In this document: positions 1 to 64,000 of the stretch, in pieces
Numbering within the stretch: position 1 is the first letter of the stretch
Layout of the letters: each line of letters starts with the position of its first letter
Source of the DNA: a virus
Taxonomy: Duplodnaviria > Caudoviricetes
DNA: 64,000 nucleotides
Reading direction: 5' to 3' (one strand)
IMG/VR virus record: IMGVR_UViG_3300045952_000362
Location: 628 to 64,627 of that record
The notes under the pieces: model-generated
Seen by the model: the letters and a program-made list of their open reading frames with translations, nothing else
Database searches by the model: none
Told to the model about the DNA's origin: nothing
Program-made: the position numbers and the translations under genes

Positions 1-149
1 GTAGCAGAGCCGATGCCGTCGGCCCACGGTCGTGCCAGAGTGTCGGTCGTCGTTCACGTGTCGGCCACTGCACCCGATACGCGTCCGGATGCTTTGCCAT
101 TTCACACCTCCCTGAAATTCGCTGAAGAATTTCTCGACCCGAACCTGCC

Positions 150-385
150 TACGGATTTGCCCCCGGTCGTGCCGCCCCCGCCGTTGCCCCTTGGGGCGTC
201 CGGTCTGCCGGGGTGGGCAAGGCCCCCCGGCCCCGGTTATCGCCCCTGCAGCGGCCCCTAATGGGCGGCAACCCGGCCCCGGCCCCACCGGGGGGACCCC
301 GCCCCGGCCATTAGCGCCCATTGCCGGGGCCGATCGCCCGACGCCGGGGGCGTTGCCCGGTCCCCGGCTTGGCCACGTCCTTGGG
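150..385. repeat. GC-rich phased island 1 (member of a dispersed element family)
   Basis: C/G runs broken by A/T steps at about 219, 238, 248, 260, 270, 311, 321, 333, 353, 370, 381; 210-277 aligns without gaps to 26061-26128. Confidence 0.75.
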
Positions 386-1267
386 GTCGCCGCCACAGGC
401 CTGACAGACCAGCCCATCGGTGTCGTGGTCGAACCAGCCGAAGTCGCCGCCATCCTCCGGCTCGTTGCAGTGCACGCATCGCTTCGAGTCCAGCCGCAGC
501 TGCTGCTCGGCGGTGAGTGCGTTGCTTCGCAGGTTCACCTTCTCTGCGGCCGCACGTCCGTGCCGCATGCCGTCGGCGTGCGCGGTGCGCGCCACCGGCC
601 CGAGCTTGCTCGCGCTCTTCCACGACTGGCCCTTCACGAAGTCGTCCACGGCCTTGAGATCCGACACGCGCACCAACGCCACACACCCGGCTGCGGCCTC
701 CCGTCGCAGTCGTGCGGCCTCGTCATCGTATCGCTCCCCCAGCCGTCGCACGAAGGAGTCGATCCAGTTGTCGCGATAGCCACGCATCCGGTACGTGACG
801 TTCTGTCCGGTCTTGCGCCACTCCTCGACATGCTGGTGGTAGTACTCGTGCCGGGCACGGTCGCTGGCCCGTTCGACGAACCGCTGGAGCACGACGAGGA
901 CGAACTCGCACTGCTCGACTTCGCTCTTGCGCCCGATGAGCGAGAGTCGCGAGCTCTTCGTGTACACCGCGAAGCGGCAGTTGTGTGCGGCCGACACGAT
1001 GCCGGCCAGTCGCTCGATCCACGCCTGTCGTGACTTGCGCATCTCGAGGTCCGGGTACTTCGAATAGTCGATCGGGTAGTTCGCGATCGGGTTGCTGTCC
1101 TGGAACTCCTTGAACTCGATGTCGGTCATCGAGATCTTGTGCTTGGCCAGCAGCCGCTGCATCATCTCCGCGAACGCTTGCGCCTCAGCCTCGTTGCCGA
1201 TGGCCGACGCACTCTCCGCATGACGCTTCAGCTTTCCGATCTTGTCGAGGATGGACTGGTCAGCCAC
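311..1267 (-). CDS. DUF2786-domain protein
   Basis: N-terminal ILDKIGKLKRHAES..NEAEAQAFAEMMQRLLAKHKIS is typical of DUF2786; GTG start at 1267 after GAGGGG; C-terminal CxxC..CxxC. Confidence 0.75.
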   Translation of the reverse strand: MADQSILDKIGKLKRHAESASAIGNEAEAQAFAEMMQRLLAKHKISMTDIEFKEFQDSNPIANYPIDYSKYPDLEMRKSRQAWIERLAGIVSAAHNCRFAVYTKSSRLSLIGRKSEVEQCEFVLVVLQRFVERASDRARHEYYHQHVEEWRKTGQNVTYRMRGYRDNWIDSFVRRLGERYDDEAARLRREAAAGCVALVRVSDLKAVDDFVKGQSWKSASKLGPVARTAHADGMRHGRAAAEKVNLRSNALTAEQQLRLDSKRCVHCNEPEDGGDFGWFDHDTDGLVCQACGGDPKDVAKPGTGQRPRRRAIGPGNGR

Positions 1268-1445
1268 GGGGCACCCCTCTCGGACGCGAACGACGTTCCC
1301 ACTCGACCTCTTCCAGCGCTTGCTCGGGCGAGCGCAACCACGACGCGTACAACTCCGTGCGCGACACGGGACGCTCCCCGTGCTTCGCGATGTCGTAGCG
1401 CAACCACAGACCGACCGCAAGGGCTACGATCAGTACAACGATCAT
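1260..1445 (-). CDS. Small membrane protein
   Basis: Hydrophobic N-terminus MIVVLIVALAVGLWL; RBS GGAGGAGAG; coupled to neighbours. Confidence 0.65.
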   Translation of the reverse strand: MIVVLIVALAVGLWLRYDIAKHGERPVSRTELYASWLRSPEQALEEVEWERRSRPRGVPRG

Positions 1446-1705
1446 GACTCTCCTCCTGGTTGTCGAAGCACCTGCACACCGTAGCGGACCCGACGCTTGG
1501 TCCGTACGGCGTAGTGCGAAAACTTACTGGGCCGATTGTCCCACGCCAACTGCGACGCGTACAGACGCGCCTCACGCAGCAGGTCGAAGAGCACCGGCTC
1601 ATTTGTGCCGTTGCGTTTCACCCGGACGACGACAGCGATGCCGTCCGGGTGCATGGGAGTGGGGTGAACAGCGGTATGCACGGTACGACCACGAAGCTCC
1701 AACAT
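1442..1705 (-). CDS. Hypothetical early protein (3' part duplicated at window end)
   Basis: ATG at 1705 overlaps upstream stop; 1479-1597 identical to 63882-64000. Confidence 0.6.
   Translation of the reverse strand: MLELRGRTVHTAVHPTPMHPDGIAVVVRVKRNGTNEPVLFDLLREARLYASQLAWDNRPSKFSHYAVRTKRRVRYGVQVLRQPGGES
1479..1597 (+). repeat. 119-bp exact direct repeat, copy 1
   Basis: CCGTAGCGGACCCG...AAGAGCACCGG identical to 63882-64000. Confidence 0.95.
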
Positions 1706-3006
1706 CAGTCCACCTCTTCTCCGCGCTCCAGTGCGCGGGCACGTTCCGTGTGACGGGCCGCTGCGGCCATGTCTCCATCCTGCCGAGCGAGACCCGCCAT
1801 CTCCCACTCCTGGTCGGCCCGACGTTTCATCGGGTCCGACTGTCGCTCCCGGAAGCGTGCCTTCTGCTCCGGCGACCACCGGCTGATGTCACGAATTGCC
1901 ATAGCCGTATCCTCCTCCGGTGGCCGAGTGCCACGTGTGCACGATCACGTGCTTGAGCCCCATCGTGCCGCAGTACCGAAGGGTCTCCACCCACGTGCTC
2001 AAGTTCTTGGCGTAGAACCCTTCGATGAAGACGGTGAAGCTGCCGCTGTTGACAACGATCTCGAGCGTGTCCTGCGAGTTCATGACTTGCGCTCCTGCCG
2101 CTTCGACGCGGCGACCGAATACAACGTGTCCACGATCTCCTTCAACTGCTCCGCCCCCTTTTCCAACTCCTCCGGTGTGCGGCCATTCAGACCGCCGACG
2201 TACACGTCTTGGATCAACTTCTGCAACCCCGTCTTGCTGAAATCCTTCATGATGTCCTCCTCTGGACGATGGTGAGCGTACCTTCCAAACCGATCTCTGC
2301 GTATCGAGTGCGCACACGGGGCGTCCCGCGCAGCACCAGACACACCGTGTTCCCGTCCCAGACGACGACCTCCCACCCGTCCGACAGGGCGAGTGAGAGG
2401 CAGACCTCCTGGGGGGTGTTGGGCATGCGCCCGTACTTGCGTTCGAACGTGGTCTTCATCTCGAGAGGAAGAGCAACAGCACGCTGTCGATCGACCCCTC
2501 CGCATCGAAGTGCGCGTACACCGTCGGACGCATCGTGCGCGACGGGTGCGCGTTCTCCTGTTTGAGAAACAGCGCCGCAGCCATCGTGGCCTTGGACGTA
2601 TCACCGTCGCCGTGGTGCACGATGTAGCGATCGGTCTTGTCGTTGTACACGATCTTGGTCACGATGCCAAGATAGGTCGGATGGTCTTTCGTCGCGCGGT
2701 CTTGGATCGACGCCCGCACTGTGTTGTAGTCGCCACCGGCCGCACGGGCCTCGTCGGCCCACTCTGACGCGTATGCAATCGTGTTCATCTCAGTCTCCTT
2801 AATTAAGGTTGGGCGTGCTTCTGAATTTCCTCGGCCAAGGCACGGGCCATCGCCCGGCCCACCAACTGCTCGTCGAACACCCGAGCAGCGAATGCGTGTC
2901 CCACGGCATCGGCCGTGTCCGGGTCGAGACCGGCGTCACGAGCCGCATCTCGACCATGTCGGTAGGCTTCCTGTCGGACCCCGGCAAGCACATCGCGTCG
3001 TCTCAC
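1705..3006 (-). CDS. Run of small translationally coupled hypothetical early genes (1705-1902, 1889-2083, 2080-2250, 2247-2459, 2456-2788, 2799-~3006)
   Basis: Overlapping ATGA/TGATG junctions and SD motifs (GGAGG/AGGAG) on the minus strand. Confidence 0.6.
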
Positions 3007-3248
3007 TGGCGGTCTCCCTTCTCCAACTCGACGACATCGCCCACTAGCACCTGACCGAACCGCTGGGAGGCGACTTGGTTCAGAGGGAGGCCACGCAGCC
3101 GTCCCTCTTCGTTGCAGTATGCTCGCGCACGAGTGCCGGGGACGGCTTCGATCCACCCACCCACAGCCTTCTGCAACTCGTCGAGCGTCACCTTGCGCTT
3201 GCCGAGCACCACCGTCTCGATGGTGCCATCCGTCTTGTAGATTTTCAT
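3003..3248 (-). CDS. DUF3846-like phage protein
   Basis: TLDELQKAVGGWIEAV..YCNEEGRLRGLPLN..LVGDVV signature; RBS AAGGAGG. Confidence 0.75.
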   Translation of the reverse strand: MKIYKTDGTIETVVLGKRKVTLDELQKAVGGWIEAVPGTRARAYCNEEGRLRGLPLNQVASQRFGQVLVGDVVELEKGDRQ

Positions 3249-3258
3249 GTCAGCCTCC

Positions 3259-4186
3259 TTAGCGAATGACCAAGTACTTCTGGTTGTAGCGGCAGTCTTT
3301 CGTGTGCGGCTCATCGTCGATCGCGCCGCAGTCCGCGCATTCGCCGTCTTCGCTGCGATCGTCATCGTCTTCATCCGTGTGCAATTGGAATCCGCTGTTC
3401 GAGTACGCCGACTCGCTCACGGTGCCCTCTTCGATTTCACCTTTGATGGGCAGCGCTTGCGGTGTGTGGTGGTAGTCGCCGTAGTCGGTGGTGAAGATCA
3501 CGAGCGCGTTTTCGTCCTCGCCATCGAGGAGGTCGCGCAGTTCACGGACGGTGATGGTGCGAAGGGTTCTGGACATTTTGGTTTCTCCTATTCGGAACGG
3601 CCCGTGGGCCGGGGTGAACGAACTAGCTACGGAACATTTCAACTTCGTGATCGAGCAATTCGAGCACGCGACCATCCTTGGTCACGCACGTCCACATCGT
3701 GGTCACGACCGCCGCATCCGAATCGTCGATCGCGAATGCGATGGCCTTGTCAGCCTCTTCATCGACCGGACGGTTCAACAGGCGACCACCGGTCATCAGA
3801 TTGTGCAGATCGCCCTCGGCATCCGAGTACATCACGTGGGCACCGACAACGAGCACGACGAGTCCGTTGTCCGACTCCGACGGATGGAAGTCGCGGCCGC
3901 AGAACCCGTTCATATCAACGCTGGTGATCTTGAGCAACATGGGACACTCTCCTAATTAAGGTTACAGGTCGATGGATGCAACGTTGCGACCCTTGCGCCC
4001 GACAGGCGGGTCCGCGATGAAACGCAGCGACATGTCGTCGTCGTCCTTGGTGCGCAGGTTCGTGTAACCCGAACCGGCGATGTGGGCCTCAACAGCGGCC
4101 CGTGCTTCGGGAATCGTTTTGACTTCGACCGTCCGCACGATTTTGAAATCGCCCGACAGTGAATACAAACGCAGTGGCATACCCAT
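3259..4186 (-). CDS. Three hypothetical early genes (3259-3576, 3623-3940, 3962-~4186)
   Basis: ORFs with phage-like codon use; AGGAGA RBS before the first two. Confidence 0.55.
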
Positions 4187-4214
4187 TCGGAACCTCGTCA
4201 GGCCGGTCCATTCC

Positions 4215-4730
4215 GGCGAGTGCGGCCAGCGCATCAATCAAGAAGGTGGCCGCACTTTCTAGCTCCAAACGAGAAACGAATGAGACCCTCTGGTTCCCGG
4301 AGTATCCACTTACGGCCACGGTCAGATCGTTCGCTGCCGTCTTGCCTCGTGCGTGGACCTGCTGCCGTTTGACTGCAGAGGGTCTCATCCGTTTCTCGTG
4401 TTCCCGTCCTTTTGTTCCCCGAGCAAGCGGCCGCGTGGCCGGTACAGGTTTTGTCGCTCAGCCGCAGATTGTGGGCATAGGACTTACACGCGGGTAATAC
4501 GCTCGGAATTTTGTAGGAGGTCCGTTTTCGCGCTATCCTTATTTAAGGAGGCCGTGGGTTCGGCGGCTAGCCCCATGCGCTATTACGGTCGTACTTCAGG
4601 ACCGGATTTTTCTGGGCCGCTTCAACCCGCTCGTCTCACGACGATCGTTTTCAGCAGGCGGCCCCGTCACCGACCCCGGCCGCGCCACCCGTCTGACCGG
4701 CCGAGTTCTTGTGGCCGACCCGCGCGAACA
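4215..4730 (-). ncRNA. Putative structured non-coding RNA or long leader
   Basis: About 500 bp without a credible ORF, downstream of a leftward promoter-like element; 24-bp stem 4269-4292/4376-4399 (23/24), hairpin 4219-4256, possible closure 4437-4443/4696-4702. Confidence 0.45.
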
Positions 4731-4737
4731 AGCTTAA

Positions 4738-4775
4738 TATCCCTCAAACCCTCACCGATAGGGAAACTATTTTCT
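4738..4775 (-). promoter_or_regulatory. Leftward early promoter-like element, copy 1
   Basis: TATCCCTC-AAAC..AGGGAAACTATTTTCT is conserved with 61867-61904; minus strand reads A-tract, TTTCCC, then GATATT. Confidence 0.55.
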
Positions 4776-4896
4776 GTGAATTCAGGCCTAAGTCGAAAAA
4801 ATTTCAGTGAGGGTTTAGGCCTGAATTTACCAATTCATACCGGCCTCCGAAACCACAGGGGAATTCGACAGTTTCCCTACTGCGGTTTCGGGGCCG
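4776..4896. repeat. Two tandem long inverted repeats
   Basis: GTGAATTCAGGCCTAA 4776-4791 / TTAGGCCTGAATTTAC 4815-4830; CGGCCTCCGAAACCACAG 4841-4858 / CTGCGGTTTCGGGGCCG 4880-4896. Confidence 0.8.
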
Positions 4897-4906
4897 ATAT
4901 CGGGCA

Positions 4907-7900
4907 CTATTGCGTGGTCCACGCCCCTCCTCGTGCGTGCGCCGGGGGCGGGTCCACACGCGGTTCACGTGTGCATCGCGCGCAGTACTGGAAGTACAAC
5001 AGATCTTTGCCGTCGGCCATGAGATTCGCCCGCCACACTTTCTTCGGTGCGCGTGTGAACCGATGTCCGACGAGCCAACACCACACGGTCAAAAGTTTTC
5101 TCATGTCAACTCTCCTTCATCAAACGAAACGTTGCATACCACGCATCCGGATTCGTCCAGCGCCCGCTGCCGAACGGCGTCGCTACGGCAATGCCACTGG
5201 CGAGCCCGAATACCTGCGCCGATAGTTCCCTAGCCGTCCGGATCGTGGGGTGCGGGAACGGAAACACCGCCACGTAGCCCTCGGAGTCCGGATGCGCTTC
5301 GATGCGCGTCGGCTCCAAGGACTGCAATCGGTCCCATACAGAACGCGTTTCTGCTGGGATGGTAGGTGCTGCTGCAACGTGTCTTTCAGGCGCTGCAACT
5401 CGCGGGCTACTTTTGCGAACGCCAGCTCGGGGGCCTCGCATGAATGGGCGACCACAACGCGGACACTCGGGGTCGCAGTAGTGGCAGAACACGCGTGCGC
5501 AAGCGCGACACACAATGCGTCGCCTATCGTGGGTCGGACATTTCCGACGACGACGACGCATCGCCCGGTCATAGTCCGCTTGGAGGAGTTTGCTTCGGAG
5601 GTCATCACGCTGCCCCATCGAGCCACCGCACGGTGCCGATGCCCCACGGCCCAAGGATTTCCTCCGACATCGCCGCGTCCTCGTTTGTGATGACGCACCA
5701 CCCTAGCAACTCCCACGCCAACTTGCCTTTGTGATACCGCATGCGGCATCGCAAGATGACGTAGGTGTCCGTGTCGTTTTCCAGCACCGGGTTCTTGGCG
5801 TAGACCTGCTGCCACATTTCAATCGACACGAGACACCGGATAGCAATTTCTGTGCCATCGGGAATGTCCTTGCCCGGTCGATAGTCGGGCAGTTGCTTCG
5901 GGGCGCGGAGCATGTCGCGCCGCACCATCTCACGAATGGAGTCGTTCAGGTTCATGGCTTACTCCAATTCGTTCTTGACGGCTCGTGCGGCATCGCGCAT
6001 CGCCAACACCGCCGTATCCTTCTCCTGCTCGCTGGTGGCATGCACGATGGCGTGGGCCCCGTGTTCGACGGCTGCGGCCAACTCGCGGACCTGCTTCTTA
6101 AGGGCGCGCAAGTTGATGAGAGTGACTTCCTGTGCGGCTCGATTGCGTGGCTTCTTCGTTTTGGTGGCCATGGGACGACTCCTACTGGTGGTTGAACGGA
6201 CCTTCGAAATAGGTGGCATCGGCATCCCACTCGGGATGCTCGAAGAGCCACTGCTGTAACTCCATCGGCAGCAACGCAAAGTGCTCCCGAGGACGGTAGA
6301 TCATCTTGCGTGTGTACGGCCGCCACAGGCGGGCCGCCGGGTGAATCAACAACGTGGTGCCGACCCCGTGGTCGCGCCATGGTTTGGACAGCACCACGGT
6401 CAACTGTCCGTCGTGCCATCCGGTCCACGTGCCGTGGATATGGTCATGACTCCCGTCGTTGCCGAAGACGTCGAGGCACTCGGTGCTCCAATGCGACTTG
6501 GACTTCCACTCGTCGCCGGAGCAGCGCGTGATGAAGGTTTTAGCCTTGGGCACGAGACATCTCCAGGATCTCCCGCAGGGTAGAGATCGTGGTCATGGCC
6601 GTGGAGACCGGGGCCGGCATGCCGGCGATGGACACCTCAGAGCTGTCCAAGGCCTTCAAGACCGCTTCGGCAGCGACCTCCAACGAGCAGTGCCAGCACA
6701 CGTTGTCCACCAGCTCGGGATTCCGGTCCACATGCCGGCAGTTATCAGACCGTGAATCGGCCATGGTGCCTCCTCCGTGGATCCGGCCGCATGCGCACGC
6801 GACTATTTACACCCCAGATCTGCACTTGGAAGTGGAAGTCCGTACCACGCTCGCTGAACTCCGAGTTGATCGAGCACTCCGGCCACGAGATGAACAATTG
6901 CTGCCGGTCATGGGCTCGCAGGATCGCGTTGCAGAACTGTTGAATCCAACGTCGGTCGATCTCTGCGTCGTCAATACCGAAGAGGATGTCACAGGCTTCT
7001 TCGTCGGACATCTCCGGCACTGCCTTCGGCATGTTCTCCGGCGGCACGACCCGTAACACGCATCGCTCGATCGCGATGTTGTCGCCGTCCTCTGCTCCAT
7101 ACCATACGAGCTCGTAGGCCCATCCGGTCTGTTGCACCTTGTCCTCGAGAGTGCCGGCATTGCCGATGCAACGCTTCCACATCTTGCCGGAATACGTCCC
7201 TGTCGGAATGGTGCCGCTGTACTCCGCGAGCTTCTTGAACGTGTCGTACGTCATGTAAGCTCGCGCCCCGTGGAACACGATCTCAGACCGATCGGGCTGA
7301 TTCCAATACCGGCCTTTCGGATCCGTCATGTCAGGGATCTTCATCGCTTCTTCCTTTTCTTGCCCCGGTTGTGCGGGGGCGGGGCAGGGGGCCAACGCGC
7401 CAACACCGTGTCAGTGTATTCGTCGTAGACCCGTGTAATGCGTTTGAATTGGCTGTGGAGACGGATCGCGGCCTCGGTCGCTTCCGTTTGCGTGGCATGC
7501 CGACTGTCCACTACCCAGTCGCTGTAGGAGGGGCGATGCGCTTGCACGAGAAACGGTTTCACCTCAGGGAATGGCTTCACGCGAACTCCCCTGCGTGCTG
7601 CTCGTCGATGGGCCCGAACACGGGAGAGGGCGACGGCCATCCCGGCTCCACACGCATCCACGGGCGCCACCACACCGGCTCGTACTCCTGCTGGGTGGTG
7701 AGACGCCACCGTGTGATAATCACCACGTAGTCCTTCTCTGCGGCAAACACGGCGCGACCGAATTGATCGTGCGTGTGTCCGCAGAGATCGGGATGCACCG
7801 CCCGCAAGAAATCCACAGACACCGGCACCCGCGTTTCCATCCCAGAGATATCCGGGGGGCGTGGAGTCAGTCGTGCGCGATTGCGCATGGCAAAGTGGCT

Positions 7901-8760
7901 GTCGTGGCGCACGAGCTCGACCACCTTTTCTTTAGCGATCTGCATCGGGCTTCCTTTCGATGATCGCCTTGCACACGCGTTCCCACGCCGAGGTGGCTTC
8001 GATGAACCGACTCGCGTCCTGCATATTGTCGCGGTCGAAGTCCTCCCACCGTGGCTGTGGCGGCAGGGTGATGGTCGTAGTTGGTTGCGTCACCACCTGC
8101 ACGACGGGACGCATGGCCCCACCACACTTGCACACGACACTATCCTTCGTCGCGAACTGGTGGTCCCAATCGGTGCAGTCGTTCTTGCGCCGACAGTTCT
8201 CGTTGTCCCTCGCCCCGCACACGGAACATTCGCCCGTGATCCCGCAGTGGCGTGTAATGATTTTCATCGTGTGGACTTCGACGGGCATTAGAGCACCACC
8301 CCATAGCGATCGGCGATGTTGGACAACGTGGCCATGGCGTCGAGGATACCCATGTGGCCGGTGCGCCAGCTACGTTCGTTCAGTGGGGTGCGGCCCCGGA
8401 AGAGCTCGCGTGCCTCCTCCAACGGCAACCCGAGAAAGCGCTCCAGCACTTCCACCCCAGCGGCATCGACGCCATCGGGTTTGGCCCAGCGCTGTTTCAC
8501 CACGTGGTACGCGACACAGCCTCGGTCGCGCGTGAGCAAGCAGCTGCCGTAGTCAAACTCAGCGGGCGGCACTTGCTGGAGGTGGGCATATAACTTCCGT
8601 GCGTTCGGTTCGTTGAACATCCGTCCCTACCGTAGGACCGTCAACAGTGCACCGATCCACAGGGATCGTCAACAGCCATTCGTCGCGCAGAGCTCGCCAG
8701 TCGGGCTCCGATCGGGCCATCACAGCCCTCCTCCCCAGGAAACGAACAACCGCCGGCACC
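4907..8760 (-). CDS. Cluster of about 12 small hypothetical early genes, several Cys-rich (e.g. 4907-5104, 5106-~5618, 5605-5955, 5959-6171, 6182-6553, 6540-6764, 6745-7344, 7577-7945, 7932-8288, 8288-8620)
   Basis: Tightly packed co-oriented ORFs with SD motifs; CxxC motifs in several; no recognisable family. Confidence 0.55.
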
Positions 8761-8840
8761 CGCGGACGGTCCGCGAGAGGGCAATAATTTGCCTCAAAGG
8801 CCCCCCAAGTGCGCCACAGGAATCGTCCACTTGCAAGAAG

Positions 8841-8975
8841 AAGCGACGGTTACATGGTTTTCGACGTCGTGAAACTCGTGTAACCGTCGTTTGTTTTCGT
8901 GGGGGTCAAATTAAAGCGACGGGTACAGGAGTTGCGGAGGCACAGCACGAATTAAAACGACGGTCACATGAGTTG
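8841..8975. repeat. Four copies of a ~20-bp iteron/operator-like repeat (one inverted)
   Basis: AAGCGACGGTTACATGGTT 8841-8859; inverted copy 8873-8892; AAGCGACGGGTACAGGAGTTG 8914-8934; AAACGACGGTCACATGAGTTG 8955-8975. Confidence 0.8.
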
Positions 8976-9124
8976 TCGTGCTCAGCGTGTGGTAGGAAAA
9001 AGAGATTCGATGTGAAGTGGGAGAGGCGAGAACGAGGAAATAGGGGGTGTGTAGCGCATGTGTTTGCAACGATAGGCGAGACACGAGTGGTGGCCGGAAA
9101 CACGGAGTGAAAAGGACGTGAAGG

Positions 9125-9277
9125 GAATTGCGCCGCTATATGGGGGGAGGGAGGAGGGCCGGGTTGCGCCGCAAGCTTGCTCCCCTCAACTCTTCTTAAT
9201 AAAATTTAATTTCATTTAGCAAAAGGTAAGAAGGTGTAGGGGGCACACCCCCCTCCCCCCATTCTTGAGCGCAATTC
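9125..9277. promoter_or_regulatory. Candidate replication origin or packaging site: AT-rich core flanked by bipartite inverted repeat
   Basis: GAATTGCGC-N7-TGGGGGGAGGG (9125-9151) mirrored by CCCTCCCCCCA-N7-GCGCAATTC (9251-9277) around TTAATAAAATTTAATTTCATTT; lies between the divergent arms. Confidence 0.5.
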
Positions 9278-9484
9278 TAAAACGTCGTTTTGCGTCAGGA
9301 AGCATGGTGGTGAATACGGGCTCACCCTTATGTAGTCACATGGGGTGAAACGGGACGGGGCAATTTGGTCCGTGTTCCGGGGGACATTAGGTCCCGTGGC
9401 CATGGTGTGTATCGACAGCAGAAGTGCGCACATTCTCAGTCGTTTGGTACTTCACCGACTACACATGCCACGCGTGAGGACGTG

Positions 9485-9745
9485 ATGCAATTCAAGGGCC
9501 CAGCATTTCCGTCATGGAAAGAACCCACCGCCACTACCCGTACGCTACAAACGCACCACACGTTGGCACCGGGTGAGCAGTACGTACCGCACGAATCCGC
9601 CAACGGCAAAGCCGCACAACGTCGACGCCGACAAATGGCACGCGATCAAGCCAAGCGCTTGCGCAAGCAGTACGGCAGCGATGTGGTGGAAGGCATTGAC
9701 CCCCAGAGTGGCGGGCTGTTGCTGAATTTCACGGAGAAAAAGTAG
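9485..9745 (+). CDS. Hypothetical protein, first late-arm gene
   Basis: GAGGA RBS then GTG/ATG; ORF ends 1 nt before the terS candidate. Confidence 0.5.
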   Translation: MQFKGPAFPSWKEPTATTRTLQTHHTLAPGEQYVPHESANGKAAQRRRRQMARDQAKRLRKQYGSDVVEGIDPQSGGLLLNFTEKK

Positions 9746-9746
9746 C

Positions 9747-10268
9747 ATGGCTACCCGAGGGCGCAAGCGAAAGCCGTTGGTGGGGGGGTGGAAGAAGCGC
9801 CGACCGAACCCGACGGAGCGCACGGTGCTGAGGCGGGCCCTCCGGCAGCTGGAGCAGCCACGACCGAAGGTCAAGCACAAAGCGTTCGATCGTGATGTGC
9901 ACATGGAGACGGTGGAACAGGGAGGCAAGGTCAAGATCCTGTTGAAGAAAGGTTCTCCGGGCCGTGCGAAAGGCGCGACCAATCGTGTGCCACGTGGCGT
10001 GCGTGCGAGTATCAAAGCCATCATCGAAGACGTGGTGAAAGGAAACAGCAAGGATGTACGCACCGCATTCGAGGGCGGGCTGCGTGGCGGTCCCCAGCAT
10101 GCGGATCGCTACCTCAAGTTGGCAGCTGAGTATCTCGATGGCAAGCCTACCGACAACGTGAATCTCAATGCGCGATGGAACCAGGACGAGCTCGCCACTG
10201 CGCGAGAACAACTTGGGAAGAAGTTGAGCAGCATGTTGAGTCTCATCCTCAACAGAGACGAGTCGTAG
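9747..10268 (+). CDS. Probable terminase small subunit
   Basis: Basic N-terminus, KKGSPGRAKGATNRV (GRPKG-like), YLDGKPTDNVNL (GKP motif) typical of terS; upstream of terL. Confidence 0.6.
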   Translation: MATRGRKRKPLVGGWKKRRPNPTERTVLRRALRQLEQPRPKVKHKAFDRDVHMETVEQGGKVKILLKKGSPGRAKGATNRVPRGVRASIKAIIEDVVKGNSKDVRTAFEGGLRGGPQHADRYLKLAAEYLDGKPTDNVNLNARWNQDELATAREQLGKKLSSMLSLILNRDES

Positions 10269-10401
10269 GCATGCGGACTCGTGCGTTTGAATTTCATTTC
10301 CGCCCGATTGATCATGCGTCGTCGGGGTGGTCACCGCTTCACGGTTCCGTAACGTGCGAGGCTGAGGAAATTCCTGAATGCATAACTGACCGGGGGCGCG
10401 C

Positions 10402-10734
10402 ATGACCGTTTTCCTGCTGCTCGTGCTGTTGCTGCTGTGTGTCGTGTTGTACTGCTGGGTCGAAGTCAAACTCGTGCGCTTGCGTCGCCGCTACATCGTG
10501 ATGCTGTTGCACGTGCGTGGTGAAATGTCGCCGGTCGAGATCGCCCGCGAGGTCGGCATGGTGCAAGGCACCGTGTACCCGATGATGCGCGAGTTGGAGG
10601 ACCGCGGACTCGTGCTTCATCGCGTCGAAGCCATCCCGCTGCCGCCCGATCGCGGCTATCTGGTGCGCTTTGCCCCCGGCCGTCACCTGTACCGGGCCAC
10701 TGTTACCGGGGATTCGCCGGTGGAGGCCGCGTAA
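10402..10734 (+). CDS. Membrane-anchored PadR-like winged-helix protein
   Basis: N-terminal TM segment then MSPVEIAREVGMVQGTVYPMMRELEDRGLV. Confidence 0.7.
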   Translation: MTVFLLLVLLLLCVVLYCWVEVKLVRLRRRYIVMLLHVRGEMSPVEIAREVGMVQGTVYPMMRELEDRGLVLHRVEAIPLPPDRGYLVRFAPGRHLYRATVTGDSPVEAA

Positions 10735-10903
10735 TAATGCGTCGGTATTGCACGAACTGCCGCGAACGCCTCACCCTACCCAGCCGATTTCGACGGCTCT
10801 GCCCGACCTGTCGGCGGCCGTTTAACCGGGGCGCACTGGTGGCGTCCCTCGTGTACCTCGTCGCGACCCTCGTAAAACTGCTTATTTCCTTTGGAGGCCC
10901 CCA

Positions 10904-11275
10904 GTGAAGAGACTCTGTATCGCCGTCCTCGCCGTGTGCATCGCTGTTTTGCCCCTTGCCGGGTGTTCCATGTTCGATCGCGACGGCGACAACAACCCTG
11001 TGACACCCACCCAGCCGGGGTTGCAGCTGCCCGTTGTCATCAAATTCGAAGCCGAGAGCGCCACCGTGAAAGTGAATACGTGCACCACGCTGCGCTGGGA
11101 GACGTTGTACGCCGTCACCGCGAACATTACACCCAACATCGGCAACGTCGGTCCGGCCGGGAGTCGGCAGGTGTGTTTCTCCACCACCGGGCTGAATCAA
11201 TACACCTTAACGTTGACCGGCAGTGACGGCCGACAACCACCGCCCTCATTTGCGAGTGTCCTCGTCACACCGTAG
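10904..11275 (+). CDS. Lipoprotein with Ig/PKD-like beta domain
   Basis: Signal peptide with lipobox LAGC; TTLRWET..YTLTLTG beta pattern. Confidence 0.7.
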   Translation: MKRLCIAVLAVCIAVLPLAGCSMFDRDGDNNPVTPTQPGLQLPVVIKFEAESATVKVNTCTTLRWETLYAVTANITPNIGNVGPAGSRQVCFSTTGLNQYTLTLTGSDGRQPPPSFASVLVTP

Positions 11276-11301
11276 CTCGAACGAAGGAAAGGAAGGCCCC
11301 G

Positions 11302-11739
11302 GTGAATCTGTTCAAGCGATTCAAGCGGGATCTGTACGATGAGATTCGTTTGCTCGTCGCACAGGCCATCGCCGCAGAGCGAGAGAAGCAGGTCATTGCT
11401 CTGCTGCGCGAATGTAAAGACCTGCTGTTGCAGATTAAGAAACAAGGAGAGACCCTCATGTCACAGAACGATCAGCTGAAGGCCGCGTTGCAGAAGATCG
11501 ACGCCGCCACCAACAGCATTGCCACTTCCGTCACGAGCACTGCCGAGGCGACGACCAACATCGCGGGCGATCTCAAGACGCTGAAGGAAAAGCTCGAGGC
11601 CGCCGGTGGCGTCGATCAGGCCGTGCTCGACTCACTGGACGCCTCGGCGTCGCAGCTCGAGCAGAACGCCGCAGTGCTCGCCGAAGCAGCCAACACGCTG
11701 CAGGGCATCGCTGCGGAAACGCCGGAAGACCAGGCGTAG
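11302..11739 (+). CDS. Coiled-coil protein (internal start at 11458)
   Basis: Heptad-rich; second RBS AGGAGA before ATG 11458. Confidence 0.65.
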   Translation: MNLFKRFKRDLYDEIRLLVAQAIAAEREKQVIALLRECKDLLLQIKKQGETLMSQNDQLKAALQKIDAATNSIATSVTSTAEATTNIAGDLKTLKEKLEAAGGVDQAVLDSLDASASQLEQNAAVLAEAANTLQGIAAETPEDQA

Positions 11740-11744
11740 CGAGG

Positions 11745-11759
11745 TCTGCCTTCGGGCAG
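11745..11759 (+). terminator. cUUCGg hairpin after coiled-coil gene
   Basis: CTGCC-TTCG-GGCAG; no clear U tract. Confidence 0.4.
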
Positions 11760-11835
11760 TCGGGTGGGCCCTGGCCAGTCGGCCGTGTCCAACGTCACCG
11801 TTGGCTGGGGCCACCATCTTCTGGGAGACGAGGCA

Positions 11836-12743
11836 ATGAAAAGCGTGTGCGGGTTCGTGATGCTCGTGTTCATTCTTGTGACCGTGGTTGCGGGACCGGA
11901 GTTGTCCGCGATGATGCAGCGACGTTCGGTCACCGTCGCTACCATTGGCACGTCCAGTCAGGCGATCTCGGTCGCGGCTGCAGATGTGCTTCTGTACAAC
12001 AACGACGGCAAGATGCTGTTCACCCCCAGCATCCCCGGCAACTACATGCTCTGCATCAATGTACGTCCGGTGCCGACGAACGCTGCTCGTGTTGATGACC
12101 CGCCCATCGTCCCTGTCGAACGATGCGCCAGTGTCGGATGGCTTCGATCGACACTTGAACGTGGCGCTGGAGGCTTCTGATGAAGACACTCGTTCGTGTG
12201 CTCGTGATTCTTGGATTGGCCCTATGGCCGTCCGTTGCGTTCGGTCAGTCGATGGTGTACGCTCGTGGTATCGACGCGGCCGGTACGTGGTTCCGTTTCG
12301 ATACGGACCATTGGACGTCGGTCGGCACCGCTGAACCAGCTTGCCCCGCCACACTGTCGTGTCCGTCTGGCACGTCCATCGTCGCCGGTGATGGGGCGAT
12401 CTGGTCCATCGATGCGTCCTTCAAATTGCTACGCAACGGAACGCCGATGGCGAACGGGGAAGGCAACTTCCTTAAGTTAGTTCCCCCGGCGTCGTGTCAA
12501 TGGTACTGGGACGGCAGTAAGTGGGTCGCGAACTTCGTGCCGTGCGCGGCCCCCGGCATTCCCGTGCTGAATGCGACGGCCACGACTTCGCCGGTATCGT
12601 TTGCCACCTGTCCTGCGAAGATCACGACGGTGTTGCTGCCGAATGCTTCGACAGGCGCATATCGATTCACGGTTGAGATGCCAACCGGCTGCATGATCAT
12701 CAACAGTACGTCGTTGAACAAGCCTGTTGAGATCAAGAAATAG
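11836..12743 (+). CDS. Two exported hypothetical proteins (11836-12180, 12180-12743)
   Basis: Both begin with signal-peptide-like sequences; the second is Cys-rich. Confidence 0.6.
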
Positions 12744-12745
12744 CG

Positions 12746-13381
12746 ATGGAGCAAACCATATTCCAAGGGTTGGGGCTGCTCCTCGGCACGGGATGCCTGG
12801 GAGCATTGATCCGCATCGCGATTCTTGCGGGCCGGTACATGCAGCGACTGGAAGAGGTGGAGAAGGACATCAAAGAAGTGAAGGATACCGTGAACAGTCT
12901 GGGCAATCGGTTCAATCAGGTGGTTCGCGCTGCGCAAATTCCGGCCGAGATGATGGCGAAGAAAATCAGCGACGCCATCCTGTCACACGCGGCGTGGATG
13001 GGTCCGATGCTACTGCCGTTCTTCGGTATGTACGGATTGCATCCCGACGTGCCGCATCTCCGGGAACTGCCGGTGTTGGCGACGTCACGTCCAACTCCCG
13101 TCGTGGTGACGCGGTCCATGCTCGCGCGAAAACCGAGAGGCGTGGGCGTCCCGACGCGTGGTGAGTCGATCGAACCGGTGAAGACCGCGGTGTTCGCGTT
13201 CATTCAGGAAGGGCCGCGCAGCACGAAATCAATTTACGCACTACCCTTCCCGTACACACGCATCTCGTACGCGATCCGACTGCTGTCGGAGAGTCGCGCG
13301 ATCGAACCGACGAACGCGTGGGACCAGGGCATGTTCGTGCGTGCGTACCAAGTGAAAGCACAGGCAGCAGCCGCCTCATGA
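12746..13381 (+). CDS. Membrane protein with coiled coil and possible C-terminal winged helix
   Basis: TM segment, RLEEVEKDIKEVKD coiled coil, C-terminal AVFAFIQEGPRSTKSI..ISYAIRLLSESRAIE. Confidence 0.55.
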   Translation: MEQTIFQGLGLLLGTGCLGALIRIAILAGRYMQRLEEVEKDIKEVKDTVNSLGNRFNQVVRAAQIPAEMMAKKISDAILSHAAWMGPMLLPFFGMYGLHPDVPHLRELPVLATSRPTPVVVTRSMLARKPRGVGVPTRGESIEPVKTAVFAFIQEGPRSTKSIYALPFPYTRISYAIRLLSESRAIEPTNAWDQGMFVRAYQVKAQAAAAS

Positions 13382-14745
13382 TTCACCCCCAGATCCTCGC
13401 CCGCGTCCCGCAGGGCCAATCGCCGATCCTGATGATAGCTAAAGGACTCGGCCAGGATCGCTTGGACAAGTTCATCTCGTCCCTCACCGGCGTGGAAGCG
13501 ATGCTGCTGCGCTACGAATGGGACTTGTATGCGCGTCCAGCCCAGCGCCCGCCCGAGGGCAAGTGGGATACGTGGGTCATTATGGCCGGTCGCGGGTTCG
13601 GCAAGACCCGACCGGGGGCCGAGCAGTGCAAGATTTGGGCGGAGGAGCTCGGCAAGGACTACGGCGGGGGCCACATTGGGCTCATCGCGAAGGACCCGCA
13701 GGACGCCCGCGACGTCATGATTGAAGGTGAAAGCGGCATCCTGGCGTGCTCGCCTCCGTGGTTTCGACCGACCTACGAGCCTTCGAAACGCCTACTGACA
13801 TGGCCGAACGGGGTCATCGCGCACACGTACTCGGCGGAAACGCCCGATGACCTGCGCGGCCCGCAACACCACAAGCTGTGGGGTGACGAACCCTGCAAAT
13901 GGAAGCACGGGCAGGACACGTGGGATATGGCGGAGCTGGGACTGCGGCTTGGTCACAATCCGCAAGCGCTGTTAACCACAACTCCACGGCCCGTGCCCTT
14001 TTTGATTGCGCTGCTGAAAGAGCCCGGCACGCGTGTGACGACCGGCAGTACGTACGAGAACCAAGCGAACCTGTCGAAGAAGTTCATCAAGAAGATCATA
14101 CGCAAGTACGAGGGCACGCGTCTCGGCCGACAGGAGCTGCATGCCGAGATGTTGACGGACACACCGGGCGCGCTGTGGACGTTGGACCTCATCGAATCGT
14201 TGCGTGTGCAAAAGATGCCGTGCGAACTGGTCACTGCCATCATTGCCATCGATCCTGCCGGCGTTGCGCCGAAGGACGAAGAGGCCGAGGATGACGAGAT
14301 GGCAGAAACCGGTATGGTGTACGGAGGCAAGGGCGAAGACGGGCATCTGTACGTCTGCGGCGACATCTCCGATCAGCTCTCTCCAGCGAAGTGGGGTCGC
14401 AAGGCCGTCTCGTTCTATGAGACGTTGAAGATGGACCGGATCATCGCAGAGACGAACAACGGTGGCGACATGGTGGAACACGTCGTGCGCACCGCGGCGG
14501 AGCACCTCGATATCGAGATTTCGTTCAGAAAAATCACGGCGAGCCGGGGCAAGCACACACGCGCAGAACCGGTAGCGGCGTTGTACGAACAGCGACGGGC
14601 GCATCACGTAGGGTTGATGCCGGACTTGGAAGACCAGATGACGACGTGGGTCCCGGGTGATAAGTCGCCGGACCGTATGGACGCACTGGTGTGGCTGGGG
14701 ACAGAGGCGATGCTGCTGTCTCCGGACGATGAATACTTCGCGTAA
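13378..14745 (+). CDS. terL: Terminase large subunit
   Basis: Walker A AGRGFGKT, LRGPQHHKLWGDE Walker B, TTTPRP motif, nuclease AIDPA..ETG and SPDRMDALVW. Confidence 0.96.
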   Translation: MIHPQILARVPQGQSPILMIAKGLGQDRLDKFISSLTGVEAMLLRYEWDLYARPAQRPPEGKWDTWVIMAGRGFGKTRPGAEQCKIWAEELGKDYGGGHIGLIAKDPQDARDVMIEGESGILACSPPWFRPTYEPSKRLLTWPNGVIAHTYSAETPDDLRGPQHHKLWGDEPCKWKHGQDTWDMAELGLRLGHNPQALLTTTPRPVPFLIALLKEPGTRVTTGSTYENQANLSKKFIKKIIRKYEGTRLGRQELHAEMLTDTPGALWTLDLIESLRVQKMPCELVTAIIAIDPAGVAPKDEEAEDDEMAETGMVYGGKGEDGHLYVCGDISDQLSPAKWGRKAVSFYETLKMDRIIAETNNGGDMVEHVVRTAAEHLDIEISFRKITASRGKHTRAEPVAALYEQRRAHHVGLMPDLEDQMTTWVPGDKSPDRMDALVWLGTEAMLLSPDDEYFA

Positions 14746-14758
14746 GCGGGAGGCGAGA

Positions 14759-16171
14759 GTGGGACTTCGTAAAGCAATCGGCGACGTTGCGTTCAAGGCC
14801 GCGTTGTCGGTCATGCAGAAGACCGTCAGCGATCGGATGACGGACACGCAGCTCGTTCAGTTCCTGTTCGGTCAGTCGACCAGCTTGCCGCGACCAGGAA
14901 CGGGCGCGCTACTTGGAATGTACTCGACCAGCCCATGGCTTCGCGCCGTGACACAGCGAACCAGCTGGGCGGTGTCGGCGGTGCCGTGGACTTTGTCCGT
15001 AGTGACCTCGAAGGAACCGGACAAGCGAGGCAAAGCGGTTCGGCATCGCATGTTGGCCCGTTGCATGGACCCGCAGACGCGTGTCAAGATGTACAAGTCG
15101 TTGCGACGCGACGACTCGCTGCGTGAACTGACGGACCATCCGGCGCTTGCGCTGATGGACGACGGCAATTCCAAGTTCGCCGGGCAAACAGTTCGCTCCA
15201 TCACCCAGCAGCACTTGGACTTGGTGGGTGAAACCTTCTGGATCATGGACCGCAACGGGCTCGGTTTGCCGTCAGCGATCTGGCCCGCCCCGCCTACGTG
15301 GTGCGCGACGCGGCCGCTGGAGGGGTTGAACCCCAGTCCATACAACCCGAAGTACTACGTCTTCACGAGCCCTACGGGCTCTCGAGAGGTGCTGGCGGAG
15401 GATGTGATTCGGTTCTACCATCCGGACCCGCAGGATCCGTACAACCGCGCGAGCGGTATCGGCCACGTGCTGGGCGACGAACTGGAGACAGACGAGTTCG
15501 CTGCCAAGTATACGAAGCGCTGGTTCAAGAACAACGCCATCCCGCCGATGATCGTGTCTCTCAAAGATACGAAGAAGGACAACGTTGAACGGTACGAAGA
15601 CGCGTGGATGAAGAAGTTGTCCGGGCGGCCGAACGTTCCGTTCTTCACGAACCGCGAAGTCACCGTCGAGCAGTTGAACCAAACGTTCCAGCAGATGGAG
15701 CTCACGCAGTTGCGCAAGGACGAGCGCGATGCGATCATCCATGTGTTCGGTGCGCCTCCGGAAATCTTCGGCATCATCGAGAACTCGAATCGCAGCACGA
15801 TCGATGCCGCCGACTATCTGTTCGCGAAGTACGTGGTGGTGCCGCGCCTCGAGTTCTTGCGCATCACCCTCCAGAAGCATCTGATCGAACGGTACGACGA
15901 TCGGTTGATACTGGACTACGTGAGTCCAATCGTGGAAGACAAGGAGTTCAATCTGAAGGTGGTGCAAGCCGCATCGGCCGCCTTCGAAGTCGATTACATT
16001 CGGGAGCTCGGCGGGGCCGGTCCCGACAAGCAGGGTGCAGGACAAGGACGTTTGGTGCCGCTGGGAACCACATGGGTGCCTTCGCTCACAGAGCTGGCGC
16101 CACCGGAAGAAAGCGAACCGACGGACCGACCTGCACCCGTCCTCGAGGGCGACGATGCCGACGATGAGTAA
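14759..16171 (+). CDS. Portal protein (HK97-like)
   Basis: HLDLVGETFW, WFKNNAIPP, AIIHVFGAPPEIFG motifs; follows terL. Confidence 0.92.
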   Translation: MGLRKAIGDVAFKAALSVMQKTVSDRMTDTQLVQFLFGQSTSLPRPGTGALLGMYSTSPWLRAVTQRTSWAVSAVPWTLSVVTSKEPDKRGKAVRHRMLARCMDPQTRVKMYKSLRRDDSLRELTDHPALALMDDGNSKFAGQTVRSITQQHLDLVGETFWIMDRNGLGLPSAIWPAPPTWCATRPLEGLNPSPYNPKYYVFTSPTGSREVLAEDVIRFYHPDPQDPYNRASGIGHVLGDELETDEFAAKYTKRWFKNNAIPPMIVSLKDTKKDNVERYEDAWMKKLSGRPNVPFFTNREVTVEQLNQTFQQMELTQLRKDERDAIIHVFGAPPEIFGIIENSNRSTIDAADYLFAKYVVVPRLEFLRITLQKHLIERYDDRLILDYVSPIVEDKEFNLKVVQAASAAFEVDYIRELGGAGPDKQGAGQGRLVPLGTTWVPSLTELAPPEESEPTDRPAPVLEGDDADDE

Positions 16172-16916
16172 GCGTTCCATCCCGTCGATCGTGTCGAAGA
16201 TTCGGCCTACGCAGTTAACACGGCGGTACAACCCGCTGATGGCCGATATCGTGACCACGTTCGGGAAACGCGCCATGGCAACGGTCGGCAGCGAGGACGT
16301 CTTTCGCGTCAATCGCCGTGTCTCGAATTTCATTCGAGCGCAGCAGGGCGCACTCATTCGCGTGAATCGAACCACGCAAAAGCGCATCGGCAACTTGATT
16401 GCGCAGAAAGTGGAAGCCGGGCACTCGGTGGACCAGATCGCACGGGCAGTGAAGGAACGGTTCATCGAGATGTCACAGGGACGGGCGGACACCATCGCCC
16501 GTACGGCAACGACCGAGGGGTCGAGTTTCGCATCCGTGGAAGGCTATCGACAGGCGGGCGTGGAAGAAAAGGAGTGGCTGACGACAGTGAGCGGCGACTC
16601 TCGAGCATCGCATGTGGCGATGGACGGACAGATTGTGGGCATCACGGAGAACTTTGAATCGGGCGACGGAGGCACGGCCCCGTACCCGGGAGGGTTTGGC
16701 GATCCGAGCGAGGACTGCAACTGCGAATGTGCAGTACTGCCGGTGGTAAGTGAGAAACGACTCAGCTCTCGTGCAATGATCTTGAAAGCGTTCGAGCGGT
16801 TGCGCGCCCCGCACAGACGTGCGATGCGTTCGGCCATGGGCAAAGCGTTTGCTGCGCAGAGCGACGCGGTGGTGGCAGCAATACGGGAATACGACGACGT
16901 GGCCGAGGCCGCGTAA
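16155..16916 (+). CDS. Head morphogenesis protein (SPP1 gp7/Mu F-like)
   Basis: RADTIART, KEWLT..DSRASHVAMDGQ, PG..NCEC. Confidence 0.9.
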   Translation: MPTMSKRSIPSIVSKIRPTQLTRRYNPLMADIVTTFGKRAMATVGSEDVFRVNRRVSNFIRAQQGALIRVNRTTQKRIGNLIAQKVEAGHSVDQIARAVKERFIEMSQGRADTIARTATTEGSSFASVEGYRQAGVEEKEWLTTVSGDSRASHVAMDGQIVGITENFESGDGGTAPYPGGFGDPSEDCNCECAVLPVVSEKRLSSRAMILKAFERLRAPHRRAMRSAMGKAFAAQSDAVVAAIREYDDVAEAA

Positions 16917-16929
16917 GAGAAGGGACGGT

Positions 16930-18129
16930 ATGACGAGGACCGCAGAACGAAATTACATGAGTCCGGAGGGGTTCTCGAAACTCCTTCAGGCTGTCAAGGG
17001 TGATGTGACGCAGGTGGACACGTCCACACTGGCGATCCTGTGCCCCGTGCGCTCAGAAATCAAAGCGCTCGGGGGCGAGAACAGCCGCCTGATTGAGTTC
17101 GTCATCACCAGCGATCGAGTCGATCGGGAGCAGGACACGCTCGCGCCCGACGGTTGGGAGACCGAAGACTACCAGAAGAATCCGGTAGTGCTGTGGGCGC
17201 ACGACCACTACTGCCCGCCCGTGGGTCGCAGCGTGTCGTTGTCGAAGAGCGGTAGTCTGATCAAGAGTATCTGCGAGTTCACACCGCAGGATCTCAACCC
17301 GTTCGGCTACATGATCTACCAGATGTACGTTCAGAAGTTCATGAGTGCGGTGTCGGTCGGCTTTCAGCCGATCGAGTACACGTACGCTGCTGACCGTAAG
17401 TACGGCATCAACTACATTCGGCAGGGGCTGCTCGAATACTCGACAGTGCCCGTGCCGGCGAATCCGGACGCCCTCGCCGTCGCGCGAAGCAAGGGCATCG
17501 ACACGGCACCGCTGCGGTCGTGGGCGGAATCGATTCTCGACAGCAGCAACAAGAAAGAGCTCGGCGACGAAGCACGGCGTCGGCTCGAGGTACTACGGGC
17601 GGCATCGTCGCCCAGTGGCCGTGCGCTTATCCTGGAACTGGGAGAGATGAAGATGACAGGGACGGACACGAAAGACAAGCCGACCACGTCTGATGCGCCC
17701 CCGGCTCCCGCGTCTCCCGTCAAATCGGTGCAGCGTTGGGAGTGTGGAACGGAAGGGCATCTGCACAACTCTGAGGAGGATGCGAAGTCATGCAGCAACC
17801 TCGGAGACGAGATCGAGACTCTGTGCAAGCAGGGACTCAGGATCGCCGAGTTCGTTAAGATGGGACGACTCCTGAACGACGACCAGAAGAAAAAGGTCAA
17901 GGAGGTCCTCGACAGTTTGTCACCGGCCCCGGCTCCCCCGGCGGCCCCAACGAAGGAGGATGCACCAGCGACGGAAGAATCCGGCGTCTTCGAAACGGAA
18001 GCAGAAGGCGACGACGACAACGAGAACGAGAAGGGCTTCGAGCTCGAGATGACCGAAGAGGCCCTGACTGCCGCTGTCACCGCAGCGGTCACCGAGGGAC
18101 TGAACAAAGTGACAGGGCGCGTGGACTAG
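16930..18129 (+). CDS. HK97-type prohead protease with C-terminal extension
   Basis: VDREQD, YQKNPVVLWAHD, AVSVGF, LLEYSTVPVPANPDAL. Confidence 0.92.
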   Translation: MTRTAERNYMSPEGFSKLLQAVKGDVTQVDTSTLAILCPVRSEIKALGGENSRLIEFVITSDRVDREQDTLAPDGWETEDYQKNPVVLWAHDHYCPPVGRSVSLSKSGSLIKSICEFTPQDLNPFGYMIYQMYVQKFMSAVSVGFQPIEYTYAADRKYGINYIRQGLLEYSTVPVPANPDALAVARSKGIDTAPLRSWAESILDSSNKKELGDEARRRLEVLRAASSPSGRALILELGEMKMTGTDTKDKPTTSDAPPAPASPVKSVQRWECGTEGHLHNSEEDAKSCSNLGDEIETLCKQGLRIAEFVKMGRLLNDDQKKKVKEVLDSLSPAPAPPAAPTKEDAPATEESGVFETEAEGDDDNENEKGFELEMTEEALTAAVTAAVTEGLNKVTGRVD

Positions 18130-18176
18130 TCGTCCGTCGGCCCACAACGTAAGTGTTACGAAGGAGCGAACGAATC

Positions 18177-19427
18177 ATGTCCGAGACTGACAAGAACAAG
18201 AAGTCATGGACGCCGGACCAGCTGGTCGCAAAGATCAAGGAAGTCTGTGGCGTCGTCGTGGCGGAGCGACTGGAAACTCTCCAGAAGACCGTCACGGATC
18301 ACGGCCAGTGGATCAGCGGGGCCAGCAGCCATGGCAACCCGCGCATCTCGCTGGCCACCACGAACGATATGAAGGGACTCCTCACGGGCGGTATCGTGAC
18401 GTCTCTTGCGCTCGCGCGTGGCAATGCCAAGGATGCGCTTGACAACGAGAAGAAGCGCTACAACACGGACAAGTCCGAGCACCAGGCTTCGATCATCAAG
18501 GCACTCGAATCGAGCACTGGCACTGCCGGCGGTTTCCTCATCCCCGAGGAATACTCGTCGGACTTCATCGACCTGCTGACGCCTCGTGCGGTCGTGCGTT
18601 CGTTCGGCACCACGGTGCTCCCGATGTCCTCGGGCAGCATGATTGTGCCGAAGCTGACCGCCGCGAGCTCCGCGTACTACATCGGAGAGTCGCAGCAGCC
18701 GACGAAGAGCCAGCCGTCGTTCGGCATCAAGCGGTTGAACGCCCGCAAGCTCGGGGTGCTCGTGCCGCTGTCGAACGACCTGATCCGTCGGGGCGGCCCG
18801 CGTGTCGCCACGGTGGTCCGCAACGACGCACTGCGCTCAGCGTCGCTGAAGGAGGACGTCTCGTTCATCCGCGCACAGGGTACCGACTACACCCCGAAGG
18901 GTCTGCGGTATCAGGCGGCTGCGGCGAACATCCTCACCAGCACGGGCGGTGGCACGTACGATCTGGACTCCGTCACCACGGACCTCGGTCGGATGGTGCT
19001 GGCGCTCGAGGAAGCGAACGTCGCGTTCTCGAACCCCGGCTGGATCTTCTCACCGCGCATCGCGATGTTCCTCTTCACGCTGCGTGACGGGCTCGGCAAC
19101 TACGTCTTCCGGGCGGAGATGTCCACCGGCAAGTTCTGGGGCTACCCGTTCAAGAAGACCACGCAGATCCCGACGAACCTCGGGGACGGCAGCGACAGCG
19201 AGATCTACCTCGCGGACTTCGACGATGTGATCATCGGCGACACGCTGCAGATTCAGGTGGCCGTCTCGGAAGAGGCGACCTACGTGAACGAGAACAACGA
19301 GACCGTCTCCGCGTTCGCGCTCGACCAGACGGTCATGCGTCTCCTGATGGAACACGACATCGTGCTGCGGCACGACGAGTCGGTCGCCGTCATGACCGCG
19401 CCGTGGGCACCGGGAGGCGCCAGCTAG
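18177..19427 (+). CDS. Major capsid protein (HK97 fold)
   Basis: GTAGGFLIPEE, ARKLGVLVPLSNDLI, FWGYPFKKTTQIP, IYLADF. Confidence 0.95.
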   Translation: MSETDKNKKSWTPDQLVAKIKEVCGVVVAERLETLQKTVTDHGQWISGASSHGNPRISLATTNDMKGLLTGGIVTSLALARGNAKDALDNEKKRYNTDKSEHQASIIKALESSTGTAGGFLIPEEYSSDFIDLLTPRAVVRSFGTTVLPMSSGSMIVPKLTAASSAYYIGESQQPTKSQPSFGIKRLNARKLGVLVPLSNDLIRRGGPRVATVVRNDALRSASLKEDVSFIRAQGTDYTPKGLRYQAAAANILTSTGGGTYDLDSVTTDLGRMVLALEEANVAFSNPGWIFSPRIAMFLFTLRDGLGNYVFRAEMSTGKFWGYPFKKTTQIPTNLGDGSDSEIYLADFDDVIIGDTLQIQVAVSEEATYVNENNETVSAFALDQTVMRLLMEHDIVLRHDESVAVMTAPWAPGGAS

Positions 19428-19482
19428 TCGCTGGCTCTTCTTCAACCATCAACGAAAGTCGGAAGGAAGGGAGTAGAGAACC

Positions 19483-19947
19483 ATGCTCGGAACGAACATT
19501 GGAGCCTACGTCACCAGTCGCTTCGCTCTCCAGCGAACGGCACTGGGCGCGGGCGCAGGTGGCAACATTGGCGCCACCGACGGTACGGCTTTCCAGCGTA
19601 CCGCGGTGCGTCCGTTGCACATCAGCACGAAGGTCGTCGTGGGGTACAAGACCACGCTGGCCTCGGGCAATACGCTCACGCTGACGGCGCAGCTGAAGGA
19701 TTCACCGGACGGGATCACGTACTCGAACTTCGGAGCTTCGGCTTCGTCGGTCGTGACGGGTCTCGGCGGTGGCCCGCAGCAGGTCGGTACGCTGGAGCTC
19801 GACGTCAATCTGATGGGGGCGGACAAGTACATTCGTCCGACCGTCACGCCCGTGCTGTCGGCATCGGGTGTGGACACGGCCGAGATCTTCGGCGTGTACA
19901 TCCTGGGTGGCGGCGAAACGGTTCCGCCGACGGAGTCCGCGCAGTAG
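19483..19947 (+). CDS. Probable capsid decoration/cement protein
   Basis: Immediately after MCP; beta-rich, LKDSPDGITYSNF and KYIRPTVT. Confidence 0.65.
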   Translation: MLGTNIGAYVTSRFALQRTALGAGAGGNIGATDGTAFQRTAVRPLHISTKVVVGYKTTLASGNTLTLTAQLKDSPDGITYSNFGASASSVVTGLGGGPQQVGTLELDVNLMGADKYIRPTVTPVLSASGVDTAEIFGVYILGGGETVPPTESAQ

Positions 19948-19980
19948 TCGCGCTGGCTCCTGAATGAGGCGAACAAACGT

Positions 19981-20058
19981 GTGGGTGCGACACCATGAGG
20001 GTCCTGCTGGATCACCGGCGACGGTGGGCCTCCCCAGCATGGGGGTGTCGCACCCCAC
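19981..20058 (+). promoter_or_regulatory. Structured leader upstream of the glycosylation operon
   Basis: GTGGGTGCGACACC 19981-19994 pairs with GGTGTCGCACCCCAC 20044-20058, enclosing a TGCTGG/CCAGCA stem and ACCG-GCGA-CGGT GNRA hairpin. Confidence 0.5.
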
Positions 20059-20083
20059 GGCTCTTCTTCCCTCGGAGGAGCAA

Positions 20084-21175
20084 GTGATAAAAGTATCTGA
20101 TGTGACGATGTTCGGAAATGAACTCCGCTACGTAACGGAGGCCGTCCGCGAAGGATCGGTCTCATGGCACGGGCGGTTCGTACGTGAATTTGAAACGGCG
20201 TTCGCGCAGTACGTCGGGAGCAAGCATGCGCTGGCGTGCTGCAATGGAACTGCGGCGTTGCACCTCGCGCTCGAAGCGGCCGGTATCGGCCCCGGCGACG
20301 AGGTCATCGTACCGGTCTTGACCTACGTGGCTACGGCTAATGCGGTGCGCCACGCCGGGGCGCGTCCAGTGTTCGTCGATGTGGACCCCACCACGTGGTG
20401 CATGAATGTGGACGAGGCCGACCGGGCGATCACGTCGCGCACCAAAGCGATCCTGCCGGTGCAACTCTACGGCCACTGGCCCGACATGGGGCTGCTGCAA
20501 CACATCTGTAAGCGTCGCCAGTTGATGCTGATCGAAGATGCGGCCGAAGCACTAACCGCGCATTGGAAGAGCCAACATGCCGGCACATTCGGTATCGCCG
20601 GGGCCTTCAGCTTCTTCGCTAACAAAACAATCACGTGTGGCGAAGGTGGCATGGTCGTGACGAACAGCGACGGCGTGGCCGATACGGTGCGTCGCCTCCG
20701 GGCCCACGGCATGGAGCAGTCCATCCACCAGTACTATCACGATCGGCTCGGCTACAACTATCGTATGACGAACCTGCAAGCGGCCGTTGGGCTCGCGCAG
20801 CTGGAGACGTTGCCGGTGTTGCAGTCGCGTCGGGTCGAAGTGGTGCACTACTATCGAACGCACCTGAGCGAATTCGAGCAGCAGTGGTCGTCGGTCACGG
20901 CGATCCCGAGCAATTGGATGTTTACAGTATTGGTACCGAAAGGGGTTTCAGTTACGGATGTGCGGGCGCGGATGGCAGAGGATGGCGTGGAGACCCGTCC
21001 TTCGTTCTTGCCATTGAGCACGTTGCCCATGTACTCCGATTCGCTACGGTCGTTCCCGGTAGCGTCGGATATCTCGAACAGGGGACTCTGCCTGCCAACC
21101 CACGCAGGTTTGACCGTCGCGATGCTGGCGCACGTCGAGACGTCGTTTCGCAAGGCGCTACAGGAGGCCGCATGA
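20084..21175 (+). CDS. DegT/DnrJ/EryC1/StrS sugar aminotransferase (perosamine synthase-like)
   Basis: CNGTAALHLAL, IEDAAEA, FSFFANKTITCGEGGM, GYNYRMTNLQAAVG; RBS GGAGGAG before GTG. Confidence 0.95.
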   Translation: MIKVSDVTMFGNELRYVTEAVREGSVSWHGRFVREFETAFAQYVGSKHALACCNGTAALHLALEAAGIGPGDEVIVPVLTYVATANAVRHAGARPVFVDVDPTTWCMNVDEADRAITSRTKAILPVQLYGHWPDMGLLQHICKRRQLMLIEDAAEALTAHWKSQHAGTFGIAGAFSFFANKTITCGEGGMVVTNSDGVADTVRRLRAHGMEQSIHQYYHDRLGYNYRMTNLQAAVGLAQLETLPVLQSRRVEVVHYYRTHLSEFEQQWSSVTAIPSNWMFTVLVPKGVSVTDVRARMAEDGVETRPSFLPLSTLPMYSDSLRSFPVASDISNRGLCLPTHAGLTVAMLAHVETSFRKALQEAA

Positions 21176-21780
21176 AAGTACTGCTACTGACCAAGACGTC
21201 AGAGTGGTGCCGTCGCGCGCACGCATTGATGCGCGATCGGTTCCCCGACCTGACGATTTTCGCCGGAGAGGCCGGCACGTTGCTCCCACCAGAGGTTTCG
21301 AAGTGGCGAGGCGATTTGATTCTGTCGTTCGTGTGTCCGTGGATTCTACCGGCAACGGTACTGGCGCACGCGGGACTGGCGATCAACTTCCACCCGGCTC
21401 CACCGGAGCATCCGGGCTTCGCCCCGTACTCGTGGGCGTTGTATGCGGGCGACGTCAACTACGGCATCACTGTGCATCATATGGTGCCGCGGGTGGACAC
21501 GGGTCTCATCATTCGAGTCGAACGGTTTCCGATCGACCCGTCACAGTCTGTCTACCAATTGCAGCAGCTCACAATGCATCACCTGCTGACGGCGTTGGAC
21601 GAGATGACCATCGCCGACTTCTACGTCTCGTCGGGCGATGAGTGGACCCGGACACCGCGCACGCGTCAGGATTTTGAAGTGCTGCGACATGTTCGCCATG
21701 AGATGGGCGAACGAGAAATCAATCGACGCATCCGTGCGTGTACGTATCCCGGTCGCCCCGGCGTGGAGGTGATCTCATGA
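21172..21780 (+). CDS. Formyltransferase (sugar N-formyltransferase-like)
   Basis: AINFHPAPPEHPG, YGITVHHM..VDTGLII (Formyl_trans_N motifs). Confidence 0.85.
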   Translation: MKVLLLTKTSEWCRRAHALMRDRFPDLTIFAGEAGTLLPPEVSKWRGDLILSFVCPWILPATVLAHAGLAINFHPAPPEHPGFAPYSWALYAGDVNYGITVHHMVPRVDTGLIIRVERFPIDPSQSVYQLQQLTMHHLLTALDEMTIADFYVSSGDEWTRTPRTRQDFEVLRHVRHEMGEREINRRIRACTYPGRPGVEVIS

Positions 21781-22298
21781 AGCACATCCTCGAACTCTGG
21801 GAGCACTTCAAAGAGACGGGCATCATCGGGGCGCCGACGACATGGTACGAGCCGATCGTCATGACCCGGGAGGAGAATCTTCGTCGCGGCCACAACACGC
21901 GTGTGGATGGATTCGTGAAACTCGAATGTGGCAACGGTCTGTGGATCGGTGAGAACGTTCACATCGCCTCGTTCTGCCACATCGGTGTCGGAGGCGGCCA
22001 CGTCATCATTGAAGACGGTGCGACATGCTCCAGCAGTGTGAAGCTGATCAGTGGTACGAGTGTGCACGAACTCGGACGTAGCTGCTCGGCCATCGCGCCG
22101 GACTTCAAAGCGGAGCGATCGTTCGTTCATTTGAAGAAAAACGCGTGCGTGTTCGCCGGAGTTATCGTCCTCCCAGGAATTACGATCGGCGAGAACGCCG
22201 TCGTGGGGGCCGGAGCGGTGGTCACGCAGGATGTACCGGACGGTGCGATCTATGCGGGCGTGCCGGCCCGTGTGCTCGCACGAAGGGAGGCTCTGTGA
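21777..22298 (+). CDS. Hexapeptide-repeat acyl/acetyltransferase
   Basis: VLPGITIGENAVVGAGAVVTQDVPDGAIYAGVPAR. Confidence 0.92.
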   Translation: MKHILELWEHFKETGIIGAPTTWYEPIVMTREENLRRGHNTRVDGFVKLECGNGLWIGENVHIASFCHIGVGGGHVIIEDGATCSSSVKLISGTSVHELGRSCSAIAPDFKAERSFVHLKKNACVFAGVIVLPGITIGENAVVGAGAVVTQDVPDGAIYAGVPARVLARREAL

Positions 22299-22981
22299 AG
22301 AACCTTCTCCTTTCGTACTGGCGTAATGACGCCGACCGTGACATCTGGACGCGGATGAATCACTTGCTGCTCAAGAAGGATGTGGAGCAGTTCATGTGGG
22401 TCGTCGGGGATTCGTCGGATGATACCGCAGCCATCTTGCACGAGGCCGCCGACATCGACTCTCGTGTGCTCGTACTTCACGCGGACAGCGGAATCAAAGG
22501 CGAGGACATCGATACGCGTCGTCGCCGGATCTCGCACACAGAAACGTTGGCGTACGGAACGATCGCCCACATGCCGGACATCGACTACGTGATCCAACAC
22601 GAGTCGGATCTTCGGTCGCCGGTCGACGTCGTCGCTCGGTTGTTGGCGTTGGCCGATGAGCGCACCGTCGTAGCGGGTTGGCCGATCTTGCATCTGCCGA
22701 GTGGCCCGGTGTTCTACGACATCTGGGCCTACCGTGGATTGGACGGCGATCCGTTCACAGGGTCAGCACCGTACCACGTTTCATATCGCGCTGACGAACC
22801 GTTTGAAGTCGGTGCGGTGGGCAGCGTGTGGCTCGGCCATCGCAAGCTGTGGGCCCACCGAGGCATCGAACGGGAGTGCTGTCTCGAGTTGTGCCGGCAG
22901 TGGCGTGCCGAGGGTGTGCGCATCCTCGTGGATCCGCGGATTGAAATCGAACAGCCGCGAGAACTGTGGGTGGTGTCATGA
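22295..22981 (+). CDS. GT-A-fold glycosyltransferase-like protein (paralog 1)
   Basis: GDSSDDT, HESDL, FYDIWAYR, EVGAVGS; shared with next gene. Confidence 0.65.
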   Translation: MKNLLLSYWRNDADRDIWTRMNHLLLKKDVEQFMWVVGDSSDDTAAILHEAADIDSRVLVLHADSGIKGEDIDTRRRRISHTETLAYGTIAHMPDIDYVIQHESDLRSPVDVVARLLALADERTVVAGWPILHLPSGPVFYDIWAYRGLDGDPFTGSAPYHVSYRADEPFEVGAVGSVWLGHRKLWAHRGIERECCLELCRQWRAEGVRILVDPRIEIEQPRELWVVS

Positions 22982-23682
22982 ACTTCGCGCTGATGTCTGC
23001 GTTCCGAAACAGCAGCGGGTTCCACACCAACCGTTATTTCCGGCAGGTGTCGCGACTGGCGAATGCGTTGGCGGCCCGTGGCGATGCGTTGCATCTGCGA
23101 TTGGTCTGGGGCGATTCGGTGGACGGCACCGGCCAGGAGCTCGAGAAGTACGCGACGGCGTTCGTCGGTACAAACGAGGTGCGGTCCTACAGTATCGTGG
23201 AGCGGTCACACGGCGGTCCCGTCTTCGGCAGTACGGAAGAGGCGGCCCGCATGAAGGCGTTGTCGTGGGTGGCGAACGGGGCGTTCGAATCCATCGGTGA
23301 CGACATCGATGTCGCGATGTGGGTGGAGTCCGACCTGCTGTGGGACCCGGCCACGATCGTTCGTCTCATCCATCGGCTGAGCGAAACCGATGTCGTGGCT
23401 CCGCTGATCTTCGCCGGGGAAGCTTTCTACGACATCTGGGGATTCCGTTCGAAGGATGGCACGCGGTTCGGTCCATTCTATCCGTACCACGAGTCGATGA
23501 AGTTCAACGGCGACGTGACCGAGGTTGGGTCGGTTGGTAGTTGTTTGGTGATGCGTGGAGAGGTAGCGCGGCAGTGTCGGATTCGTAACGACTACTGTCT
23601 CGTCGGGTTCTGTGAAGACGTTCGTGCCCACGGCTACGTGATCTCGGTCGACGGGCAGGAAAGGATTCAGCACCCCGCATGA
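22978..23682 (+). CDS. GT-A-fold glycosyltransferase-like protein (paralog 2)
   Basis: GDSVDGT, WVESDL, FYDIWGFR, EVGSVGSCLVM. Confidence 0.68.
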   Translation: MNFALMSAFRNSSGFHTNRYFRQVSRLANALAARGDALHLRLVWGDSVDGTGQELEKYATAFVGTNEVRSYSIVERSHGGPVFGSTEEAARMKALSWVANGAFESIGDDIDVAMWVESDLLWDPATIVRLIHRLSETDVVAPLIFAGEAFYDIWGFRSKDGTRFGPFYPYHESMKFNGDVTEVGSVGSCLVMRGEVARQCRIRNDYCLVGFCEDVRAHGYVISVDGQERIQHPA

Positions 23683-24569
23683 ATACCAAACTTCGCGTCT
23701 GCGCTCGCGCCCTCCCAGAGCATCTGTCGTTGGGCATTCATCGTGTCGCCAATGCGCTCATCCGGTACGCACCGGATTGGGTGAAACTCGTGGACGACCC
23801 GGACACGGCCGATCTCCGCATCGGTCACTGTATCGGAATCCAGGATATGGAAGCGTGGTGCGCCAAAGGCCCCTACGCTCTCGTGCAATACTGCCTGTTG
23901 ACGGGCGGGGGCTCTCGAGAGGAATGGGCGTCGCTGTGGAAGGGCGCACGGGCCGTCTGGAGCTACTACGATCTCAACGAGTTCCTGCGCCCACTGCGTG
24001 AGCAGTCGACGTGTGGATGCGGCGATGGGATCAACTTCTATCACGCACCGCTTGGTGTTGACACGTCGGTCTTCCGGCCGTCGATGCCGGCACGGAAACC
24101 GTTCCTGATTGGTACGTCCGGTTTCATCGCCGCGACGGAATCAGTTGAGGAATGTCACGAGGTCGTGAAGCGTCTCGGTCGCCGGCAGTTCCATCTCGGA
24201 CCGACGGAGATGGAACTGGGTGACGATGTAACCTACATGCTGCGCGTGCCCGACGCGGCCGTCGCGGACATGTGGAGCCAATGCACCTTCGTCGCCGGGC
24301 TGCGGCGCATCGAAGGCTTCGAGCTCCCCGTGCTGGAAGGCCTGGCATGCGGAGCCCGCCCGATCGTGTTTGATGCACCGCACTACTCCCAGTGGTTTGG
24401 GGAGCACGTGGAATACGTCCCCGAGGTGGCTCCGGCCGAACTCGTGGATGCGCTGATGGAGATAATGTCGAAGCCGGTACGACCCGTAACCCCGGCTGAG
24501 CGATCCCTCGTCGCTGCGACATTCGACTGGAAGAAACTGGTTGCGGGATTTTGGGAGGCCGTGCGATGA
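23679..24569 (+). CDS. GT-B (GT4-like) glycosyltransferase
   Basis: PLGVDTSVF, EGFELPVLEGLACG, FDWKK. Confidence 0.85.
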   Translation: MNTKLRVCARALPEHLSLGIHRVANALIRYAPDWVKLVDDPDTADLRIGHCIGIQDMEAWCAKGPYALVQYCLLTGGGSREEWASLWKGARAVWSYYDLNEFLRPLREQSTCGCGDGINFYHAPLGVDTSVFRPSMPARKPFLIGTSGFIAATESVEECHEVVKRLGRRQFHLGPTEMELGDDVTYMLRVPDAAVADMWSQCTFVAGLRRIEGFELPVLEGLACGARPIVFDAPHYSQWFGEHVEYVPEVAPAELVDALMEIMSKPVRPVTPAERSLVAATFDWKKLVAGFWEAVR

Positions 24570-25780
24570 AGGTTTTGTGGATTGGAGACGCCGTTGTGCA
24601 ATCGGGCTTTGCCCGCGTGACGCACAACATCGTGGGACGGTTGAAGACGCAGCACAAGTGTGACGTGCGGGTACTCGGGGTGAACTACAATGGAGATCCC
24701 CACCCGTATGACTATCCGATCTATCCGGCGCTGATCGGCGGAGACCCGTGGGGGATCCAACGAGTGCCGGGGGTCGTGCGCGACTTTCAGCCGGATGTGA
24801 TCTGCATCAACAACGATCCGTGGAACGTGGCGCAGTACCTGTCGGTGATCCGCACCGCGGTGCCGACGACTGCGTACATGCCTGTCGATGCGCCGAATCA
24901 AATGCATGCCGGCGAGCTCAGCGTCATGCCGCGAGCGATCGCGTACACCAACTTCGGAAAGAAGGAGTTGTTGCTCGGCGGCTACAACGGGCGCGTCGAT
25001 GTGATCCCGCACGGAGTGGACACGGAGATCTACAAGCCGGTCGAAGATCGCGTCACGGCCCGCAAGTGGCTCGAGTTCCAACCGAAGCTGACGGACGAGC
25101 AGATCGGCAACCTGTTCATCGTGTCGAACGTGAACCGGAACCAGCCGCGCAAGCGCTTGGATCTCACCATCCAGTACTTCACGCAGTTCTGGTTGAACAT
25201 CGGACAGCCGTCGCACGTGCGCCTGCATCTGCATTGCGGCGAGCACGACATGGGCTGGAACGTGTCACAGCTCGCGAAGTACTTCGGGATCAACAAGCAG
25301 CTGATCATCACGACTCCGAAGATGTCGTTGCAAGCGTGCATCAAGGAGCACGAGCTTCGACTCGTGTACGGAATGGCGGATGTCAATCTCAGCACCACGC
25401 TCGGCGAGGGCTGGGGCCTGACGACGCACGAGAGCATGGCGTGCGGAATCCCGCAGATCGTACCACGTTACTCGGCGCTCGGCGAATGGCCGGACGGGGC
25501 GGTGCGCTACGTGGAGTGCACGTCGTTCCAAGCCACGCACAACGCGGTCAACACCATCGGTGGAGTCGCCGACATGGCGCAGACCGTTGAGGCGCTGACC
25601 GATCTCTATCGCAATGCCGACCTGCGAACGAAGCTGGGGTCGGCCGCACTGGCTCGTGCGACGGAAGAGCGGTTCAAGTGGGACAAGATCGCCGCGCAGT
25701 TCTACGTCGCACTGGCGGAGACCTTCAACGAGCGACGCGCAGCACCAGTAGGGGTGGAGGCTCCCCGATCCAATGGTTAG
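24566..25780 (+). CDS. GT4-family glycosyltransferase
   Basis: SGFARV, IPHGVDTEIY, NRNQPRKR, GEGWGLTTHESMACGIP. Confidence 0.92.
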   Translation: MKVLWIGDAVVQSGFARVTHNIVGRLKTQHKCDVRVLGVNYNGDPHPYDYPIYPALIGGDPWGIQRVPGVVRDFQPDVICINNDPWNVAQYLSVIRTAVPTTAYMPVDAPNQMHAGELSVMPRAIAYTNFGKKELLLGGYNGRVDVIPHGVDTEIYKPVEDRVTARKWLEFQPKLTDEQIGNLFIVSNVNRNQPRKRLDLTIQYFTQFWLNIGQPSHVRLHLHCGEHDMGWNVSQLAKYFGINKQLIITTPKMSLQACIKEHELRLVYGMADVNLSTTLGEGWGLTTHESMACGIPQIVPRYSALGEWPDGAVRYVECTSFQATHNAVNTIGGVADMAQTVEALTDLYRNADLRTKLGSAALARATEERFKWDKIAAQFYVALAETFNERRAAPVGVEAPRSNG

Positions 25781-26018
25781 ATTCACACGACACTACGGCA
25801 AGTACAACAAGGACGAGACGGCGACCTTCTCGCCGGACCACGAAAAGTGGTTGATCAAACAGAAGTACGTCGTTGAAGTGGAGGCACCCGTGGCGAAGAG
25901 CACCAGCACCGATCCGAAGGGCGGCCCGCAACCGCCCGCAAACCAGCCAGGGACGAAGGATCCTGGCCAGCCGCAGACCCGGCAGACCACCGTCGGACCG
26001 CAGCGAAGCGGTCGTTAA
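25773..26018 (+). CDS. Small head-associated hypothetical protein
   Basis: Short YNKDETATF domain plus Pro/Thr-rich tail. Confidence 0.55.
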   Translation: MVRFTRHYGKYNKDETATFSPDHEKWLIKQKYVVEVEAPVAKSTSTDPKGGPQPPANQPGTKDPGQPQTRQTTVGPQRSGR

Positions 26019-26210
26019 TGGCGGGGGCCGGGGCCGCCTTGCCCGCCTGCAGGCGTTAAGGGGGTGGGCAAGGCCCCCGGTTCCCTCGTTGGGGCCGGTG
26101 TAGGGGCGTTAATGGTCGGCTTCCCGGCGTGCAGCCGGGGCCGGGAGAGCGGGAACGGACGGCCGGGAGACGGCCGGGGGGACGGACGGGGCCGGGGGCC
26201 AGAGGGCAGC
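26011..26210. repeat. GC-rich phased island 2
   Basis: A/T steps at about 26017, 26039, 26049, 26058, 26070, 26081, 26090, 26101, 26110, 26121, 26131; contains GGGGCGTTAATGG. Confidence 0.8.
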
Positions 26211-26212
26211 AC

Positions 26213-27109
26213 ATGAACATTCAGGTTGTTGAGGGGCCGCGCACGACGTGGTTCACCACACTGCGGCGAGTGAAAGGCGAACTGGGCATCACCAGCGATG
26301 CGCAGGACGAACGTTTGTCCGCGCTGATCGGCGAGGTGTCCGACGACATCGCCGAGTTCACCATGCGTCCGTGGGCACGACAGTCCGTGACCGAACGCTT
26401 GGTCGGCTACGGCACAACGCAAAGCACGCTCAGCATCACACCGATCGCGGAGCGGCCGTCCGAAGTACGGTACTACGACACGGCGGTATCGGGCTACTCG
26501 GTCGCCGATGCCGAAGCCGGATTCATTATTCGTCCCGATCGCTTCGCCGAGACGCGTCCGTACACCACGTGGGTCAACACGGACCCCGACGTCGCGTCAC
26601 AGGGCGAGCGTGCGTGGGCGTTCGATTACATCGGCGGCTATTTAATGCCGGGCGACGACATGCTCCCCAGCGGTATCATGTCCGCGCTCGCGGTGGACAG
26701 CTCGTTCAATCTGACGGGTGTCGATACGATGGAGACACGATTTCCATTGCTCGTCTCTGGCGAGTACGTGGTCGTGGCCGGATTCTCGATCTCCGGGAAC
26801 AATGGACGGTTCCGTGTCCTGAGTCGCACGCCATCGAAGCTCGTGGTCGCCGGCACGCTCGTGGATGAAATGCCGAGCGGTGTCCTGTCGCTGCGATGCC
26901 GCACGTTGCCGCGCAATCTCGAGGGCTACGCGATCGAAGAGCTCCGTGCGCGATGGGATCGCGCCACACGGGATCCGTCGTTGACGTCTGAGCGCATCGG
27001 CGACTGGGGTGCGTCGTACGACAACCCGGCGAACAAGGATGCCGAGGGATTGGGCGGCCTGTCGCCACGTGTGGCACGCGGACTCGAACGTTACGTGAGG
27101 AATGAATAA
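26213..27109 (+). CDS. Head-tail connector/adaptor with inserted beta domain
   Basis: TTLRRVKGELGI..QDERLSALI, LTSERIGDWGASY, LERY; insert GEYVVVAGF..NNGRFRV. Confidence 0.75.
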   Translation: MNIQVVEGPRTTWFTTLRRVKGELGITSDAQDERLSALIGEVSDDIAEFTMRPWARQSVTERLVGYGTTQSTLSITPIAERPSEVRYYDTAVSGYSVADAEAGFIIRPDRFAETRPYTTWVNTDPDVASQGERAWAFDYIGGYLMPGDDMLPSGIMSALAVDSSFNLTGVDTMETRFPLLVSGEYVVVAGFSISGNNGRFRVLSRTPSKLVVAGTLVDEMPSGVLSLRCRTLPRNLEGYAIEELRARWDRATRDPSLTSERIGDWGASYDNPANKDAEGLGGLSPRVARGLERYVRNE

Positions 27110-27444
27110 TGAGTCGCGTCACGCACTTGTTGATCGACACGGTCTCGATCTACCGGGAGAGCGAACTCGAGAAAGGCCGGGGCCGGTGGCAGGACAATCT
27201 GGTGCCACTGGCGCTCAACATCCGTGGCCGCATCTGGACGATGTCTGCGCAGGAGCAGGTCGTTGGGCAGCAACGGAAAACGTACAACGCTCCGGTGGCC
27301 TATTTGGAACCGGATCAGGACGTAGCTCCGGAGGACTACATCGAGCGGAGCGGCGAATGGTATCGCGTGGTGGCGGTGACGCCTCCGTCGATCCCACATC
27401 ACAAACGACTCGTGCTTGAACTCATCATGCGAGGGTCGCTGTGA
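27109..27444 (+). CDS. Head closure (stopper) protein
   Basis: Position, size, DYIERSGEWYRVVAV. Confidence 0.7.
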   Translation: MSRVTHLLIDTVSIYRESELEKGRGRWQDNLVPLALNIRGRIWTMSAQEQVVGQQRKTYNAPVAYLEPDQDVAPEDYIERSGEWYRVVAVTPPSIPHHKRLVLELIMRGSL

Positions 27445-27842
27445 AGATCACGAAATGGAACGCCGACAAGGTCGAAGCGAAAGCGACGCAGATCATGGAG
27501 CGTCGTGTGGCCTTGGCGTCGGTCGTCGTGCAAGGCGAAGTGAAACGAAAACTCAACCGGAGCAACCGAGGGGGTACGGAACCTTCAGCTCCCGGTCAAC
27601 CGCCCAACAAGGGGAGCGGAGATTTACAACGCAGCATCTTTCAGGAGGTGACGAGAGTAGGCAAAATGGTGCACGGCTTCGTCGGCAGTCGATTGTTGAA
27701 GGCGCGAAGATTGGAACTAGGGTATGTGGGACGGGATCGGCTAGGTAGAACGGTGGATCAAAAGCCGCGTCCGTTCCTTCGGTCAACACTCGTGGAGCAG
27801 CGGGATCGGCTACGTTCGATTCTTCTCGGGGGCAAGAAATGA
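27441..27842 (+). CDS. HK97 gp10-like tail completion protein
   Basis: SAPGQPP..SGDLQRSI, LELG, PRPFLR. Confidence 0.8.
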   Translation: MKITKWNADKVEAKATQIMERRVALASVVVQGEVKRKLNRSNRGGTEPSAPGQPPNKGSGDLQRSIFQEVTRVGKMVHGFVGSRLLKARRLELGYVGRDRLGRTVDQKPRPFLRSTLVEQRDRLRSILLGGKK

Positions 27843-28264
27843 CGGCAGTGCAGAATGCGTTGTTCGATGCGATCTCAAACTTGGGGGCGGTGACCTCCTG
27901 GGCGAGCACGTATCGGGGGAAACCAGCCATCTTCACGCGCAGTCCAATCCCACCCCAGGTGGATGGGAACTATCTGGTCATTCGCGATTCGCTTGTGGAC
28001 GTGCCCGGCGTCGGTGAAACCAAAACGACGACGGGCCGGTTCGTGATGCACGACATCGGACTGTACAAGACCGAGGACGGCGACCCGTCCGACATCCAAG
28101 ACATGGCCGAGCTGGTGCGTGACACCTTGCATCGAAACCAGTTGGCGGTGTCTGGCTACGGCAATGCGTTGATTGTCAAAGCCATGGGACCGATTGAAGT
28201 CGACGAAGACCAAGTCTATGGGCGCATCGTAACGGTGTCGCTCGATTTGATCAAGGCTCAGTAG
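27839..28264 (+). CDS. Tail terminator (DUF3168-like)
   Basis: VQNALFDAI, AELVRDTLHRNQLAVSG; position before tail tube. Confidence 0.7.
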   Translation: MTAVQNALFDAISNLGAVTSWASTYRGKPAIFTRSPIPPQVDGNYLVIRDSLVDVPGVGETKTTTGRFVMHDIGLYKTEDGDPSDIQDMAELVRDTLHRNQLAVSGYGNALIVKAMGPIEVDEDQVYGRIVTVSLDLIKAQ

Positions 28265-28283
28265 GAGCAGAGGGAGAAGAGAA

Positions 28284-28706
28284 ATGAGTCCGACCCAGGG
28301 ACCGAACGGAGAGGTCAATGGATTTGACGTCATCGTGCAAGTGCAGGAGCCAGCGGGCACCGGCGACTATGTCACGATCGGCAGTCAGCGGGGTGTCACG
28401 TTCGGCGAGCAGACGAACGCGATCGACATCTCGTCCAAGGAACGACGCGAGGGCGTGTACCTGCCCGGCCGCTACACCAGCACGGTGCAGCTCGAGCATC
28501 TGTACATTCCGAGCGCGTCGGGATACACGAAGCTGAGGACCGCCATGCGCACTGGCACCTTCGTCCGCCTCAAGCGGAAGGAGCTCGGGAGCGATCACGA
28601 GGTTGCCAATGCCGTCATCACGGATCTTCAGAGCAGCATGCCCGACCAGGATGCGGCGGTCGTCTCCGCCAGCTTCCAGGTATCCGGCGCATGGGGCGCA
28701 CCGTAG
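28284..28706 (+). CDS. Major tail tube protein (TP901-1-like)
   Basis: TIGSQRGVTF, AIDISSKE, AVITDL, SASFQVSG. Confidence 0.85.
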   Translation: MSPTQGPNGEVNGFDVIVQVQEPAGTGDYVTIGSQRGVTFGEQTNAIDISSKERREGVYLPGRYTSTVQLEHLYIPSASGYTKLRTAMRTGTFVRLKRKELGSDHEVANAVITDLQSSMPDQDAAVVSASFQVSGAWGAP

Positions 28707-28740
28707 TTCTGTAACCGGGTAATTGTTAAGGAGGCCGACA

Positions 28741-29223
28741 ATGTCACTACCTGTAGAGCAAGTCACACTAGGTGGAAAGCAGTACCCCATCTGCTTCTCC
28801 TCCTCCGCGGTTATGCGACTGGAGAAGGAGACCGGGCAAACGTTACCACGCCTTGGTTTCCTTCTTCAGATCGGGCGCGGAGGTGTTCACATTATGACCT
28901 GCATGCTGTGGGCGGCCCTTGAAGGGGGTCGTCTGCGCACGAAGTCGAATCGCCCGGCGATGACAGTCGATGAGGTCGCGGATCTCGTCGATGCAACGGA
29001 CGGCGGCATGGCGGACGTTTGGCGCGAGCCCGACGACGGCACACGGCCGGTGTTCGACGCCGAGCAGAATCCCGTCATGGAAGGCGGGAAGCAGAAACGT
29101 GAACGCAACCCGGAAATTCAAATCGTGGAAGCGCATCCCGTGTTCGCCGCACTGCAAGAGGCGTTCAAGGCAGCGTTCCCGAAAGAACGCGAGGGGGACA
29201 AAGCACTAGCGGACCCTCGCTGA
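28741..29223 (+). CDS. Tail assembly chaperone G
   Basis: Between tail tube and tape measure; AVMRLEKETG. Confidence 0.75.
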   Translation: MSLPVEQVTLGGKQYPICFSSSAVMRLEKETGQTLPRLGFLLQIGRGGVHIMTCMLWAALEGGRLRTKSNRPAMTVDEVADLVDATDGGMADVWREPDDGTRPVFDAEQNPVMEGGKQKRERNPEIQIVEAHPVFAALQEAFKAAFPKEREGDKALADPR

Positions 29224-29525
29224 GACGCCCACCGACGTGGGACGAACTTCTGGACGCCTCGGCACTCGTGGGACTGTACGATGAGGAGTTCTGGAATCTG
29301 ACGCTGGCGGAAATCGATCGGAGGCACTGGGCGTTCCTTCGACACGCCAAGCAGGAGTCCGACGATCAAGTGACGACAGCATGGCTCGTGGCCGTGTTCT
29401 CGCGCCAGCGTCGGTTGCGTTCGTTGAACATGATCCTGAATCCCTTGGCCCGCAAGGTTGAGGGAGAAGAGAAAGCGCAATTGGATGCGCAGCACGCGGA
29501 CATGATCAAAGCGATGGAAGGGTGA
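29214..29525 (+). CDS. Tail assembly chaperone T segment (probable -1 frameshift fusion)
   Basis: -1 frame open across the G stop; WDELL..GLYDEEFWNLTLAE; no good RBS. Confidence 0.65.
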   Translation, partial: PSLRRPPTWDELLDASALVGLYDEEFWNLTLAEIDRRHWAFLRHAKQESDDQVTTAWLVAVFSRQRRLRSLNMILNPLARKVEGEEKAQLDAQHADMIKAMEG

Positions 29526-29526
29526 C

Positions 29527-32500
29527 GTGGCTGATCCACTGCATGAGAAACTTGGCGAGGCGATAGTTGAGATCCGGGCGGACCTAGCGGGGCTCCGTTC
29601 GGATCTTGAGAAGGGTCGCAAAGAGACCGGCAAGGAAGTCGATCGGTTTGGTAAGGAGATCACCGATCGCTTCAAGAATATCGCCGCTGGGTTCACTGTC
29701 GGCAATCTGCTGATCAAAGCGACCGAAGGTATTATTGCCTTCGGCGCTGCGGCCGTGGAGAATGCCGGCAACCTCGTCGACATGTCTGCGAAGACGGGCG
29801 CGAGTATCGAGTGGTTGCAGCGGGCCGGGTTCGTCGCCAAGCAAACGGGCGCGGACATCGGCTCGCTGACGGATGCCGTGTTCAAGCTCGGCATCAACAT
29901 GGCGAAGGGCGGCAAGGAAGTTACACAGGGCCTTGCCGACATCGGTCTCAAGTACGAGAAGATCAAGACGCTCAAACCCGAGGACCAGTTCGACGCGATC
30001 GCCGAGGCGCTCAAGTCGATTGAGAATCCGCAAGAGCGCAACCGCATCGCGCTCGAGATCTTCGGGAAGTCCGCCGGGAAAATCCTCCCAGCGGTTTTGG
30101 ATGACTACATTAAGCTCAAGGACGAGGCCCCCGTCGTTGCGGAGGCGCAGATCCGTGCGCTGGACAAAGCGGCGGATCGGTGGGATAAGTTCAAGGACGA
30201 AGTGTCGGCGGCCACGGCGAGCATGCTCGGACAGGCCGTCATGGATATGGAGGCGGCCGCCAGTGGCTGGTCCAAGTTCTTTGGCGATGTCAAGGCCACA
30301 ATCGCCGGGGGCATTCCCGGTCACATCGCCTACGTGGAACAGCTGCGTGCGCAAGCGTCGGCCGAACGCGATGCGAAGAAAGCTCTGGAGGAGAAGGCCA
30401 AGGCTACTGCGGCTGCGATCCCGCCGAAGAAGTCCTACTCGCAAGCGCTAGCGGAGGCCCGCAAGGAAGTTCAGGAGCTCACGGCCGCTGAACGAAAGAA
30501 CATCAACGCCGCGTTGGAGTTGGGTGCGAGCACGGAAGACCTCACCAAGGAGTTCGGCATCTCCGAGGGGGCCGTCAACCTGTACAAGGAGCAGCTGCAG
30601 AAGAACACCGAGGCGACGAAGAAGAACTCGGAGGCGAAGCAGAAGCTCGCAGAGACCGAGAAGGTTCTGCAGCAGTTGCAAGCCGGGGTCTCTGACGAGA
30701 TCACGAAGACCATCGTCGCCCTCGAAGCGCAGGGCCTCTCGACCGAGCAGATCGCGGGCAAGCTGAAACTCTACAGCGAGACCGTCAAGCAGGTACTGGA
30801 GAATCAGAAGCGTCTGCGCGACTTCGAGGAAGAGGGCGCGAAGGCCCGTGCGGATCAAGCCGAGCGGGAGCAGAAGCGAGCGGAGCGCATCCGCGAGATT
30901 CAGAAGTCCAACTACGACGTGCTCCTTGAAGTGGAGCGCGAGTACCAGGATGTGCACAAGCGTCGCACGTACTCCCAGTTCGAGTACGACAAGGAGCAGA
31001 TCCGTCTCTGGGTTCAGGATCAGCAGCGCCGATTGGATACGTCGGTCGCCGGGTGGGAGACAGCGTGGGCGCAGATCGAAGTCGCCGGTGAAGAGAAGCT
31101 GCAGGAGTTGGCGGCCGAGCATTCGAAGACCTCGATGCAGATGGCCATGGACACGGTCAAGGTTGAGAACGCATGGGCGGATGTCTTCGATGCGCTGCCC
31201 GGTTTGCTTCGATCGGCACTGACCGGTGGCGGGGGGCTCTCGGGATTCGGCAACGCGTTCGGATCCATGATCACCGAGCAGCTGGGCAAGAAGTTTGTCG
31301 GCAGCAATATCGGCACGTCGGTGTTCGGGAAGGCTGCGGACGGGATCGGGAAGCTCTTCGGGAACAAAATCGGCAACGCGTTTGCAATGGCCGTGCCGGG
31401 AATGGGTGGGGCTCTCGGTGCGTTGATGACACCGATGCTCAACAAGCTTGGCAACGGCGTCATGGGCAGCACGGCGAAGGGGGCCGTCTACGGCTCGATG
31501 TTCGGACCGTGGGGCACGGCGATCGGTGCCGGCATCGGCGCCATCGTGGGGGCGTTCAAGACCGGCTCCAACAAAACGAAGAAGGTGCGTGAGGAGTTTG
31601 CGAAGGCCGTTGGATTCAAGGATCTGCCGTCGCTGCTGTCGGATCTCGAGAAGATCGACGCCAAGGGCGCGAAGCTCGCGCACACGGCCCGCAACATCAT
31701 CGGCAAGAACGACGAGGCGGGTAACAAGCAGTGGATGGAGGATGTCAAGAAGTTCTACGACGACGTCGCTGCGAAGAAGCAAAAAGACCTCGATGACGAG
31801 ATGGATGCCCGCGAGCGATTGCAGAATGCGCTCGAGAAATATGGGTTCACCGTTGAGGAATACGGCGACGTGTGGAAGCGGATGATGTTGGCCGATCAGG
31901 CCAAGGAGTTGTTGCTGGACTTCACGGCGCTGACCGCGTCGGGCGTGAACTTCGATACGGTCATCAAACGCATGGGCTCACACATTCAGGACTTCATCAC
32001 GACGTCGCTGAAGACCGGCACCGAGGTCCCGGAGAGCATGCGCAAGATGTTGCAGCGTATGGTGGAGACGGGAGAGCTGTTCGACGAGAACGGGAACAAG
32101 ATCGAGGATCTCGAGAAGAGCGGCATCAAGTTTTCCATGACGATGTCGGAAGGATTCAAGTCGGTCACCGACAAGTTGGAAGAGCTCATCAAGAAGATCA
32201 CCGGCGATCTGACCAAGAGTCTAACCACGCTGCCGAGCCCCATGGTGGAGATCGACGTGCGGCCACGGGCCGGGTCCGGTCTCATCTGGCGCACGCAGGA
32301 CAACGACCTTCCCCAGATGGAGAAGGGTGGCATCATCAATGCGGGCAAGGGCGCACTGGCGGTATTGCACAACCGCGAGGCGGTCATTCCGTTGGATCAG
32401 ATGCCGAGTTGGATGGAAGGGATGGGCGGTCTCGACGAAGACAGTCTCGTCGCCGCATTGAAGGCGGCAGGCATCTCGAGACCGAATGTAAACTTCGCAC

Positions 32501-32631
32501 CTGTGATCGAAGGGGCGCTGGCCAACGAGATGCATGAGTTCGCACGGAAGGTCTTGCCGGTATTCATTCGTGTGTTGCAGGAGGACGGGAGCTTGAACTC
32601 CAGTCTGGCTGCGACGTTAGGAGCCCGCTAG
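29527..32631 (+). CDS. Tape measure protein
   Basis: 1034 aa helical Ala/Glu/Lys-rich; LGEAIVEIRAD N-terminus, ALEIFGKSAGKILP, MEKGGII..LHNREAVIPL. Confidence 0.93.
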   Translation: MADPLHEKLGEAIVEIRADLAGLRSDLEKGRKETGKEVDRFGKEITDRFKNIAAGFTVGNLLIKATEGIIAFGAAAVENAGNLVDMSAKTGASIEWLQRAGFVAKQTGADIGSLTDAVFKLGINMAKGGKEVTQGLADIGLKYEKIKTLKPEDQFDAIAEALKSIENPQERNRIALEIFGKSAGKILPAVLDDYIKLKDEAPVVAEAQIRALDKAADRWDKFKDEVSAATASMLGQAVMDMEAAASGWSKFFGDVKATIAGGIPGHIAYVEQLRAQASAERDAKKALEEKAKATAAAIPPKKSYSQALAEARKEVQELTAAERKNINAALELGASTEDLTKEFGISEGAVNLYKEQLQKNTEATKKNSEAKQKLAETEKVLQQLQAGVSDEITKTIVALEAQGLSTEQIAGKLKLYSETVKQVLENQKRLRDFEEEGAKARADQAEREQKRAERIREIQKSNYDVLLEVEREYQDVHKRRTYSQFEYDKEQIRLWVQDQQRRLDTSVAGWETAWAQIEVAGEEKLQELAAEHSKTSMQMAMDTVKVENAWADVFDALPGLLRSALTGGGGLSGFGNAFGSMITEQLGKKFVGSNIGTSVFGKAADGIGKLFGNKIGNAFAMAVPGMGGALGALMTPMLNKLGNGVMGSTAKGAVYGSMFGPWGTAIGAGIGAIVGAFKTGSNKTKKVREEFAKAVGFKDLPSLLSDLEKIDAKGAKLAHTARNIIGKNDEAGNKQWMEDVKKFYDDVAAKKQKDLDDEMDARERLQNALEKYGFTVEEYGDVWKRMMLADQAKELLLDFTALTASGVNFDTVIKRMGSHIQDFITTSLKTGTEVPESMRKMLQRMVETGELFDENGNKIEDLEKSGIKFSMTMSEGFKSVTDKLEELIKKITGDLTKSLTTLPSPMVEIDVRPRAGSGLIWRTQDNDLPQMEKGGIINAGKGALAVLHNREAVIPLDQMPSWMEGMGGLDEDSLVAALKAAGISRPNVNFAPVIEGALANEMHEFARKVLPVFIRVLQEDGSLNSSLAATLGAR

Positions 32632-33494
32632 TGTCGTTCACTACTCCCGCTGTCGCCCCCGGCAACCTAAAATACGCGCGACCGAGCGACATCATCACCA
32701 GCAACTTCACGTGGTCCGTCGCCACGGGCACCGTCTCGTCCGATCCCAACTACGGTCTGCCGTCGATGTACGACGGGCAGATGGCACAGCCGACGAAGTT
32801 CATTGACGACCCGGTCGTCCAAGTACGTGTGGTCGGCGATGCCGGCACGGCGGTGCGAGTGGACGGGATGGCTATGCCGAACTCAAACTTCCCGGCCGGC
32901 ACGGTGCTCAAAGCACAAATGGGCAACGATCCCACGTTCGCTACCTTCGCCGTGTCCGTCGACGTCACACTAGGCACGGCCGGGTTGGACGGACATGTGG
33001 CGTCGCCGTGGGCAGACTTCGTCGCGGCTAGTGGCTACAGTGTGAGCGGCTACCGCTACGTGTCGTGGGTCATCCCGGTGATCGCCAACGCTCCGTGGAT
33101 CGGTGAACAGCTGGTCATGGCGCAGTTGCGTTCGTTCTCCGTGTGGCCGCAGTTCGGCGGCCGTCGTGGACAGGCGATGCCGTTTCTCGAGTCGCTGTTC
33201 ACGGAGTACGGGGTCAAGCGAGCGACGCGTCGACTGATCCGCATGCGTCGCATCGCGTACCCGTTCAACGGCACCGCGCAGGACTTTGAAGATTTGCAGA
33301 TGCTCGTGCAGGATTGCGGGGGCGTAGCCTCGCCGTTCTTCATGGTGGCGAACTCCAGCGTCAAGACCGACGGCGGGTTGTACGGCCGGTTCACTCCGGA
33401 CACTGTGCGCTTGGTTGAGAACACCGAGAACTGGTTCGATCTCGAAGGCTTCAGTATCGTCTTCGAAGAAGACTCGCGGAGCATCCCCTTCTAA
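32631..33494 (+). CDS. Distal tail-like protein
   Basis: Directly after the tape measure gene; 287 aa. Confidence 0.6.
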   Translation: MSFTTPAVAPGNLKYARPSDIITSNFTWSVATGTVSSDPNYGLPSMYDGQMAQPTKFIDDPVVQVRVVGDAGTAVRVDGMAMPNSNFPAGTVLKAQMGNDPTFATFAVSVDVTLGTAGLDGHVASPWADFVAASGYSVSGYRYVSWVIPVIANAPWIGEQLVMAQLRSFSVWPQFGGRRGQAMPFLESLFTEYGVKRATRRLIRMRRIAYPFNGTAQDFEDLQMLVQDCGGVASPFFMVANSSVKTDGGLYGRFTPDTVRLVENTENWFDLEGFSIVFEEDSRSIPF

Positions 33495-36400
33495 TGTCGA
33501 TCATCTACACGACCGACCCGATGCTCGTCGTCCCTTCGGGGGCGGACGGCACCTCTGTCACACCCAGTAATATCAATGTCGGACAGTCGGCGTGGTTTGA
33601 GGTGTCGGCCTCTGCCGGGGACTGGGCGATCACGAACGTCTCGTTCGTCAACGGGGCGGACGGTGTCGGCTTCTTCCGCATCATCCTCGGCGTAGGGTCG
33701 GCGGGCAACGAGGTCACCATCCTGAATCTCGAAGGATGGTTGTCGAATCAGTTCACCGTTGCTCGTCCACAGCAATTTTTGTACGTCCCGATTCCTGTCG
33801 AAGTGAATTCGGGCGAGCGTCTTGCCGTGTCTATGGTCAAGCAAGGCACAGACACGACCGCATGGCGCTACAAAGTGAATTACTTCGTCCGGCCGATCGC
33901 GGGCAACGTGCCGACGACCGATGCCGTATTGACCCCGGCGGGGTCCGTGGCTGGCGTGTCGGTCAGCTCTGTCTGGGGATATGGCTCGTGGGCGCAACAG
34001 TACGCGTCGATCGCAACGGATCAACTGGTCGTCGCGGTCAATCCGTTCTATCCCGGACAGTGGAACGGTACACAGCACGAGTTCGAAATCGGCGTGGGGG
34101 CCGCTGCGTCCGAGGTCACATACATCTCGGTCCGCAACGACACCATCAACACGACCGGCTTGGTCATGGGCGGTCCGTTCCAAATGCAGGTGCGGCCGTT
34201 CCGCAACCTGCCGTCTGGGTCGCGCGTCAGCATCCGTGCTCGAAAGAACGACAACAACGGCACTGCATGTAACGTCAACTATTCTTACTACCCCAGCATC
34301 ACGTCGCCGGATGGGCAGACGTCGCAACAGCCGGTCACGTGGATCGTAGCGGGCGCGAATTCGACCGGACTCGCTACGTCGAATGGGTGGGCTCAGAACG
34401 CGTACACAGAAATGTCTGCCGCGCTACCGGCAGACGCCGTGATTCAAGCGGTCCATACCAAGAACGATACCTCGGCTGCCCACTACGAGCTTGACTTCTC
34501 GGAGGGGGCCGGTGGCGCCGAGGTCGTGGTCACGACGACGCACTTGCAAGGCAGTGCGATGACCGTCGGTGGCGATCGATACTCAACCTTCGCCATCGCA
34601 TCGGACACGATCGCCTCGGGCAGTCGTTTGTCGATTCGTTGCCGGACCAGCATCCCCGTCGGTGTGGACGTGACCGTCGGTGTCGTGTACAACCCGGACT
34701 ACGAGCAGCGAGGGTTCCAACAGTTCACCGTGCCGGCGACCAGCGTCGGTATCGCAGTCGCTGCAAACACAACTGCGTGGGCGTACTCGGCGTGGGGCAC
34801 AATCACATCGCCCGGTCTGCTCGGTGACTATGCGATCACCGGGTTCTGGGGTCCTGGTGGCGTATCGAACGCCGAGCAGGAATTGCAGATTGGGCAAGGG
34901 GCGGCCGCATCTGAAGTGGTCGCGACCACACTGGCGATTGTCACCAATGGGTCAGGCGGTACCAAGTTCTGGATTCTGCCGGGTGCGCCGTTCAAAGTCG
35001 ACGCCACGACGCGACTGGCTTACCGATTCCGGAAGTCCGGTACGACAGCGGGCAACGATACCTTCGGATTGCTGTACGCCGCGGTGCTGTTCGCACTACC
35101 GACGGTAACCGATCCGGACGACGTTCGGGCGCCGTACGATGACTTTGACCAGCAGACCACCTTACGGGCAACGGTTACCGATTCGGTAACCATCGACGAC
35201 GGCACCGTTACCTTTGTCGTGTCCGGCGAGGCACTCGGAGTAATCGGCGTACCGGTACAGGGCGACGTAGACGACGGAGTGGCGATCTCGTCGTTCACAA
35301 TTCCCGGCGGTACACCGGTCGGCTTCTATACGATCTACGCGTTCTACTCCGGTGTCGATGGCTCGTGGGAGCCGAGCGTGGGTTCGGGCGTGCTCGAGAT
35401 CTACATCCCGTCGGATCGCGAGGAGCTCTGCCGTCATCCGCAGGAACCGTTCATCTTCGCGTCCGTCGCGCCCCCTGGTCTCACACGCAAGTGGTACGGG
35501 CAGGTGGCGTTGCCGCATCGCGCGTCTTACTACGGTGGCATGAAACCCGATCGCATTCTCGGGGCCTCGTCAGTGCAGCGGTCGTTGGCCGGGTGGCAGA
35601 ACGATTACGTGGTCGGCACGTTCACGTTGACCCTTGCGGACGACGACTACGAAGTGCGCACCATGCTCGTCAACGATACGGGCCGGTTCTTCTCTCGCTG
35701 GGAAGTGGACATGTACATGGCCACGCCCTCCGGCATGAAGGCTCTCGCCGTCCCCCAAACGATTGCGACCGGGCAGGTGGACTCGGATCCCACGTTCGAT
35801 ACCGAACCAGAAGGCATGACCGTTGAGTTGTCCATGCGCGACCGTCTCGGCGTCGCGATGGGGTGGACGAACACCGGGCAGACGCAGCTGCCGAGACGCG
35901 CCGTCAGCAACACCACGCTGCCGGGTGTCGGCGTCAACATGGCGGGCAAGGCTGCGTGGCTCCCGTGGGGCGTCCTGTCCACCGCACTGGTCACACCGTC
36001 GGGATTCGCCCCGCCATACCCGGCTGTCAATCCGGCACGCGGTGGTGCCTTCGATGGGCCGTACGCGTTGGGTTCGTATGCTCCGTGGGACCAGACGGTG
36101 CCACCGGTCACCGGGCTGTCGGTCAATGCGATCGCTGGCGGCGACTGTCCGGATCGCACATGGGCCGTGGCCGTCTTCCCGTTCATGAACGACAACCGAG
36201 TGGGCGACTCCGAACCGTACATCATCGGCGATGTGCAGGTCGCCACGGTCTCGCCGAACTCGTTGATCGACGTCGCATGGACCGGCACTGCCGATCGATA
36301 CTACGTCTGCCTCTTCCACTTCTACTTCGGATGGCGGTTGCAGCAGGTCATCGAGACGACGGCACTGACCGCGCAGTTCAACCACGCGATGGACCTGCCG

Positions 36401-38410
36401 GGCGGCCCCGGTACAGGATTGTCGGACGGGGCGGTCATCCCGCCGGACCCGACGTACAACTACTATAAGGCGCGATCCGTTGCGGCCGGGCCCATCTACA
36501 GTGCGTGGCATACGGTGGTGGATCCAACGCTGCCGGATTACACGTTGCCGAACGCCCCGGCGCAGTTCACTGCCGGCATCACATTGCCCAACGGGGCGAA
36601 GCGTCCGTCGCGGTTGTATTGGACCTCGCTCGGCTCAGGCATCAACCTGCAGATTGAGAAGACGGCCGCCGGACCCGGCTTTACACCGAGGCAGTTTGAC
36701 GTGCTCGCCTCCCAGTTAGAAGACGGCATGGTCTACTGGGACGAGGATTGGAACGACAACGACGCCAATCCGGTGGACGCGACTGTGTCGCGAGCCGCTG
36801 GCCGATTGAAAGTTGAGTACACACGCGACGTGCTCGGGACCGACGGTGTGACCCGGCGTGAATTCTTCATTGCGGGTGTGCCGATCAAAGGCGTCGACAA
36901 TTGGTACTACGACCCCGATCCGAATGGCAACGACCCGAGTGTCGTGGAAGTGGACCAGGACGACGGTACCGTGTGGTGGTTCCCGAAGGTCGAGACCAGT
37001 GCATGGGACACGCTCTTCGGCACGCGCTACCGCGACATCATCGGCACGGACGGCGTCACACGCCGGTTCATGCTGGGCTACGGACTCGGCGAAAAGGCCG
37101 ACCTCGTAGCGAGCGGCACGTCGCGCATGACGTTGAACATCCAGGGCATTGAAGATATCGGCGATTGTTCTGGCGAGGTAATCACGGACCTGCACATGCA
37201 GGCGTTGCACTTTCTGAACCACTTCGTCGTGGCGTCCGGTGAAGGGTATACCACGGGCCTGTGGGGGCCGGTGCCCACGCAAGGCTACGATGGGCGCACG
37301 GTGGTGAACCAGTCGTCGTTCCAAGAAGTGAAGGAAATGCGCGATGCCGAGATCGAAGGTGGCATCGTGGGCGCGGGTGTGACGGGGGCGCGTGGTGAGT
37401 TCGTGGACGTGTCCACCGAATTGAAACGGTGGATGGTGTCGGGCGACTTCCGACTGGGACCGAATCGCGATTGGCAGATCGTATGTCGAGCCCTCAACAC
37501 GGCCATCTCGCCGTTGCTAGTACCGAATTCGTTGAACGATGTGTTCGATATTCACAATCGAACCTTCAAGCCGATCCCGCGAATGAACGAGTTGCAGAAC
37601 CTGTTCACCTACCGGAGCAGTCGCGACTATATTCAGTCGGGTTGGTTGGTAGACGATCAGGAGTACATGAACCAGGACTCCGTCGACAACTGGCGGATTC
37701 GGAAGCGAGGCGAGGACCTCGACTTCTCGTACATCGAAGACCCGGCAGTGGTGGCGCATATCTTCGGGAAGCACGTAGCTCGACGCAAGGACGTGCCGAT
37801 GTATGCCACGTTCGAAGGGGATCTGTGCCTGTACAGCGACGAGTTCGATATCGGCCGGTACGTCAAGCTGACGCATTGGCGAGGCGTGGGTGTGGCGGGA
37901 TGGGTGGATCGCGTCATGTGGATCCTCTCCCAGACATTCAATCCGGCAACGAAACGAGTGGCGATCGAAGCCTTAGATGTGACGCCGATCATCAGCGACG
38001 ATACGGCACTACTAGAGGGAGCAGCGATGGATATAGATTTGGGCGGTTCGTGGTACCACGCACCGACCGTGGACTCCAACCCAGCGACAGTCAACGCCTA
38101 CGAGTATCGCGATCGGCAGTACCCGTGGTCGAAGGTGCCGGACGGAACAACGTTGACCGCACGGGTGTACTGCGCGGTGCCGAGCGGCGTAACCGCGTCG
38201 CTGCAGATCTACGACCCGGACAACGCCACGGTGATCGCAACAGACCCGACCACCTTTACGTATACGGATGGCTCGTTTGCCTTGCATACGTTCCAGTTGC
38301 CGTCGGTCACTCTCGATACGGTCTACCGTTTGCGTGCGACCATCACAGGCGTCGCGAGTGGACTGTCAGTCGTTCCGTTCTTGGGCGCGCTGCGTCCCAC
38401 ACTTCCATAG
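33494..38410 (+). CDS. Large tail tip/hub protein with four N-terminal repeats and an Ig-like domain
   Basis: 1638 aa; four repeats with G(V/A)GAAASEV..SG.R; TTLRATVT..GTVTF..YTIYAFYSG Ig-like segment. Confidence 0.75.
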   Translation: MSIIYTTDPMLVVPSGADGTSVTPSNINVGQSAWFEVSASAGDWAITNVSFVNGADGVGFFRIILGVGSAGNEVTILNLEGWLSNQFTVARPQQFLYVPIPVEVNSGERLAVSMVKQGTDTTAWRYKVNYFVRPIAGNVPTTDAVLTPAGSVAGVSVSSVWGYGSWAQQYASIATDQLVVAVNPFYPGQWNGTQHEFEIGVGAAASEVTYISVRNDTINTTGLVMGGPFQMQVRPFRNLPSGSRVSIRARKNDNNGTACNVNYSYYPSITSPDGQTSQQPVTWIVAGANSTGLATSNGWAQNAYTEMSAALPADAVIQAVHTKNDTSAAHYELDFSEGAGGAEVVVTTTHLQGSAMTVGGDRYSTFAIASDTIASGSRLSIRCRTSIPVGVDVTVGVVYNPDYEQRGFQQFTVPATSVGIAVAANTTAWAYSAWGTITSPGLLGDYAITGFWGPGGVSNAEQELQIGQGAAASEVVATTLAIVTNGSGGTKFWILPGAPFKVDATTRLAYRFRKSGTTAGNDTFGLLYAAVLFALPTVTDPDDVRAPYDDFDQQTTLRATVTDSVTIDDGTVTFVVSGEALGVIGVPVQGDVDDGVAISSFTIPGGTPVGFYTIYAFYSGVDGSWEPSVGSGVLEIYIPSDREELCRHPQEPFIFASVAPPGLTRKWYGQVALPHRASYYGGMKPDRILGASSVQRSLAGWQNDYVVGTFTLTLADDDYEVRTMLVNDTGRFFSRWEVDMYMATPSGMKALAVPQTIATGQVDSDPTFDTEPEGMTVELSMRDRLGVAMGWTNTGQTQLPRRAVSNTTLPGVGVNMAGKAAWLPWGVLSTALVTPSGFAPPYPAVNPARGGAFDGPYALGSYAPWDQTVPPVTGLSVNAIAGGDCPDRTWAVAVFPFMNDNRVGDSEPYIIGDVQVATVSPNSLIDVAWTGTADRYYVCLFHFYFGWRLQQVIETTALTAQFNHAMDLPGGPGTGLSDGAVIPPDPTYNYYKARSVAAGPIYSAWHTVVDPTLPDYTLPNAPAQFTAGITLPNGAKRPSRLYWTSLGSGINLQIEKTAAGPGFTPRQFDVLASQLEDGMVYWDEDWNDNDANPVDATVSRAAGRLKVEYTRDVLGTDGVTRREFFIAGVPIKGVDNWYYDPDPNGNDPSVVEVDQDDGTVWWFPKVETSAWDTLFGTRYRDIIGTDGVTRRFMLGYGLGEKADLVASGTSRMTLNIQGIEDIGDCSGEVITDLHMQALHFLNHFVVASGEGYTTGLWGPVPTQGYDGRTVVNQSSFQEVKEMRDAEIEGGIVGAGVTGARGEFVDVSTELKRWMVSGDFRLGPNRDWQIVCRALNTAISPLLVPNSLNDVFDIHNRTFKPIPRMNELQNLFTYRSSRDYIQSGWLVDDQEYMNQDSVDNWRIRKRGEDLDFSYIEDPAVVAHIFGKHVARRKDVPMYATFEGDLCLYSDEFDIGRYVKLTHWRGVGVAGWVDRVMWILSQTFNPATKRVAIEALDVTPIISDDTALLEGAAMDIDLGGSWYHAPTVDSNPATVNAYEYRDRQYPWSKVPDGTTLTARVYCAVPSGVTASLQIYDPDNATVIATDPTTFTYTDGSFALHTFQLPSVTLDTVYRLRATITGVASGLSVVPFLGALRPTLP

Positions 38411-38419
38411 GAGCAGACG

Positions 38420-39010
38420 GTGCCTTCATTCATTGACATCATTCTGCGTTGCAAGCAACTGGTCGTCGGAATCTCCGACAGCCAGTACAGTAAGATCCTC
38501 TGGTATCCAACGTCGCCGGAAGGCAACGTCGCGGCCCCTCCCGGATCCATTTGCATGACCGGCACGGGCAGCGCTTACCAGAAAGACTCGGGATCCGGTG
38601 CTACGGGATGGGTGGCCATCGGATCAGGTGCCGGCGGTGGAAACAAATTTGTGGGCATCGTGATCGACGGGGGCGGGTCCGTCATTACGACCGGAACAAA
38701 AGGCTACGTTTCGATCCCGATCAACGGCACGTTGGTCGCATGGCGCATTCTGTCGATCGACCCGGCCGTGACTTCTGGGTCGATCGTGATCGATGTCTGG
38801 AAGGATACGTTCGCAAACTACCCGCCCACCAATGCGGACAGTATCACCAACGGACACGAACCGACCGTCAGCGGCGCGACAAAAGCTGAGGATTCCGATT
38901 TATCCGATTGGACTACACAGTCGGTTACCGAAGGCGACGTCCTCGGTTTCAATGTCGACTCGGTGACCAGCTTCACTCGTGTGACGCTCGTGCTGGAGAT
39001 TCAACCATAA
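38420..39010 (+). CDS. Minor tail protein
   Basis: SPEGNVAAPPGS..YQKDSGSGATGW motif; GSIVIDVWK beta domain. Confidence 0.65.
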   Translation: MPSFIDIILRCKQLVVGISDSQYSKILWYPTSPEGNVAAPPGSICMTGTGSAYQKDSGSGATGWVAIGSGAGGGNKFVGIVIDGGGSVITTGTKGYVSIPINGTLVAWRILSIDPAVTSGSIVIDVWKDTFANYPPTNADSITNGHEPTVSGATKAEDSDLSDWTTQSVTEGDVLGFNVDSVTSFTRVTLVLEIQP

Positions 39011-40770
39011 TGGCTTACTTTCCAACCTCCGAAACGGGATTGCAATTCGCTACTTCGTCGCCGGGACCAAACGTCGCACCATCCCAGACGATTACAGCCA
39101 GTGGATCAACGAACACCAAGGGCAGCTATACGGAGTTGATCTCCTCGGCTGCGTTTACGGCCAACTGGGCTTACGTCTACACGTACGCATCCGCTGCCTC
39201 GAATGGACGGCAATACCTCTACGATATTGCGACCGGGGCTGCGGCCGCTGAGGTCGTGCGACTCCCAGATATTCTGGCGTGGGGCGGCCCCACCTCTGCG
39301 CATGCAGGTGCGGCGGGCAATCTGCCGTTCCCGTTGGCCGTCGCATCCGGTACTCGTGTGGCGGCCCGCTGTCAGTCCACGACAGGTGGCGGTACGTTGA
39401 ATATCTTGGTCCGTCTCATTGCGGCCGGTTCGCTCGTTGGCATCTCAACGTTCACGAATCACGGAGCGGTCACAGCCGATAGCGGTGGCACCTCATACGA
39501 TCCAGGCGGGTCGGCTAACACCAAAGGTTCCTACACGCAACTCGCTGCCAGTACGGCCGCGGTCGCGCAGTATCTGATGCTCATGACGAGCGTCGGAGGT
39601 AACACGCAGCCGACTTCGAATGGATGGGCCATCGATATCGCTACCGGTGCCGCCGCGAGTGAGGTGGTGCTGATCCCGGACCTTCGGCAGTCCGTGTTGA
39701 ATGAAAGCACGGACGGTGTCCTGCTTTGGCAACCGTCATGTCATGCATTTCCGGTTTACATTCCCGCGAGTACGCGCATCGCAGTGCGTGCTTCTGTTGT
39801 GGGTACCGACGCGACCGACCGTCTCATCGACATGTCGATCTATATCGGCACAGCTCCGGACGAACCGGTAACGAATCCGGCCACGTGTGAGTACTACCCG
39901 GCGAGTGCTTTGAACCTCTCCTATGTGACGTATCCTGTCGGGCCAGGGGCCACAGTCGATATCATTCTACCGGCCGCAGGGGCCAACAACACCAAGAGCG
40001 CCTACGTACAAGCAGTGGCCTCAGCACCGTTCACGAGTAACCAAGCAATCATCCACTGGCAATTTACGCAGTCACTGAGTCGGACTTGCCTGCTCGACAT
40101 TGCCACGGGAGCGGCCGCAAGTGAAACAGTGGTGGTACCGAATCTGCTCAACGAAGGAAATGCGGGGTCGACTTCCTGGGTGGGCAAGTCGTGGGATCTG
40201 CCTCTCAGTATTCCGATGGGGTCGCGCATTGCAGCACGGTATCAGATCAACGATATCACAGGCGGTCTGACGCCCAACAGCGGACCTCAGATCACCTTGA
40301 GTGCGGGTGGCGGTCGTCCGGGCATTACTTCGTTCACCAACTACGGGGCGGCGACGAGTACAAGTCGCGGGACGCAGGTGGACCCCGGCGGCACCATCGA
40401 CACGAAAGGCAGCTACTCGCAGATGACCGCGAGCACGGCCGCTGTCTCGCAATCGATTACACTGTGCATGACGGGCATCGGTAACACGGCTCCGACCAGC
40501 TCTCGATGGAAGATCGACATCGCCACCGGGGCTGCCGCATCGGAGGTCGTGTTGATTCCAGATCTGCTCTATACGGCGGCAGGAACCGTGTTCCGCTACC
40601 AGGGTTCGGGGCAGACCTTCCCCACGTACATTCCGGCAAGCACAAGAATCGCAGTGCGAGCTTCGAGCGGTATCAACGATGCGACGGACCGTCTCATCGA
40701 TGTGGCCGTTGTCGTCGGCACTGCTCCGGCCACAGTCGCATTGGAACGAGCATTCACATTCATCGGTTAA
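39010..40770 (+). CDS. Tail fibre/receptor-binding-like protein made of four repeats
   Basis: Four copies of NTKGSY..DIATGAAASEVV.IPDL..IPASTRIAVR. Confidence 0.7.
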   Translation: MAYFPTSETGLQFATSSPGPNVAPSQTITASGSTNTKGSYTELISSAAFTANWAYVYTYASAASNGRQYLYDIATGAAAAEVVRLPDILAWGGPTSAHAGAAGNLPFPLAVASGTRVAARCQSTTGGGTLNILVRLIAAGSLVGISTFTNHGAVTADSGGTSYDPGGSANTKGSYTQLAASTAAVAQYLMLMTSVGGNTQPTSNGWAIDIATGAAASEVVLIPDLRQSVLNESTDGVLLWQPSCHAFPVYIPASTRIAVRASVVGTDATDRLIDMSIYIGTAPDEPVTNPATCEYYPASALNLSYVTYPVGPGATVDIILPAAGANNTKSAYVQAVASAPFTSNQAIIHWQFTQSLSRTCLLDIATGAAASETVVVPNLLNEGNAGSTSWVGKSWDLPLSIPMGSRIAARYQINDITGGLTPNSGPQITLSAGGGRPGITSFTNYGAATSTSRGTQVDPGGTIDTKGSYSQMTASTAAVSQSITLCMTGIGNTAPTSSRWKIDIATGAAASEVVLIPDLLYTAAGTVFRYQGSGQTFPTYIPASTRIAVRASSGINDATDRLIDVAVVVGTAPATVALERAFTFIG

Positions 40771-40786
40771 CAGGAGGCACAGAGCA

Positions 40787-41206
40787 ATGGCAAAGTTCGC
40801 TGTCGTCGTCAAGGATCCACAGGTCGCTCGCGAGCGAGAGATCGAACGTAACTTCAAGCACAACCTTCCTTCGTTGCGCGACAACGTGGGAAATGTCGGA
40901 CACCGGACCATGCTGCGCAAGCAAGTCGAAGCGATGGTCTCACCCAAACAGGCTGGCGATCTACACACGCACATCGACGAAGACTGTCCGATGGGACTGC
41001 CGAACTGCCGCAACTGCGGCGACCCGGATCATGCGGCCGATTGCGCAAGCAAGGGCCACTGCCCCGATTGCGGCACCAAGCACGGCATCGCGCCATCCTC
41101 GGTGGTAGCGGCCAACGGATTCGAACTCATCGAGATCGACGGACCAAAGGAGGACGAGGAATGGGATCGTCTCCAGAAGAAGTTCGTCGCAAAGAAGAAG
41201 GCGTGA
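40787..41206 (+). CDS. Cys/His-rich hypothetical protein
   Basis: RBS AGGAGG; CRNCGDPDH..HCPDCGTKH. Confidence 0.6.
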   Translation: MAKFAVVVKDPQVAREREIERNFKHNLPSLRDNVGNVGHRTMLRKQVEAMVSPKQAGDLHTHIDEDCPMGLPNCRNCGDPDHAADCASKGHCPDCGTKHGIAPSSVVAANGFELIEIDGPKEDEEWDRLQKKFVAKKKA

Positions 41207-41733
41207 TGGAACCGTCTTGGTTTGAAATCGCTGCTCGCTATCTCGGTGTGAAGGAAATACCGGGAGCGGGCAGCAACCCCACCATCATGACGTGGGTGCG
41301 CCGAGTCGCCGTCGGTCCATTCAAATGGATCGCGGGCGTCTACAAGGATGACGACATCGCGTGGTGCGCGCTGTTCGTGAACAACTGCCTCGTCGAAGCA
41401 GGACTGCCGCAGACCGGCCTTCTCTCAGCACGGTCGTTCCAGAAGTACGGACGACAGCTGGTGGCCCCGCGTCTGGGGTGCATCCTGGTGTTCGACGGTG
41501 GGCTGCGCGGTCCCGGCTTTGGACACGTGGGGTTCTACGTGGGCGAGACCGCGGACGGGAAGATGTTGCGTGTGCGGGGAGGAAACCAGAACAACGCCGT
41601 GAGCGAGATCTGGATGACACGCAAGCGCTTGTTGGCCGATGGAATGCGTTGGCCGTTTGGTGTCGACCTACCGGTGCCGGCCCCGGTGGTGCTCGAGTCA
41701 GATGGGATGCCGGCATCAACCAGTGAGGGATAG
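41206..41733 (+). CDS. Endolysin (TIGR02594/NlpC-P60-like peptidase)
   Basis: WFEIAARYLGVKEIPG, DDIAWCALFV, GHVGFYVG, GGNQNNAV. Confidence 0.92.
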   Translation: MEPSWFEIAARYLGVKEIPGAGSNPTIMTWVRRVAVGPFKWIAGVYKDDDIAWCALFVNNCLVEAGLPQTGLLSARSFQKYGRQLVAPRLGCILVFDGGLRGPGFGHVGFYVGETADGKMLRVRGGNQNNAVSEIWMTRKRLLADGMRWPFGVDLPVPAPVVLESDGMPASTSEG

Positions 41734-42175
41734 ATGAAGTACTTTCGCTTAACGATCGTGTGGTCGTTCGTTTGCATTCGTCGTCTTGCTCGGCCCGTCG
41801 ATCGTTGCTCAGGGTGTCGCGCAGGTCACGCAGGGAGGCGTCGATGCACCGAGGGCGCCCAACACTCCGAACGTCTGGGGCAATTCGTTCCTCTGGGCAT
41901 TCGCCAGTTCGTGGATCATGCGGTGGCTCCGCGAGCATCCAAGCGTGAGTGCGTTCTCGTCGGAGACGTCGCTCAAACTTCAGCGCCTCATCGCCGGGGC
42001 GGTTGCGTTCCTGAGCGGACTCGGGATCAGCTTCGTCTTCGACCACAACACCGGCCAGTTGGTGGTCTCTGGGCTGGCGCTCGCTTCGATCGGTTCGGGG
42101 CTGCGTCAGTTCTTCATGCAAGAGTTCGTGTACCACTCCGCCCTCAAACGTCCGTCACCGACCGCAAAGGTCTAG
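41734..42175 (+). CDS. Holin-like membrane protein, apparently split by a +1 frameshift near 41770
   Basis: RBS+ATG at 41734 gives MKYFRLTIVWSF; the hydrophobic continuation FAFVVLLGP and TM segments are in the +1 frame. Confidence 0.55.
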
Positions 42176-42184
42176 GAGGTTCTT

Positions 42185-42745
42185 GTGAAGAGAGTTGCCC
42201 TCGCCCTCGTCATCGTGCTGCTTGCCCCGGCATGCTCGCTCGGCTTGCAGTCGCCCGTCACCAATCGTCCCCAGCTGTCGGCCATCGGCAAGACCGCCGT
42301 CTATGGTCGGCAGTTCGTCATCGCGGGCAACGGCGTGTTGACCGGGATCGACACCGTCATGGAGAACGGCGTCCTGCCGCGCGAGCACGGCATCACCCTA
42401 CTGCGTGTTATGCAACGCATCGGGGACGAGGCTGTGCGATTGGCCGACATCTTGAAGCTGTTGGACCAAGCCACGACCGCGACACAGCAGACCTCGCTGG
42501 TCGCTCGCGCGCAGAGCGTCGTTGCCACCATGCGGACGCTGCTCGACAGCGCCATCCTGCCCATCGCCGACACACGGGCGCGTGCCATCATGTCGAGTAC
42601 GACGGCGACGTTCTCCGCGCTGCTGTCAGACTTCGGTACGACGTTTGTGAATATGCTGGGAGCAGGAACGCTCCGAGTGTCGGCGGAGGAGTTGTCTCGT
42701 GCGCCAGCCGAGTGGCGGTGGGCGATTGAAGGAGGTGTGCAGTGA
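42185..42745 (+). CDS. Lipoprotein in lysis cassette (spanin-like candidate)
   Basis: MKRVALALVIVLLAPAC lipobox-like signal; helical body; RBS AGGAGG. Confidence 0.6.
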   Translation: MKRVALALVIVLLAPACSLGLQSPVTNRPQLSAIGKTAVYGRQFVIAGNGVLTGIDTVMENGVLPREHGITLLRVMQRIGDEAVRLADILKLLDQATTATQQTSLVARAQSVVATMRTLLDSAILPIADTRARAIMSSTTATFSALLSDFGTTFVNMLGAGTLRVSAEELSRAPAEWRWAIEGGVQ

Positions 42746-42987
42746 TCGAACTTGCGAAGCTGTTGGCCGTGGCTATCGACGGCATCAAAGCATTCCGTGA
42801 GACCCGCGATCGAATGGTTGCGGCCGGAGCAGTGGACCCGGCGGACCTGCCGTCGGATGCCGAACTCATCGAGCTGTTTCGGGCCGACGCCGTAGCGTTT
42901 CGGGATCGCGCTGGCGACCTGCTGCGCAAGTGGGAAACCCCCGGCACGCCCGCCCCCGTTCCCGGCCCGGTCGACCCCGGCCGCTAG
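42742..42987 (+). CDS. Small amphipathic lysis-associated protein
   Basis: Overlaps previous stop; RBS GGAGG. Confidence 0.5.
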   Translation: MIELAKLLAVAIDGIKAFRETRDRMVAAGAVDPADLPSDAELIELFRADAVAFRDRAGDLLRKWETPGTPAPVPGPVDPGR

Positions 42988-43216
42988 AGCCCGTTCCCGG
43001 CCCCCCGGCAAGACGTCCGGCGGGGCCGGGAGACGCGCCCCCGCCCCCGGTTTCGGGGCCGCAAGGGGGCGTTAATGGCCAAGGCCCCCCCGCCCCCGCC
43101 CGCCCCGGCCCAACCTGCCGGCCATTAGCGGTCCTATACGGGCCTGAACGGCCCCGCCCCGGCCGGTTGGAACGCCCCCGGAACGGCCCCCGCCCCGCGA
43201 CCGTTAATTGGGTTTG
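42935..43216. repeat. GC-rich phased island 3, at the convergence of the two arms
   Basis: A/T steps at about 43052, 43063, 43073, 43081, 43112, 43125, 43136, 43147, 43169, 43182, 43205, 43214; GGGGCGTTAATGG 43066-43078. Confidence 0.8.
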
Positions 43217-45321
43217 GCGGGCGTCCGTCGCCGCAACACGACGACGTGCGCGGGCCGCGTCAACTCCTCGGGCGTGTCATACAGACGAGCTGCGTGAAGG
43301 TTGTGCAATATGTACGGCGACAGCCGCCACATGAAACGGAACGACGTGCCTTTCTTCTCTACGACTTGCAGCAAATGCAAATCGTCCAGCATGCGACGGA
43401 TGGTGGCATTCGGATACGCGATGTCGGTAGCGAGTTCCACACTGGTGCAATAGTCCTTGTCGGTCGGGCAGCGTTTGTAGATCGCGCGGATGAGATCTTC
43501 CTGTCGCTGCGCCACGGTGTCCAACATAACCTTCACCGCCACGCGGTAGTCGGCCTCGGAGACTTCGCGTCGCCCATGCACCCATGCGAGAGCGCGACAG
43601 AGCTTCGACAGTTGCACCCCCAGACGACTGCCGACCTCGGCAAACGGTCGGCCGATGATGTGCTCGCCTCGGAAGTCCTTCGACACCGTGCCGCGGATGC
43701 GGGCACCGAACCGTGCCAGCGCGATGATGCGTCGCTGATACTCTTGCGACAACGTGGGCACGGGGCCGCGAGGCGCATTCAAGAACGCCGAGGTGACCTC
43801 GGCCAGTTCCTTTTGCATCGCGCTGCTGCGGTCCACATTCTCGATGGCTCGTTGAATGATCTGCTCCTCGCTGTCGTGTTGCAGATTGTCGGCGATGGTG
43901 ACCTTCAAGAACCGTTCGCCGAGCGACGCGTGTCCCTCGCCCAAGTCGTAGATGCGCGGGGTGACACCGGCGATGAACCCGAAACTGCTCTCGTAGCTAC
44001 GTTCGACTCCGTTGCCGAAGATCTTGCCGCAGCGCCCGTCGTACGCGTCACGGAAGATGCCGAAGATCTCGCCTTGGTCCAGGTCGCGCATCTCGAACAC
44101 CGGGGTGAAATCTTTCACGGTCAACAGCTTGCCATTCAGTCTGGGGATGAGCGACGGGTCGCTCTGCCCTTGCCAGTTGGCTCCGGAGATCAGCGCATGC
44201 GGTGTCAGGCTGGACGTGAAGAAAGAGTCCTGCCACGTGGACAGCGCCATCAAGATGGCCGTCTTCGCCGATCCGGGCGGCCCCACGAGGAACAACCACA
44301 GGGGCGGCCCCTCGATCTTCAACGCAAACGCACACGCCAGTGTAATGTCGATGGCGGCCGTATCCTTCAGGAACAGCCACTTGTTGAACACCGCGTGCAC
44401 TTCGGCGAGCGTGGCTGTTTTCTTCTTCGGTTCCTCTTGCGCGAGCTTCCCTTTCTTCAGCACCACCACCTTGCGGCGGTCTGTGCCCTCGCGACGGGGG
44501 TTCGGTCGGAAGAGCTTGTGCAGCTTCTCGAGACAGATGGCGGGGGTGTCTCGTTTGACGGCTCCGTAGACAATCCAATCGCGCGTGTCGAACCCACTCG
44601 GGAGTTCGGCGGGCCAGTGCGTGAACGTGACACTACGCGCCACACCGCGCAACCGCTTCGCTGCCAGCTCCTCGCCGCTGTCGCCGGGTTCGTCCAGATC
44701 GTACAGGGTGTGCACGTCGCGCCCTTTGAATCTCGAGACCCACTCCGGCTTGAACGTGCCGGCACCCGGCAACCCCAACACGACGCCGGGTTTGTCGAGT
44801 GTGCGCAGCAACCAGTTCAACGCGATGGCATCCCACTCGCCCTCGCACAGATACACCGGGTCGTTGGGGCGGGCCGCCAACTCCTGGGACCCGACGAGAC
44901 CGACATCGCAGCCAGCGGTGCTGCGCATCTGCTTCTTCTCGAGGTCGTAGGTGCGTAGATCGTGCAGCTTGCCTCGCTCATCTCGCACCGGCAGCACATA
45001 GTGCGCCCCGTCCCACCCGAACTTCCACGCCTTGAACGCCGCGATGGGGAGTCCGCGGTGCTTAGCCAATGCCGCCATCTTCGCGGGCCGCTCCCGCACG
45101 TCGCGGTAGAGCTCCATCGCCATCCCCAGATACTTCGCCAGTCCGCCCCCTTCGCCGAGGGTCTTCGAATGCCACGCTCCCGTCTTCGTATTGAAATAGA
45201 ACTTGTCAAGCTTCCCGGTGAACGGACAGTCCGCAATCAGTTCGTCACCGCTCTGCCGTTTGAACTCTACGCCATGGGCCGCGTAGGGTCGCGCCTTTGG
45301 GAAATCGTCCACGTCAATCAC
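43204..45321 (-). CDS. Primase-helicase (TOPRIM + AAA+/P-loop + C-terminal wHTH)
   Basis: VYLCEGEWDA and YDLDEPG TOPRIM motifs; LVGPPGSAKT Walker A; FRDAYDG. Confidence 0.88.
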   Translation of the reverse strand: MIDVDDFPKARPYAAHGVEFKRQSGDELIADCPFTGKLDKFYFNTKTGAWHSKTLGEGGGLAKYLGMAMELYRDVRERPAKMAALAKHRGLPIAAFKAWKFGWDGAHYVLPVRDERGKLHDLRTYDLEKKQMRSTAGCDVGLVGSQELAARPNDPVYLCEGEWDAIALNWLLRTLDKPGVVLGLPGAGTFKPEWVSRFKGRDVHTLYDLDEPGDSGEELAAKRLRGVARSVTFTHWPAELPSGFDTRDWIVYGAVKRDTPAICLEKLHKLFRPNPRREGTDRRKVVVLKKGKLAQEEPKKKTATLAEVHAVFNKWLFLKDTAAIDITLACAFALKIEGPPLWLFLVGPPGSAKTAILMALSTWQDSFFTSSLTPHALISGANWQGQSDPSLIPRLNGKLLTVKDFTPVFEMRDLDQGEIFGIFRDAYDGRCGKIFGNGVERSYESSFGFIAGVTPRIYDLGEGHASLGERFLKVTIADNLQHDSEEQIIQRAIENVDRSSAMQKELAEVTSAFLNAPRGPVPTLSQEYQRRIIALARFGARIRGTVSKDFRGEHIIGRPFAEVGSRLGVQLSKLCRALAWVHGRREVSEADYRVAVKVMLDTVAQRQEDLIRAIYKRCPTDKDYCTSVELATDIAYPNATIRRMLDDLHLLQVVEKKGTSFRFMWRLSPYILHNLHAARLYDTPEELTRPAHVVVLRRRTPAKPN

Positions 45322-47438
45322 GCCGCCACCTTGTCCATGAACTTAATCTTCTTCGCCTCATGCCAATACTCGTGCGTCCGAACCAACTTCATCTCAACGG
45401 GAAGGGGCTTCGGCAATCCGAGCAGCTTGGTATCCATCTGCATGGCACGGATGACATCCTTCATCAGCCGCACGCAGTGCAACTCTTCGGGGACCTCGAC
45501 CACGATCTCATCGTGAATGGTCAATAGCAACCGCGGCCCGTCTGCCCACTTGGTCCGCAGCATCCGGTCCACGTTGACCAACGCGTTCTTCATTACATCC
45601 GCTGCCGATCCTTGGATCAGGTAGTTCACAGCGCGGTACGCCCAGTCCGGTTCGAACTCGTACCGGCGACCGTAGGCGTTGTAGATCTCGCCTTCGGCCG
45701 TCGCCAGATTGATCATCTTGTCCATGAAGCGTTTGACACCGGGCAGCTCCGTCTCGTACTGCTCGATGAATTCGATCGCCGCTTCCATACTCGTCTTCAG
45801 CAGCGCCGCCATTTTCTTCGGGCCGCCTCCGTAGAGTTTGCAGAACATGATCAGCTTGGCGCACTTGCGATAGTACTCCGCGTGCTCCTTGAAGTCCTTC
45901 CGATTGCCGAAGACCCGTCGCGCAATGTCACCGTGGAAGTCAATGCCGGCGAGCAACGACGCCTGCATCTTCTTCTCGCCTGACATGAACGCGAACAGCC
46001 AGACCTCGATCTGGGAGTAGTCCGGCAAGTACCACACATAGCCGGGTCGGGGGCCGAACGCTTCTCGCGGCCGCGATTGAATATCGGCCTTACGCCGACC
46101 CGTGGTGGCCGACGCCACTTGCATCAGGTTGGGGTCGGAGCACGACAGACGCCCGGTGACCGTACCGGTCTGCCGGTAGTTGGGGTGCAAGACGTAGACG
46201 CCCTTGTCCTCGCGCACCCAGTAGCGTTCGTAGACCTCCAGGAAACTGGAGATGGTCTGGTCGGCCGCCTTGTACTCCAATACCGCCTTGGCCAACGGAT
46301 CCGGCGGCCGTTTGAGCGCCACGCATCGCCGCACACCTGAGTCGTCGGTGCTGTAAATCTTTTTGTAGCCGTACTTCTTCCTCTTCCGCCACAACGCATC
46401 GGGCACGTCGTTGCGCTGCACCACGTAGCCGGTCGCCATCTTCAAGAGGTGCTCGCCGTTCAACGAGTAGTTGCGCAGCCCGGTCTTCTTGTTGACGGTC
46501 TCCGTGTGGTTGGGCACGTGGCCCCGGTCTTCGTAAAACATCTTCGCCATCTGCGGCGTGCTGTTGTAGTTCTTCCCGGCAGCACCCTCGCGGTCAGCGA
46601 TCTTGACTTGCTTGCTCTTGTAGTCCTCGTAGAAGTCTTTCAGCTTGCGGACGACCGGCCGGTGGACTCGCGTGCCGTGATCCTCCATGCGCTTCAACAC
46701 CCAGAACACTTCATGCTCGCGGGCGCAGACCTCGCGCATGCGCTTGTCTTTCTGGATCGCCGGCATCCACTTCTGCCAGAACACCATCGACCGGATGGCG
46801 TCCCAGATGGCGTACTCGTTGCAGAGGTCTTCGTCCGCCATCCAGTAATCGGCCTTCACCGGATCGCGGCCACCGACGACCTCCGTGCCGTAGGACCACC
46901 GCATCTTCTTCGCCAGCAGCCGAGCACGGTGGGTGGATTTCTTCAGTTTCTTCTCGTCGTCCTCCGTGATGCGCAGGTGCTTCTTCGCCAACGGCTTCAA
47001 CGCGTAGGTGAGTTCACCCCCAGCGGTGTAGGTGTGGGCCACGATCATGGTGTCGGTGATCTTGCCTTGCACTTGGATGCCGTCGAACTGCGCCATCAAC
47101 AGATCGAACCGGGGGTTGTGTCCGATCTTCTCGATGGCGGGGTCTTCCAGGATGCTGCGCACCTTGTCGTGGTCGCTGCGCTTCCATGTCACCGCCCGTG
47201 TCACTGGGTCGACCTTGCCCCGCACCGACGCGGTGTTGCCCTCTTCGTCGCAGAACGAATAGAGGAACGGCCGTGCCGGCACGATGCGCCGCACGACATC
47301 TTTCTGTGGTGCCTTCTTGTTTCCGAAGTTGTACGTCACCTCCCGATACGAACCCCACCCGTTGAGTCCCGTCGCCTCCGTGTCGAAGGCCACGCGACGT
47401 CCCGTGAGACCGAACGGCAGTGCGCGCTTAATCAGCAT
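45318..47438 (-). CDS. polA: Family A DNA polymerase with 3'-5' exonuclease
   Basis: FDTEATG, HNPRFD, TVTGRLSCSDPNLMQV, DYSQIE, RKCAK..YG, NYLIQGSAAD, LTIHDEI. Confidence 0.96.
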   Translation of the reverse strand: MLIKRALPFGLTGRRVAFDTEATGLNGWGSYREVTYNFGNKKAPQKDVVRRIVPARPFLYSFCDEEGNTASVRGKVDPVTRAVTWKRSDHDKVRSILEDPAIEKIGHNPRFDLLMAQFDGIQVQGKITDTMIVAHTYTAGGELTYALKPLAKKHLRITEDDEKKLKKSTHRARLLAKKMRWSYGTEVVGGRDPVKADYWMADEDLCNEYAIWDAIRSMVFWQKWMPAIQKDKRMREVCAREHEVFWVLKRMEDHGTRVHRPVVRKLKDFYEDYKSKQVKIADREGAAGKNYNSTPQMAKMFYEDRGHVPNHTETVNKKTGLRNYSLNGEHLLKMATGYVVQRNDVPDALWRKRKKYGYKKIYSTDDSGVRRCVALKRPPDPLAKAVLEYKAADQTISSFLEVYERYWVREDKGVYVLHPNYRQTGTVTGRLSCSDPNLMQVASATTGRRKADIQSRPREAFGPRPGYVWYLPDYSQIEVWLFAFMSGEKKMQASLLAGIDFHGDIARRVFGNRKDFKEHAEYYRKCAKLIMFCKLYGGGPKKMAALLKTSMEAAIEFIEQYETELPGVKRFMDKMINLATAEGEIYNAYGRRYEFEPDWAYRAVNYLIQGSAADVMKNALVNVDRMLRTKWADGPRLLLTIHDEIVVEVPEELHCVRLMKDVIRAMQMDTKLLGLPKPLPVEMKLVRTHEYWHEAKKIKFMDKVAA

Positions 47439-47841
47439 TCGCGTTCAACCACGAGATCGTGCGGCACCGTTTGCAAATGAAGTTCTCGTGGCACTTGCAG
47501 GGTTGCGTTTCCCAGTAGCGCATCCACGAGCGCATGATCTCTTCTCGTCTGGTCAGCCAGATGTGGAAGAAAGCGAAGTAGTTCGCAGCGTCCTTTAGTC
47601 TCGAGACCGGCGGATCGCTGTTGACGTGGCCGTGTATGCAGAGGTGTTGCAGCGCCGTGGTCTGCTTGTCCAGCAGATTGCCCAGCACCTGAAATGGTTG
47701 CTGGTTCCACGTCACGCAGCTGTCCAACACATTGAGGAGGGCGACGCCGGTGGGGGCGTAGTCGCTCTGTCGGCTGGCGATGACAGAGAGGGCGTCGTCG
47801 TAGAATTGCGAGATCGCGTCGTACTGCTCTTTCAGATTCAT
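47428..47841 (-). CDS. Nucleotide-modification-associated (Nmad1/DUF1599-like) all-alpha protein
   Basis: IASRQSDYA..N..LLDK..RLKDAANYF pattern. Confidence 0.55.
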   Translation of the reverse strand: MNLKEQYDAISQFYDDALSVIASRQSDYAPTGVALLNVLDSCVTWNQQPFQVLGNLLDKQTTALQHLCIHGHVNSDPPVSRLKDAANYFAFFHIWLTRREEIMRSWMRYWETQPCKCHENFICKRCRTISWLNANAD

Positions 47842-47861
47842 GGGACGAGTCTCCTGCAAAA

Positions 47862-47896
47862 CGGGAAGGAGGCGAGCCCGAAGGCCCGCCCCCCCG
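47862..47896 (-). terminator. Hairpin with cUUCGg loop downstream of SSB-like gene
   Basis: Minus strand GGCGGGCC-TTCG-GGCTCGCC..CCCGTTTT. Confidence 0.6.
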
Positions 47897-47906
47897 CACC
47901 CGCGAC

Positions 47907-48938
47907 TTACTTCTTCGCCTTCTTCTTGCCCTTGTCCGCCGTCTTCGCCGTTTTCTTCTTCGGCTCATCCGGCGTGTCGAGCACTTCGAGGATGCGATCC
48001 GCCGGCAGCTTCACCTTCTTGCCGTCTTCGGTCGTGACCTTGATAGCGTTCTCGTCTTCGAAGATCTCGGTGACCTCACCGATCTTCTTGCCATCCTTGG
48101 TCTTGACCCGGACACGCGACCCGACGGACAGCGCGACGGATTCGGAGTCGTCCTCTTCTTCGTCGTCGGACTCCTCTTCGTCTTCGCTCTCCTCGTCGTC
48201 TTCCTCTTCGTCGTCGGATTCTTCTTCCTCATCCGACTCCTCGTCCTCGTCTTCCTCCTCGTCTTCTTCGGCCGCCTTCTTCTTCGCAGCCTTGCCCTTT
48301 TTCTTCTTGGGCTCGTCCTCTTCCTCGTCCTCCTCTTCCGCATCTTCCTCCTCGTCGTCGTCGTCGGACTCTTCCTCCTCGTCGTCCGACTCCTCCTCGG
48401 ATTCGTCACCGTCTTCTTCCTCGTCGTCCTCCTCCTCGGCCGACTCGGCGTCCTCGACTTCGTCTTCATCGAGCAGACGGTTGATGCGCACGTTCTGGAA
48501 GTCGCCGTTGGTGACGAGCTTGATGCGGCAGACCGGCTTCTCCTTCTCGACTTCCTTCATGATGTTCGGGATGTCGGCTTCGAAGTCGTCGATCTGTGCG
48601 ATGTCAAAGCCCATCGCCCGCAGATCGCGCAGGAAGTACGTCCAGCCGTCCTCGTTCACCAGACGCTGGAATGCCTTCTTGGTCTTGCCACGGTACTCGC
48701 CCTCGAGGAACTTCCACGAGGTGACGGCCTGCATGTTGCCGGCACTGCTGGGCGCGATCTCGAGCTTCGTGGCACGGGCGACGTACGACCCGTCCTCGAA
48801 CTCCTCGAACCCCTTCGACGCATTGCTCGCAACGGTCTCGCGGAACTTGTTGGCCTTCTTGAGGAAGTCCTTCAGGTTCACCTTCTTGCCCTTGCCGTCG
48901 CCCTTGCTCTTCTGCTCTTTCGGTGCTTTCTTCGCCAC
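47907..48938 (-). CDS. SSB-like protein with very long acidic tracts and C-terminal KOW/SH3-like domain
   Basis: FEEFEDGSYVAR..WKFLEGEYRGK..FQNVRI OB-like N-terminus; about 110 aa D/E-rich region; VGSRVRV..GEVTEI; next to Sak4-like ATPase. Confidence 0.65.
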   Translation of the reverse strand: MAKKAPKEQKSKGDGKGKKVNLKDFLKKANKFRETVASNASKGFEEFEDGSYVARATKLEIAPSSAGNMQAVTSWKFLEGEYRGKTKKAFQRLVNEDGWTYFLRDLRAMGFDIAQIDDFEADIPNIMKEVEKEKPVCRIKLVTNGDFQNVRINRLLDEDEVEDAESAEEEDDEEEDGDESEEESDDEEEESDDDDEEEDAEEEDEEEDEPKKKKGKAAKKKAAEEDEEEDEDEESDEEEESDDEEEDDEESEDEEESDDEEEDDSESVALSVGSRVRVKTKDGKKIGEVTEIFEDENAIKVTTEDGKKVKLPADRILEVLDTPDEPKKKTAKTADKGKKKAKK

Positions 48939-48975
48939 GTTGCTCTCCTAGGGTAAATGGACTTGAGGGTCCGTC

Positions 48976-49878
48976 CTACTTCTTCAGCTTGAATGTCGTT
49001 TTCTTCTTGTCGCTCTTCGTGCGTCGCCGATCCTCTTCGACGACATCCTCCTCCGTAGTCGGCTCGTACCGATTGTGAAACGCGTCGTTGAAGTTCTTCC
49101 ACGCCTCGGCGGCCGAGTGCCCCATGTCGATATTCTTGAGGCGTCGACCGTCTGGTGTGCGGAAACGATTCTCGAACCGGTGCCCGGCCGCCAAGTGCTC
49201 GTCGCCAGCGACAGTGAGCACCCGACGGTCGTCGTCGTACTGGTAACACGCGTAGATGTCGATCATCGGTTCGACCACCTCGCGCATCTGCTTCGGCATC
49301 GTCGGCATGATGCGGTCGTACTCGCCGCCCTCCCGACGGCGAATGCCCTGCTCGTTCGCGTGCGACAGCAGCACGACCCCCTTGCCGGTCTGCGTCAACG
49401 CGTTCATGAAGTCGGAGAGCTTCCGTCGGCACTCCGACCACCCCTTGCCCCACTCCGCATCGCCGAGCGCGTCCACCCCCAGGTCCAAGCAGGTGGCGAC
49501 CTCGGCCAATCGATACAACAGATCGACCGTATCGATCGTGACGGTGCGGAACGACTTGTCCTTCTTCAACGCCCGCAGTACCCGTTCGGCTTTGAGCCAC
49601 GTCTTCAGGTCCTCTTTGACCAGACGCAGTCCACGGTAGCCAACCTCGGTCGCGAGGTTCAGGTTCTTCGGGGCGTGCGACAGCATGCTTGTCTTGCCGA
49701 TCTTCCGGTAGCCGTAGATCAGCACGAGGCAGTCTGACAGGTTGTCGACCGGCTCCGTGACGGACGACGGCAGCTTGTACGGACCACTGTCCTCGCCCCC
49801 GTCTTCGGTGCCGTGCTTCTTTTTCTTGGTCAACACCTTCTCGGTGCGACCGCCTTTTTCTTTCCTCACCACCGCCAC
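48976..49878 (-). CDS. Sak4-like/AAA_24 ATPase (recombinase)
   Basis: LIYGYRKIGKTS, TVTIDTVD, WGKGW, VVLLSH; RBS GAGGAGG before GTG 49878. Confidence 0.85.
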   Translation of the reverse strand: MAVVRKEKGGRTEKVLTKKKKHGTEDGGEDSGPYKLPSSVTEPVDNLSDCLVLIYGYRKIGKTSMLSHAPKNLNLATEVGYRGLRLVKEDLKTWLKAERVLRALKKDKSFRTVTIDTVDLLYRLAEVATCLDLGVDALGDAEWGKGWSECRRKLSDFMNALTQTGKGVVLLSHANEQGIRRREGGEYDRIMPTMPKQMREVVEPMIDIYACYQYDDDRRVLTVAGDEHLAAGHRFENRFRTPDGRRLKNIDMGHSAAEAWKNFNDAFHNRYEPTTEEDVVEEDRRRTKSDKKKTTFKLKK

Positions 49879-49939
49879 GTTGTCCTCCTCGGCGAGCGCA
49901 TCGGCCCACCCTGTTTCGATGTAATCTTCCGCTGCCACG

Positions 49940-51253
49940 TTACCGACGAGGCCGCAACATGCGACCACGACGTCGCTGCTGCACTTCGTCCTCCGACTCA
50001 AGACCGTACGCCACGCCGGTCTCATACAAGAGATCGTGCGGGTAGGTGCCGTTGGTAGCGATCCATTCGATCGCGCCTCCGCGCATCGCCTCGGGCGTCA
50101 ACACCCAGAACGGCATCTGACGCGCCGTGTGCTGTCGCGGCAGTTTGTCCACGGGCCGATACTCGTGATACAGGTAGCTCGGCTCCGTCTCGGTCGAGAC
50201 CCCGTGGATGGGATGGTCCTTCGGGTTCTCGCAGTTGGCGCAGCGCTCGTACGGGTTCGGCCACTTGCCGTCCGCGGGCCAGCTCTCGAGACCGGCGAAG
50301 GCCGCACGCTTCTGCATGTCGCTGTGCGACCCGAGGTAGCGCCCGAAGATCGGCGGGCACTTCATGTTGACCTCGCGTTGCATAAGCTGGGCCACGCAGT
50401 TCACTTCCCAGTCCATGATGTGCTCGAGACGGTTGCCCAGCACCCCTTTGAGCGCGACGTAGTTGTAGTCGCAGTGGATGTAGGTCTGCGTGCCCATCCA
50501 CAGGACTCGTCGCGCATCCTGCCACGGAATGCCGGCATCGACCAACGCCGCGTACAACGCCTTGCCCTCGTCCAGATAGGCTTGGATGGCGCCACGTAAA
50601 TCGTTGGCCCGGTCCTGCTGGTTGATGAACGACTCGATCGGCGTCCAGTCGGAGATGCAGACCTCGCGGCCGGTGACCACGGTGGGGTAAGGACCGCCGG
50701 GGCCTTCCGGGATACGGGCCGCCCCACGCTTCGCCTCGTCGGCCTCACAGGCGCGTGTAATGGTTTCTGGCATGGTCCAACGCCGGTGCCGCCAATCGTT
50801 GTCGCGGCCCCCGTGTTGCATGAACCCGGCCCCGACCCGTGTGCGCACGATCTGGTGGGTCTCGGCACGGCTGCACCCGTCGACGCAGAACGAGAACGTG
50901 AACCGTTCCAGTGCCTGCTGCAACGTCTTCCCGGCGAAGCACATCTCGACGTAGGCTTGCTGGTCCGGCTCGAGACGGCACCAGCCCGTCTTATGCTCCC
51001 AGGAGTTGATATGCTTGACGTGCTCCAGGTAGCCGCCATTGAACCCGCACGCACGATCGACCGTGCGGCTCGGGTCGTCTCCCCAGTTGCTGACGAGCGA
51101 ATCGTACAGCGACGGGAACATGTTGGTCTCGATCTGCGGCCAGTTGTCCAGTGTCACCACAAGCGACTCCGGCCCGCGGACCACGTCCGTGGACGGCATC
51201 TCGCCGGTGTGGACCGCATGGGGGCGGTGTTTGGCATCTGCGTAATCGGGCAT
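49940..51253 (-). CDS. Divergent ThyX-like flavin-dependent nucleotide-modifying enzyme
   Basis: FTFSFCVDGCSRAETHQIVRTR, YAALVDAGIPWQDARRVL, NRLEH..WEVN resemble ThyX; RHRx7S motif degenerate. Confidence 0.75.
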   Translation of the reverse strand: MPDYADAKHRPHAVHTGEMPSTDVVRGPESLVVTLDNWPQIETNMFPSLYDSLVSNWGDDPSRTVDRACGFNGGYLEHVKHINSWEHKTGWCRLEPDQQAYVEMCFAGKTLQQALERFTFSFCVDGCSRAETHQIVRTRVGAGFMQHGGRDNDWRHRRWTMPETITRACEADEAKRGAARIPEGPGGPYPTVVTGREVCISDWTPIESFINQQDRANDLRGAIQAYLDEGKALYAALVDAGIPWQDARRVLWMGTQTYIHCDYNYVALKGVLGNRLEHIMDWEVNCVAQLMQREVNMKCPPIFGRYLGSHSDMQKRAAFAGLESWPADGKWPNPYERCANCENPKDHPIHGVSTETEPSYLYHEYRPVDKLPRQHTARQMPFWVLTPEAMRGGAIEWIATNGTYPHDLLYETGVAYGLESEDEVQQRRRGRMLRPRR

Positions 51254-51263
51254 GGTGGGTCTC

Positions 51264-52244
51264 CTACTCCTTCTCGTTGAAACGCAACTCGCCGAGGGTA
51301 CGGACGAGTGTGAACGGTTGAATCTGCTCCGGTGTAAGTCCGAGTGTGGTCTCCCGCCGAAGCAGATAACACGGGATACCGAGGCGAGCGAACCCAGCCA
51401 AGTGGTTGGGGTCATCGTCGACGACGAGCTTGATCTGATGGTGCACGTTGTCCTGCAACATGCGCTCCGTTTTGTTGGACGCCCACCACAGATAGTCGAA
51501 CGGGAGTTTGTGATCCTGCAGCCACAGCAACGTGTCCGTGTACAGGTTCGGGTATTGGTCGATGGGACGAGACGTGAGCAGGATGATCTTCAACCCCTGC
51601 TCGCGCAAGTGTCCGAGGAACGCGGCCGCATCGTCGAATGCCGGCAGCTGTCGCTTGGCCCCGGAGACCCGGAACTCGTGTTTGATGTTCTGCCAATCGC
51701 TCTCGTCCAGTTCGAGTGCGTCTCCGTTGATCCACAGCGCATCCCGCTCCACGTTGTCGATGCGTCGCAACAGTTTCCGTTGGTAGGGGAACTTCGACCG
51801 AAGATACGCGCACATGCCGCCGATAAAGTTGCACAGCACTTGGTCGATGTCCACGACCGCGCACGGCCCCGTCAACTGTCCCGACCACTCCTCGGAGTAG
51901 CGCTGGCGCACCACCGCGGTCTTCCGCCAGTAGGCTTCGATAGCCCGCTCCGGAGTGAACCCGTGGATCTGCAGCAACGACATCACACACTTCAGGATGT
52001 CCGCGAGCTCGTCGTCGAGATGCGCTTGGTTGTCCCGGATGGCGGGCCGTCGATGCTTCTTCCATTTCATGGCGCGCAGGAGCTCGTGCAACTCTGACTC
52101 CGTGTTCAGCACGAACTCGCTAGTCTGGGCCGCCAGCTCCTCGGTGTTCTTGGGCTGCTGCCGGAACAGCGTATTGAACGCCCGCTGGTCCTCCCAGATG
52201 TCGCGCAGGGCCTTGCCCAGCATGGCGTCGTCCATCGTCGGCAT
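51264..52244 (-). CDS. MazG/dimeric dUTPase-like pyrophosphatase fused to HAD 5'-nucleotidase
   Basis: ESELHELL..WKKHR..DDELADILK; VVDIDQVL, LLTSRP, VDDDP. Confidence 0.8.
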   Translation of the reverse strand: MPTMDDAMLGKALRDIWEDQRAFNTLFRQQPKNTEELAAQTSEFVLNTESELHELLRAMKWKKHRRPAIRDNQAHLDDELADILKCVMSLLQIHGFTPERAIEAYWRKTAVVRQRYSEEWSGQLTGPCAVVDIDQVLCNFIGGMCAYLRSKFPYQRKLLRRIDNVERDALWINGDALELDESDWQNIKHEFRVSGAKRQLPAFDDAAAFLGHLREQGLKIILLTSRPIDQYPNLYTDTLLWLQDHKLPFDYLWWASNKTERMLQDNVHHQIKLVVDDDPNHLAGFARLGIPCYLLRRETTLGLTPEQIQPFTLVRTLGELRFNEKE

Positions 52245-53155
52245 CACATCACACCCCCACGCGACTCGTAGACCGAGATGTGTCGGGACATCGCCCACGT
52301 CCGCACCGCCCGGTAGGACTCGTGCGCCAGTTCGTCGGTGCGCCACCGGGCGAAGCGTCCGAACATGAAGATGTCGAAGATCTCCAGCGACGCGATGCTG
52401 GTCTCCGTGTGCTCGTTGGGGTAGATCTTGCCGGGCACTACGCCGAAGCCTTCGACCCCGAATGCGTTGCGGTCCAACGACTCGCGAAAGCATTTCCCCT
52501 CGCGCCACGTCTCTCGGTACCACGGCACCTTCGGGTTCGAAATGTAGTTGACCCGCATGCCGTTGTTCCACATCGACGGGTGCTGCGCCTTCCACCACGG
52601 CAGTTCGCTGGTGTGGAAGAAGATGGGCCGGTAGCGCAACGTGTTCGCCATCGCGTCGTAGGCCCCGTGGCGCATCAGCCGCAGGAACGCGTAGAGGGGA
52701 ATGGTGGACAGCAGGTAGTCGTAGTGCTCCTGTCGGCCGCCCGCCATCAACAGCGTGCGCGTGTGTCCGTCGATGCATTTGATCTTCTGGTCGTACTCCA
52801 CCCGGTCCGGCGGCAGGGTCACCGAGTACCCTCTCATGCGACGTGAAAACTGCGCTCGCCAGTCGCCCCCGTCAAGTTCTTTCCCCACGCGGGCCTTGTA
52901 GCGGGCTACACGTTCGTCGGTCGCGGTGCGTCCGTCGACCAGTGTCGTGACGTTGAACTCCTCGTGCTCGTCTGGCGAGAATCCCTGCAACGGTTCCCAC
53001 AGGTACTGCGGCCCGAGCATGCGGGAGCTGACCGTCGGTGCCTCCTTTCGCCAATCGAACACACGTGCCGACGGCAGCACGCTGTGGATGAGGCGGCCGA
53101 GGAATCCTCCGCCGACGATAATGATACGTGGATGCGCCGCTCGTAGGGTGGTCAT
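52244..53155 (-). CDS. FAD-dependent oxidoreductase (UDP-galactopyranose mutase-like architecture)
   Basis: IIIVGGGFLG dinucleotide-binding motif, YDYLLSTIPL, FGRFARW. Confidence 0.65.
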   Translation of the reverse strand: MTTLRAAHPRIIIVGGGFLGRLIHSVLPSARVFDWRKEAPTVSSRMLGPQYLWEPLQGFSPDEHEEFNVTTLVDGRTATDERVARYKARVGKELDGGDWRAQFSRRMRGYSVTLPPDRVEYDQKIKCIDGHTRTLLMAGGRQEHYDYLLSTIPLYAFLRLMRHGAYDAMANTLRYRPIFFHTSELPWWKAQHPSMWNNGMRVNYISNPKVPWYRETWREGKCFRESLDRNAFGVEGFGVVPGKIYPNEHTETSIASLEIFDIFMFGRFARWRTDELAHESYRAVRTWAMSRHISVYESRGGVM

Positions 53156-53157
53156 CG

Positions 53158-54195
53158 TTATACGTCCTCCAACTCTCTGAACACTGTCTTCCGTTTTGCA
53201 TGGCGACTGAAATCGCCGTTGGCACAGATGGGAAGGAACCCACACGTGCCGTATTTGTTCTCGCAGTGGTTGTCGTTGTCGTAGTGCGGGGCCTCCCCTC
53301 GGAACCACTTGATGAAATCCTCGAGCACCGCATCGCGCTTCTTCAACTCGCGTGCGAGATCCTTCTTGTCGATGGACATCTTCAGCCGAATGAAATAGTG
53401 CTCCGGTCGCTTCGACACGTCCGCTGCCACACGGGCCGCGAACACCGGCAACGACTCCCCCTTCTTCGGCGCGAGGTTTGGTTTCCGTACGATGTTGTAG
53501 AGCACACCCCCCGGCGTCTTGTTCTCCATCGCGAGGATAGCGCCGAGATACATATTGACTTGGATGTTGCGCGGCAGGACATCCACCAGATTGGATTCAC
53601 CCTGCTCGCCCAGACGTGACTTGGTCTTTGTCTCCAGCAGCCACGTACGGTTGTCCTTGTCGGGATTGAATCGTCCGTCCATCTTGCCTCGGAAGAAGGT
53701 GTTCAGCCATCCGAAGACCGTGGTGGGGACTTTGAACTGGTGCTCCAAGGACAACCACTTCACTTTCGTGAGGTCCTTGTGCCAGTAGGAGAAGTATACA
53801 GGCAGGATGGCGTTGGCCAAGAGGATGCACATGTCCAACGCTTGCAACGTCTCGGGGGCCGCCTTGGGGTTTTCTGCGCGCCACTGCTTCTCGATACGCA
53901 GCGTCACCTTCTTGATGTCCTCGCGTTTGGGGAGCGAAGTCAACTTGCGCTCTTGGATCTGGGTGTAGAAGATCTCGAGCGCTGCGTGGATCACCGTGCC
54001 GAAGATCGAGCTCGGGCCCACGCGAGTGTCTGTCCATCCCAGCAACGATAGCCGGGCCGCCTCTCGGCAGTTCTTGAACGTCTGCAACAACCCCTGCGTC
54101 ACGCCGTCGCGCTCGGGGTTATAGAACGCGGGGTCGATGCCGTGGGGGTTCGCCGGGGGCACCACGGTCCTTGGTTTGACCAGCTTCAGTTTCAT
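53158..54195 (-). CDS. PD-(D/E)XK exonuclease (RecB/Cas4-like)
   Basis: FKNC, FGTVIHAALE, GKMDG..LLETKTK, QVNMY, C-terminal C..CGF..IC. Confidence 0.88.
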   Translation of the reverse strand: MKLKLVKPRTVVPPANPHGIDPAFYNPERDGVTQGLLQTFKNCREAARLSLLGWTDTRVGPSSIFGTVIHAALEIFYTQIQERKLTSLPKREDIKKVTLRIEKQWRAENPKAAPETLQALDMCILLANAILPVYFSYWHKDLTKVKWLSLEHQFKVPTTVFGWLNTFFRGKMDGRFNPDKDNRTWLLETKTKSRLGEQGESNLVDVLPRNIQVNMYLGAILAMENKTPGGVLYNIVRKPNLAPKKGESLPVFAARVAADVSKRPEHYFIRLKMSIDKKDLARELKKRDAVLEDFIKWFRGEAPHYDNDNHCENKYGTCGFLPICANGDFSRHAKRKTVFRELEDV

Positions 54196-54361
54196 TACCC
54201 GTTCTCCGGATTCCGACGTGCGGCTTTCTCGCGCGCCTGACGCAGCATGTCCTTGGCCGTGGCGTAGTTGACCTTGAACACCTTCTGGATTTCCGAGATC
54301 GCATCACCGTCATGCTCGACGGCATTCGCGATCGTGTTGATACGAATGGCCTCCGACTTCG

Positions 54362-55108
54362 TCATAGCTTCTCCTCGAAGAGGTCCAGCTGCCTGGACCG
54401 GTAGAATGTCATCGTTGTGCGGTGCACCAAGATCGCCACGTTCCTTCTTGTATCGCCTCGCTCCGCCCCGTCGCACAGCAGACACTTGGAGCACGTGGTG
54501 CGGTGTCCGCCTTCGTCGCTGGCAGGGCAGAGGGTCTCGTCGTGCATCAGAGCACTGTCGTCCGTGCGCACACGGAACGTGCGGTAGCCCTTGGCCAATG
54601 CCTCACGCTGCTCCGCTTCGGTGTCCACGCTGGCCATGCAGATCTCGCGCATCTCGAGAGCGCACGTGCGCCAATGGTGGGTGTAGGCGGTCCACCCCCG
54701 AGCCCGCCGCAGGAGTCCCCGCCACCAGTCGACCGGCACGGCTGCAGGGTCCCCATAGGCCCCAATGCGCAACAGCCCGTCCCGCACGGCGTGCGACACC
54801 CGAGGCATGGCGGCCGCCGAGAGGTCCTCGTAACGCCCCGCCCGCCACGCCCGAAACACGGCGGCAGGGGCGTGGGCCACCGTCACGTAACAGGAACGCT
54901 GAAGGCCGTTAATGCCTCGGTGGGCGCAGTCCCCGCAGATCGCCCGGTCGTCGCCGTCGCGCACGGCCACCAGCGGATGCTTGTCGGTGCGGAGGATCCA
55001 CAGCTGCGTCATGGGGCCGGTCTTCCGGTTGGCCGAGTCCTCGGTCGCAATGACCATAATGGTGGCTTCGGGATCCAACAGCGATGCGCCGCGATACAAG
55101 ATCTTCAT
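54362..55108 (-). CDS. Conserved Cys-rich phage protein (DUF7227-like)
   Basis: ANRKTGPM, ICGDCAHR, CYV, RIGAYGDPAAVP, YTHHW, MASVD, CPAS..CSKCLLC. Confidence 0.65.
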   Translation of the reverse strand: MKILYRGASLLDPEATIMVIATEDSANRKTGPMTQLWILRTDKHPLVAVRDGDDRAICGDCAHRGINGLQRSCYVTVAHAPAAVFRAWRAGRYEDLSAAAMPRVSHAVRDGLLRIGAYGDPAAVPVDWWRGLLRRARGWTAYTHHWRTCALEMREICMASVDTEAEQREALAKGYRTFRVRTDDSALMHDETLCPASDEGGHRTTCSKCLLCDGAERGDTRRNVAILVHRTTMTFYRSRQLDLFEEKL

Positions 55109-55521
55109 GCCTCCTCCGGCCGGGGCGCAAACAGCCCACCATACTGCAACACGCGATCGAGACGGTTGCCCTCGGGCGTCCGCCATGCCAAGTGTTCCGG
55201 GTTCCAGCACCATGCGTTGATACATTCGACGTGGGCCGCCTCCAACCCTTCACGATCGGAGAGCGGCACTCCGTCAACCAACGACAGTGCCACACGCGCC
55301 ACGTGCACCACGGGACTGTCTTGGTGCGGACCGAGCCACACCACCGGACGCGACGGCCCCTTCTTCTTGCCCCGGTGCACCTTCTGGGAGTGTGCTCCCA
55401 CCCAGCGCCAGCATCCGTTGGGTTCAACGCGCAGATGCGCCCGCATCCGTTCGATGAGACCGCCCTTGCCGCGAATGCGCTTGAACGTTTCCTTCTGTTT
55501 CTTTCGTCCCCGGCGTTTCAT
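55105..55521 (-). CDS. HNH endonuclease-like protein
   Basis: GCWRWVG, AAHVECINAWCWNPEHL..EGN. Confidence 0.8.
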   Translation of the reverse strand: MKRRGRKKQKETFKRIRGKGGLIERMRAHLRVEPNGCWRWVGAHSQKVHRGKKKGPSRPVVWLGPHQDSPVVHVARVALSLVDGVPLSDREGLEAAHVECINAWCWNPEHLAWRTPEGNRLDRVLQYGGLFAPRPEEA

Positions 55522-55886
55522 TCACCCCTCGAAAGATGGATGACGGGGATGCCGGCAGCACGCGCATACCGCACAGTGGCCCACGTGCCGGAGCGAATGA
55601 TTTCTTCGTCGGTCGCCGGTGCTGCGATCAGGATCTGTGAGGCGGCAACGATCTTCCGGTTCCGTCCAAGCGGATCGCGACCAGCCGGAAAGCAAACGGC
55701 ATCAACACGGGGGACAAAGAGTTTGACGAGCGATGCAGCCTGACGGTCGGCACCGATTGCTCCGCCGTGGTTGAACGTTTTTGTTCCACCAAGGATGGAC
55801 CGGAGCAGCAGTCGGAGCTGCATCTTCTGCTCGTGCGACATCCCCTGCCTCGTGCCGGTGAACCCGACCGACTGAATGTAACGCAT
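55518..55886 (-). CDS. SLOG-superfamily protein
   Basis: VGFTGTR, HGGAIGAD, RNRKIV, RSGTWATVRYA. Confidence 0.8.
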   Translation of the reverse strand: MRYIQSVGFTGTRQGMSHEQKMQLRLLLRSILGGTKTFNHGGAIGADRQAASLVKLFVPRVDAVCFPAGRDPLGRNRKIVAASQILIAAPATDEEIIRSGTWATVRYARAAGIPVIHLSRGE

Positions 55887-56389
55887 CAGAACCTCCCCTG
55901 CGCCCACATGCCGATACCCACAGCGTCCCACGCATCCTTCTCGATGCCGAGGTCGTCGCACTGCTTCCGTCCAAGCTTCCGCCGCAGCCGATCGATCACG
56001 ATGGTCTTCGGCAGCTGCCCTTTCCACTGGCTCGGCTTCACCAATCGAAAGTCCTTCGCTTGGCAGGACATGAAGTCGCAACACATCACGCCCACGAGGA
56101 ACACCAACGACTGCAGGTCGCCGGTCTGCCAGCCCATCGCACGCGAGACACTGCCTTGGAACTCCGGCATCTCGCACACCACACGCGCCCCTACGAGTCC
56201 GTGCACCTCTTGCACGAGCTCCTGGGAGAGTGCCATCGCTCGCTCCGGCAACGTGCCCTTGCGGGGTGCGCCCACAAGGCCGACACGCACCAGCCGACTC
56301 CCGCGCCAGTAGGCGTAGCCGGTGCTGCCGAGTCCCGGGTCGATCGACATCAACACCTCACCGGGCGGCATTGCGATCTCCTCCGTCAC
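55886..56389 (-). CDS. RuvC-like Holliday junction resolvase
   Basis: SIDPGLGSTG, VCEMP, PSQWKG, DAWDAVGIG. Confidence 0.85.
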   Translation of the reverse strand: MTEEIAMPPGEVLMSIDPGLGSTGYAYWRGSRLVRVGLVGAPRKGTLPERAMALSQELVQEVHGLVGARVVCEMPEFQGSVSRAMGWQTGDLQSLVFLVGVMCCDFMSCQAKDFRLVKPSQWKGQLPKTIVIDRLRRKLGRKQCDDLGIEKDAWDAVGIGMWAQGRF

Positions 56390-56559
56390 ACCACTCCGGA
56401 CTCAGCCACGACCGTTCGCAAGACCAGCTGAGTCTCGGCGCACCCGTGCGTGTGGAGTACAAACCGTTTGGTCGGTACCCCATACGCGTCCCACATCGGT
56501 AGCAATACTTGGCACGTAGATGCAACCGGAGCAGGAGCTTCCCGAACCACAGGAAGATT

Positions 56560-57381
56560 TTAACGCGCATTGCGGCCCCCCAGTCGCGTCTTGATGCCGC
56601 CGTCTTCGTATTTCAGAATCGTGGACCACGGTGTCATCGGGTCCGACAGTCCCATGTAGATGGGGAAGTCGCGACACAGTGCTTGCGTGGACATCGTGTT
56701 CTTCGAAATGCGATCGGCGATCAGTCCCTGACCCCCCGGCTCGTAGCGGGCCTTGGCGAATGGCGCATCGGGGCAGACACGGAACTGCCGGATGCCCTGT
56801 TGGATCATCCACATGACGAGGTGCCGGTCCTCGTAACAGTAGACGTCCTTGGGATGCTCGTAGTCGGCATACAGATCGCCCGGCACTCCCCACAGCATCA
56901 TGGAGATGCGAGGGTAGCTGCGCAACCCACCAACGACTTCGGCACCTTCGACCTTGTCCTTATCCCAGTGCGCCGCGGTGCCGTGCATGCCGGCCATGAT
57001 GACCGTCTGCCCACTCCACTTTTGATACGCGTACCACGCGCACACGAGGTTGTCCAACGCCTCGCGTGTGTAGGTGGCGTTGTCGTCCGTCTGGATCACG
57101 AGGTCGTAGCGCTCCGGCTGACAGGCGCGACGAATCAACTCGCGCGCCCATCCTACGCTGCCACCAGGATTCTTCACCGGCACGAGCTTCGCCTTCTTCG
57201 GTCGCAGCCAGTCGTACTCGGGATTGCGGTGGGACGGGGCGTGGTCCACACCGATGAAGACGCCGGGGGCGTCCAGGTAGCTCATCTTTCGTTGCCACAG
57301 GCGCTGCATACGAACGCCCCGGCCCCGTGTCGGGATGCAGACGGCGTAACGGATCTTCGTACCTTTATGAGTTGCGATCAT
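56560..57381 (-). CDS. GT-A glycosyltransferase resembling TAGT/GREB1-like DNA base glycosyltransferases
   Basis: VCIPTRGR, SVGWARELI, QTDDN, YEDRHL, PGG; located among DNA metabolism genes. Confidence 0.6.
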   Translation of the reverse strand: MIATHKGTKIRYAVCIPTRGRGVRMQRLWQRKMSYLDAPGVFIGVDHAPSHRNPEYDWLRPKKAKLVPVKNPGGSVGWARELIRRACQPERYDLVIQTDDNATYTREALDNLVCAWYAYQKWSGQTVIMAGMHGTAAHWDKDKVEGAEVVGGLRSYPRISMMLWGVPGDLYADYEHPKDVYCYEDRHLVMWMIQQGIRQFRVCPDAPFAKARYEPGGQGLIADRISKNTMSTQALCRDFPIYMGLSDPMTPWSTILKYEDGGIKTRLGGRNAR

Positions 57382-57799
57382 CTCGAGCTCCTGACGCGAT
57401 GTCGAGCAGGGCCGCGACCATCGGTATCTCGATGCCGTGCACCACTCGGGTAATGTATTGGTAGGCGTACTTGAAACGCAACAGATCGCGCAGCACGATG
57501 CGACAGTCGGCCGGATTGAGACGGCTGTTCATGGCTGCGTCGGCAACTTCGGTTGCATACGGCACCACGAGAGTGGAGGCTCCCGACAGAGTCGTGCACA
57601 GGGCCGTGAGCGGGGTCATGTTCAACGCCCGCAACCGATCGGCGTTGTCATCCAACGTCTTGATCAGGTCGCCCGTGATCTCCATCAGCAATTCGACCTG
57701 CGCGTCTGCTAGCGCCGCCTCGGCAGTGTCCGGACTCGCCGGCATCTTCGCTTTTGTTTTGAGATCCGCTTCGTGCCACAACTCGAACAGTGACTTCAT
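57365..57799 (-). CDS. Hypothetical helical protein
   Basis: ORF with RBS GGAGGA; coupled to the GT gene. Confidence 0.55.
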   Translation of the reverse strand: MKSLFELWHEADLKTKAKMPASPDTAEAALADAQVELLMEITGDLIKTLDDNADRLRALNMTPLTALCTTLSGASTLVVPYATEVADAAMNSRLNPADCRIVLRDLLRFKYAYQYITRVVHGIEIPMVAALLDIASGARDDRNS

Positions 57800-58177
57800 T
57801 TCTTCCTCCGACCCGAACCGACGCGACGTAGTTTCCGTAGGCGGTGGCCGTCGCTGACCCTGCGCCCATCACAGAACAGAAAACACTCGTGACACGTAAA
57901 CTTCTTCCACGACACCTTGTTGAAACACCCCCGGCACTGACACCGAAACCGCGACGGAGGAAACTTCCACCGCTGCTGCTTGCGCCATGCGACGGTCATC
58001 CGAGTCGACTCAGCACCACGACACCGAGCGCCACGAGCACAACGAACCCGCCCAGCCCGATCTCGAGCAGACGACCACCGTTGCCGAAGACATCGTCCGC
58101 GGTCACACGATCGCCCTTGCCCCACAGCCACCCATGACCCACGCACTTGATGATCAGCAATCCAAACACCTCGAACA

Positions 58178-59647
58178 TCACGCCACCTCCCCCGGCGACA
58201 GCCGCGTGATCTTCGCGAGACGGGCCGCCACACTGGCCGCCATGGCTTGCGAGAACCGTTTGCTGTCGATCTGTTTGCTCTGCAACGCTTCGACCACATC
58301 CTCGTCCGATGTCCCGATGGTGACCAAGTCGATCACCGTGACCGGGTCCCTCTTCTGGGGATGAATGATCCGGTCCTCCGACTGTCGGCGATCTTCGTGC
58401 TCGTACGTGTTCGAGTAGTAGAGCTCGTAGTTCGCTCTCGAGAGGTCCCACCCGAACTGCCCGAGCGCCACTTGCATCAGCAGCACGCGGGTGTGCCCGT
58501 CCTGGAATCGATCTTGGATGACGGAGCGTTCGCTCTTCGGCATCTTCAGCCCGCCGTGGACCCGTTCGACCTTCACTTTCTTGCGCGTCAGATACTCCCA
58601 GCAGTAGTCGATCTCTTGGTTGAATCGGAACCACACCACCACGCTCTCACGCGGCAGCTCTTCCGTCAGCACCTCGTGCAACAGTCGTGGCTTGCCGTCG
58701 TCCAACAGCACACCATCCTCGGTGGGCGAGAACCCCCCGGCGATCTTCTGCATCCACGTCTCTTTGACGGGGGCCCACTTCGTCTCCGTGCCTTCGTACT
58801 CGTATGACTTGGCCACCTGCTTCAGTGCGCGCATCTGCTTCGGTCCCATGGGGACACTGCGCATCTCGTAACTCTTCTTGCTGCCGATGCCCGCCTTGGC
58901 GCGTGTGAGGATGAAGCTGTTCTGGTGGACGAACGCTTTGATGGCGTCGAGGGTTCCCTTCTTCGGATACCACTGCCCGGCAAACGCCCCGGCGGAGAAG
59001 TAGCGGTGCCGCCATGCCCAGAAGTTTGTGTAGCCCATGCAATGTCCAAGGGTGAACTGGAACTGCGTGAAGAAATCCATGGGCGACTCCGGGTTCGGTA
59101 GGCCCGACAGAATGGCCCGCAGGTCGGCCTCGCCCCGGTTGAGTAACGTCTTCGTGATCTGTGCCTGTGGGTTGCGAATGCGCGTGCTTTCGTCCACGAT
59201 GATGGCATCCCACGGCCAGTCCAAGAGATCGGGGGCCACACGCAGTCCTTCGAAGTGCAGCAGGAACCACCCTTCGGCCTTGCGACGCACCAGCCCACGG
59301 ACGGTGTCACCGGCTCGGGCAAACAAATCGTCGTAGCCTTCAGGAGCCTCTACGATTCCTCGTTCCCACTTCCACCGGGCCGCTGCTTCGCGGTCCTCCG
59401 TCGGCATGTTGCACAACATCGTCACGGTCTCACCGTGCCGGCGCAGGTGGCCTTCCCAGTTGCGTGTGCCCACGAGGGTGTTCCACGGGGCCAACAGCAG
59501 GATACGCCGGGCACCTTTCTCGCGGATCCACTTCATGGTCACGTAGGTCTTGCCGACACGCATCTCGAGGAACAGGGCGATCCGGTCGCGCGTCTTCGCA
59601 TACTGGAAGACGGGACGCTGATGCGGCAGCAGGGTGATGTCGGTCAT
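58178..59647 (-). CDS. SNF2-like superfamily 2 helicase
   Basis: LLPHQ, EMRVGKT, IVDEST, LSGLP, QSEDRII. Confidence 0.9.
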   Translation of the reverse strand: MTDITLLPHQRPVFQYAKTRDRIALFLEMRVGKTYVTMKWIREKGARRILLLAPWNTLVGTRNWEGHLRRHGETVTMLCNMPTEDREAAARWKWERGIVEAPEGYDDLFARAGDTVRGLVRRKAEGWFLLHFEGLRVAPDLLDWPWDAIIVDESTRIRNPQAQITKTLLNRGEADLRAILSGLPNPESPMDFFTQFQFTLGHCMGYTNFWAWRHRYFSAGAFAGQWYPKKGTLDAIKAFVHQNSFILTRAKAGIGSKKSYEMRSVPMGPKQMRALKQVAKSYEYEGTETKWAPVKETWMQKIAGGFSPTEDGVLLDDGKPRLLHEVLTEELPRESVVVWFRFNQEIDYCWEYLTRKKVKVERVHGGLKMPKSERSVIQDRFQDGHTRVLLMQVALGQFGWDLSRANYELYYSNTYEHEDRRQSEDRIIHPQKRDPVTVIDLVTIGTSDEDVVEALQSKQIDSKRFSQAMAASVAARLAKITRLSPGEVA

Positions 59648-59874
59648 GGTTGGGCATCCATCTCTTCGCCCACGGGGTAAATCAATTCCGCACGCGGGCC
59701 TTTGTCAGTGTCCGTTGGTTCGAACTGCAACGGCATGCCTTCGGTCACTTCGTGAATCCGAAGACGGCGCAGCGCACTACGGTGCGCAAAATAGTCCACG
59801 GTGCCTTGGTTCACTTCGACACGAATGAAGAAGAACCCTCGGTCGTGGTTGATGTTCACGGCGTTGCCGATCAC
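59644..59874 (-). CDS. Cold-shock domain protein
   Basis: RGFFFI (RNP1), DYFAHRSAL (RNP2), KGPRAE. Confidence 0.88.
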   Translation of the reverse strand: MIGNAVNINHDRGFFFIRVEVNQGTVDYFAHRSALRRLRIHEVTEGMPLQFEPTDTDKGPRAELIYPVGEEMDAQP

Positions 59875-59959
59875 TGTTCCGTCTCCTCTCAAAACACGTA
59901 GAGACCGGGGGCTGGCGCGATGCCAACCCTCCGGTCTGTCTGCCGTGGGCGTCTGTGCC

Positions 59960-60343
59960 TCAGGCGCTGGCGGAGTCGCCCGACGCCGCTGCCTCCTTGA
60001 CGATGAGCCGGACCTTCTTCTTGCCGGTCTTCGCCTTGGCCTTCGCCGGGGCCGCTGCCGCCTTCTCGCCATCGCGCACGATCTCGATGGCCCCCTTCTC
60101 GGCGAACTGACGGAGGAGCGACAGCACCATGCCACGCGGATCCTGCTTGGTCTGCTTGTTGAGACCCAGCTTGTTGGCCGCGTCCGTGATCTCCGACGCC
60201 GTGCCACGTTTCACCTGCCGCACCGCCTTGTAGATGGTGGCGGCGATTGCGCCCGTCGGTTCAAGCTTGAGGGCACGCTTGAAGACGTACGACTGGTTCC
60301 ACGTGCGGGCTGCGGCTTCCTTCTTGCTCTGTTTCTTCGACAT
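59960..60343 (-). CDS. Basic winged-helix protein with Lys/Ala tail (linker-histone-like architecture)
   Basis: AATIYKAVRQVKRGTASEITDAA..MVLSLLRQFAEKGAIEIV + AAAAPAKAKAKTGKKK; RBS AGGAG before ATG 60343 (in frame with upstream ORF from 60682). Confidence 0.6.
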   Translation of the reverse strand: MSKKQSKKEAAARTWNQSYVFKRALKLEPTGAIAATIYKAVRQVKRGTASEITDAANKLGLNKQTKQDPRGMVLSLLRQFAEKGAIEIVRDGEKAAAAPAKAKAKTGKKKVRLIVKEAAASGDSASA

Positions 60344-60678
60344 GACTTCTGCTCCTACTGAAATGGCGAGGGCCTCCGCCTCCGCCTGTTGACGTTGCCT
60401 ACGACCTTCACCCGCAGCGAAGTGCTCAGCCATTGCCGTCTCACGGACGGTGCATTGTTCGCAGCCGATCTTCACCCACAGATGAATCTTATTGGGACGC
60501 ACACGGATCAACGTGTGGCCGCATTTCAAATCGATGACATCATGTCCATGCTTGCGCATCCGCGCCCGCTCTCGCATGACGGCACCCTGTGCCGGGTCCC
60601 GGCGTTCCAACTCCCGGAGCTCGTCCTCCGTCTTGGGATCGAAGTGCGTGACCCGCCGCACCTCGCGCATCATGAGTT

Positions 60679-61753
60679 TCATTTCCGTTTCCTCGGGCCC
60701 AGCACCTCGAAGATGCTTTTGGTTTCCGGGAACGGTCCCTCGGTCTCCACTTCGATCGTGGCCGACAGCAGGACCACGAGCTCGTCGCGACGTGCGATCA
60801 GCGCATCGAGCAACGCCAGTGCATCCTTCCGGGAGATACGATTGGGCGTGCTGTCGATGATGCCGCCGATCTTGTCTTCGACGTATTGCAACACATCGGA
60901 CAACCGATCGAACGTCACCTCGTTGAATCGATATCGTTCGAGGCGCACGATCTCATGCTTCGTCCTCATCCTCGCCTCCGCTTCAGTTTCACGAACAGCA
61001 CACCCTGCTTCGGTTTCCACGCCGTGATGGGACGCCAGTCGGGCCGCACCTGCGGCACCGGCATCGGCTTCGGCCGCCGATAGCGGTTGGTGGCCAGACG
61101 CGGCGTCACCCCGGCCCGGTCTGCCAACTCCAACACCAGCATCTTCACGCGACGGGCGTCCGTGGGCCACATCCACAGGGGCCAGTCGCTGCGCCAACGT
61201 TTCTGCCAGTCCCGCTCTCGCGACAATGGGTCGAACCACTGCAACCCATCGCGCTCCAACATCTCGGCATCGCCCAGCTGGAGAGCAAGGGCGTCACGGG
61301 CAGACACCACACCAGCGGCTGGGTAGCGGAGACGCGGGCCCATGCACAGGCACCACGTCCCCTTCTCCACGCCGGTCAGCCACCGGAACAGCGGCCGACG
61401 TTTGACCCGCACCTTCATACGACCACGCAGTTCTCGCACGCGTCGCATGCGAAGAAAGGTTGCAGGGACGAGTGGCCATGTCGCACCGAGACGACGTGAC
61501 CCTGCTGAAATGTCATCACACCCTTGCACTTGTGACACGGCAGTCGAATCGGTTCAGCCAGCTTGCACTTCAACATCGTCTCGAGCTCGTCCTGTTCCAC
61601 GACGACCGATCGCGCCTTGCGGATCCCGAGCCACGGCAAGATGCGCACCTCGCAGAGTGCTTTGCATCGATGGTCCAACCCCCGCACACTGGCGAGATAC
61701 AACGTGCGCACCACGACCACATACAAGGTGCGCTCGCGCCCTTCGTATGGCAT
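60679..61753 (-). CDS. Three hypothetical genes (60679-60969, 60966-61418, 61415-~61753 Zn-finger-like)
   Basis: ATGA-coupled ORFs; CHKC..CDAC in the last. Confidence 0.5.
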
Positions 61754-61866
61754 GGTGACACGAAGTGCCTGACCCACGAGGCGTGGTTTCAATCCGACTC
61801 CTGCCAAAATTGCCGACCCAACCGACCCGAGCCGACCCGAGCCCCGACCAATTCGGGGCGGAATAT

Positions 61867-61904
61867 TATCCCTCGAAACGGAACGAAAAGGGGAACTTTT
61901 TTCT
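61867..61904 (-). promoter_or_regulatory. Leftward promoter-like element, copy 2
   Basis: TATCCCTCGAAAC..AGGGGAACTTTTTTCT; minus strand A-tract, TTCCCC, GATAAT; homologous to 4738-4775. Confidence 0.55.
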
Positions 61905-62193
61905 CGGCCCGGTATTTCCCGTGCGGCTCGCGCAGGTCGGCTACGCTTCTTTTTTCTCGGGTTGGACATTTGCGTCCTCCATCGTGAGATCCAATTGCTC
62001 CAACACGCGGCCCGTTGGGCTGCAGAGTTGCACCGTATCGTCACCGAGCCAGCGTGCATCGTAGACACGCTTGCTCTGAATCGCCAGCGATGCTTGGTCG
62101 ATCATGAACAAGATCGCCCGCGTCATGAACTTGAACTCCGTGCGCTGTGGCGCGAGCGACTGCTTCGGCCACGTTTTGGTTACGATGTACACG

Positions 62194-62826
62194 CTAGCCA
62201 TTTTTGCTCTCCTGGAAAATCGTCGAAAAATTTTTCTGACGGGAAACCTTCGACCGAAGATGACGGAGGAATTTGTATCGCGCCAACATCATCGCATACA
62301 ATTTCGGTTCCGGTAGTCGCCCTCCAAACATTTTCCTTACGCGTCTCCGCCAATTAAAAAACGCTCTCTTCTCTCTCGGTTGCTTTGCCCACCACTTCTT
62401 TCGATGGTATCGATTTCGTTCCGGATTTTGATCCCGCCACCGGCGCATCGCTCGTGCGCACTTGTCCGGATTGATCCGTCGATATTTTTTTGCCTCACGC
62501 AGCATCCTCTTTTGATGACGTTTGTAAAACGCTCTCTTCTGGGAGAGGAGCTTGCTGCGGTGCTTGGCTCGCCACGCTCGGCCGTGATTCCGGTACCACT
62601 CCTTGTGGTATGCTCGGACGTGGGCTTTGTTTTTTCGATACCATCGCCGATCCCACATCGCCTTCTTTTTTCGATTCTTCCGTTTCCACTGTCGCTCACG
62701 TTCGCGCACCCGCTGTCGCTGCTCGGGCGACATGCGCTGACTGTAAGCTTTGGCGTATCGAAGAGCATGCGCGCGATTTTTCTTGTACCACTCCCGACGA
62801 TACCGTTGCTTTACAGTCAGCGCCAT
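62194..62826 (-). CDS. Highly basic repeat protein (HNH/NUMOD-type N-terminal repeats, no nuclease domain)
   Basis: Repeated REWYKKNR/RRWYRKNK units; lower GC than flanks. Confidence 0.6.
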   Translation of the reverse strand: MALTVKQRYRREWYKKNRAHALRYAKAYSQRMSPEQRQRVRERERQWKRKNRKKKAMWDRRWYRKNKAHVRAYHKEWYRNHGRAWRAKHRSKLLSQKRAFYKRHQKRMLREAKKYRRINPDKCARAMRRWRDQNPERNRYHRKKWWAKQPREKRAFFNWRRRVRKMFGGRLPEPKLYAMMLARYKFLRHLRSKVSRQKNFSTIFQESKNG

Positions 62827-62837
62827 GGCCCGTCCTC

Positions 62838-63089
62838 CTACTCCAATTGGTCTTTGACCAGTTCACGAAGCACCGTCGGCAGTTTCGCTGCAGCGACGGC
62901 AGTCGCCAGTCGATTCGACTCGGCCGCTCGCACACGAGAGTAGCCACCGATCGCCGATGCCCCGAGTTTCGCTCGGTTCAAACGATTCGGATCGGTACCC
63001 TTGTAGGTGAAGAACGAAATCAATTCGTCCGCACCCAATTCGGCTGCATGCTCGAACTTCTCCATCCGTTTCTTGTCCGTCGGTTTCAT
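62838..63089 (-). CDS. Hypothetical protein
   Basis: RBS GAGGAGAG before ATG. Confidence 0.6.
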   Translation of the reverse strand: MKPTDKKRMEKFEHAAELGADELISFFTYKGTDPNRLNRAKLGASAIGGYSRVRAAESNRLATAVAAAKLPTVLRELVKDQLE

Positions 63090-63124
63090 TGGTCTCTCCT
63101 CTGCCGGAAGACCCGTCCCGGCTC

Positions 63125-63272
63125 GGTCTTTCAGAACCCATTAACGCCCCAAGGCGTGGGGCGGTCCCAAAGGCGGGGGCAACCGGCCCCCCGACCCCCT
63201 GTAGACCGCCCTAATTGCCGCTAACCGACCCGTTCTCCCTCTCCCGGCCCACGCCCCGGCCCCGGTTTACCG
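63125..63272. repeat. GC-rich phased island 4
   Basis: A/T steps at about 63130, 63141, 63151, 63170, 63181, 63202, 63212, 63222, 63233; CCATTAACGCCCC 63138-63150. Confidence 0.8.
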
Positions 63273-63698
63273 AAGCACCGAGAGCAGGTGGGCGAGCAGG
63301 GCGCGTCGCTGCTGGGGGAGCATGCGCTTGGCCACCTCGCGGAGTTGCCCCACTGTCAGGCTGTCCAATTGCTCCCCAGCATCCTTCCGTTCGCGATCGT
63401 GCGTGTCCTTCTGCACCTGCGCGGCCACGTCCTGCGCCAGCCACTCGGCCCGGTGGTTCGCGATCGCCGGGGCGTACCCCTTGTACGCATACGTGCCGCG
63501 TGTCACGCTGGCGCCATCGCCGGTGCGGTCGACTTTCACTTCGTACTGGCCGCCGATCACATCGCCGACGATCTTCTTGTTGTAGTTCAACTGCCGCTGC
63601 TCCGCATCGAGATGCGCGTAGCAGATCTTCTTGTCCACGGGATCGAAGCGACGGCCGATGTAGATCCAGAGCTCCGAGACGCGTTTGTCTTCAGCCAC
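63267..63698 (-). CDS. Hypothetical protein
   Basis: RBS GAGGAG before GTG (MAEDKRVSELW...). Confidence 0.55.
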   Translation of the reverse strand: MAEDKRVSELWIYIGRRFDPVDKKICYAHLDAEQRQLNYNKKIVGDVIGGQYEVKVDRTGDGASVTRGTYAYKGYAPAIANHRAEWLAQDVAAQVQKDTHDRERKDAGEQLDSLTVGQLREVAKRMLPQQRRALLAHLLSVLR

Positions 63699-63881
63699 GG
63701 CGATCTCCTCTCCGATACAGATCCTGAAACACTTCCTCTTCGCGACGGCGACGTGCCAGCACGAGGAGCAACACGACAACGATCAGCAGCACACCGATGC
63801 CGCCGTAGCCGATCACGAGACGCATCCGTTCAACGATTTCAGCGATCTGTTGGTCCATGGGGTCCTCTCAATATTTGGATT

Positions 63882-64000
63882 CCGTAGCGGACCCGACGCT
63901 TGGTCCGTACGGCGTAGTGCGAAAACTTACTGGGCCGATTGTCCCACGCCAACTGCGACGCGTACAGACGCGCCTCACGCAGCAGGTCGAAGAGCACCGG
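63882..64000 (+). repeat. 119-bp exact direct repeat, copy 2 (truncated by window end)
   Basis: Identical to 1479-1597. Confidence 0.95.

Follow-up and report, generated by a model that had tools for sequence, protein, structure and literature searches.

GC-rich, helically phased islands as probable DNA-wrapping signals in a soil phage and its relatives

The genome studied here, that of a siphovirus-like soil phage of ~62 kb, carries short GC-rich islands in which A/T steps return at intervals of roughly one helical turn, and the same pattern is found directly after the primase-helicase gene of related phages. These islands are probably cis-acting signals for the wrapping or bending of double-stranded DNA, and a signal of this kind at the level of the DNA is well supported. 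That a protein wraps the islands, and that this protein would be gyrase, is the leading but unproven explanation; the full statement, in which the islands are built-in strong sites of the host gyrase, is put forward tentatively. The analysis covered a stretch of 64,000 nucleotides (the window), in which the islands lie as follows.

150..385, no strand: island I1, allele A of a variable locus, GC up to 0.83, phasing p=0.032
26019..26212, no strand: island I2, non-coding spacer, phasing p=0.001-0.002
42988..43203, no strand: island I3, non-coding gap between converging arms, GC 0.85
63090..63266, no strand: island I4, allele B of the I1 locus, non-coding, phasing p=0.008

I1 and I4 represent a single variable locus in two alleles, so that there are three island loci, not four. 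All are almost wholly non-coding and every one comes after a stop codon, at the 3′ end of a gene; the edges overlap gene ends at 311-385, which doubles as the P/G/R-rich tail of a minus-strand frame (311-1420), and at 42935-42987. I2 follows the frame 25773-26018 and precedes the head-tail adaptor gene, which starts at 26213, and I4 is placed between two minus-strand frames (62838-63089 and 63267-63779). I3, in a GC-rich zone spanning 42935-43216, is bordered by the last plus-strand gene, ending at 42987, and the last minus-strand gene, ending at 43204, and is directly 3′ of the primase-helicase gene. When the genome was scanned in 100-bp windows (mean GC 0.611, sd 0.050), its three GC-richest spots were I1, I2 and I3, with maxima of 0.83, 0.81 and 0.85, and the maximum of I4 (0.76) was about level with two other spots (0.78 and 0.77). 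An earlier reading of the sequence alone had ascribed to the four islands a texture of their own, which was borne out by the odds ratios: TA (1.37 in the islands versus 0.48 in the rest of the genome), AA/TT (2.34 versus 1.03) and CC/GG (1.33 versus 0.81) are enriched, and CG (0.85 versus 1.26) is depleted, as are GATC, CATG and GTAC.

The claim that the A/T steps of the islands are phased at about one helical turn was followed with an AA/TT/TA/AT indicator in the 10-11.5 bp band, using 1000 dinucleotide shuffles and the island bounds of that reading. Pooled over the four islands, the autocorrelation reached z=4.5, with none of the 1000 shuffles as high, at a period of 10.45 bp (bootstrap 95% range 10.30-10.60); the outcome that would have spoken against the claim, no peak above shuffles, did not occur. 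Phasing was significant in three of the four islands taken singly (p=0.032 for I1, 0.001 for I2, 0.008 for I4 and 0.49 for I3; 0.032, 0.002, 0.008 and 0.51 when the test was rerun), and the steps that had been listed for I4, from 63130 to 63233, agree with the sequence, their spacing being 11, 10, 19, 11, 21, 10, 10 and 11. Taken as a whole, I3 falls short of significance, yet its window 43001-43200 stands at the 99.3rd percentile. The six top windows in a scan of 3190 were 10641, 26001 (I2), 201 (I1), 63081 (I4), 4741 and 43001 (I3); this ranking is biased towards sparse, clumped A/T, because the shuffle means are 3-4.5 and not ~2, so that the shuffle tests carry more weight. Two weaker phased patches had also been proposed, of which 35100-35260 proved unphased (p=0.97, 23rd percentile), whereas 10700-10890 is the strongest phased spot of the scan (p<0.001). 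The latter consists of the end of a winged-helix regulator gene and a small open frame, by eye a zinc-ribbon and membrane-helix protein; since the patch is coding, its phasing may reflect the periodicity of an amphipathic helix.

Conservation in related phages, which the sequence-only reading had named as a check, was found; the primase-helicase has 667 homologues. Of 24 GC-rich relatives, with a primase ~50% identical, 18 have an island directly after the gene for it, and a GC-rich stretch with TA steps and 10.5-bp phasing recurs there in 15 non-redundant relatives that were chosen by GC alone. Phasing in these 15 amounted to z=5.4 (0/1000 shuffles), or z=3.8 minus the two strongest, with a period of 10.60 bp in the relatives alone; for whole islands it was individually significant in only 2/15. 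Loci without a GC island showed no phasing (n=11, z=-1.7; n=29, z=-1.8). The relatives' islands are likewise rich in TA (1.17 versus 0.53), in CTAG (8-fold) and in CCTAGG (~38-fold), and their sequences are unalignable across the family, near relatives excepted. Islands that are unalignable and yet phased would suit an indirect readout of DNA shape.

In physical terms, flexible TA/AA/TT steps would break up stiff G/C runs with the period of the helix (10.45 bp), which would give the DNA a preferred plane of bending and let it wrap around the surface of a protein. The helical pattern suits DNA wrapped on gyrase or on the phage's own replication starter. The likeliest partner may be the host DNA gyrase, the islands being like the Mu strong gyrase site or the E. 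coli BIME-2 repeats. A wrapping site for gyrase or a phage chromatin protein was what the sequence-only reading had proposed; the DNA-level signal is supported in the relatives, gyrase is unproven, and no chromatin gene was found, with no histone-fold, HU/IHF-like or topoisomerase gene among 72 frames (Pfam) and no chromatin protein family in 47 frames (PHROGs).

Scoring with the gyrase motif, which had been suggested as a check, made use of the published E. coli 130-bp Topo-seq matrix (Sutormin et al. 2019, PMC6379681, supplement DS10), whose consensus is given there as 69% GC with arms periodic at 10.75 bp. The implementation was validated on Mu, since the annotated cut site came out as the best of a 6-kb Mu stretch (12.50). 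The four top sites of the window (16.83, 16.69, 14.27 and 12.72) fall in or at the edge of islands, and the top island scores are at or above that of the Mu strong gyrase site under the same code, the matrix being that of E. coli and maybe not that of the host gyrase. Weak host hints, from metagenome-assembled genomes, point to Planctomycetota. The sites placed in islands I1, I3 and I4 are these.

42970-43099 (16.83) and 43122-43251 (16.69): gyrase-matrix sites of I3, best of the window, shuffle p=0.001
156-285 (14.27) and 235-364 (11.79): gyrase-matrix sites of I1
63168-63297 (12.22): gyrase-matrix site of I4, sixth in the window

Against shuffles the island scores gave p=0.021, 0.057, 0.001 and 0.032. 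About two thirds of the score is GC composition, shuffled islands already reaching 9.2-12.2, and arrangement adds only 2.2-4.6 units as compared with 7.3 in Mu. The periodic arms give most of the island score (arms z 3.2-5.4, centre z 1.5-3.1). In the relatives the best site of the ~5-8-kb locus is inside the island in 10/15, and the score exceeds the shuffle mean in 13/15 (Fisher p=0.005), although individually it is significant in only 2/15.

The islands share with strong gyrase sites (Mu SGS, pSC101 SGS and the motif of PMC6379681) GC-richness with A/T once per helical turn, an intergenic place and a phage-borne nature. They differ in that arrangement accounts for the score of Mu SGS, which has 43% GC, and in that the islands span 180-420 bp, or several footprints, and carry a genome-specific motif. 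Several points count against gyrase: the island period is slightly below the 10.75 bp reported for its arms; gyrase needs no specific motif, yet nine of the ten YTAATKG sites of the window fall within islands and repeats are enriched; and what the island regularly adjoins is the primase-helicase gene rather than a point of convergence. That one island sits where transcription arms converge had been part of the original claim, and I3 does lie between two converging arms, but by a crude gene call convergence is present in only about half of the relatives.

The constancy of the primase-helicase gene as neighbour, and the apparent winged helix at the C-terminus of its product, make an origin-like array a serious and close rival, if on balance an unlikely one. 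The elements concerned are the following.

43204..45321, minus strand: primase-helicase gene, 705 aa, with PHROG primase and primase/helicase matches
43072-43078 (plus) and 43122-43128 (minus): inverted YTAATKG pair of I3, span 43072..43128, centres 50 bp apart
258-264 (plus) and 308-314 (minus): inverted YTAATKG pair of I1, the same unit as in I3
26015-26021, 26109-26115, 43204-43210, 63138-63144 and 63211-63217: further YTAATKG copies
8620-9747: large non-coding and AT-richer region, coinciding with the divergence point and the GC-skew minimum

The winged helix of the primase-helicase would here bind and wrap short repeats 3′ of its own gene, as in SaPI origins, with the remaining islands serving as secondary origins or as helper sites. 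The last ~100 residues of the protein look like a winged helix-turn-helix behind an AAA lid: AAA_lid_2 was matched in 8/14 members and HTH_IclR, below threshold, in 8/14, and among solved structures the C-terminal profile came closest to TubR (4asn), at a marginal E=0.0065. The island follows the gene in the relatives whatever gene comes next, and accompanies the replication module into phages with unrelated structural genes. YTAATKG occurs in both orientations, three times in I3 (two plus, one minus) and twice in I1, the inverted pair being present in these two islands only, and I2 and I4 being without a partner copy; the DNA between the paired copies is ~90% GC by eye. The 7-mers CCATTAA (4/4) and CCATTAG (3/3) are island-only in the contig, and three stop codons lie inside YTAATKG copies, namely those of the primase-helicase gene and of the frames 25773-26018 and 311-1420. 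Short internal repeats are enriched in I2 (p=0.006) and in 8/14 relatives (Fisher p=1.4e-9), with no single iteron defined.

Such an arrangement has precedents in a cis element just 3′ of a primase/helicase gene ending in a winged helix, with two-way short repeats: the C-terminal winged helix of SaPI Rep helicases is described as binding 6-12 iterons, oppositely oriented, just downstream of rep (PMC9371898), and the pRN1 origin as lying within <=166 bp downstream of the primase-helicase gene (PMC4234260). These origins have an AT-rich centre (SaPI) or a 100-nt stem-loop, whereas no DNA of the genome is richer in GC than the islands, which lie at three loci and have no AT-rich unwinding stretch, or SaPI-type melting centre, in or beside them. 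Furthermore, no repeat array follows the primase gene where relatives lack a GC island (1/4, 0/4 and 4/29 at p<0.05), motif sharing among relatives tracks overall relatedness with no extra tie to the winged-helix domain, I2 is dispensable in relatives, and the region 8620-9747 is a more conventional origin candidate.

A further reading, and an improbable one, takes the islands for GC-rich repeats of the REP or MITE kind, selfish or neutral, that multiplied within the genome and serve no function of their own. The history of I2 fits such a view: the junction that holds it is only 17 nt in relative G001 and 8 nt in L253, and its ~190 bp are a lineage-specific gain; another relative, G002, also holds a second island. 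The islands also share blocks of 13-18 nt, including an 18-nt identity between I2 and I1, and the unit bounded by the inverted repeat. Neutral spread would not predict a 10.45-bp phase common to unalignable islands, nor a conserved place after the primase gene at ~50% protein identity. The terminal inverted repeats and target-site duplications of MITEs were not found at I2 or I4, the inverted pair being confined to I1 and I3, and the YTAATKG flanks are themselves conserved. Like the REP/BIME-2 elements of enterobacteria, the islands are GC-rich, extragenic, at 3′ gene ends and sometimes touching the stop codon, and are present or absent between relatives. REPs, however, are stable imperfect palindromes in high copy number on host chromosomes, while the islands have weak hairpin potential and fold barely better than shuffles, their folding z-scores giving no sign of REP/BIME stable stem-loops.

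Equally hard to sustain, and somewhat less probable, is an array for another protein, in which the islands would be coated and bent, for regulation, partition-like handling or compaction, either by a winged-helix protein of the phage (59960-60682 or 10402-10734) or by a nucleoid protein of the host. It would accommodate the island-specific motif, the helical phasing and the internal repeats, and the phage does encode a MarR/TrmB-like regulator. The frame at 59960 had been singled out for binding assays with the islands; it yielded no family match and weak winged-helix leads only, its homologues were found in 3/6 relatives searched, and nothing was found to tie it, or the 10402-10734 gene, to the islands. 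No ParB or ParR-like family, nor histone or HU/IHF, was found in the 72 frames. In R1 ParR-parC, a centromere array of short repeats spaced by helical turns is wrapped by a small DNA-binding protein. Such arrays, wrapping on or along the protein, are also the common ground with TubR-tubC, TubR being the nearest solved match to the primase tail. The difference is that the domain here sits in a replication protein, and the frames searched yielded neither a partition motor nor a gene for a small centromere-binding protein.

An element that acts as RNA, be it a structured 3′ UTR, a terminator, a stabiliser or a small RNA, is very unlikely: the islands are indeed found inside operons or at their ends, every one of the four has an excess of G on its transcribed strand (skew +0.10 to +0.27) and some long hairpins in I2 and I3 reach z about -2.1, but island folding is weak (z -0.15 to -1.65), z <=-2.6 on either strand was seen in only 5/14 relatives and is 0.0 for the most phased (L160), no consistent strand bias or skew was found across the relatives' islands, and a 10.45-bp phase has no RNA rationale. 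Readings as RNA structure, promoter or terminator found no support in the searches, with no match in Rfam 15 for the window at the gathering threshold, or for I2 and I3 even at E<=1, and no intrinsic terminators or sigma-70 promoters.

BIME-2 elements are reported to be strong gyrase sites independent of transcription, and gyrase to be enriched downstream of transcription units (PMC6379681). I3 closes the replication operon at its 3′ end, a place conserved in the family; I1/I4 occupies the opposite end of the replication module, and I2 is within the late operon. As gyrase sites the islands would recruit the enzyme to spots at which transcription and replication accumulate positive supercoils.

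The islands (I1, 150-385; I2, 26019-26212; I3, 42988-43203, inside a GC-rich zone at 42935-43216; I4, 63090-63266) are all non-coding except at their edges. In 100-bp windows, I1, I2 and I3 form the three highest GC peaks (0.83, 0.81 and 0.85; mean 0.611, sd 0.050), and I4 reaches a maximum of 0.76, similar to two other spots. The sequence-only reading had proposed that the islands abandon the texture of the rest of the genome, and the dinucleotide odds bear this out: TA stands at 1.37 in the islands vs 0.48 elsewhere, AA/TT at 2.34 vs 1.03, CC/GG at 1.33 vs 0.81 and CG at 0.85 vs 1.26, with GATC, CATG and GTAC depleted, TTAA about 11-fold enriched and CTAG absent. Genes that abut islands extend into them as Pro/Gly/Ala/Arg-rich C-terminal tails (at the relatives' loci L130, L133, L148, L150 and L164, among others, and in the window at 311-385 and 42935-42987), and these tails stop at the first A/T step that forms a stop codon; in several relatives, the primase frame continues into the island as such a tail.

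A/T steps recurring about once per helical turn had been claimed for all four islands. With the coordinates of that reading and 1000 dinucleotide-preserving shuffles, phasing was detected in I1 (p=0.032), I2 (p=0.001), I4 (p=0.008) and the four islands pooled, and did not reach significance in I3 taken alone (p=0.49). The pooled autocorrelation statistic (lags 10, 11, 21, 31 and 32 minus lags 5, 6, 15, 16, 26 and 27) gave z=4.5, a value reached by 0 of the 1000 shuffles, which places the proposed 10-11-bp signal above shuffled controls; the pooled period was 10.45 bp (10.30-10.60). In a genome-wide scan, the same regions were among the six best of 3190 windows, a ranking to be viewed cautiously, since the normalised power rises where A/T is sparse and clumped (shuffle means 3-4.5). 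Weaker phased patches had also been named: that at 10700-10890 is phased (p<0.001) but coding, so that an amphipathic helix, with 3.6 residues per turn or about 10.8 nt, could offer an alternative explanation there, and that at 35100-35260 shows no phasing (p=0.97). The coding stretch 10641-10840, very strongly phased at 10.25-11.25 bp and not GC-rich, comprises the end of a winged-helix regulator gene and a small frame that reads as a zinc-ribbon/membrane-helix protein. One strongly phased window that is not GC-rich occurs per genome (among the relatives, also at G002 39041, G003 21121, G004 53841, G005 521 and G006 19341), with normalised powers of 13-19.5.

Judged by its PHROG and Pfam matches, the window phage is siphovirus-like, with the following genes on its plus and minus arms.

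13318-14745, plus arm: large terminase (PHROG/Pfam)
Plus arm: portal and protease (PHROG/Pfam)
18153-19427, plus arm: major capsid protein (PHROG/Pfam)
19964-25780, plus arm: sugar-modification cluster, between the capsid and head-tail adaptor genes
26213-27109, plus arm: head-tail adaptor (PHROG/Pfam)
Plus arm: major tail protein and tape measure (PHROG/Pfam)
43204-45321, minus strand: primase-helicase, in the replication arm, directly beside I3
45318-47438, minus arm: DNA polymerase (PHROG/Pfam)
58178-59647, minus arm: helicase (PHROG/Pfam)
Minus arm: nucleases and thymidylate synthase (PHROG/Pfam)

The sugar-modification cluster holds a DegT-type aminotransferase, a hexapeptide transferase and three or four glycosyltransferases, and part of it is common to the relatives G001, G005 and L253. 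A 343-aa protein encoded at 47907-48938 (minus strand) carries a long Asp/Glu/Ser-rich acidic repeat block, interrupted by lysine-rich patches; it has no family match, and its N-terminal part is kept in six of the six relatives searched (36-48% identity). No cultured relatives were found, the best phage records covering at most 31% of the primase at <30% identity. Weak matches came from metagenome-assembled genomes labelled Planctomycetota and Nitrospirota, among others, and the sequencing runs that contain the phage are soil metagenomes.

The window covers bases 628-64627 of its source, a viral contig of 64,627 bases. At the contig ends, only two flanks are identical, 1-104 with 62981-63084 (104 nt) and 2106-2224 with 64509-64627 (119 nt), and the DNA between them differs in length (inserts of 2001 vs 1424 nt) and in its genes (contig 1-2224 and 62981-64627; window 1-1597 and 62354-64000). 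The simplest reading would be that the genome is circular, about 62.4-63.0 kb long, and that its assembly made one full turn and captured the two alleles of a variable cassette. Since I1 lies in one of the alternative alleles and I4 in the other, each allele having its own island, the four islands represent three loci.

A motif scan of viral contigs gave 117 loci, almost all of them single chance matches; L040 was a true relative. The 33-kb genome G001, found via a motif match, has a primase that is 50% identical, is syntenic with 17-48.6 kb of the window and carries a 420-bp island at the corresponding place. Searches with the adaptor, primase or capsid protein revealed no close relatives in viral contigs, nor did the primase in metagenome contigs. 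Because none were found, there are no alignable island homologues for covariation or site-wise conservation, the exception being a single pair, L127/L128, in which blocks with TA steps are retained amid G/C filler that has diverged.

An alignment of 30 homologues led to 77 fetched loci. An island, taken as a GC window with z of at least 3 lying no more than 600 nt beyond the primase match, was present in 18 of the 24 loci with a primase identity of at least 44% and a GC content of at least 0.52, and in none of eight low-GC close relatives (GC <0.5). After removal of the near-duplicates L128, L134 and L145, 15 relatives entered the tests, with islands selected on GC alone. Their pooled phasing gave z=5.4 (0 of 1000 shuffles), or z=3.8 minus the two strongest, and their mean spectrum peaked at 10.5 bp (3.03 vs 0.86 background); control segments from the primase gene gave z=-2.7, and phasing was absent at loci without an island (n=11, z=-1.7; n=29, z=-1.8). 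The most phased window of each locus of about 5-8 kb fell in the island in seven of the 15, and p<0.05 was attained individually in only two (Fisher p=0.0016); the signal in the relatives is real but modest for any single island. They also have a dinucleotide signature in common (TA 1.17 vs 0.53; CTAG, TTAA and CCTAGG enriched). The sequences themselves are not alignable across the family, blocks being common to near relatives only. Conservation in related phages, a check named in the sequence-only reading, thus took the form of recurring texture and phasing in 15 relatives without alignable sequence.

The I2 junction measures 17 nt in G001 and 8 nt in L253, and I2 is, on this comparison, a gain in the lineage of the window phage. 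A second true island occurs in G002, at a distance of about 1 kb upstream from the helicase gene; the remaining GC-rich stretches in G003-G005 and L253 are coding. In L127/L128 (about 5100-5480) and L152 (about 5090-5550), the island begins 400-470 nt past the primase match, a gap that fits an extra small gene and in which nuclease-like frames were seen by eye.

YTAATKG, a short island-associated motif, occurs in 10 copies in the window (both strands), nine of them inside islands, and several 7-mers are nearly confined to these islands (CCATTAA, 4 of 4; CCATTAG, 3 of 3; ATTAACG, 5 of 6), which make up 2.2% of the contig. I1 and I3 have in common a unit consisting of a motif copy, about 43 C-rich bases and then an inverted copy in an identical 13-mer, and an 18-mer is common to I1 and I2; by these resemblances, the islands of this genome form a family. 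Three stop codons, those of the primase-helicase gene and of the frames 25773-26018 and 311-1420, fall within motif copies, and such copies yield TAATG stop-start overlaps (26015-26216, 258-314 and 43072-43128). By eye, I1 and I3 contain 17-codon frames that open at the TAATG of a motif copy and close at the TAG of the inverted partner, and I2 a 34-codon frame whose end overlaps the adaptor start in an ATGA; such frames may be accidental, stops being rare in GC-rich DNA, or may maintain translation coupling across an inserted island. Against a small-peptide reading, stops abound in both strands of the relatives' islands, with CTAG about 8-fold and TTAA about 4-fold enriched.

The 10.45-bp phase, together with the lack of strand bias and of sequence conservation, points to a function as double-stranded DNA, and a wrapping or bending element at the DNA level is the best-supported reading, which we consider probable. 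Host gyrase is, tentatively, the most likely partner on which the islands would be wrapped. Sites were scored on both strands with the 130-column frequency matrix from E. coli Topo-seq (PMC6379681); as a control, the matrix was run on 6 kb of Mu, where its top site coincided with the annotated gyrase cut site (12.50; shuffles 5.2 ± 1.5; 0 of 1000). The sequence-only reading had suggested scoring with such a motif, and the four best sites of the window indeed lie in or at the edge of islands (I3 42970, 16.83; I3 43122, 16.69; I1 156, 14.27; I2 edge 25914, 12.72), largely through composition, the matrix being from E. coli; the I4 site ranks sixth (12.22). According to the Topo-seq report, no E. 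coli site lies above about 15 and the pSC101 site has 16 (PMC6379681). Shuffled islands already reach 9.2-12.2, and the real arrangement adds 2.2-4.6 units (p=0.021, 0.057, 0.001 and 0.032), the score deriving mostly from the periodic arms. Among the 15 relatives, the island held the best matrix site of the locus in 10, the second in four and the fourth in one; 13 lay above the shuffle mean, with p≤0.05 in two (Fisher p=0.005). On the same largely compositional basis, the DNA predicted to suit gyrase-type wrapping best within these genomes is that of the islands. In the open-access literature, searches on GC-rich phased islands in phages and on additional strong gyrase sites of phages returned the Mu work only.

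The constant neighbour of the island is the primase-helicase gene, the next gene being convergent in only about half of the loci (a crude GC3-based call). This favors an origin-like array bound by the primase-helicase, a reading that ranks only slightly below gyrase, is compatible with it and is held at rather low confidence. Systems for comparison are phage P4 (ori/crr), SPP1 (oriL/oriR), the lambda O-some and ParR-parC. The last ~100 residues of the primase-helicase resemble a winged helix after an AAA lid, the best solved match of its C-terminal part being TubR (E=0.0065), with HTH_IclR below threshold in 8 of 14 members. Short internal repeats containing two or more A/T show enrichment in the islands' non-coding parts in 8 of 14 relatives (p≤0.05; Fisher p=1.4e-9), the p values in the window being 0.006 for I2, 0.056 for I1, 0.072 for I3 and 0.77 for I4. 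In SaPI origins, the iterons directly follow rep and a C-terminal winged helix recognises them (PMC9371898), an arrangement mirrored here by repeats beside the primase-helicase gene and its putative winged helix, and the pRN1 origin is likewise mirrored by the arrangement of island and primase-helicase (PMC4234260). However, the islands are GC maxima of the genome and have no AT-rich centre, relatives without islands have no repeat arrays behind the primase gene, I2 is dispensable in relatives, and a more conventional origin candidate lies at 8620-9747. This large, non-coding, AT-richer stretch, at the divergence of the two arms and the cumulative GC skew minimum, contains long inverted repeats (9125-9160/9242-9277 and 8873-8901/8946-8974) and is a conventional candidate for early promoters and origin. 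A link between winged helix and motif was rejected, the pairs sharing island motifs being simply the closest relatives overall.

Readings at the RNA level were rejected: the islands contain no Rfam family, tRNA or tmRNA, no sigma-70 promoter or intrinsic terminator was found in or beside any of them, and folding was barely better than in shuffles (z -0.15 to -1.65), with z of -2.6 or lower on either strand in only 5 of 14 relatives and 0.0 in the most phased one. GC skew on the primase strand was inconsistent across relatives. Short contigs from both arms are present in three RNA libraries, and among the RNA contigs listed none bridges I3, contigs being unable to show transcript ends; the contigs of one DNA run break within I3 (43101/43123), and no conclusion is based on these contigs. 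A MITE reading was rejected for want of terminal inverted repeats with a target-site duplication, an inverted motif pair occurring in I1 and I3 only and the flanks of the motif being conserved as well.

The original observation stands and now applies to a clade of phages. It is possible, and we hold this at rather low confidence, that the islands are an undescribed class of phage cis-element, "wrapping islands" defined by shape and not by sequence, which would be inherited with the replication module of a large uncultivated soil phage clade and able to seed new copies in a genome, and whose role would be that of portable strong gyrase sites or of topological boundaries flanking the replication genes, or else that of origins with an unusually high GC content, on which a self-loading primase-helicase wraps DNA through its winged-helix collar. 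Their shape code would consist of a stiff G/C background in which flexible TA steps return with each helical turn. If this is true, indirect readout would keep the element conserved without alignable sequence, and for that lack of alignable sequence ordinary homology searches would miss such elements; metagenomes could be searched by the rule of a GC z-score of at least 3, TA odds >1 and a 10.5-bp phase directly 3′ of a primase-helicase gene. Islands serving as origins would make use of the GC-richest DNA in the genome, against the usual rule that an AT-rich stretch is required for unwinding. The literature found on strong gyrase sites in phages concerns mainly one case, Mu, and if shape-coded wrapping sites of the gyrase type are the property of an entire soil phage clade, control of DNA topology would count among the common, selectable features of phage genome design.

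Follow-up and report, generated by a model that had tools for sequence, protein, structure and literature searches.

A cassette of seven overlapping genes, all encoding enzymes, lies among the structural genes of an uncultured tailed phage, in a complete 64.6-kb virus record. This analysis adds the finding that a five-gene core of the cassette recurs at the same head-to-tail place in many related uncultured phages. The best reading of the data, given a probability of about 0.55, is that the cassette glycosylates the phage's own virion proteins late and in the cytoplasm. The product is probably an amino sugar carrying an N-formyl or N-acetyl group, and the sugars are probably put on the virus particle. 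Virion glycosylation is better supported than it was from the sequence alone, because in many divergent phages the core is still found between head and tail genes and because the record lacks the genes needed for host-surface or DNA modification. The enzyme families, the catalytic motifs, the coupling and the conserved place among structural genes are observed directly.

Gene order and enzyme assignments

The window is the 64,000-nucleotide stretch of the record that was analysed, and coordinates refer to it. The cassette and its neighbours are as follows.

18153..19427, + strand: major capsid protein (PF05065, E 2.9e-40; phrog_10, E 2.8e-45); context, candidate acceptor
19483..19947, + strand: 154-aa Bbp16-like protein (Atlas lead to the Bbp16 family); context, candidate acceptor
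20084..21175, + strand: AT, PLP-dependent NDP-sugar 4-aminotransferase, GDP-perosamine-synthase-like (PF01041; PDB 3bn1)
21172..21780, + strand: FT, sugar N-formyltransferase (PF00551, 58.9 bits, cut-off 26.1)
21777..22298, + strand: Hex, left-handed beta-helix (LbH, hexapeptide) acetyltransferase (PF00132, 38.5 bits, cut-off 27)
22295..22981, + strand: GTA1, GT-A-like glycosyltransferase paralogue 1 (similarity to GTA2)
22978..23682, + strand: GTA2, GT-A glycosyltransferase paralogue 2, marker of the cassette family (PF11735, 29.4 bits, cut-off 28.8)
23679..24569, + strand: GTBs, compact GT-B (GT4-like) glycosyltransferase (PF00534, 26.4 bits, exactly the cut-off)
24566..25780, + strand: GT4 glycosyltransferase (PF13439, PF00534 and PF13692 over cut-offs; phrog_2170, E 6e-35)
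25773..26018, + strand: 81-aa ORF coupled to GT4 (weak phrog_38773 match only)
26213..27109, + strand: head-tail adaptor, downstream boundary (phrog_442, E 4e-9; PF05135, 21.2 bits, at the cut-off)
28284..28706, + strand: tail tube protein (PF06199, E 2e-10; phrog_1407, E 1e-15); context, candidate acceptor

Six ATGA/GTGA overlaps join the genes at 20084-25780, among them the ATGA in which the start of FT overlaps the stop of AT, and GT4 overlaps the 81-aa ORF by 8 nt; a homologue of this ORF is present in one of 80 related viral loci (L028). The overlaps bear out the translational coupling described in the first-pass annotation, with the starts of Hex, GTA2 and GT4 corrected to 21777, 22978 and 24566. 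All seven genes share their strand with the virion genes and have the capsid gene on one side and the adaptor on the other, and the cassette and virion genes form one transcription and translation unit. The enzyme names given earlier are right, and all seven assignments are sustained by family matches, motifs, the paralogy of GTA1 and GTA2, and the models of GTA2 and GTBs.

The capsid and Bbp16-like genes flank the cassette upstream and the adaptor flanks it downstream, with neck protein and tape measure genes likewise recognised. The position between head and neck genes, as first described, therefore stands (PF05065 capsid, adaptor, neck), whereas the label 'capsid decoration' goes back to the Atlas lead to Bbp16 only (feature score 0.96, structure TM 0.87; clusters with 14-63 % PF21190 Bbp16 members). 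This protein has zero Pfam or NCBIfam matches, its homologues come after the capsid gene in loci L008 and L012, and it may serve as a cement or decoration protein of the capsid. A terminator-like hairpin is seen at 19419-19435, at the stop of the major capsid protein gene.

AT matches PF01041 with 387 bits (E 1.2e-115). Among solved structures it comes closest to perosamine synthetase 3bn1 (301 bits, E 1e-88; next 236 bits), to which it is about 45 % identical as counted from the alignment, with the FSFFxNK lysine motif aligned. It also matches the NCBIfam LegC family, at 324 bits, under the cut-off of 420. FT is short (202 aa), and its N72, H74 and D109 are invariant across 21 family members and fall on the active-site motif of ArnA in the alignment. 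The FT family profile scores best on GDP-4-amino-4,6-dideoxy-D-mannose formyltransferase 5vys (66.9 bits; next family 63.3), and the single-sequence match to solved enzymes is distant (5vyt, E 5e-6). The earlier guess of N-formylperosamine thus has two independent, modest supports, the closeness of AT to 3bn1 and the best score of FT on 5vys. We infer the nucleotide, the sugar and the acyl group of the final sugar, and the identity of the sugar is suggested by best matches with thin margins, as the FT scores and the LegC match of AT indicate. FT has 22 homologues only and was found in 0 of the 80 related viral loci, therefore N-formylation is a rare extra step and FT a lineage-specific addition.

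Hex, judged by its matches, may carry out either N- or O-acetylation. Its best NCBIfam families are the WbbJ, WcaF and LacA O-acetyltransferases and NeuD/PglB/VioB, all under cut-offs; the best PDB match is the WxcM-like N-acetyltransferase domain 4mzu, then maltose and galactoside O-acetyltransferases, and the match to perosamine N-acetyltransferase 4ea7 covers residues 122-169 only.

GTA1 itself has no match in Pfam, PHROG or NCBIfam; it and GTA2 are paralogues, 29 % identical over 239 aligned columns (E 7e-18). The predicted model of GTA2 has a GT-A fold (pLDDT 95.5) and finds COLGALT1 (E 1e-12) and Mnn9 with GDP and Mn (TMq 0.72) in Foldseek; E121-S122-D123 is invariant in 27 sequences of this family, for which 344 homologues were found. 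GTBs is predicted as a complete two-domain GT-B (pLDDT 93.2), with methylmannose-polysaccharide mannosyltransferase 7qsg, GlgM and PimB' as best Foldseek matches.

Recurrence in related viral loci

The synteny survey proposed as a check covered 80 related viral loci. All five core genes (aminotransferase, acetyltransferase, GT-A, short GT-B and GT4) are present in 24 loci, in identical order in 23 of them, with a tail-tube homologue downstream in 22 of the 24. A head or adaptor gene is upstream in 13 of the 14 core loci having >3 kb upstream. The head genes of the core loci fall into several unrelated classes. In all five PHROG-annotated loci the cassette is between capsid/adaptor and neck/tail-tube genes, with portal, protease and capsid families that differ from those of the window. 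In L082 sugar genes stand on both sides of the scaffold and capsid genes, and in L054 on both sides of the connector and head-completion genes. Of the 32 loci with >4 kb on both sides, only 12 had head and tail genes that could be recognised where expected; most of the rest are distant, with flanks not recognised by the queries used. An unexpected gene order was flagged in three loci (L055, L057 and L086).

Taken singly, Hex is in 49 of the 80 loci, and comes after AT in the 23 core loci that keep the order; GT4 is in 54, GTBs in 41 and GTA1 in 13. The slot varies the way glycan loci do, with Methyltransf_24 in nine loci, GT2 in five, and GNAT, SDR, AMP-binding enzyme and epimerase/dehydratase genes in some.

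Proposed virion glycosylation and other readings

In virion glycosylation, the host would provide a GDP-4-keto-6-deoxyhexose, most simply GDP-4-keto-6-deoxymannose from a host GDP-mannose dehydratase. The dehydratase/nucleotidyltransferase profiles PF16363, PF01370 and PF00483 each have 0 matches in the whole record, so the first observation that no dehydratase is present holds throughout. AT would convert the host precursor to a perosamine-like GDP-4-amino-4,6-dideoxyhexose, and the amine would be acylated by FT, using N10-formyl-tetrahydrofolate, and/or by Hex, using acetyl-CoA; alternatively, Hex might O-acetylate the sugar. The two GT-A and two GT-B enzymes, all predicted to be soluble (a 19-residue hydrophobic stretch above 1.82 is found in 0 of 7 cassette proteins), would join several sugars into a short glycan on subunits of the capsid, cement or tail tube while these are being made. 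Above all, we infer the protein acceptor. No obvious Ser/Thr-rich tail is present at the C-termini of the capsid and tail-tube homologues, and, as structural operons carry unrelated cargo too, the position of the cassette is by itself no proof. The claim of virion glycosylation is supported by the placement and by the absent surface- and DNA-modification genes, with its acceptors still candidates, and the 'O-antigen-like shield or mimic' attached to it is speculation.

It is unlikely that the cassette instead acts late in infection on a glycan of the host envelope (O-antigen, capsule, S-layer glycan or wall polymer) and remodels it. In that reading N-acyl-amino-sugar residues would go onto lipid-linked intermediates of the host, for instance to keep progeny or competing phages off infected cells and debris. 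GT4 enzymes often use lipid-linked acceptors at the cytoplasmic face and, against virion glycosylation, can use lipid-linked host intermediates even without membrane segments of their own. The variable gene content is like that of O-antigen loci, and the closest characterised relatives of AT, FT and Hex serve O-antigen or surface polysaccharide pathways; PMC5981137 describes Brucella S-LPS as a homopolymer of N-formylperosamine. However, the record is without genes for lipid-carrier, export, integration or DNA-base modification functions: the initiating phosphoglycosyl transferases (PF00953, PF02397) and integrase/resolvase (PF00589, PF00239) have 0 matches, no flippase or polymerase is present, and no ORF of the record has more than one hydrophobic stretch by the measure given above, as a multi-pass membrane protein would. 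The GT-A family is nearly missing from cellular genomes (two short MAG contigs in a collection that holds a single genome per species for 185,579 species), which argues that it is not prophage-borne. Known seroconversion genes sit near the attachment site, unlike this cassette, which stays beside head and tail genes across several capsid lineages.

Another late acceptor (a small molecule, a lipid or a free oligosaccharide), or mere diversion of host GDP-sugar pools, is doubtful. The structural neighbours of GTBs include BshA, MshA, PimA, tetrahydrobiopterin glucosyltransferase and SenB, among whose activities is the glycosylation of small molecules and lipids, but four glycosyltransferases in fixed order suit a stepwise glycan on a defined acceptor, and the persistent linkage to structural genes would be left unexplained. 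Sugar hypermodification of the phage DNA against restriction is very improbable, as DegT-type aminotransferases, sugar N-formyltransferases and LbH acetyltransferases use NDP-sugars, ThyA-type hydroxymethylase (PF00303) has 0 matches in the record, and the cassette belongs to the late structural operon, ~20 kb from the replication module and on the other strand. This is despite the nucleotide-metabolism genes of the genome (ThyX domain, MazG/NT5C domains) and the classically DNA-modifying role of phage glycosyltransferases (PMC9614988, PMC12619734).

Comparison with known systems

The closest bacterial systems are N-acyl-perosamine pathways, which the cassette resembles in the 3bn1 identity and aligned lysine motif of AT and the Asn-His-Asp triad and 5vys score of the FT family. 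The 3bn1, 5vys and 4ea7 enzymes are presumably from Caulobacter and Brucella, with WbkC presumably a name among them. The differences are that FT is short and distant from any solved enzyme, that the Hex match to 4ea7 is partial, that Gmd, export and ligase genes do not accompany the cassette in the window, and that the cassette is within a virus structural operon.

In its place among the genes the cassette is like that of Corndog, and in its chemistry like that of Mimivirus. Glycosylated virions are reported for Corndog, Che8 and Myrna, with glycans on capsid and tail-tube subunits (Freeman et al., 2023, as cited in PMC12363180 and PMC12619734). In the Corndog genome map, gp35-38 (a methyltransferase and three glycosyltransferases) are between portal and capsid, so that these phage-encoded glycosyltransferases, like those of the window, are found among the head genes of the structural operon and run in the same direction as the capsid gene. 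The window glycosyltransferases, however, have no detectable sequence similarity to gp36-38, which counts against the virion reading, the Corndog stretch examined has no aminotransferase, formyltransferase or LbH acetyltransferase, and the window cassette is known from genes, whereas the Corndog virions are reported to be glycosylated.

In the Mimivirus viosamine cluster, as described in PMC9614988, the R141 dehydratase, L136 aminotransferase and L142 N-acetyltransferase-glycosyltransferase make products that decorate the fibrils. The window phage would share with it an own N-acylated 4-amino-4,6-dideoxyhexose donor, made by a DegT-type aminotransferase and an acetyltransferase beside glycosyltransferases, and glycans for the particle; in structure, giant-virus GT-A proteins are the viral proteins closest to GTA2 (ChoanoV1, TMq 0.79). 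Mimivirus encodes the 4,6-dehydratase itself and works with UDP or dTDP sugars, whereas the window phage has no dehydratase and its best matches point to GDP sugars; the term 'formyl' has 0 occurrences in that review. The earlier statement that the cassette goes beyond glycosyltransferase-only cases consequently applies to the proven mycobacteriophage cases as examined, and not to viruses generally, given that Mimivirus makes Vio4NAc via its own aminotransferase and acetyltransferase (PMC9614988).

Among cultured phages, no member of the GT-A family was found by tblastn, and none is annotated in the stretches examined of Synechococcus phage S-CBS4 and Tetrasphaera phage TJE1, which are also without the AT-Hex pair. 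GT4 homologues, 28-33 % identical, are nevertheless present in S-CBS4, S-EIVl and TJE1, near structural genes in S-CBS4 and TJE1, where the role of the glycosyltransferases is putative. In S-CBS4 the homologue is between portal and protease/capsid, adjoining a second glycosyltransferase and a methyltransferase, and TJE1 has a nucleotidyltransferase and a sugar epimerase in addition.

Organization of the cassette and its genome

The phage is represented by a single record of 64,627 bases, of which the window spans 628-64627, with a CheckV completeness of 100%, a G+C content of about 61%, and no tRNA genes. A siphophage structural module, which includes the seven sugar genes, runs along the + strand between roughly 12 and 43 kb.

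Features of the window, with strand
13318-14745, + strand, large terminase
14657-16171, + strand, portal
between the portal and capsid genes, + strand, MuF-like head morphogenesis protein, then protease/scaffold
18153-19427, + strand, HK97-type major capsid protein
20084-21175, + strand, aminotransferase (AT)
21172-21780, + strand, formyltransferase (FT)
21777-22298, + strand, hexapeptide acetyltransferase (Hex)
22295-22981, + strand, first GT-A paralogue (GTA1)
22978-23682, + strand, second GT-A paralogue (GTA2)
23679-24569, + strand, compact GT-B protein (GTBs)
24566-25780, + strand, GT4 protein (GT4)
downstream of the cassette, + strand, head-tail adaptor and Neck1-like protein
28284-28706, + strand, tail tube
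+ strand, chaperones, tape measure (29527-32631), and large distal tail proteins
from 43 kb, - strand, replication genes: family A DNA polymerase, ThyX domain, SNF2 helicase, and PD-(D/E)XK nuclease

The seven genes and the names given to them in the first-pass annotation are borne out by Pfam, PHROG, and NCBIfam profile searches, as is its suggestion of translational coupling, there being ATGA or GTGA overlaps at the six junctions. GT4 in turn overlaps an 81-aa ORF by 8 nt. The protein encoded directly before the cassette (19483-19947) had been labelled as capsid decoration. In the ESM Atlas its likeness is to the Bbp16 family (feature score 0.96, TM 0.87), Bbp16 being the protein that cements the capsid of Bordetella phage BPP-1, and searches of Pfam and NCBIfam placed it in no family. 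The label is kept only as a lead.

Across 18000-28500, a sigma-70 promoter scan returned no sites (2.3 expected), and the nine terminator-like sites found are not above chance (6.3 expected). No Rfam family was matched in 19000-27500. A terminator-like hairpin with a T-run is present at 19419-19435, exactly at the stop of the capsid gene; highly expressed capsid genes often have such a hairpin after them. The 81-aa ORF is separated from the adaptor gene by a G+C-rich non-coding gap of about 190 nt (26018-26212), which opens with a long hairpin immediately after the stop codon. Its fold (MFE -112 kcal/mol, z -2.0) is equalled by 8 out of 200 shuffles, and the gap could be a terminator or attenuator dividing the cassette from the neck genes.

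Further observations were made outside the cassette. The 1638-aa distal tail protein (33494-38410) belongs to no PHROG family, and its sole family match is to the bacterial Ig-like Big_3_5 model at residues 551-631 (29.8 bits, cut-off 35.5); it is likely to be a receptor-binding or fibre protein. Two long overlapping ORFs on the - strand at 49940-52778 are both unusual fusions or extensions among nucleotide-pool enzymes, one of 491 aa with its ThyX (Thy1) domain confined to residues 151-354 and one of 504 aa combining MazG and NT5C nucleotidase domains.

Predicted sugar chemistry and transfer

By its profile match, AT is a member of the DegT/DnrJ/EryC1/StrS NDP-sugar aminotransferases (PF01041; 387.1 bits, gathering score 19.8), with residues 12-353 covering profile positions 6-357 of 360. 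The lysine of the SFxxxK motif forms the PLP Schiff base in DegT-type aminotransferases; in AT this motif is FSFFANK, aligned with FSFFGNK of perosamine synthetase 3bn1. Among solved structures, AT is closest in sequence to perosamine synthetase (3bn1/3dr4, 301 bits, the next matches scoring 236 and then 188), with about 45% identity to 3bn1 as counted from the alignment, and a GDP-perosamine-synthase-like activity is predicted. Its top NCBIfam model is the LegC family (324 bits, below the cut-off of 420), also one of GDP-sugar enzymes, and no perosamine-synthase model is among the 25 NCBIfam families listed.

FT scores 58.9 bits against PF00551 (gathering score 26.1). As a single sequence it is distant from every solved enzyme, the best match being ArnA (E 2.6e-8). 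The catalytic Asn-His-Asp triad aligned with that of ArnA (N72, H74, and D109) is invariant in all 21 aligned family members. When these 21 were used as a profile, the top solved match was GDP-4-amino-4,6-dideoxy-D-mannose formyltransferase at 66.9 bits, by a thin margin over the gramicidin F (formylation) domain (63.3 bits), ArnA (62.7 bits), and Rv3404c (60.9 bits). The adjacency of its gene to AT is a reason to favour a sugar substrate, and FT may thus act on an NDP-amino-sugar rather than on tRNA, GAR, or a peptide. Because the best solved matches of AT and FT are both perosamine-type, two independent enzymes point to GDP-perosamine chemistry, as a suggestive indication. The structural neighbours of the GT-A and GT-B proteins include several GDP-mannose-using enzymes.

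Hex (38.5 bits against PF00132) is predicted to be an acetyltransferase, for which N- and O-acetylation are both compatible: its best solved match is the N-acetyltransferase domain of 4mzu, whereas NCBIfam prefers the O-acetyltransferases WbbJ, WcaF, and LacA, all under their family cut-offs.

It had also been stated that no dehydratase is present, and this holds across the whole record, in which profile searches found no 4,6-dehydratase, epimerase, or nucleotidyltransferase. Since these enzymes are missing from the record, the keto-sugar must be supplied by the host.

GTA1 and GTA2 were described as paralogous GT-A-like proteins, in agreement with their 29% identity across the whole length (E 7e-18) and with the fold of GTA2. 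GTA1 matches no Pfam model; GTA2 reaches the GT-A mannosyltransferase family PF11735 (29.4 against 28.8 bits). Its model, built with 26 homologues (pLDDT 95.5), has a Foldseek probability of 1.00 to COLGALT1, Mnn9, LH3, GlfT2, and ppGalNAc-T, the nearest solved structures being COLGALT1, yeast Mnn9 with GDP and Mn (TMq 0.72), LH3, Mimivirus R699, and GlfT2. On this modelled fold GTA2 is a GT-A glycosyltransferase, in which E121-S122-D123, invariant in 27 out of 27 sequences, is a candidate DxD-type metal/nucleotide-sugar motif.

The naming of two GT4 enzymes is likewise upheld, as both remaining proteins reach GT-B family cut-offs. GT4 passes three GT4/GT1 models, among them PF13439 (28.7, cut-off 28.5) and PF00534 (27.8, cut-off 26.4), and matches phrog_2170 (E 6e-35). 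GTBs, of 296 aa, scores exactly the PF00534 cut-off of 26.4 bits, and its model (pLDDT 93.2) is a complete compact two-domain GT-B that matches 7qsg, 6tvp, and 3oka; its nearest solved structures are a mycobacterial methylmannose-polysaccharide mannosyltransferase, GlgM, and PimB'. The cassette is a source of compact, soluble enzymes for N-acyl-amino-sugar chemistry. One related locus (L058:12320-14287) encodes a 656-aa fusion protein in which the GT4 is extended at its C-terminus by a galactosyltransferase-like domain (phrog_2170 and phrog_29879).

Distribution, placement, and variable content of related cassettes

The search for homologues of GTA2 gave 344 at E <= 0.001; the 119 listed, excluding the protein itself, are 45-64% identical, and many are on contigs of 57-73 kb. 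The family had no tblastn match in 50,697 records of cultured phages. Searches with the GT-A alignment of one genome per species (185,579 species) returned only two short MAG contigs, of 6.2 and 7.9 kb in Acidobacteria and Chloroflexota bins, which are too short for the naming of hosts and could be binned phage DNA. Cultured phages gave no megablast match to 18000-27200 and no close relative in DNA polymerase and portal searches, and a search for related loci by the capsid protein alone confirmed none. Proteins identical to GTA2 and FT are present on nine contigs in the protein collection, the longest of which, at 120,987 nt, is nearly twice the 64.6-kb record; it may represent a larger relative, a concatemer, or a contig assembled together with host DNA.

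In IMG/VR, scanning with the GT-A alignment led to 91 confirmed relatives; the 80 loci retained were scored for the cassette genes by tblastn (E 1e-5, query coverage of 40% or more). GTA2 was found in 73, GT4 in 54, Hex in 49, GTBs in 41, AT in 38, GTA1 in 13, and FT in none, these counts being lower bounds because many of the loci are short fragments. All of AT, Hex, GTA2, GTBs, and GT4 are present in 24 loci, and in that order in 23 of them. This five-gene core has a tail-tube homologue downstream in 22 out of the 24; of the 14 that extend more than 3 kb upstream, 13 have a head or adaptor gene there. The placement between head and tail genes reported for the window is thus shared by related loci. 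When five loci (L018, L031, L036, L058, and L048; 116 ORFs) were annotated by PHROG with 20 kb of context, the cassette likewise lay between capsid/adaptor and neck/tail-tube genes in every one, and there the portal (phrog_146), protease (phrog_760/530), decoration (phrog_766), and capsid (phrog_771) are of families other than those of the window. Only L008, L012, and L028, among the 80, have head or tail genes in common with it.

The arrangement is not uniform. Where a locus extends more than 4 kb at either end of the cassette, recognizable head and tail genes are on the expected sides in only 12 out of 32 cases; most of the remaining 20 are distant loci whose flanks are beyond recognition by the queries used. 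Three loci (L055, L057, and L086) were flagged for an unexpected order. In L054 the order is GT-A, connector, head completion protein, GT4. In L082 (2348-11157; also L083-L085) it is AT, unknown, GT-A, Hex, unknown, scaffold, capsid, head completion protein, GT4, so that sugar genes bracket the scaffold and a capsid of another lineage (Phage_capsid_4).

Additional genes are present inside the cassettes. Of 79 extra ORFs, 63 were scanned; the 16 omitted are from L019, a duplicate of L018, and from L049, L081, and L083-L085, treated as duplicates with the layout of L043, L080, and L082. Methyltransf_24 was found in nine loci and GT2 in five, together with GNT-I-like and Anp1-like GT-A proteins, GNAT, SDR, and an AMP-binding enzyme. 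Homing endonuclease genes are also present, HNH/NUMOD3 at L024:450-860 and GIY-YIG at L052:11707-12495, and are a possible vehicle for the exchange of cassettes among phages. One relative has a 10-kb sugar island (L040:10001-20533) of GT-A, GNT-I-like, and Anp1-like glycosyltransferases, methyltransferases, GNAT, SDR, an AMP-binding (acyl-adenylating) enzyme, and GT2, with an epimerase/GDP-mannose-dehydratase-type enzyme immediately 5′ of the aminotransferase; this gene content suggests a self-sufficient, more elaborate N-acyl sugar pathway.

FT has 22 homologues besides the protein itself, the nearest being 58% identical. The longest contig for the nearest FT homologue and for the nearest GTA2 homologue is 33,174 nt in both cases, and therefore the two probably share one contig. 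In the closest structural relatives, L008 and L012, only 179-282 nt separate AT from Hex. Given this small gap and the rarity of FT, the seven-gene version is the five-gene core with two additions, FT and a second GT-A.

The proposed acceptor of the glycan

The main reading is that the enzymes act in the cytoplasm to glycosylate the phage's own particle proteins, to which a probability of roughly 0.55 is assigned. This target is favoured because the cassette is co-oriented and coupled within the late operon, because its position is conserved across unrelated head-gene sets, because the seven proteins are predicted to be soluble, and because the glycosyltransferases of phage Corndog sit in a like place and its virions are reported to be glycosylated (Freeman et al. 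2023, as cited in the excerpts available of PMC12363180 and PMC12619734). On the Corndog record map, a methyltransferase and three glycosyltransferases lie between portal and capsid, so that in both phages such genes are inside or beside the structural operon. The likeness is one of gene position and not of sequence membership: BLASTP of Corndog gp36-38 against the glycosyltransferases of the window gave short patches only (E 0.008 to >1), which counts against the virion as target, as do the capsid and tail-tube homologues, in which no Ser/Thr-rich C-terminal tails were seen.

Remodelling of the host envelope would use the same enzymes on another acceptor and is judged unlikely. The whole record has no match to PF00589 or PF00239 and hence no integrase or resolvase, unlike temperate seroconverting phages, and no initiating phosphoglycosyl transferase was found in it. 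In a simple Kyte-Doolittle scan no ORF had more than one hydrophobic 19-mer at >=1.9, so no multi-pass flippase, transferase, or acyltransferase of the membrane was seen. The GT-A family is also almost absent from cellular genomes, which argues against carriage by prophages. Seroconversion of the Gtr or Oac type was rejected as the main explanation, neither an integrase nor a membrane-embedded enzyme having been found. An acceptor other than virion, envelope, or DNA is improbable. Glycosylation of DNA is very improbable and was rejected as the main explanation, as a long distance separates the cassette from the replication module and the record has no ThyA-type hydroxymethylase (no PF00303 match; only a ThyX domain). 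Inert cargo was weighed and also rejected as the main explanation.

With the virion as target, a wider proposal can be made tentatively, at less than even confidence: that a large siphophage group, hardly represented in cellular genomes, covers its virions with glycans of its own making, which vary by lineage and are built around an N-acylated 4-amino-4,6-dideoxyhexose; that the cassette is a virion 'serotype locus' exchanged and extended between phages with unrelated capsids; and that the version here would make the first N-formyl sugar produced by a phage, which may be N-formylperosamine, and would so give the virion a surface that copies a bacterial O-antigen epitope. The predicted chemistry is like that of the viosamine cluster of Mimivirus (aminotransferase, N-acetyltransferase, and glycosyltransferase), according to the portion available of PMC9614988, although Mimivirus has its own dehydratase and this phage does not. 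In a limited literature collection, nothing was found that links a phage sugar aminotransferase with N-formyltransferase, or perosamine, to the glycosylation of virions. As far as the excerpts of PMC12363180 and PMC12619734 extend, glycosylated phage particles have so far been documented in a few mycobacteriophages, in which the glycan reportedly protects the particles against antibodies.

If the proposal is true, virion glycosylation with self-made rare sugars would be common in environmental siphophages and genetically modular, like glycan loci. It would bear on phage escape from recognition or non-productive binding, on particle stability, on the engineering of therapeutic phage surfaces, and on the annotation of sugar genes in phage genomes, which are usually filed as 'auxiliary metabolic genes'.

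Among the compared loci, the record of phage S-CBS4 carries glycosyltransferase genes that have seemingly never been tied to virion glycosylation. S-CBS4 (7294-10415) and Corndog (7776-10528) share a layout of portal, glycosyltransferase, 'galactosyl transferase', and methyltransferase, then protease and capsid, although the host of one is a cyanobacterium and that of the other a mycobacterium.

Follow-up and report, generated by a model that had tools for sequence, protein, structure and literature searches.

A conserved gene module of a rewired ThyX-like enzyme, a MazG-HAD fusion and a UGM-like flavoprotein in an uncultured soil phage, a candidate pathway for DNA hypermodification

In the genome of an uncultured soil phage (61% G+C), we identified a tightly linked enzyme set amid the DNA-replication genes, the core of which is a trio of translationally coupled genes encoding a small flavoprotein, a fusion of two nucleotide-degrading domains, and a ThyX-like protein with an altered active site. 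Judging from sequence, we lean toward a nucleotide-pool pathway as the function of the trio, by which a C5-modified deoxyuridine would replace part or all of thymidine and would be glycosylated in some lineages. The features considered here, with positions in the window (the whole stretch of 64,000 nucleotides that was analyzed), are as follows.

52244..53155, minus strand: mini-UGM-like FAD flavoprotein, 303 aa, with an N-terminal GGGxxG Rossmann motif; family members have ~270-300 aa
51264..52244, minus strand: fusion of a MazG-type NTP pyrophosphohydrolase and an NT5C-type HAD 5'-deoxynucleotidase, 326 aa, assigned from Pfam and catalytic motifs
49940..51253, minus strand: 437-aa enzyme of the ThyX fold whose active site is rewired, with an invariant family motif and N- and C-terminal extensions
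56560..57381, minus strand: GT-A fold glycosyltransferase (GT) of 273 aa with a distant resemblance to TAGT, accessory to the module
47428..47859, minus strand: 143-aa protein abutting polA, with its likely start at the ATG of residue 7; membership in the module is doubtful

Results

The coupling of the three minus-strand genes, noted in a preliminary description of this DNA, is shown directly; the start of the fusion gene overlaps the stop of the flavoprotein gene. We then surveyed synteny in 33 related viral loci, scored by the DNA available upstream of the ThyX-like gene. The fusion adjoined the ThyX-like gene in all 27 loci with upstream DNA, and flavoprotein, fusion, and ThyX-like gene occurred in that order in 25 of the 25 with enough of it, while the six loci without fusion or flavoprotein begin <250 nt from the ThyX-like gene. 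The trio forms a conserved module that, as first suggested, is undescribed. Variable tailoring genes adjoining this core in the relatives encoded radical SAM/SPASM and SDR proteins and a DNA methylase; an ACP occurred as a fusion with the ThyX-like protein.

The ThyX-like protein matched Pfam Thy1 (PF02511) at 62.5 bits (cut-off 24.8), and ThyX was its sole fold match. This score, together with several retained ThyX residues, makes dTMP synthesis a possible activity. Where canonical ThyX has the signature RHR-x7/8-S-x-R-Y, the window protein reads RTR-x8-G-G-R-D, such that the His is replaced by Thr138, the Ser by Gly148 (or His147), and the Tyr by Asp151, with both arginines of RxR and the later Arg retained. 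These three replacements had been noted in the preliminary description; additionally, the upstream His of the canonical H-x-S-x-x-E-H segment, which we take to be the folate-stacking His53 of T. maritima, is an invariant Leu111, followed by a retained Glu (E116). The motif Ser is not known to be essential in T. maritima ThyX. When T. maritima ThyX (TM0449) is aligned, the invariant R248 falls on the Arg of 'ARIVLP', the likewise invariant R275 on that of 'LNLRAD', and N264 on the Asn of 'TVNARS'; we presume that these C-terminal-half residues bind the nucleotide, the 'LNLRAD' Arg by contacting uracil O4. The family motif THQxVRTRxGAGFMQHGGRDNDWRHR was invariant in 34 sequences with 50-78% identity to the window protein. 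The family is thus under strong constraint, and at each of the four altered signature positions its members show the same new residue with little or no variation.

In the fusion, Pfam MazG covers residues 46-109, with a marginal score of 22.8 bits (cut-off 22), and NT5C covers residues 130-254 (27.9 bits, cut-off 24.8). Little or no variation was seen among 20 family members in the MazG acidic residues E51, E79, and D82 and in the HAD motifs I-IV (D132xD134xV136, T224-S-R226, K258, D276-D277). By its motifs, the fusion retains both catalytic sets intact, and its substrate is predicted below.

The flavoprotein, a member of a phage-only family, has the FAD Rossmann motif and the overall fold of UGM, clearly its best fold and profile match; its closest structures include the NAD(P)H-binding eukaryotic UGM and renalase. 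With 303 aa it is smaller than solved UGMs (365-510 aa), aligning over 290 of 473 positions with ~180 UGM residues missing, and it matched no Pfam family, GLF included, at E<=0.1. In A. fumigatus UGM, 'LYFPEDNCPFYRATI' is the counterpart of the invariant Y204, Y213, and R214; the family's Y..YR falls on the segment 'YFPEDNCPFYR', the 'Y..FYR' of which we take to be the substrate-binding Tyr and Arg. A tentative first choice for its role is that of a redox or flavin-adduct partner in the ThyX-like step; an NDP-sugar mutase seems less probable, and some other function slightly less so again.

For the GT, the acidic DxD-type motif TDDN and an N-terminal xVxIPSxGR were invariant in 12 members. Its Atlas model (pLDDT only 0.62) reached TM 0.67-0.71 to GT2 clusters and 0.69 to a TAGT cluster, and Atlas feature matches were likewise to GT2 and TAGT clusters. 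TAGT (PF20691) had zero matches to the window GT or its genome, and in five of the 12 relatives remained below threshold (19.6-23.2 bits versus 27.5), covering profile positions 1-91 only. The gene lies 3.4 kb from the trio in this phage, and the translational coupling of the flavoprotein is with the nucleotide enzymes rather than with the GT; in relatives the GT is usually located between the ThyX-like gene and an acidic-protein gene. It was present in five of 10 whole records, and the flavoprotein was kept in the five without it, one of which is 98% complete. Thus, of the TAGT-like glycosyltransferase initially proposed, the GT-A fold and the linkage to the module hold, but the similarity to TAGT is sub-threshold and the gene is optional. 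The same distribution bears on the mutase-like enzyme that had been suggested as a possible furanose source: UGM is indeed the best match, but with an accessory GT and a flavoprotein kept in 25 of 25 loci, furanose supply to the GT does not fit as its only role, and we regard a furanose-donor role as doubtful.

The 143-aa protein had been labeled Nmad1-like, for which the sole lead was an Atlas feature score of 0.88. We found no support for this label: DUF1599 (PF07659), which we take to be Nmad1, matched none of 10 family members at E<=1 and nothing in the genome at E<=10, and the gene, restricted to loci with a polA of the window's type, goes with that polA and not with the trio. The family conserves a K/R-x-x-DY-x-P motif in 10 members and matched PHROG 6802 in five and PHROG 1485 in four of the 10.

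Elsewhere in the phage genome we found no ThyA, TET/JBP dioxygenase (Tet_JBP), or dCMP deaminase, so that, among the enzymes seen, the ThyX-like one alone could provide the transferase with a handle. A Walker-A scan exposed no kinase P-loop and no dNMP kinase, including any of T4 type. Tet_JBP was also missing from four GT-bearing relatives, and ThyA from these and one GT-less relative.

Distant versions of the trio, consisting of an R[TSN]R ThyX-like protein, a mini-UGM flavoprotein, and a HAD phosphatase, were detected in the cultured Pbunavirus, Wifcevirus, mycobacteriophage Onyinye, and a Rhizobium phage; no homolog of this GT was found in four cultured carriers. In Pbunavirus Ab28, gp75 matched the ThyX-like profile (hhalign 97.0%; ~23% identity), gp81 matched the flavoprotein profile (96.0% over 246 columns) and was seen only by profile methods, and gp73 is a HAD_PNKP phosphatase, a different HAD subfamily, for which comparison with the fusion gave no significant similarity (hhalign 8.6% and 6.6%). 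For Wifcevirus, WFC gp070 reached hhalign 94%; homology of its phosphatase, like that of Pbunavirus, to the MazG-HAD fusion was not demonstrable. Onyinye gp78, gp80, and gp86 matched the flavoprotein (profile E 2e-8), the HAD part (E 1.7e-22), and the ThyX-like protein (hhalign 98.9%), respectively. In some GenBank records, the Pbunavirus or Wifcevirus flavoprotein homolog is annotated as UGM.

Homologs of gp81 are present in Pbunaviruses F8 (95.8% identity) and 14-1 (97%), as are ThyX-like homologs. A 2025 preprint reports sugar-like hypermodified thymidines from these two phages, specifically thymidine-derived nucleosides of 362 U (F8) and 390 U (14-1) in virion DNA, with about a quarter of T modified, in TG context; its available part names no genes for them (PMC12191111). 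Such a context and extent speak more for a sequence-specific step acting after replication than for simple replacement through the pool. By mass calculation, 362.34 corresponds to dU plus a reductively C-linked pentose and 390.35 to dU plus hexose minus water; both are also isomeric with O-linked 5-hmdU derivatives, so mass alone is not decisive.

Discussion

In the pathway that we propose, the MazG domain would cleave a canonical pyrimidine dNTP, its predicted substrate, to the dNMP, and the HAD/NT5C domain would dephosphorylate this competing dNMP to the nucleoside, such that it could not re-enter the pool. With its fold and nucleotide arginines retained but its folate-stacking and RHR..S.RY residues replaced, the ThyX-like enzyme may, we infer, add a hydroxymethyl, hydroxyl, or larger oxygenated group at C5 rather than a plain methyl, with the flavoprotein as a putative obligate partner in the base chemistry. 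Host kinases, invoked because the genome showed no kinase P-loop, would produce the triphosphate, and the phage PolA would incorporate it. Where the TAGT-like GT-A enzyme is present, as it is here and in roughly half of the relatives, it would then decorate the base in DNA, with different tailoring enzymes presumably in its place in other lineages, and DNA so modified would resist host nucleases. The preliminary description had arrived at a flavin-dependent pyrimidine route followed by glycosylation; the rewired ThyX, the linked GT, and the homologs in F8 and 14-1, with their sugar-like thymidines, are in keeping with this, although the accessory nature of the GT limits the glycosylation part.

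ThyX and UGM both act via a covalent flavin-N5 iminium adduct, carrying a methylene in ThyX and the opened sugar C1 in UGM (covered in part by PMC8989533). Conceivably, though we hold this quite improbable, the two chemistries have merged, with a sugar-derived chain on the flavin iminium being attacked by C5 of dUMP to give a C-C linked 5-(polyhydroxyalkyl)- or C-glycosyl-deoxyuridine. If true, this would be a new way of building DNA bases and would attach genes to a question still open for therapeutic Pseudomonas phages.

We consider it unlikely that the locus serves ordinary thymidylate supply, with a divergent but genuine ThyX, the flavoprotein as an NAD(P)H reductase or helper, the fusion in pool housekeeping (e.g., dUTP removal), and a GT unrelated to DNA. 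Many phages encode ThyX and MazG, according to the available text of PMC7824862, and the Thy1 score (62.5 versus 24.8 bits), the exclusive fold match, the retained arginines, the absence of another thymidylate synthase from the genome, and the NAD(P)H-binding UGM and renalase among the structures closest to the flavoprotein all agree with such a role. It would, however, have to accommodate four signature positions replaced by residues that are invariant or nearly so, an obligate link to a phage-only flavoprotein and to a nucleotidase that would destroy dNMPs, the variable tailoring genes and TAGT-like GT adjoining the core, and the modified thymidine or unexplained RM resistance of cultured phages with the distant trio. 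A cytosine target is clearly less probable than thymidylate supply: MazG would be a dCTPase and the ThyX-like enzyme would make 5-hydroxy- or 5-hydroxymethyl-dCMP for glycosylation by the GT, in a ThyX-fold analog of the T4 and RB69/RL38J1 pathways, yet the Arg aligned with that of 'LNLRAD', the presumed uracil O4 contact, is invariant, the Walker-A scan saw no T4-type dNMP kinase, and the chemistry of distant trio carriers, in the available text, comprises thymidine derivatives only. What recommends it is the naming of the TAGT family for 5hmC systems in its Pfam description, the 61% G+C of the genome, the combination of a TS homolog, UGM, and GTs in glycosylated 5hoC pathways, and the change of the motif Tyr to an invariant Asp, which recalls the Asn/Asp switch of ThyA-type enzymes (available text of PMC13326640).

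Also unlikely is that the flavoprotein acts as a genuine NDP-sugar pyranose-furanose mutase devoted solely to providing the GT with a furanose donor. Its retention in the five GT-less whole records (including that with 98% completeness), the lack of a detected GT homolog in four cultured carriers, the short length and partial alignment (303 aa versus 365-510; 290 of 473 positions), the missing Pfam GLF match, and the coupling with nucleotide enzymes, 3.4 kb from the GT, weigh against it, notwithstanding the UGM fold and profile match and the invariant Y..YR aligned with the presumed substrate segment of the A. fumigatus enzyme. Comparable arrangements lend it some appeal, in that the UGM of Rhizobium phage RL38J1 is proposed to feed DNA galactosylation (available text of PMC13326640), and some GenBank records label a Pbunavirus or Wifcevirus homolog UGM. 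We retain a C5-modified deoxyuridine as the preferred product of the trio.

Comparison with known systems

Relative to canonical ThyX and the PolB UMP/dUMP methylase, the window protein shares the fold and Pfam family and, with T. maritima ThyX, the aligned arginines and Asn; it differs in lacking the upstream His and, within the RHR..S.RY motif, the second-position His, the Ser, and the Tyr, in being ~200 residues longer, and in its obligate flavoprotein and nucleotidase partners. With TET/JBP-associated glycosyltransferase (TAGT) systems, the GT-A enzyme has in common a sub-threshold similarity and a placement amid phage DNA-metabolism genes, whereas the TET/JBP dioxygenase is absent from this genome and four GT-bearing relatives.

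Pbunaviruses F8 and 14-1 (Ab28 numbering) resemble the window phage in having a ThyX-like protein of R-T-R type that lacks the upstream His, a homologous small UGM-like flavoprotein, and a HAD phosphatase close by, beside replication genes. Unlike the window family, which has GGRD and then NDWRHR, their ThyX-like protein keeps Ser/Thr-x-Arg, their phosphatase is of HAD_PNKP type without MazG rather than a MazG-NT5C fusion, and they have no TAGT-like GT; the relative WFC has a large DnaE-type polymerase in contrast to the window PolA. The Pbunavirus chemistry is characterized by masses and a TG context only.

Thymidine replacement of the SPO1, phiW-14, ViI, and M6 type includes a dTTPase and a dTMPase. 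It proceeds, in the available text of PMC8989533, through a ThyA-type dUMP hydroxymethylase and post-replicative tailoring, and the window locus would follow the same logic of canonical nucleotide removal, a TS-type enzyme, and combinatorial tailoring. These systems use ThyA, of which the window genome has no homolog, and neither 5-HMUDK kinase nor aGPT-Pplase, which define such clusters, appeared among Pfam matches of the neighboring genes. A further parallel lies in RB69, DLP3, and Rhizobium phage RL38J1, all with pathways to glycosylated 5-hydroxycytosine: there, according to the available text of PMC13326640, ThyA-type enzymes have turned into flavin-using dCMP hydroxylases alongside phage UGM and GTs, so that a repurposed TS relative with a flavin yields an oxygenated pyrimidine dNMP on which DNA glycosyltransferases then act, with a phage UGM-type mutase also present in RL38J1.

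Genome organization and the replication arm

The window comprised almost the whole of the 64,627-bp virus record, which is rated 100% complete and classed as linear in IMG/VR, and had a G+C content of ~61%. Structural genes were located on the plus strand from ~9.7 to 43 kb, while a replication and nucleotide arm occupied the minus strand beyond 43.2 kb, with the following features:

43204-45321, minus strand: primase-helicase
45318-47438, minus strand: PolA
47428-47859, minus strand: 143-aa protein
47907-48938, minus strand: acidic protein, 343 aa
48976-50025, minus strand: Sak4/AAA_24 ATPase
49940-51253, minus strand: ThyX-like protein (Pfam Thy1)
51264-52244, minus strand: MazG-HAD fusion (Pfam NT5C and MazG)
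52244-53155, minus strand: flavoprotein
53158-54195, minus strand: PD-(D/E)XK nuclease
54362-55108, minus strand: Cys-rich PHROG 2554 protein (PHROG match, E 3.4e-67)
55105-55521, minus strand: HNH endonuclease (PHROG 1872 and 826)
between the HNH endonuclease and the glycosyltransferase, minus strand: RuvC
56560-57381, minus strand: glycosyltransferase
listed after the glycosyltransferase, minus strand: SNF2 helicase

The flavoprotein, fusion, and ThyX-like genes proved to be placed and coupled as the preliminary description had proposed, the spacing of their stops and starts being visible directly in the sequence. Specifically, the stop of the flavoprotein gene shared one base with the start of the fusion (TGATG), the ThyX-like ATG began 10 nt after the fusion stop, and the flavoprotein ATG began 2 nt after the nuclease stop. 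Additionally, the longest Sak4 ORF would run 86 nt into the end of the ThyX-like gene (49940-50025), and the actual Sak4 start probably lies further downstream.

Several other features of the arm were noted. The acidic protein had a very long Asp/Glu-rich tract flanked by two folded ends, and its gene kept its position after Sak4 in relatives; the acidic repeat showed length variants and internal joints in RNA-library contigs, one of which omitted 96 nt at 48215-48312. The HNH endonuclease and PHROG 2554 genes look like insertions into the arm, since tblastn found neither in 33 related loci. A Walker-A scan, which is a crude test, found no nucleotide kinase. At the record ends, a 119-nt block was repeated with 100% identity (window 1479-1597 and 63882-64000), as was a 110-nt block with 99% identity (window 62354-62462 and genome bases 1-110, just before the window), and these blocks flanked dissimilar inserts of ~2.0 kb and 1.4 kb. 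This arrangement looks like assembly round a circular or permuted genome via two versions, from different strains, of a replaceable cassette. The 90% cluster to which the ThyX-like protein belongs held seven contigs, the longest of which, at 120,987 bp, was nearly twice the length of the record and may reflect concatemeric or chimeric assembly elsewhere.

Conservation of the trio among relatives

The gene-neighborhood survey suggested in the preliminary description was run on 33 loci, drawn from an IMG/VR profile scan and an earlier single-protein scan, with G+C contents ranging from 41 to 63%. Synteny was conserved: in 27 loci the fusion immediately preceded the ThyX-like gene, and in 25 the flavoprotein was upstream of the fusion. 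Because the six loci lacking the fusion begin <250 nt from the ThyX-like gene, and the two further loci lacking the flavoprotein begin inside the fusion, the trio was complete wherever DNA was available. The glycosyltransferase was present in 14 of the 33 loci, mostly between the ThyX-like and acidic-protein genes, and in half of the ten whole records; it was not found in five records of 70-98% completeness by the same search that recovered five positive controls, and is thus an optional part of the module.

Other enzymes adjoined the core in particular relatives. A radical SAM/SPASM enzyme was next to the glycosyltransferase in one (L009:12599-13888), and in the clade without a glycosyltransferase, short-chain dehydrogenases and an N6/N4 DNA methylase adjoined polA (L012:14596-15330; L018:13935-14642 and 14642-15277). 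One ThyX-like relative (L032:10001-11530) had at its C terminus an acyl-carrier domain for phosphopantetheine attachment (PP-binding, E 2.5e-10), a hint that some lineages may use a carrier-bound substrate. All of these, including the fused domain, are putatively of tailoring type.

Searches of the genome under study found no ThyA, Tet_JBP, or dCMP deaminase; Tet_JBP was not found in four glycosyltransferase-bearing relatives, nor was ThyA in the same four and one relative lacking the glycosyltransferase. The window stretch was present in soil metagenome runs, and four soil RNA libraries yielded short identical contigs spanning parts of all four genes, which speaks to presence only, not to transcription or modification; stretches lacking such contigs carry no weight.

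Rewired signature residues in a ThyX fold

The ThyX-like protein matched Pfam Thy1 (E 6.1e-17), and its AF2 model (pLDDT 85.4) had structural matches only to ThyX and PolB (Foldseek, E about 1e-7), with the ThyX core spanning residues 23-315. Signature residues were read from an alignment with the canonical ThyX of Bacillus phage Mgbh1, in which the Mgbh1 segments KHLSTLEH ... RHRVGFSFSVQSQRY correspond to TLQQALER ... RTRVGAGFMQHGGRD in the window protein. The loss of the RHR His, the Ser, and the Tyr that had been reported from the sequence was borne out by this alignment, the residues being replaced by Thr138, Gly148, and Asp151, respectively, and the upstream His of canonical ThyX by Leu111. 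Both RxR arginines and the later Arg were retained; in the C-terminal half, R248, N264, and R275 were kept relative to Thermotoga maritima ThyX and two other positions were not. Among 34 aligned members, THQxVRTRxGAGFMQHGGRDNDWRHR was invariant or nearly so, and, judged from this conservation, the changes are selected rather than the product of decay.

The family comprised no fewer than 303 members when clustered at 90%, every one metagenomic. Across 185,579 species genomes, 79 pattern matches yielded no confirmed relative, and hence no host or prophage clue. Searching the PDB with 81 residues surrounding the motif returned spurious matches only. Complex prediction for the ThyX-like protein and the flavoprotein gave a score of 0.00, which is neutral on their pairing.

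The flavoprotein and the MazG-HAD fusion

UDP-galactopyranose mutase (UGM) was the best match to the flavoprotein by three methods. Its model was confident (pLDDT 93.2) and matched 4dsh_B in Foldseek (E 1.2e-13), and the sequence profile recovered TcUGM (E 1.5e-7) and AfUGM (E 1.5e-5). The invariant Y..YR and the GRFASW of the family aligned to YFPEDNCPFYR and GRFGSW, respectively, of fungal UGM. Direct Pfam and PHROG scans gave no match, including none to Pfam GLF. About 180 UGM residues were missing, and the 244 representatives recovered at E<=1e-10 were 270-300 aa throughout; our search found no fused or longer forms, which is weak evidence. The protein is a minimal UGM-like form.

In the fusion, the acidic residues of MazG and HAD motifs I-IV were intact in 20 members, and this retention of the catalytic motifs of both halves argues for an obligately bifunctional enzyme, predicted to act as a dNTP pyrophosphatase and a 5'-nucleotidase.

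The glycosyltransferase and the 143-aa protein

Twelve members of the glycosyltransferase family had in common xVxIPSxGR and an invariant TDDN. The Atlas model matched GT2 clusters (TM 0.67-0.71) and a TAGT cluster (0.69), so that describing the protein as a GT-A enzyme, distantly TAGT-like, is fair, but calling it a TAGT member would go too far: only 5 of the 12 members matched Pfam TAGT, all below the cut-off and over profile positions 1-91 only, and the window protein had no match. Direct Pfam and PHROG scans with the latter were empty, and a PDB sequence and profile search gave chance-level rows only.

The 143-aa protein had been labeled Nmad1-like, a label that was not supported: DUF1599 was not matched at any level and only a weak Atlas lead was found. 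Pfam gave no match, a PDB profile search with the family gave no meaningful one, and in the survey the protein was confined to loci with the polA type of the window. It is not counted as a member of the module.

Distant versions in cultured phages

In INPHARED, matches to the window ThyX-like protein were restricted to three mycobacteriophages (four records, 27% identity), and in a tblastn of 22 window proteins against cultured-phage loci, matches were confined to the ThyX-like protein and the SNF2 helicase. One of these mycobacteriophages, Onyinye, had all three components (L041, MN813687.1 54049-55692; L034:2695-3624): gp78, annotated as an oxidoreductase, matched the flavoprotein profile (E 2e-8), gp80, annotated as a phosphatase, matched the HAD half of the fusion (E 1.7e-22), and gp86, annotated as ThyX-like, aligned to the family at 98.9% in hhalign, with the motif reading RSR. 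The host of Onyinye is Mycobacterium smegmatis mc2 155.

Querying with the Onyinye ThyX-like protein recovered 439 phage records, chiefly from phages of Pseudomonas (290) and Escherichia (27). In Pbunavirus (Ab28 numbering), gp75 had an RTR motif, lacked the upstream His, and reached 97.0% against the ThyX-like family profile, while gp81, a 333-aa hypothetical protein with homologues in 362 phage records, F8 and 14-1 among them, reached 96.0% against the flavoprotein profile (E 4.4e-9, 246 columns). Wifcevirus WFC gp068 had the same ThyX-like motif pattern, gp070 reached 94% against the flavoprotein profile, and gp066, a FabG-like reductase, adjoined the ThyX-like and phosphatase genes. Both genera encoded a HAD_PNKP phosphatase (Ab28 gp73 and WFC gp067); these gave only 8.6% and 6.6%, respectively, in hhalign as candidate homologues of the fusion, and homology is not claimed. 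A Rhizobium phage had an RNR-type ThyX and a weaker flavoprotein relative 2.2 kb apart.

Homologous components thus occur in phages with modified thymidine. In the available text of a 2025 preprint, F8 and 14-1 virion DNA is reported to contain nucleosides derived from thymidine, of 362 and 390 U, which replace about one quarter of T in a TG context and are described as a tetrose sugar-alcohol derivative and a cyclised aldopentose derivative (PMC12191111). Its authors state that Pbunavirus has no known modification genes, and the words ThyX and thymidylate are absent from that text (PMC12191111). For Wifcevirus, the available text of the BASEL expansion describes isolates as insensitive to the tested RM systems, with no known protection mechanism (PMC11990801).

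Proposed pathway and alternatives

We consider a single pathway leading to a non-canonical pyrimidine nucleotide the best reading of the trio. Its product would most likely be a thymidine replacement, since this is the sole chemistry available for the distant carriers. We infer that the three enzymes would act on pyrimidine nucleotide substrates, that a C5 group would be introduced with participation of the flavoprotein, and that the modified nucleotide would enter DNA via the dNTP pool. A simple pool model fits the Pbunavirus pattern poorly: modification there is partial and occurs in a TG context, which argues for at least one post-replicative step in those phages.

Plain dTMP synthesis by the ThyX-like protein appears less likely but is a serious alternative. 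The flavoprotein had been proposed to make a furanose for the glycosyltransferase, and UGM as its best match agrees with this; however, because it is kept in genomes lacking the glycosyltransferase and is coupled to nucleotide enzymes, we favor a role in base chemistry, and consider that of a pure furanose donor the less probable of the two, although a credible minority reading. Within base chemistry, sugar transfer through a flavin iminium, giving C-C linked base products, seems quite improbable, although the masses of 362 and 390 U fit such products and O-linked derivatives of 5-hmdU equally.

Relation to known systems

The module is large and widespread, with at least 303 ThyX-like clusters and 244 flavoprotein representatives. 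Distant versions are carried by Pbunavirus, a genus used in phage therapy, whose recently discovered thymidine hypermodification lacks assigned genes and is targeted by host END nucleases, as well as by Wifcevirus, in which RM resistance is unexplained, and by a phage of Mycobacterium smegmatis. These cultured carriers make the link from gene to modification directly testable, Onyinye offering what would be a convenient non-pathogen test system, and the answer bears on predicting which defence systems restrict such phages.

According to the available text of a 2026 paper, ThyA-fold enzymes bind flavin and hydroxylate dCMP, with arabinofuranosyl or galactosyl decoration following, and RL38J1 is predicted to encode a phage UGM (PMC13326640). 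Our searches of the literature on ThyX, hypermodification or hydroxymethylation, Pbunavirus, and DUF1599/Nmad1 did not turn up any paper in which the ThyX-like protein and the flavoprotein are given a function as a pair. To our knowledge, the characterized phage routes to modified pyrimidine nucleotides all begin with ThyA-fold enzymes or TET/JBP dioxygenases. If the proposed pathway is true, entry through a ThyX fold together with a dedicated UGM-like flavoprotein would constitute a third, independent route to modified pyrimidines.
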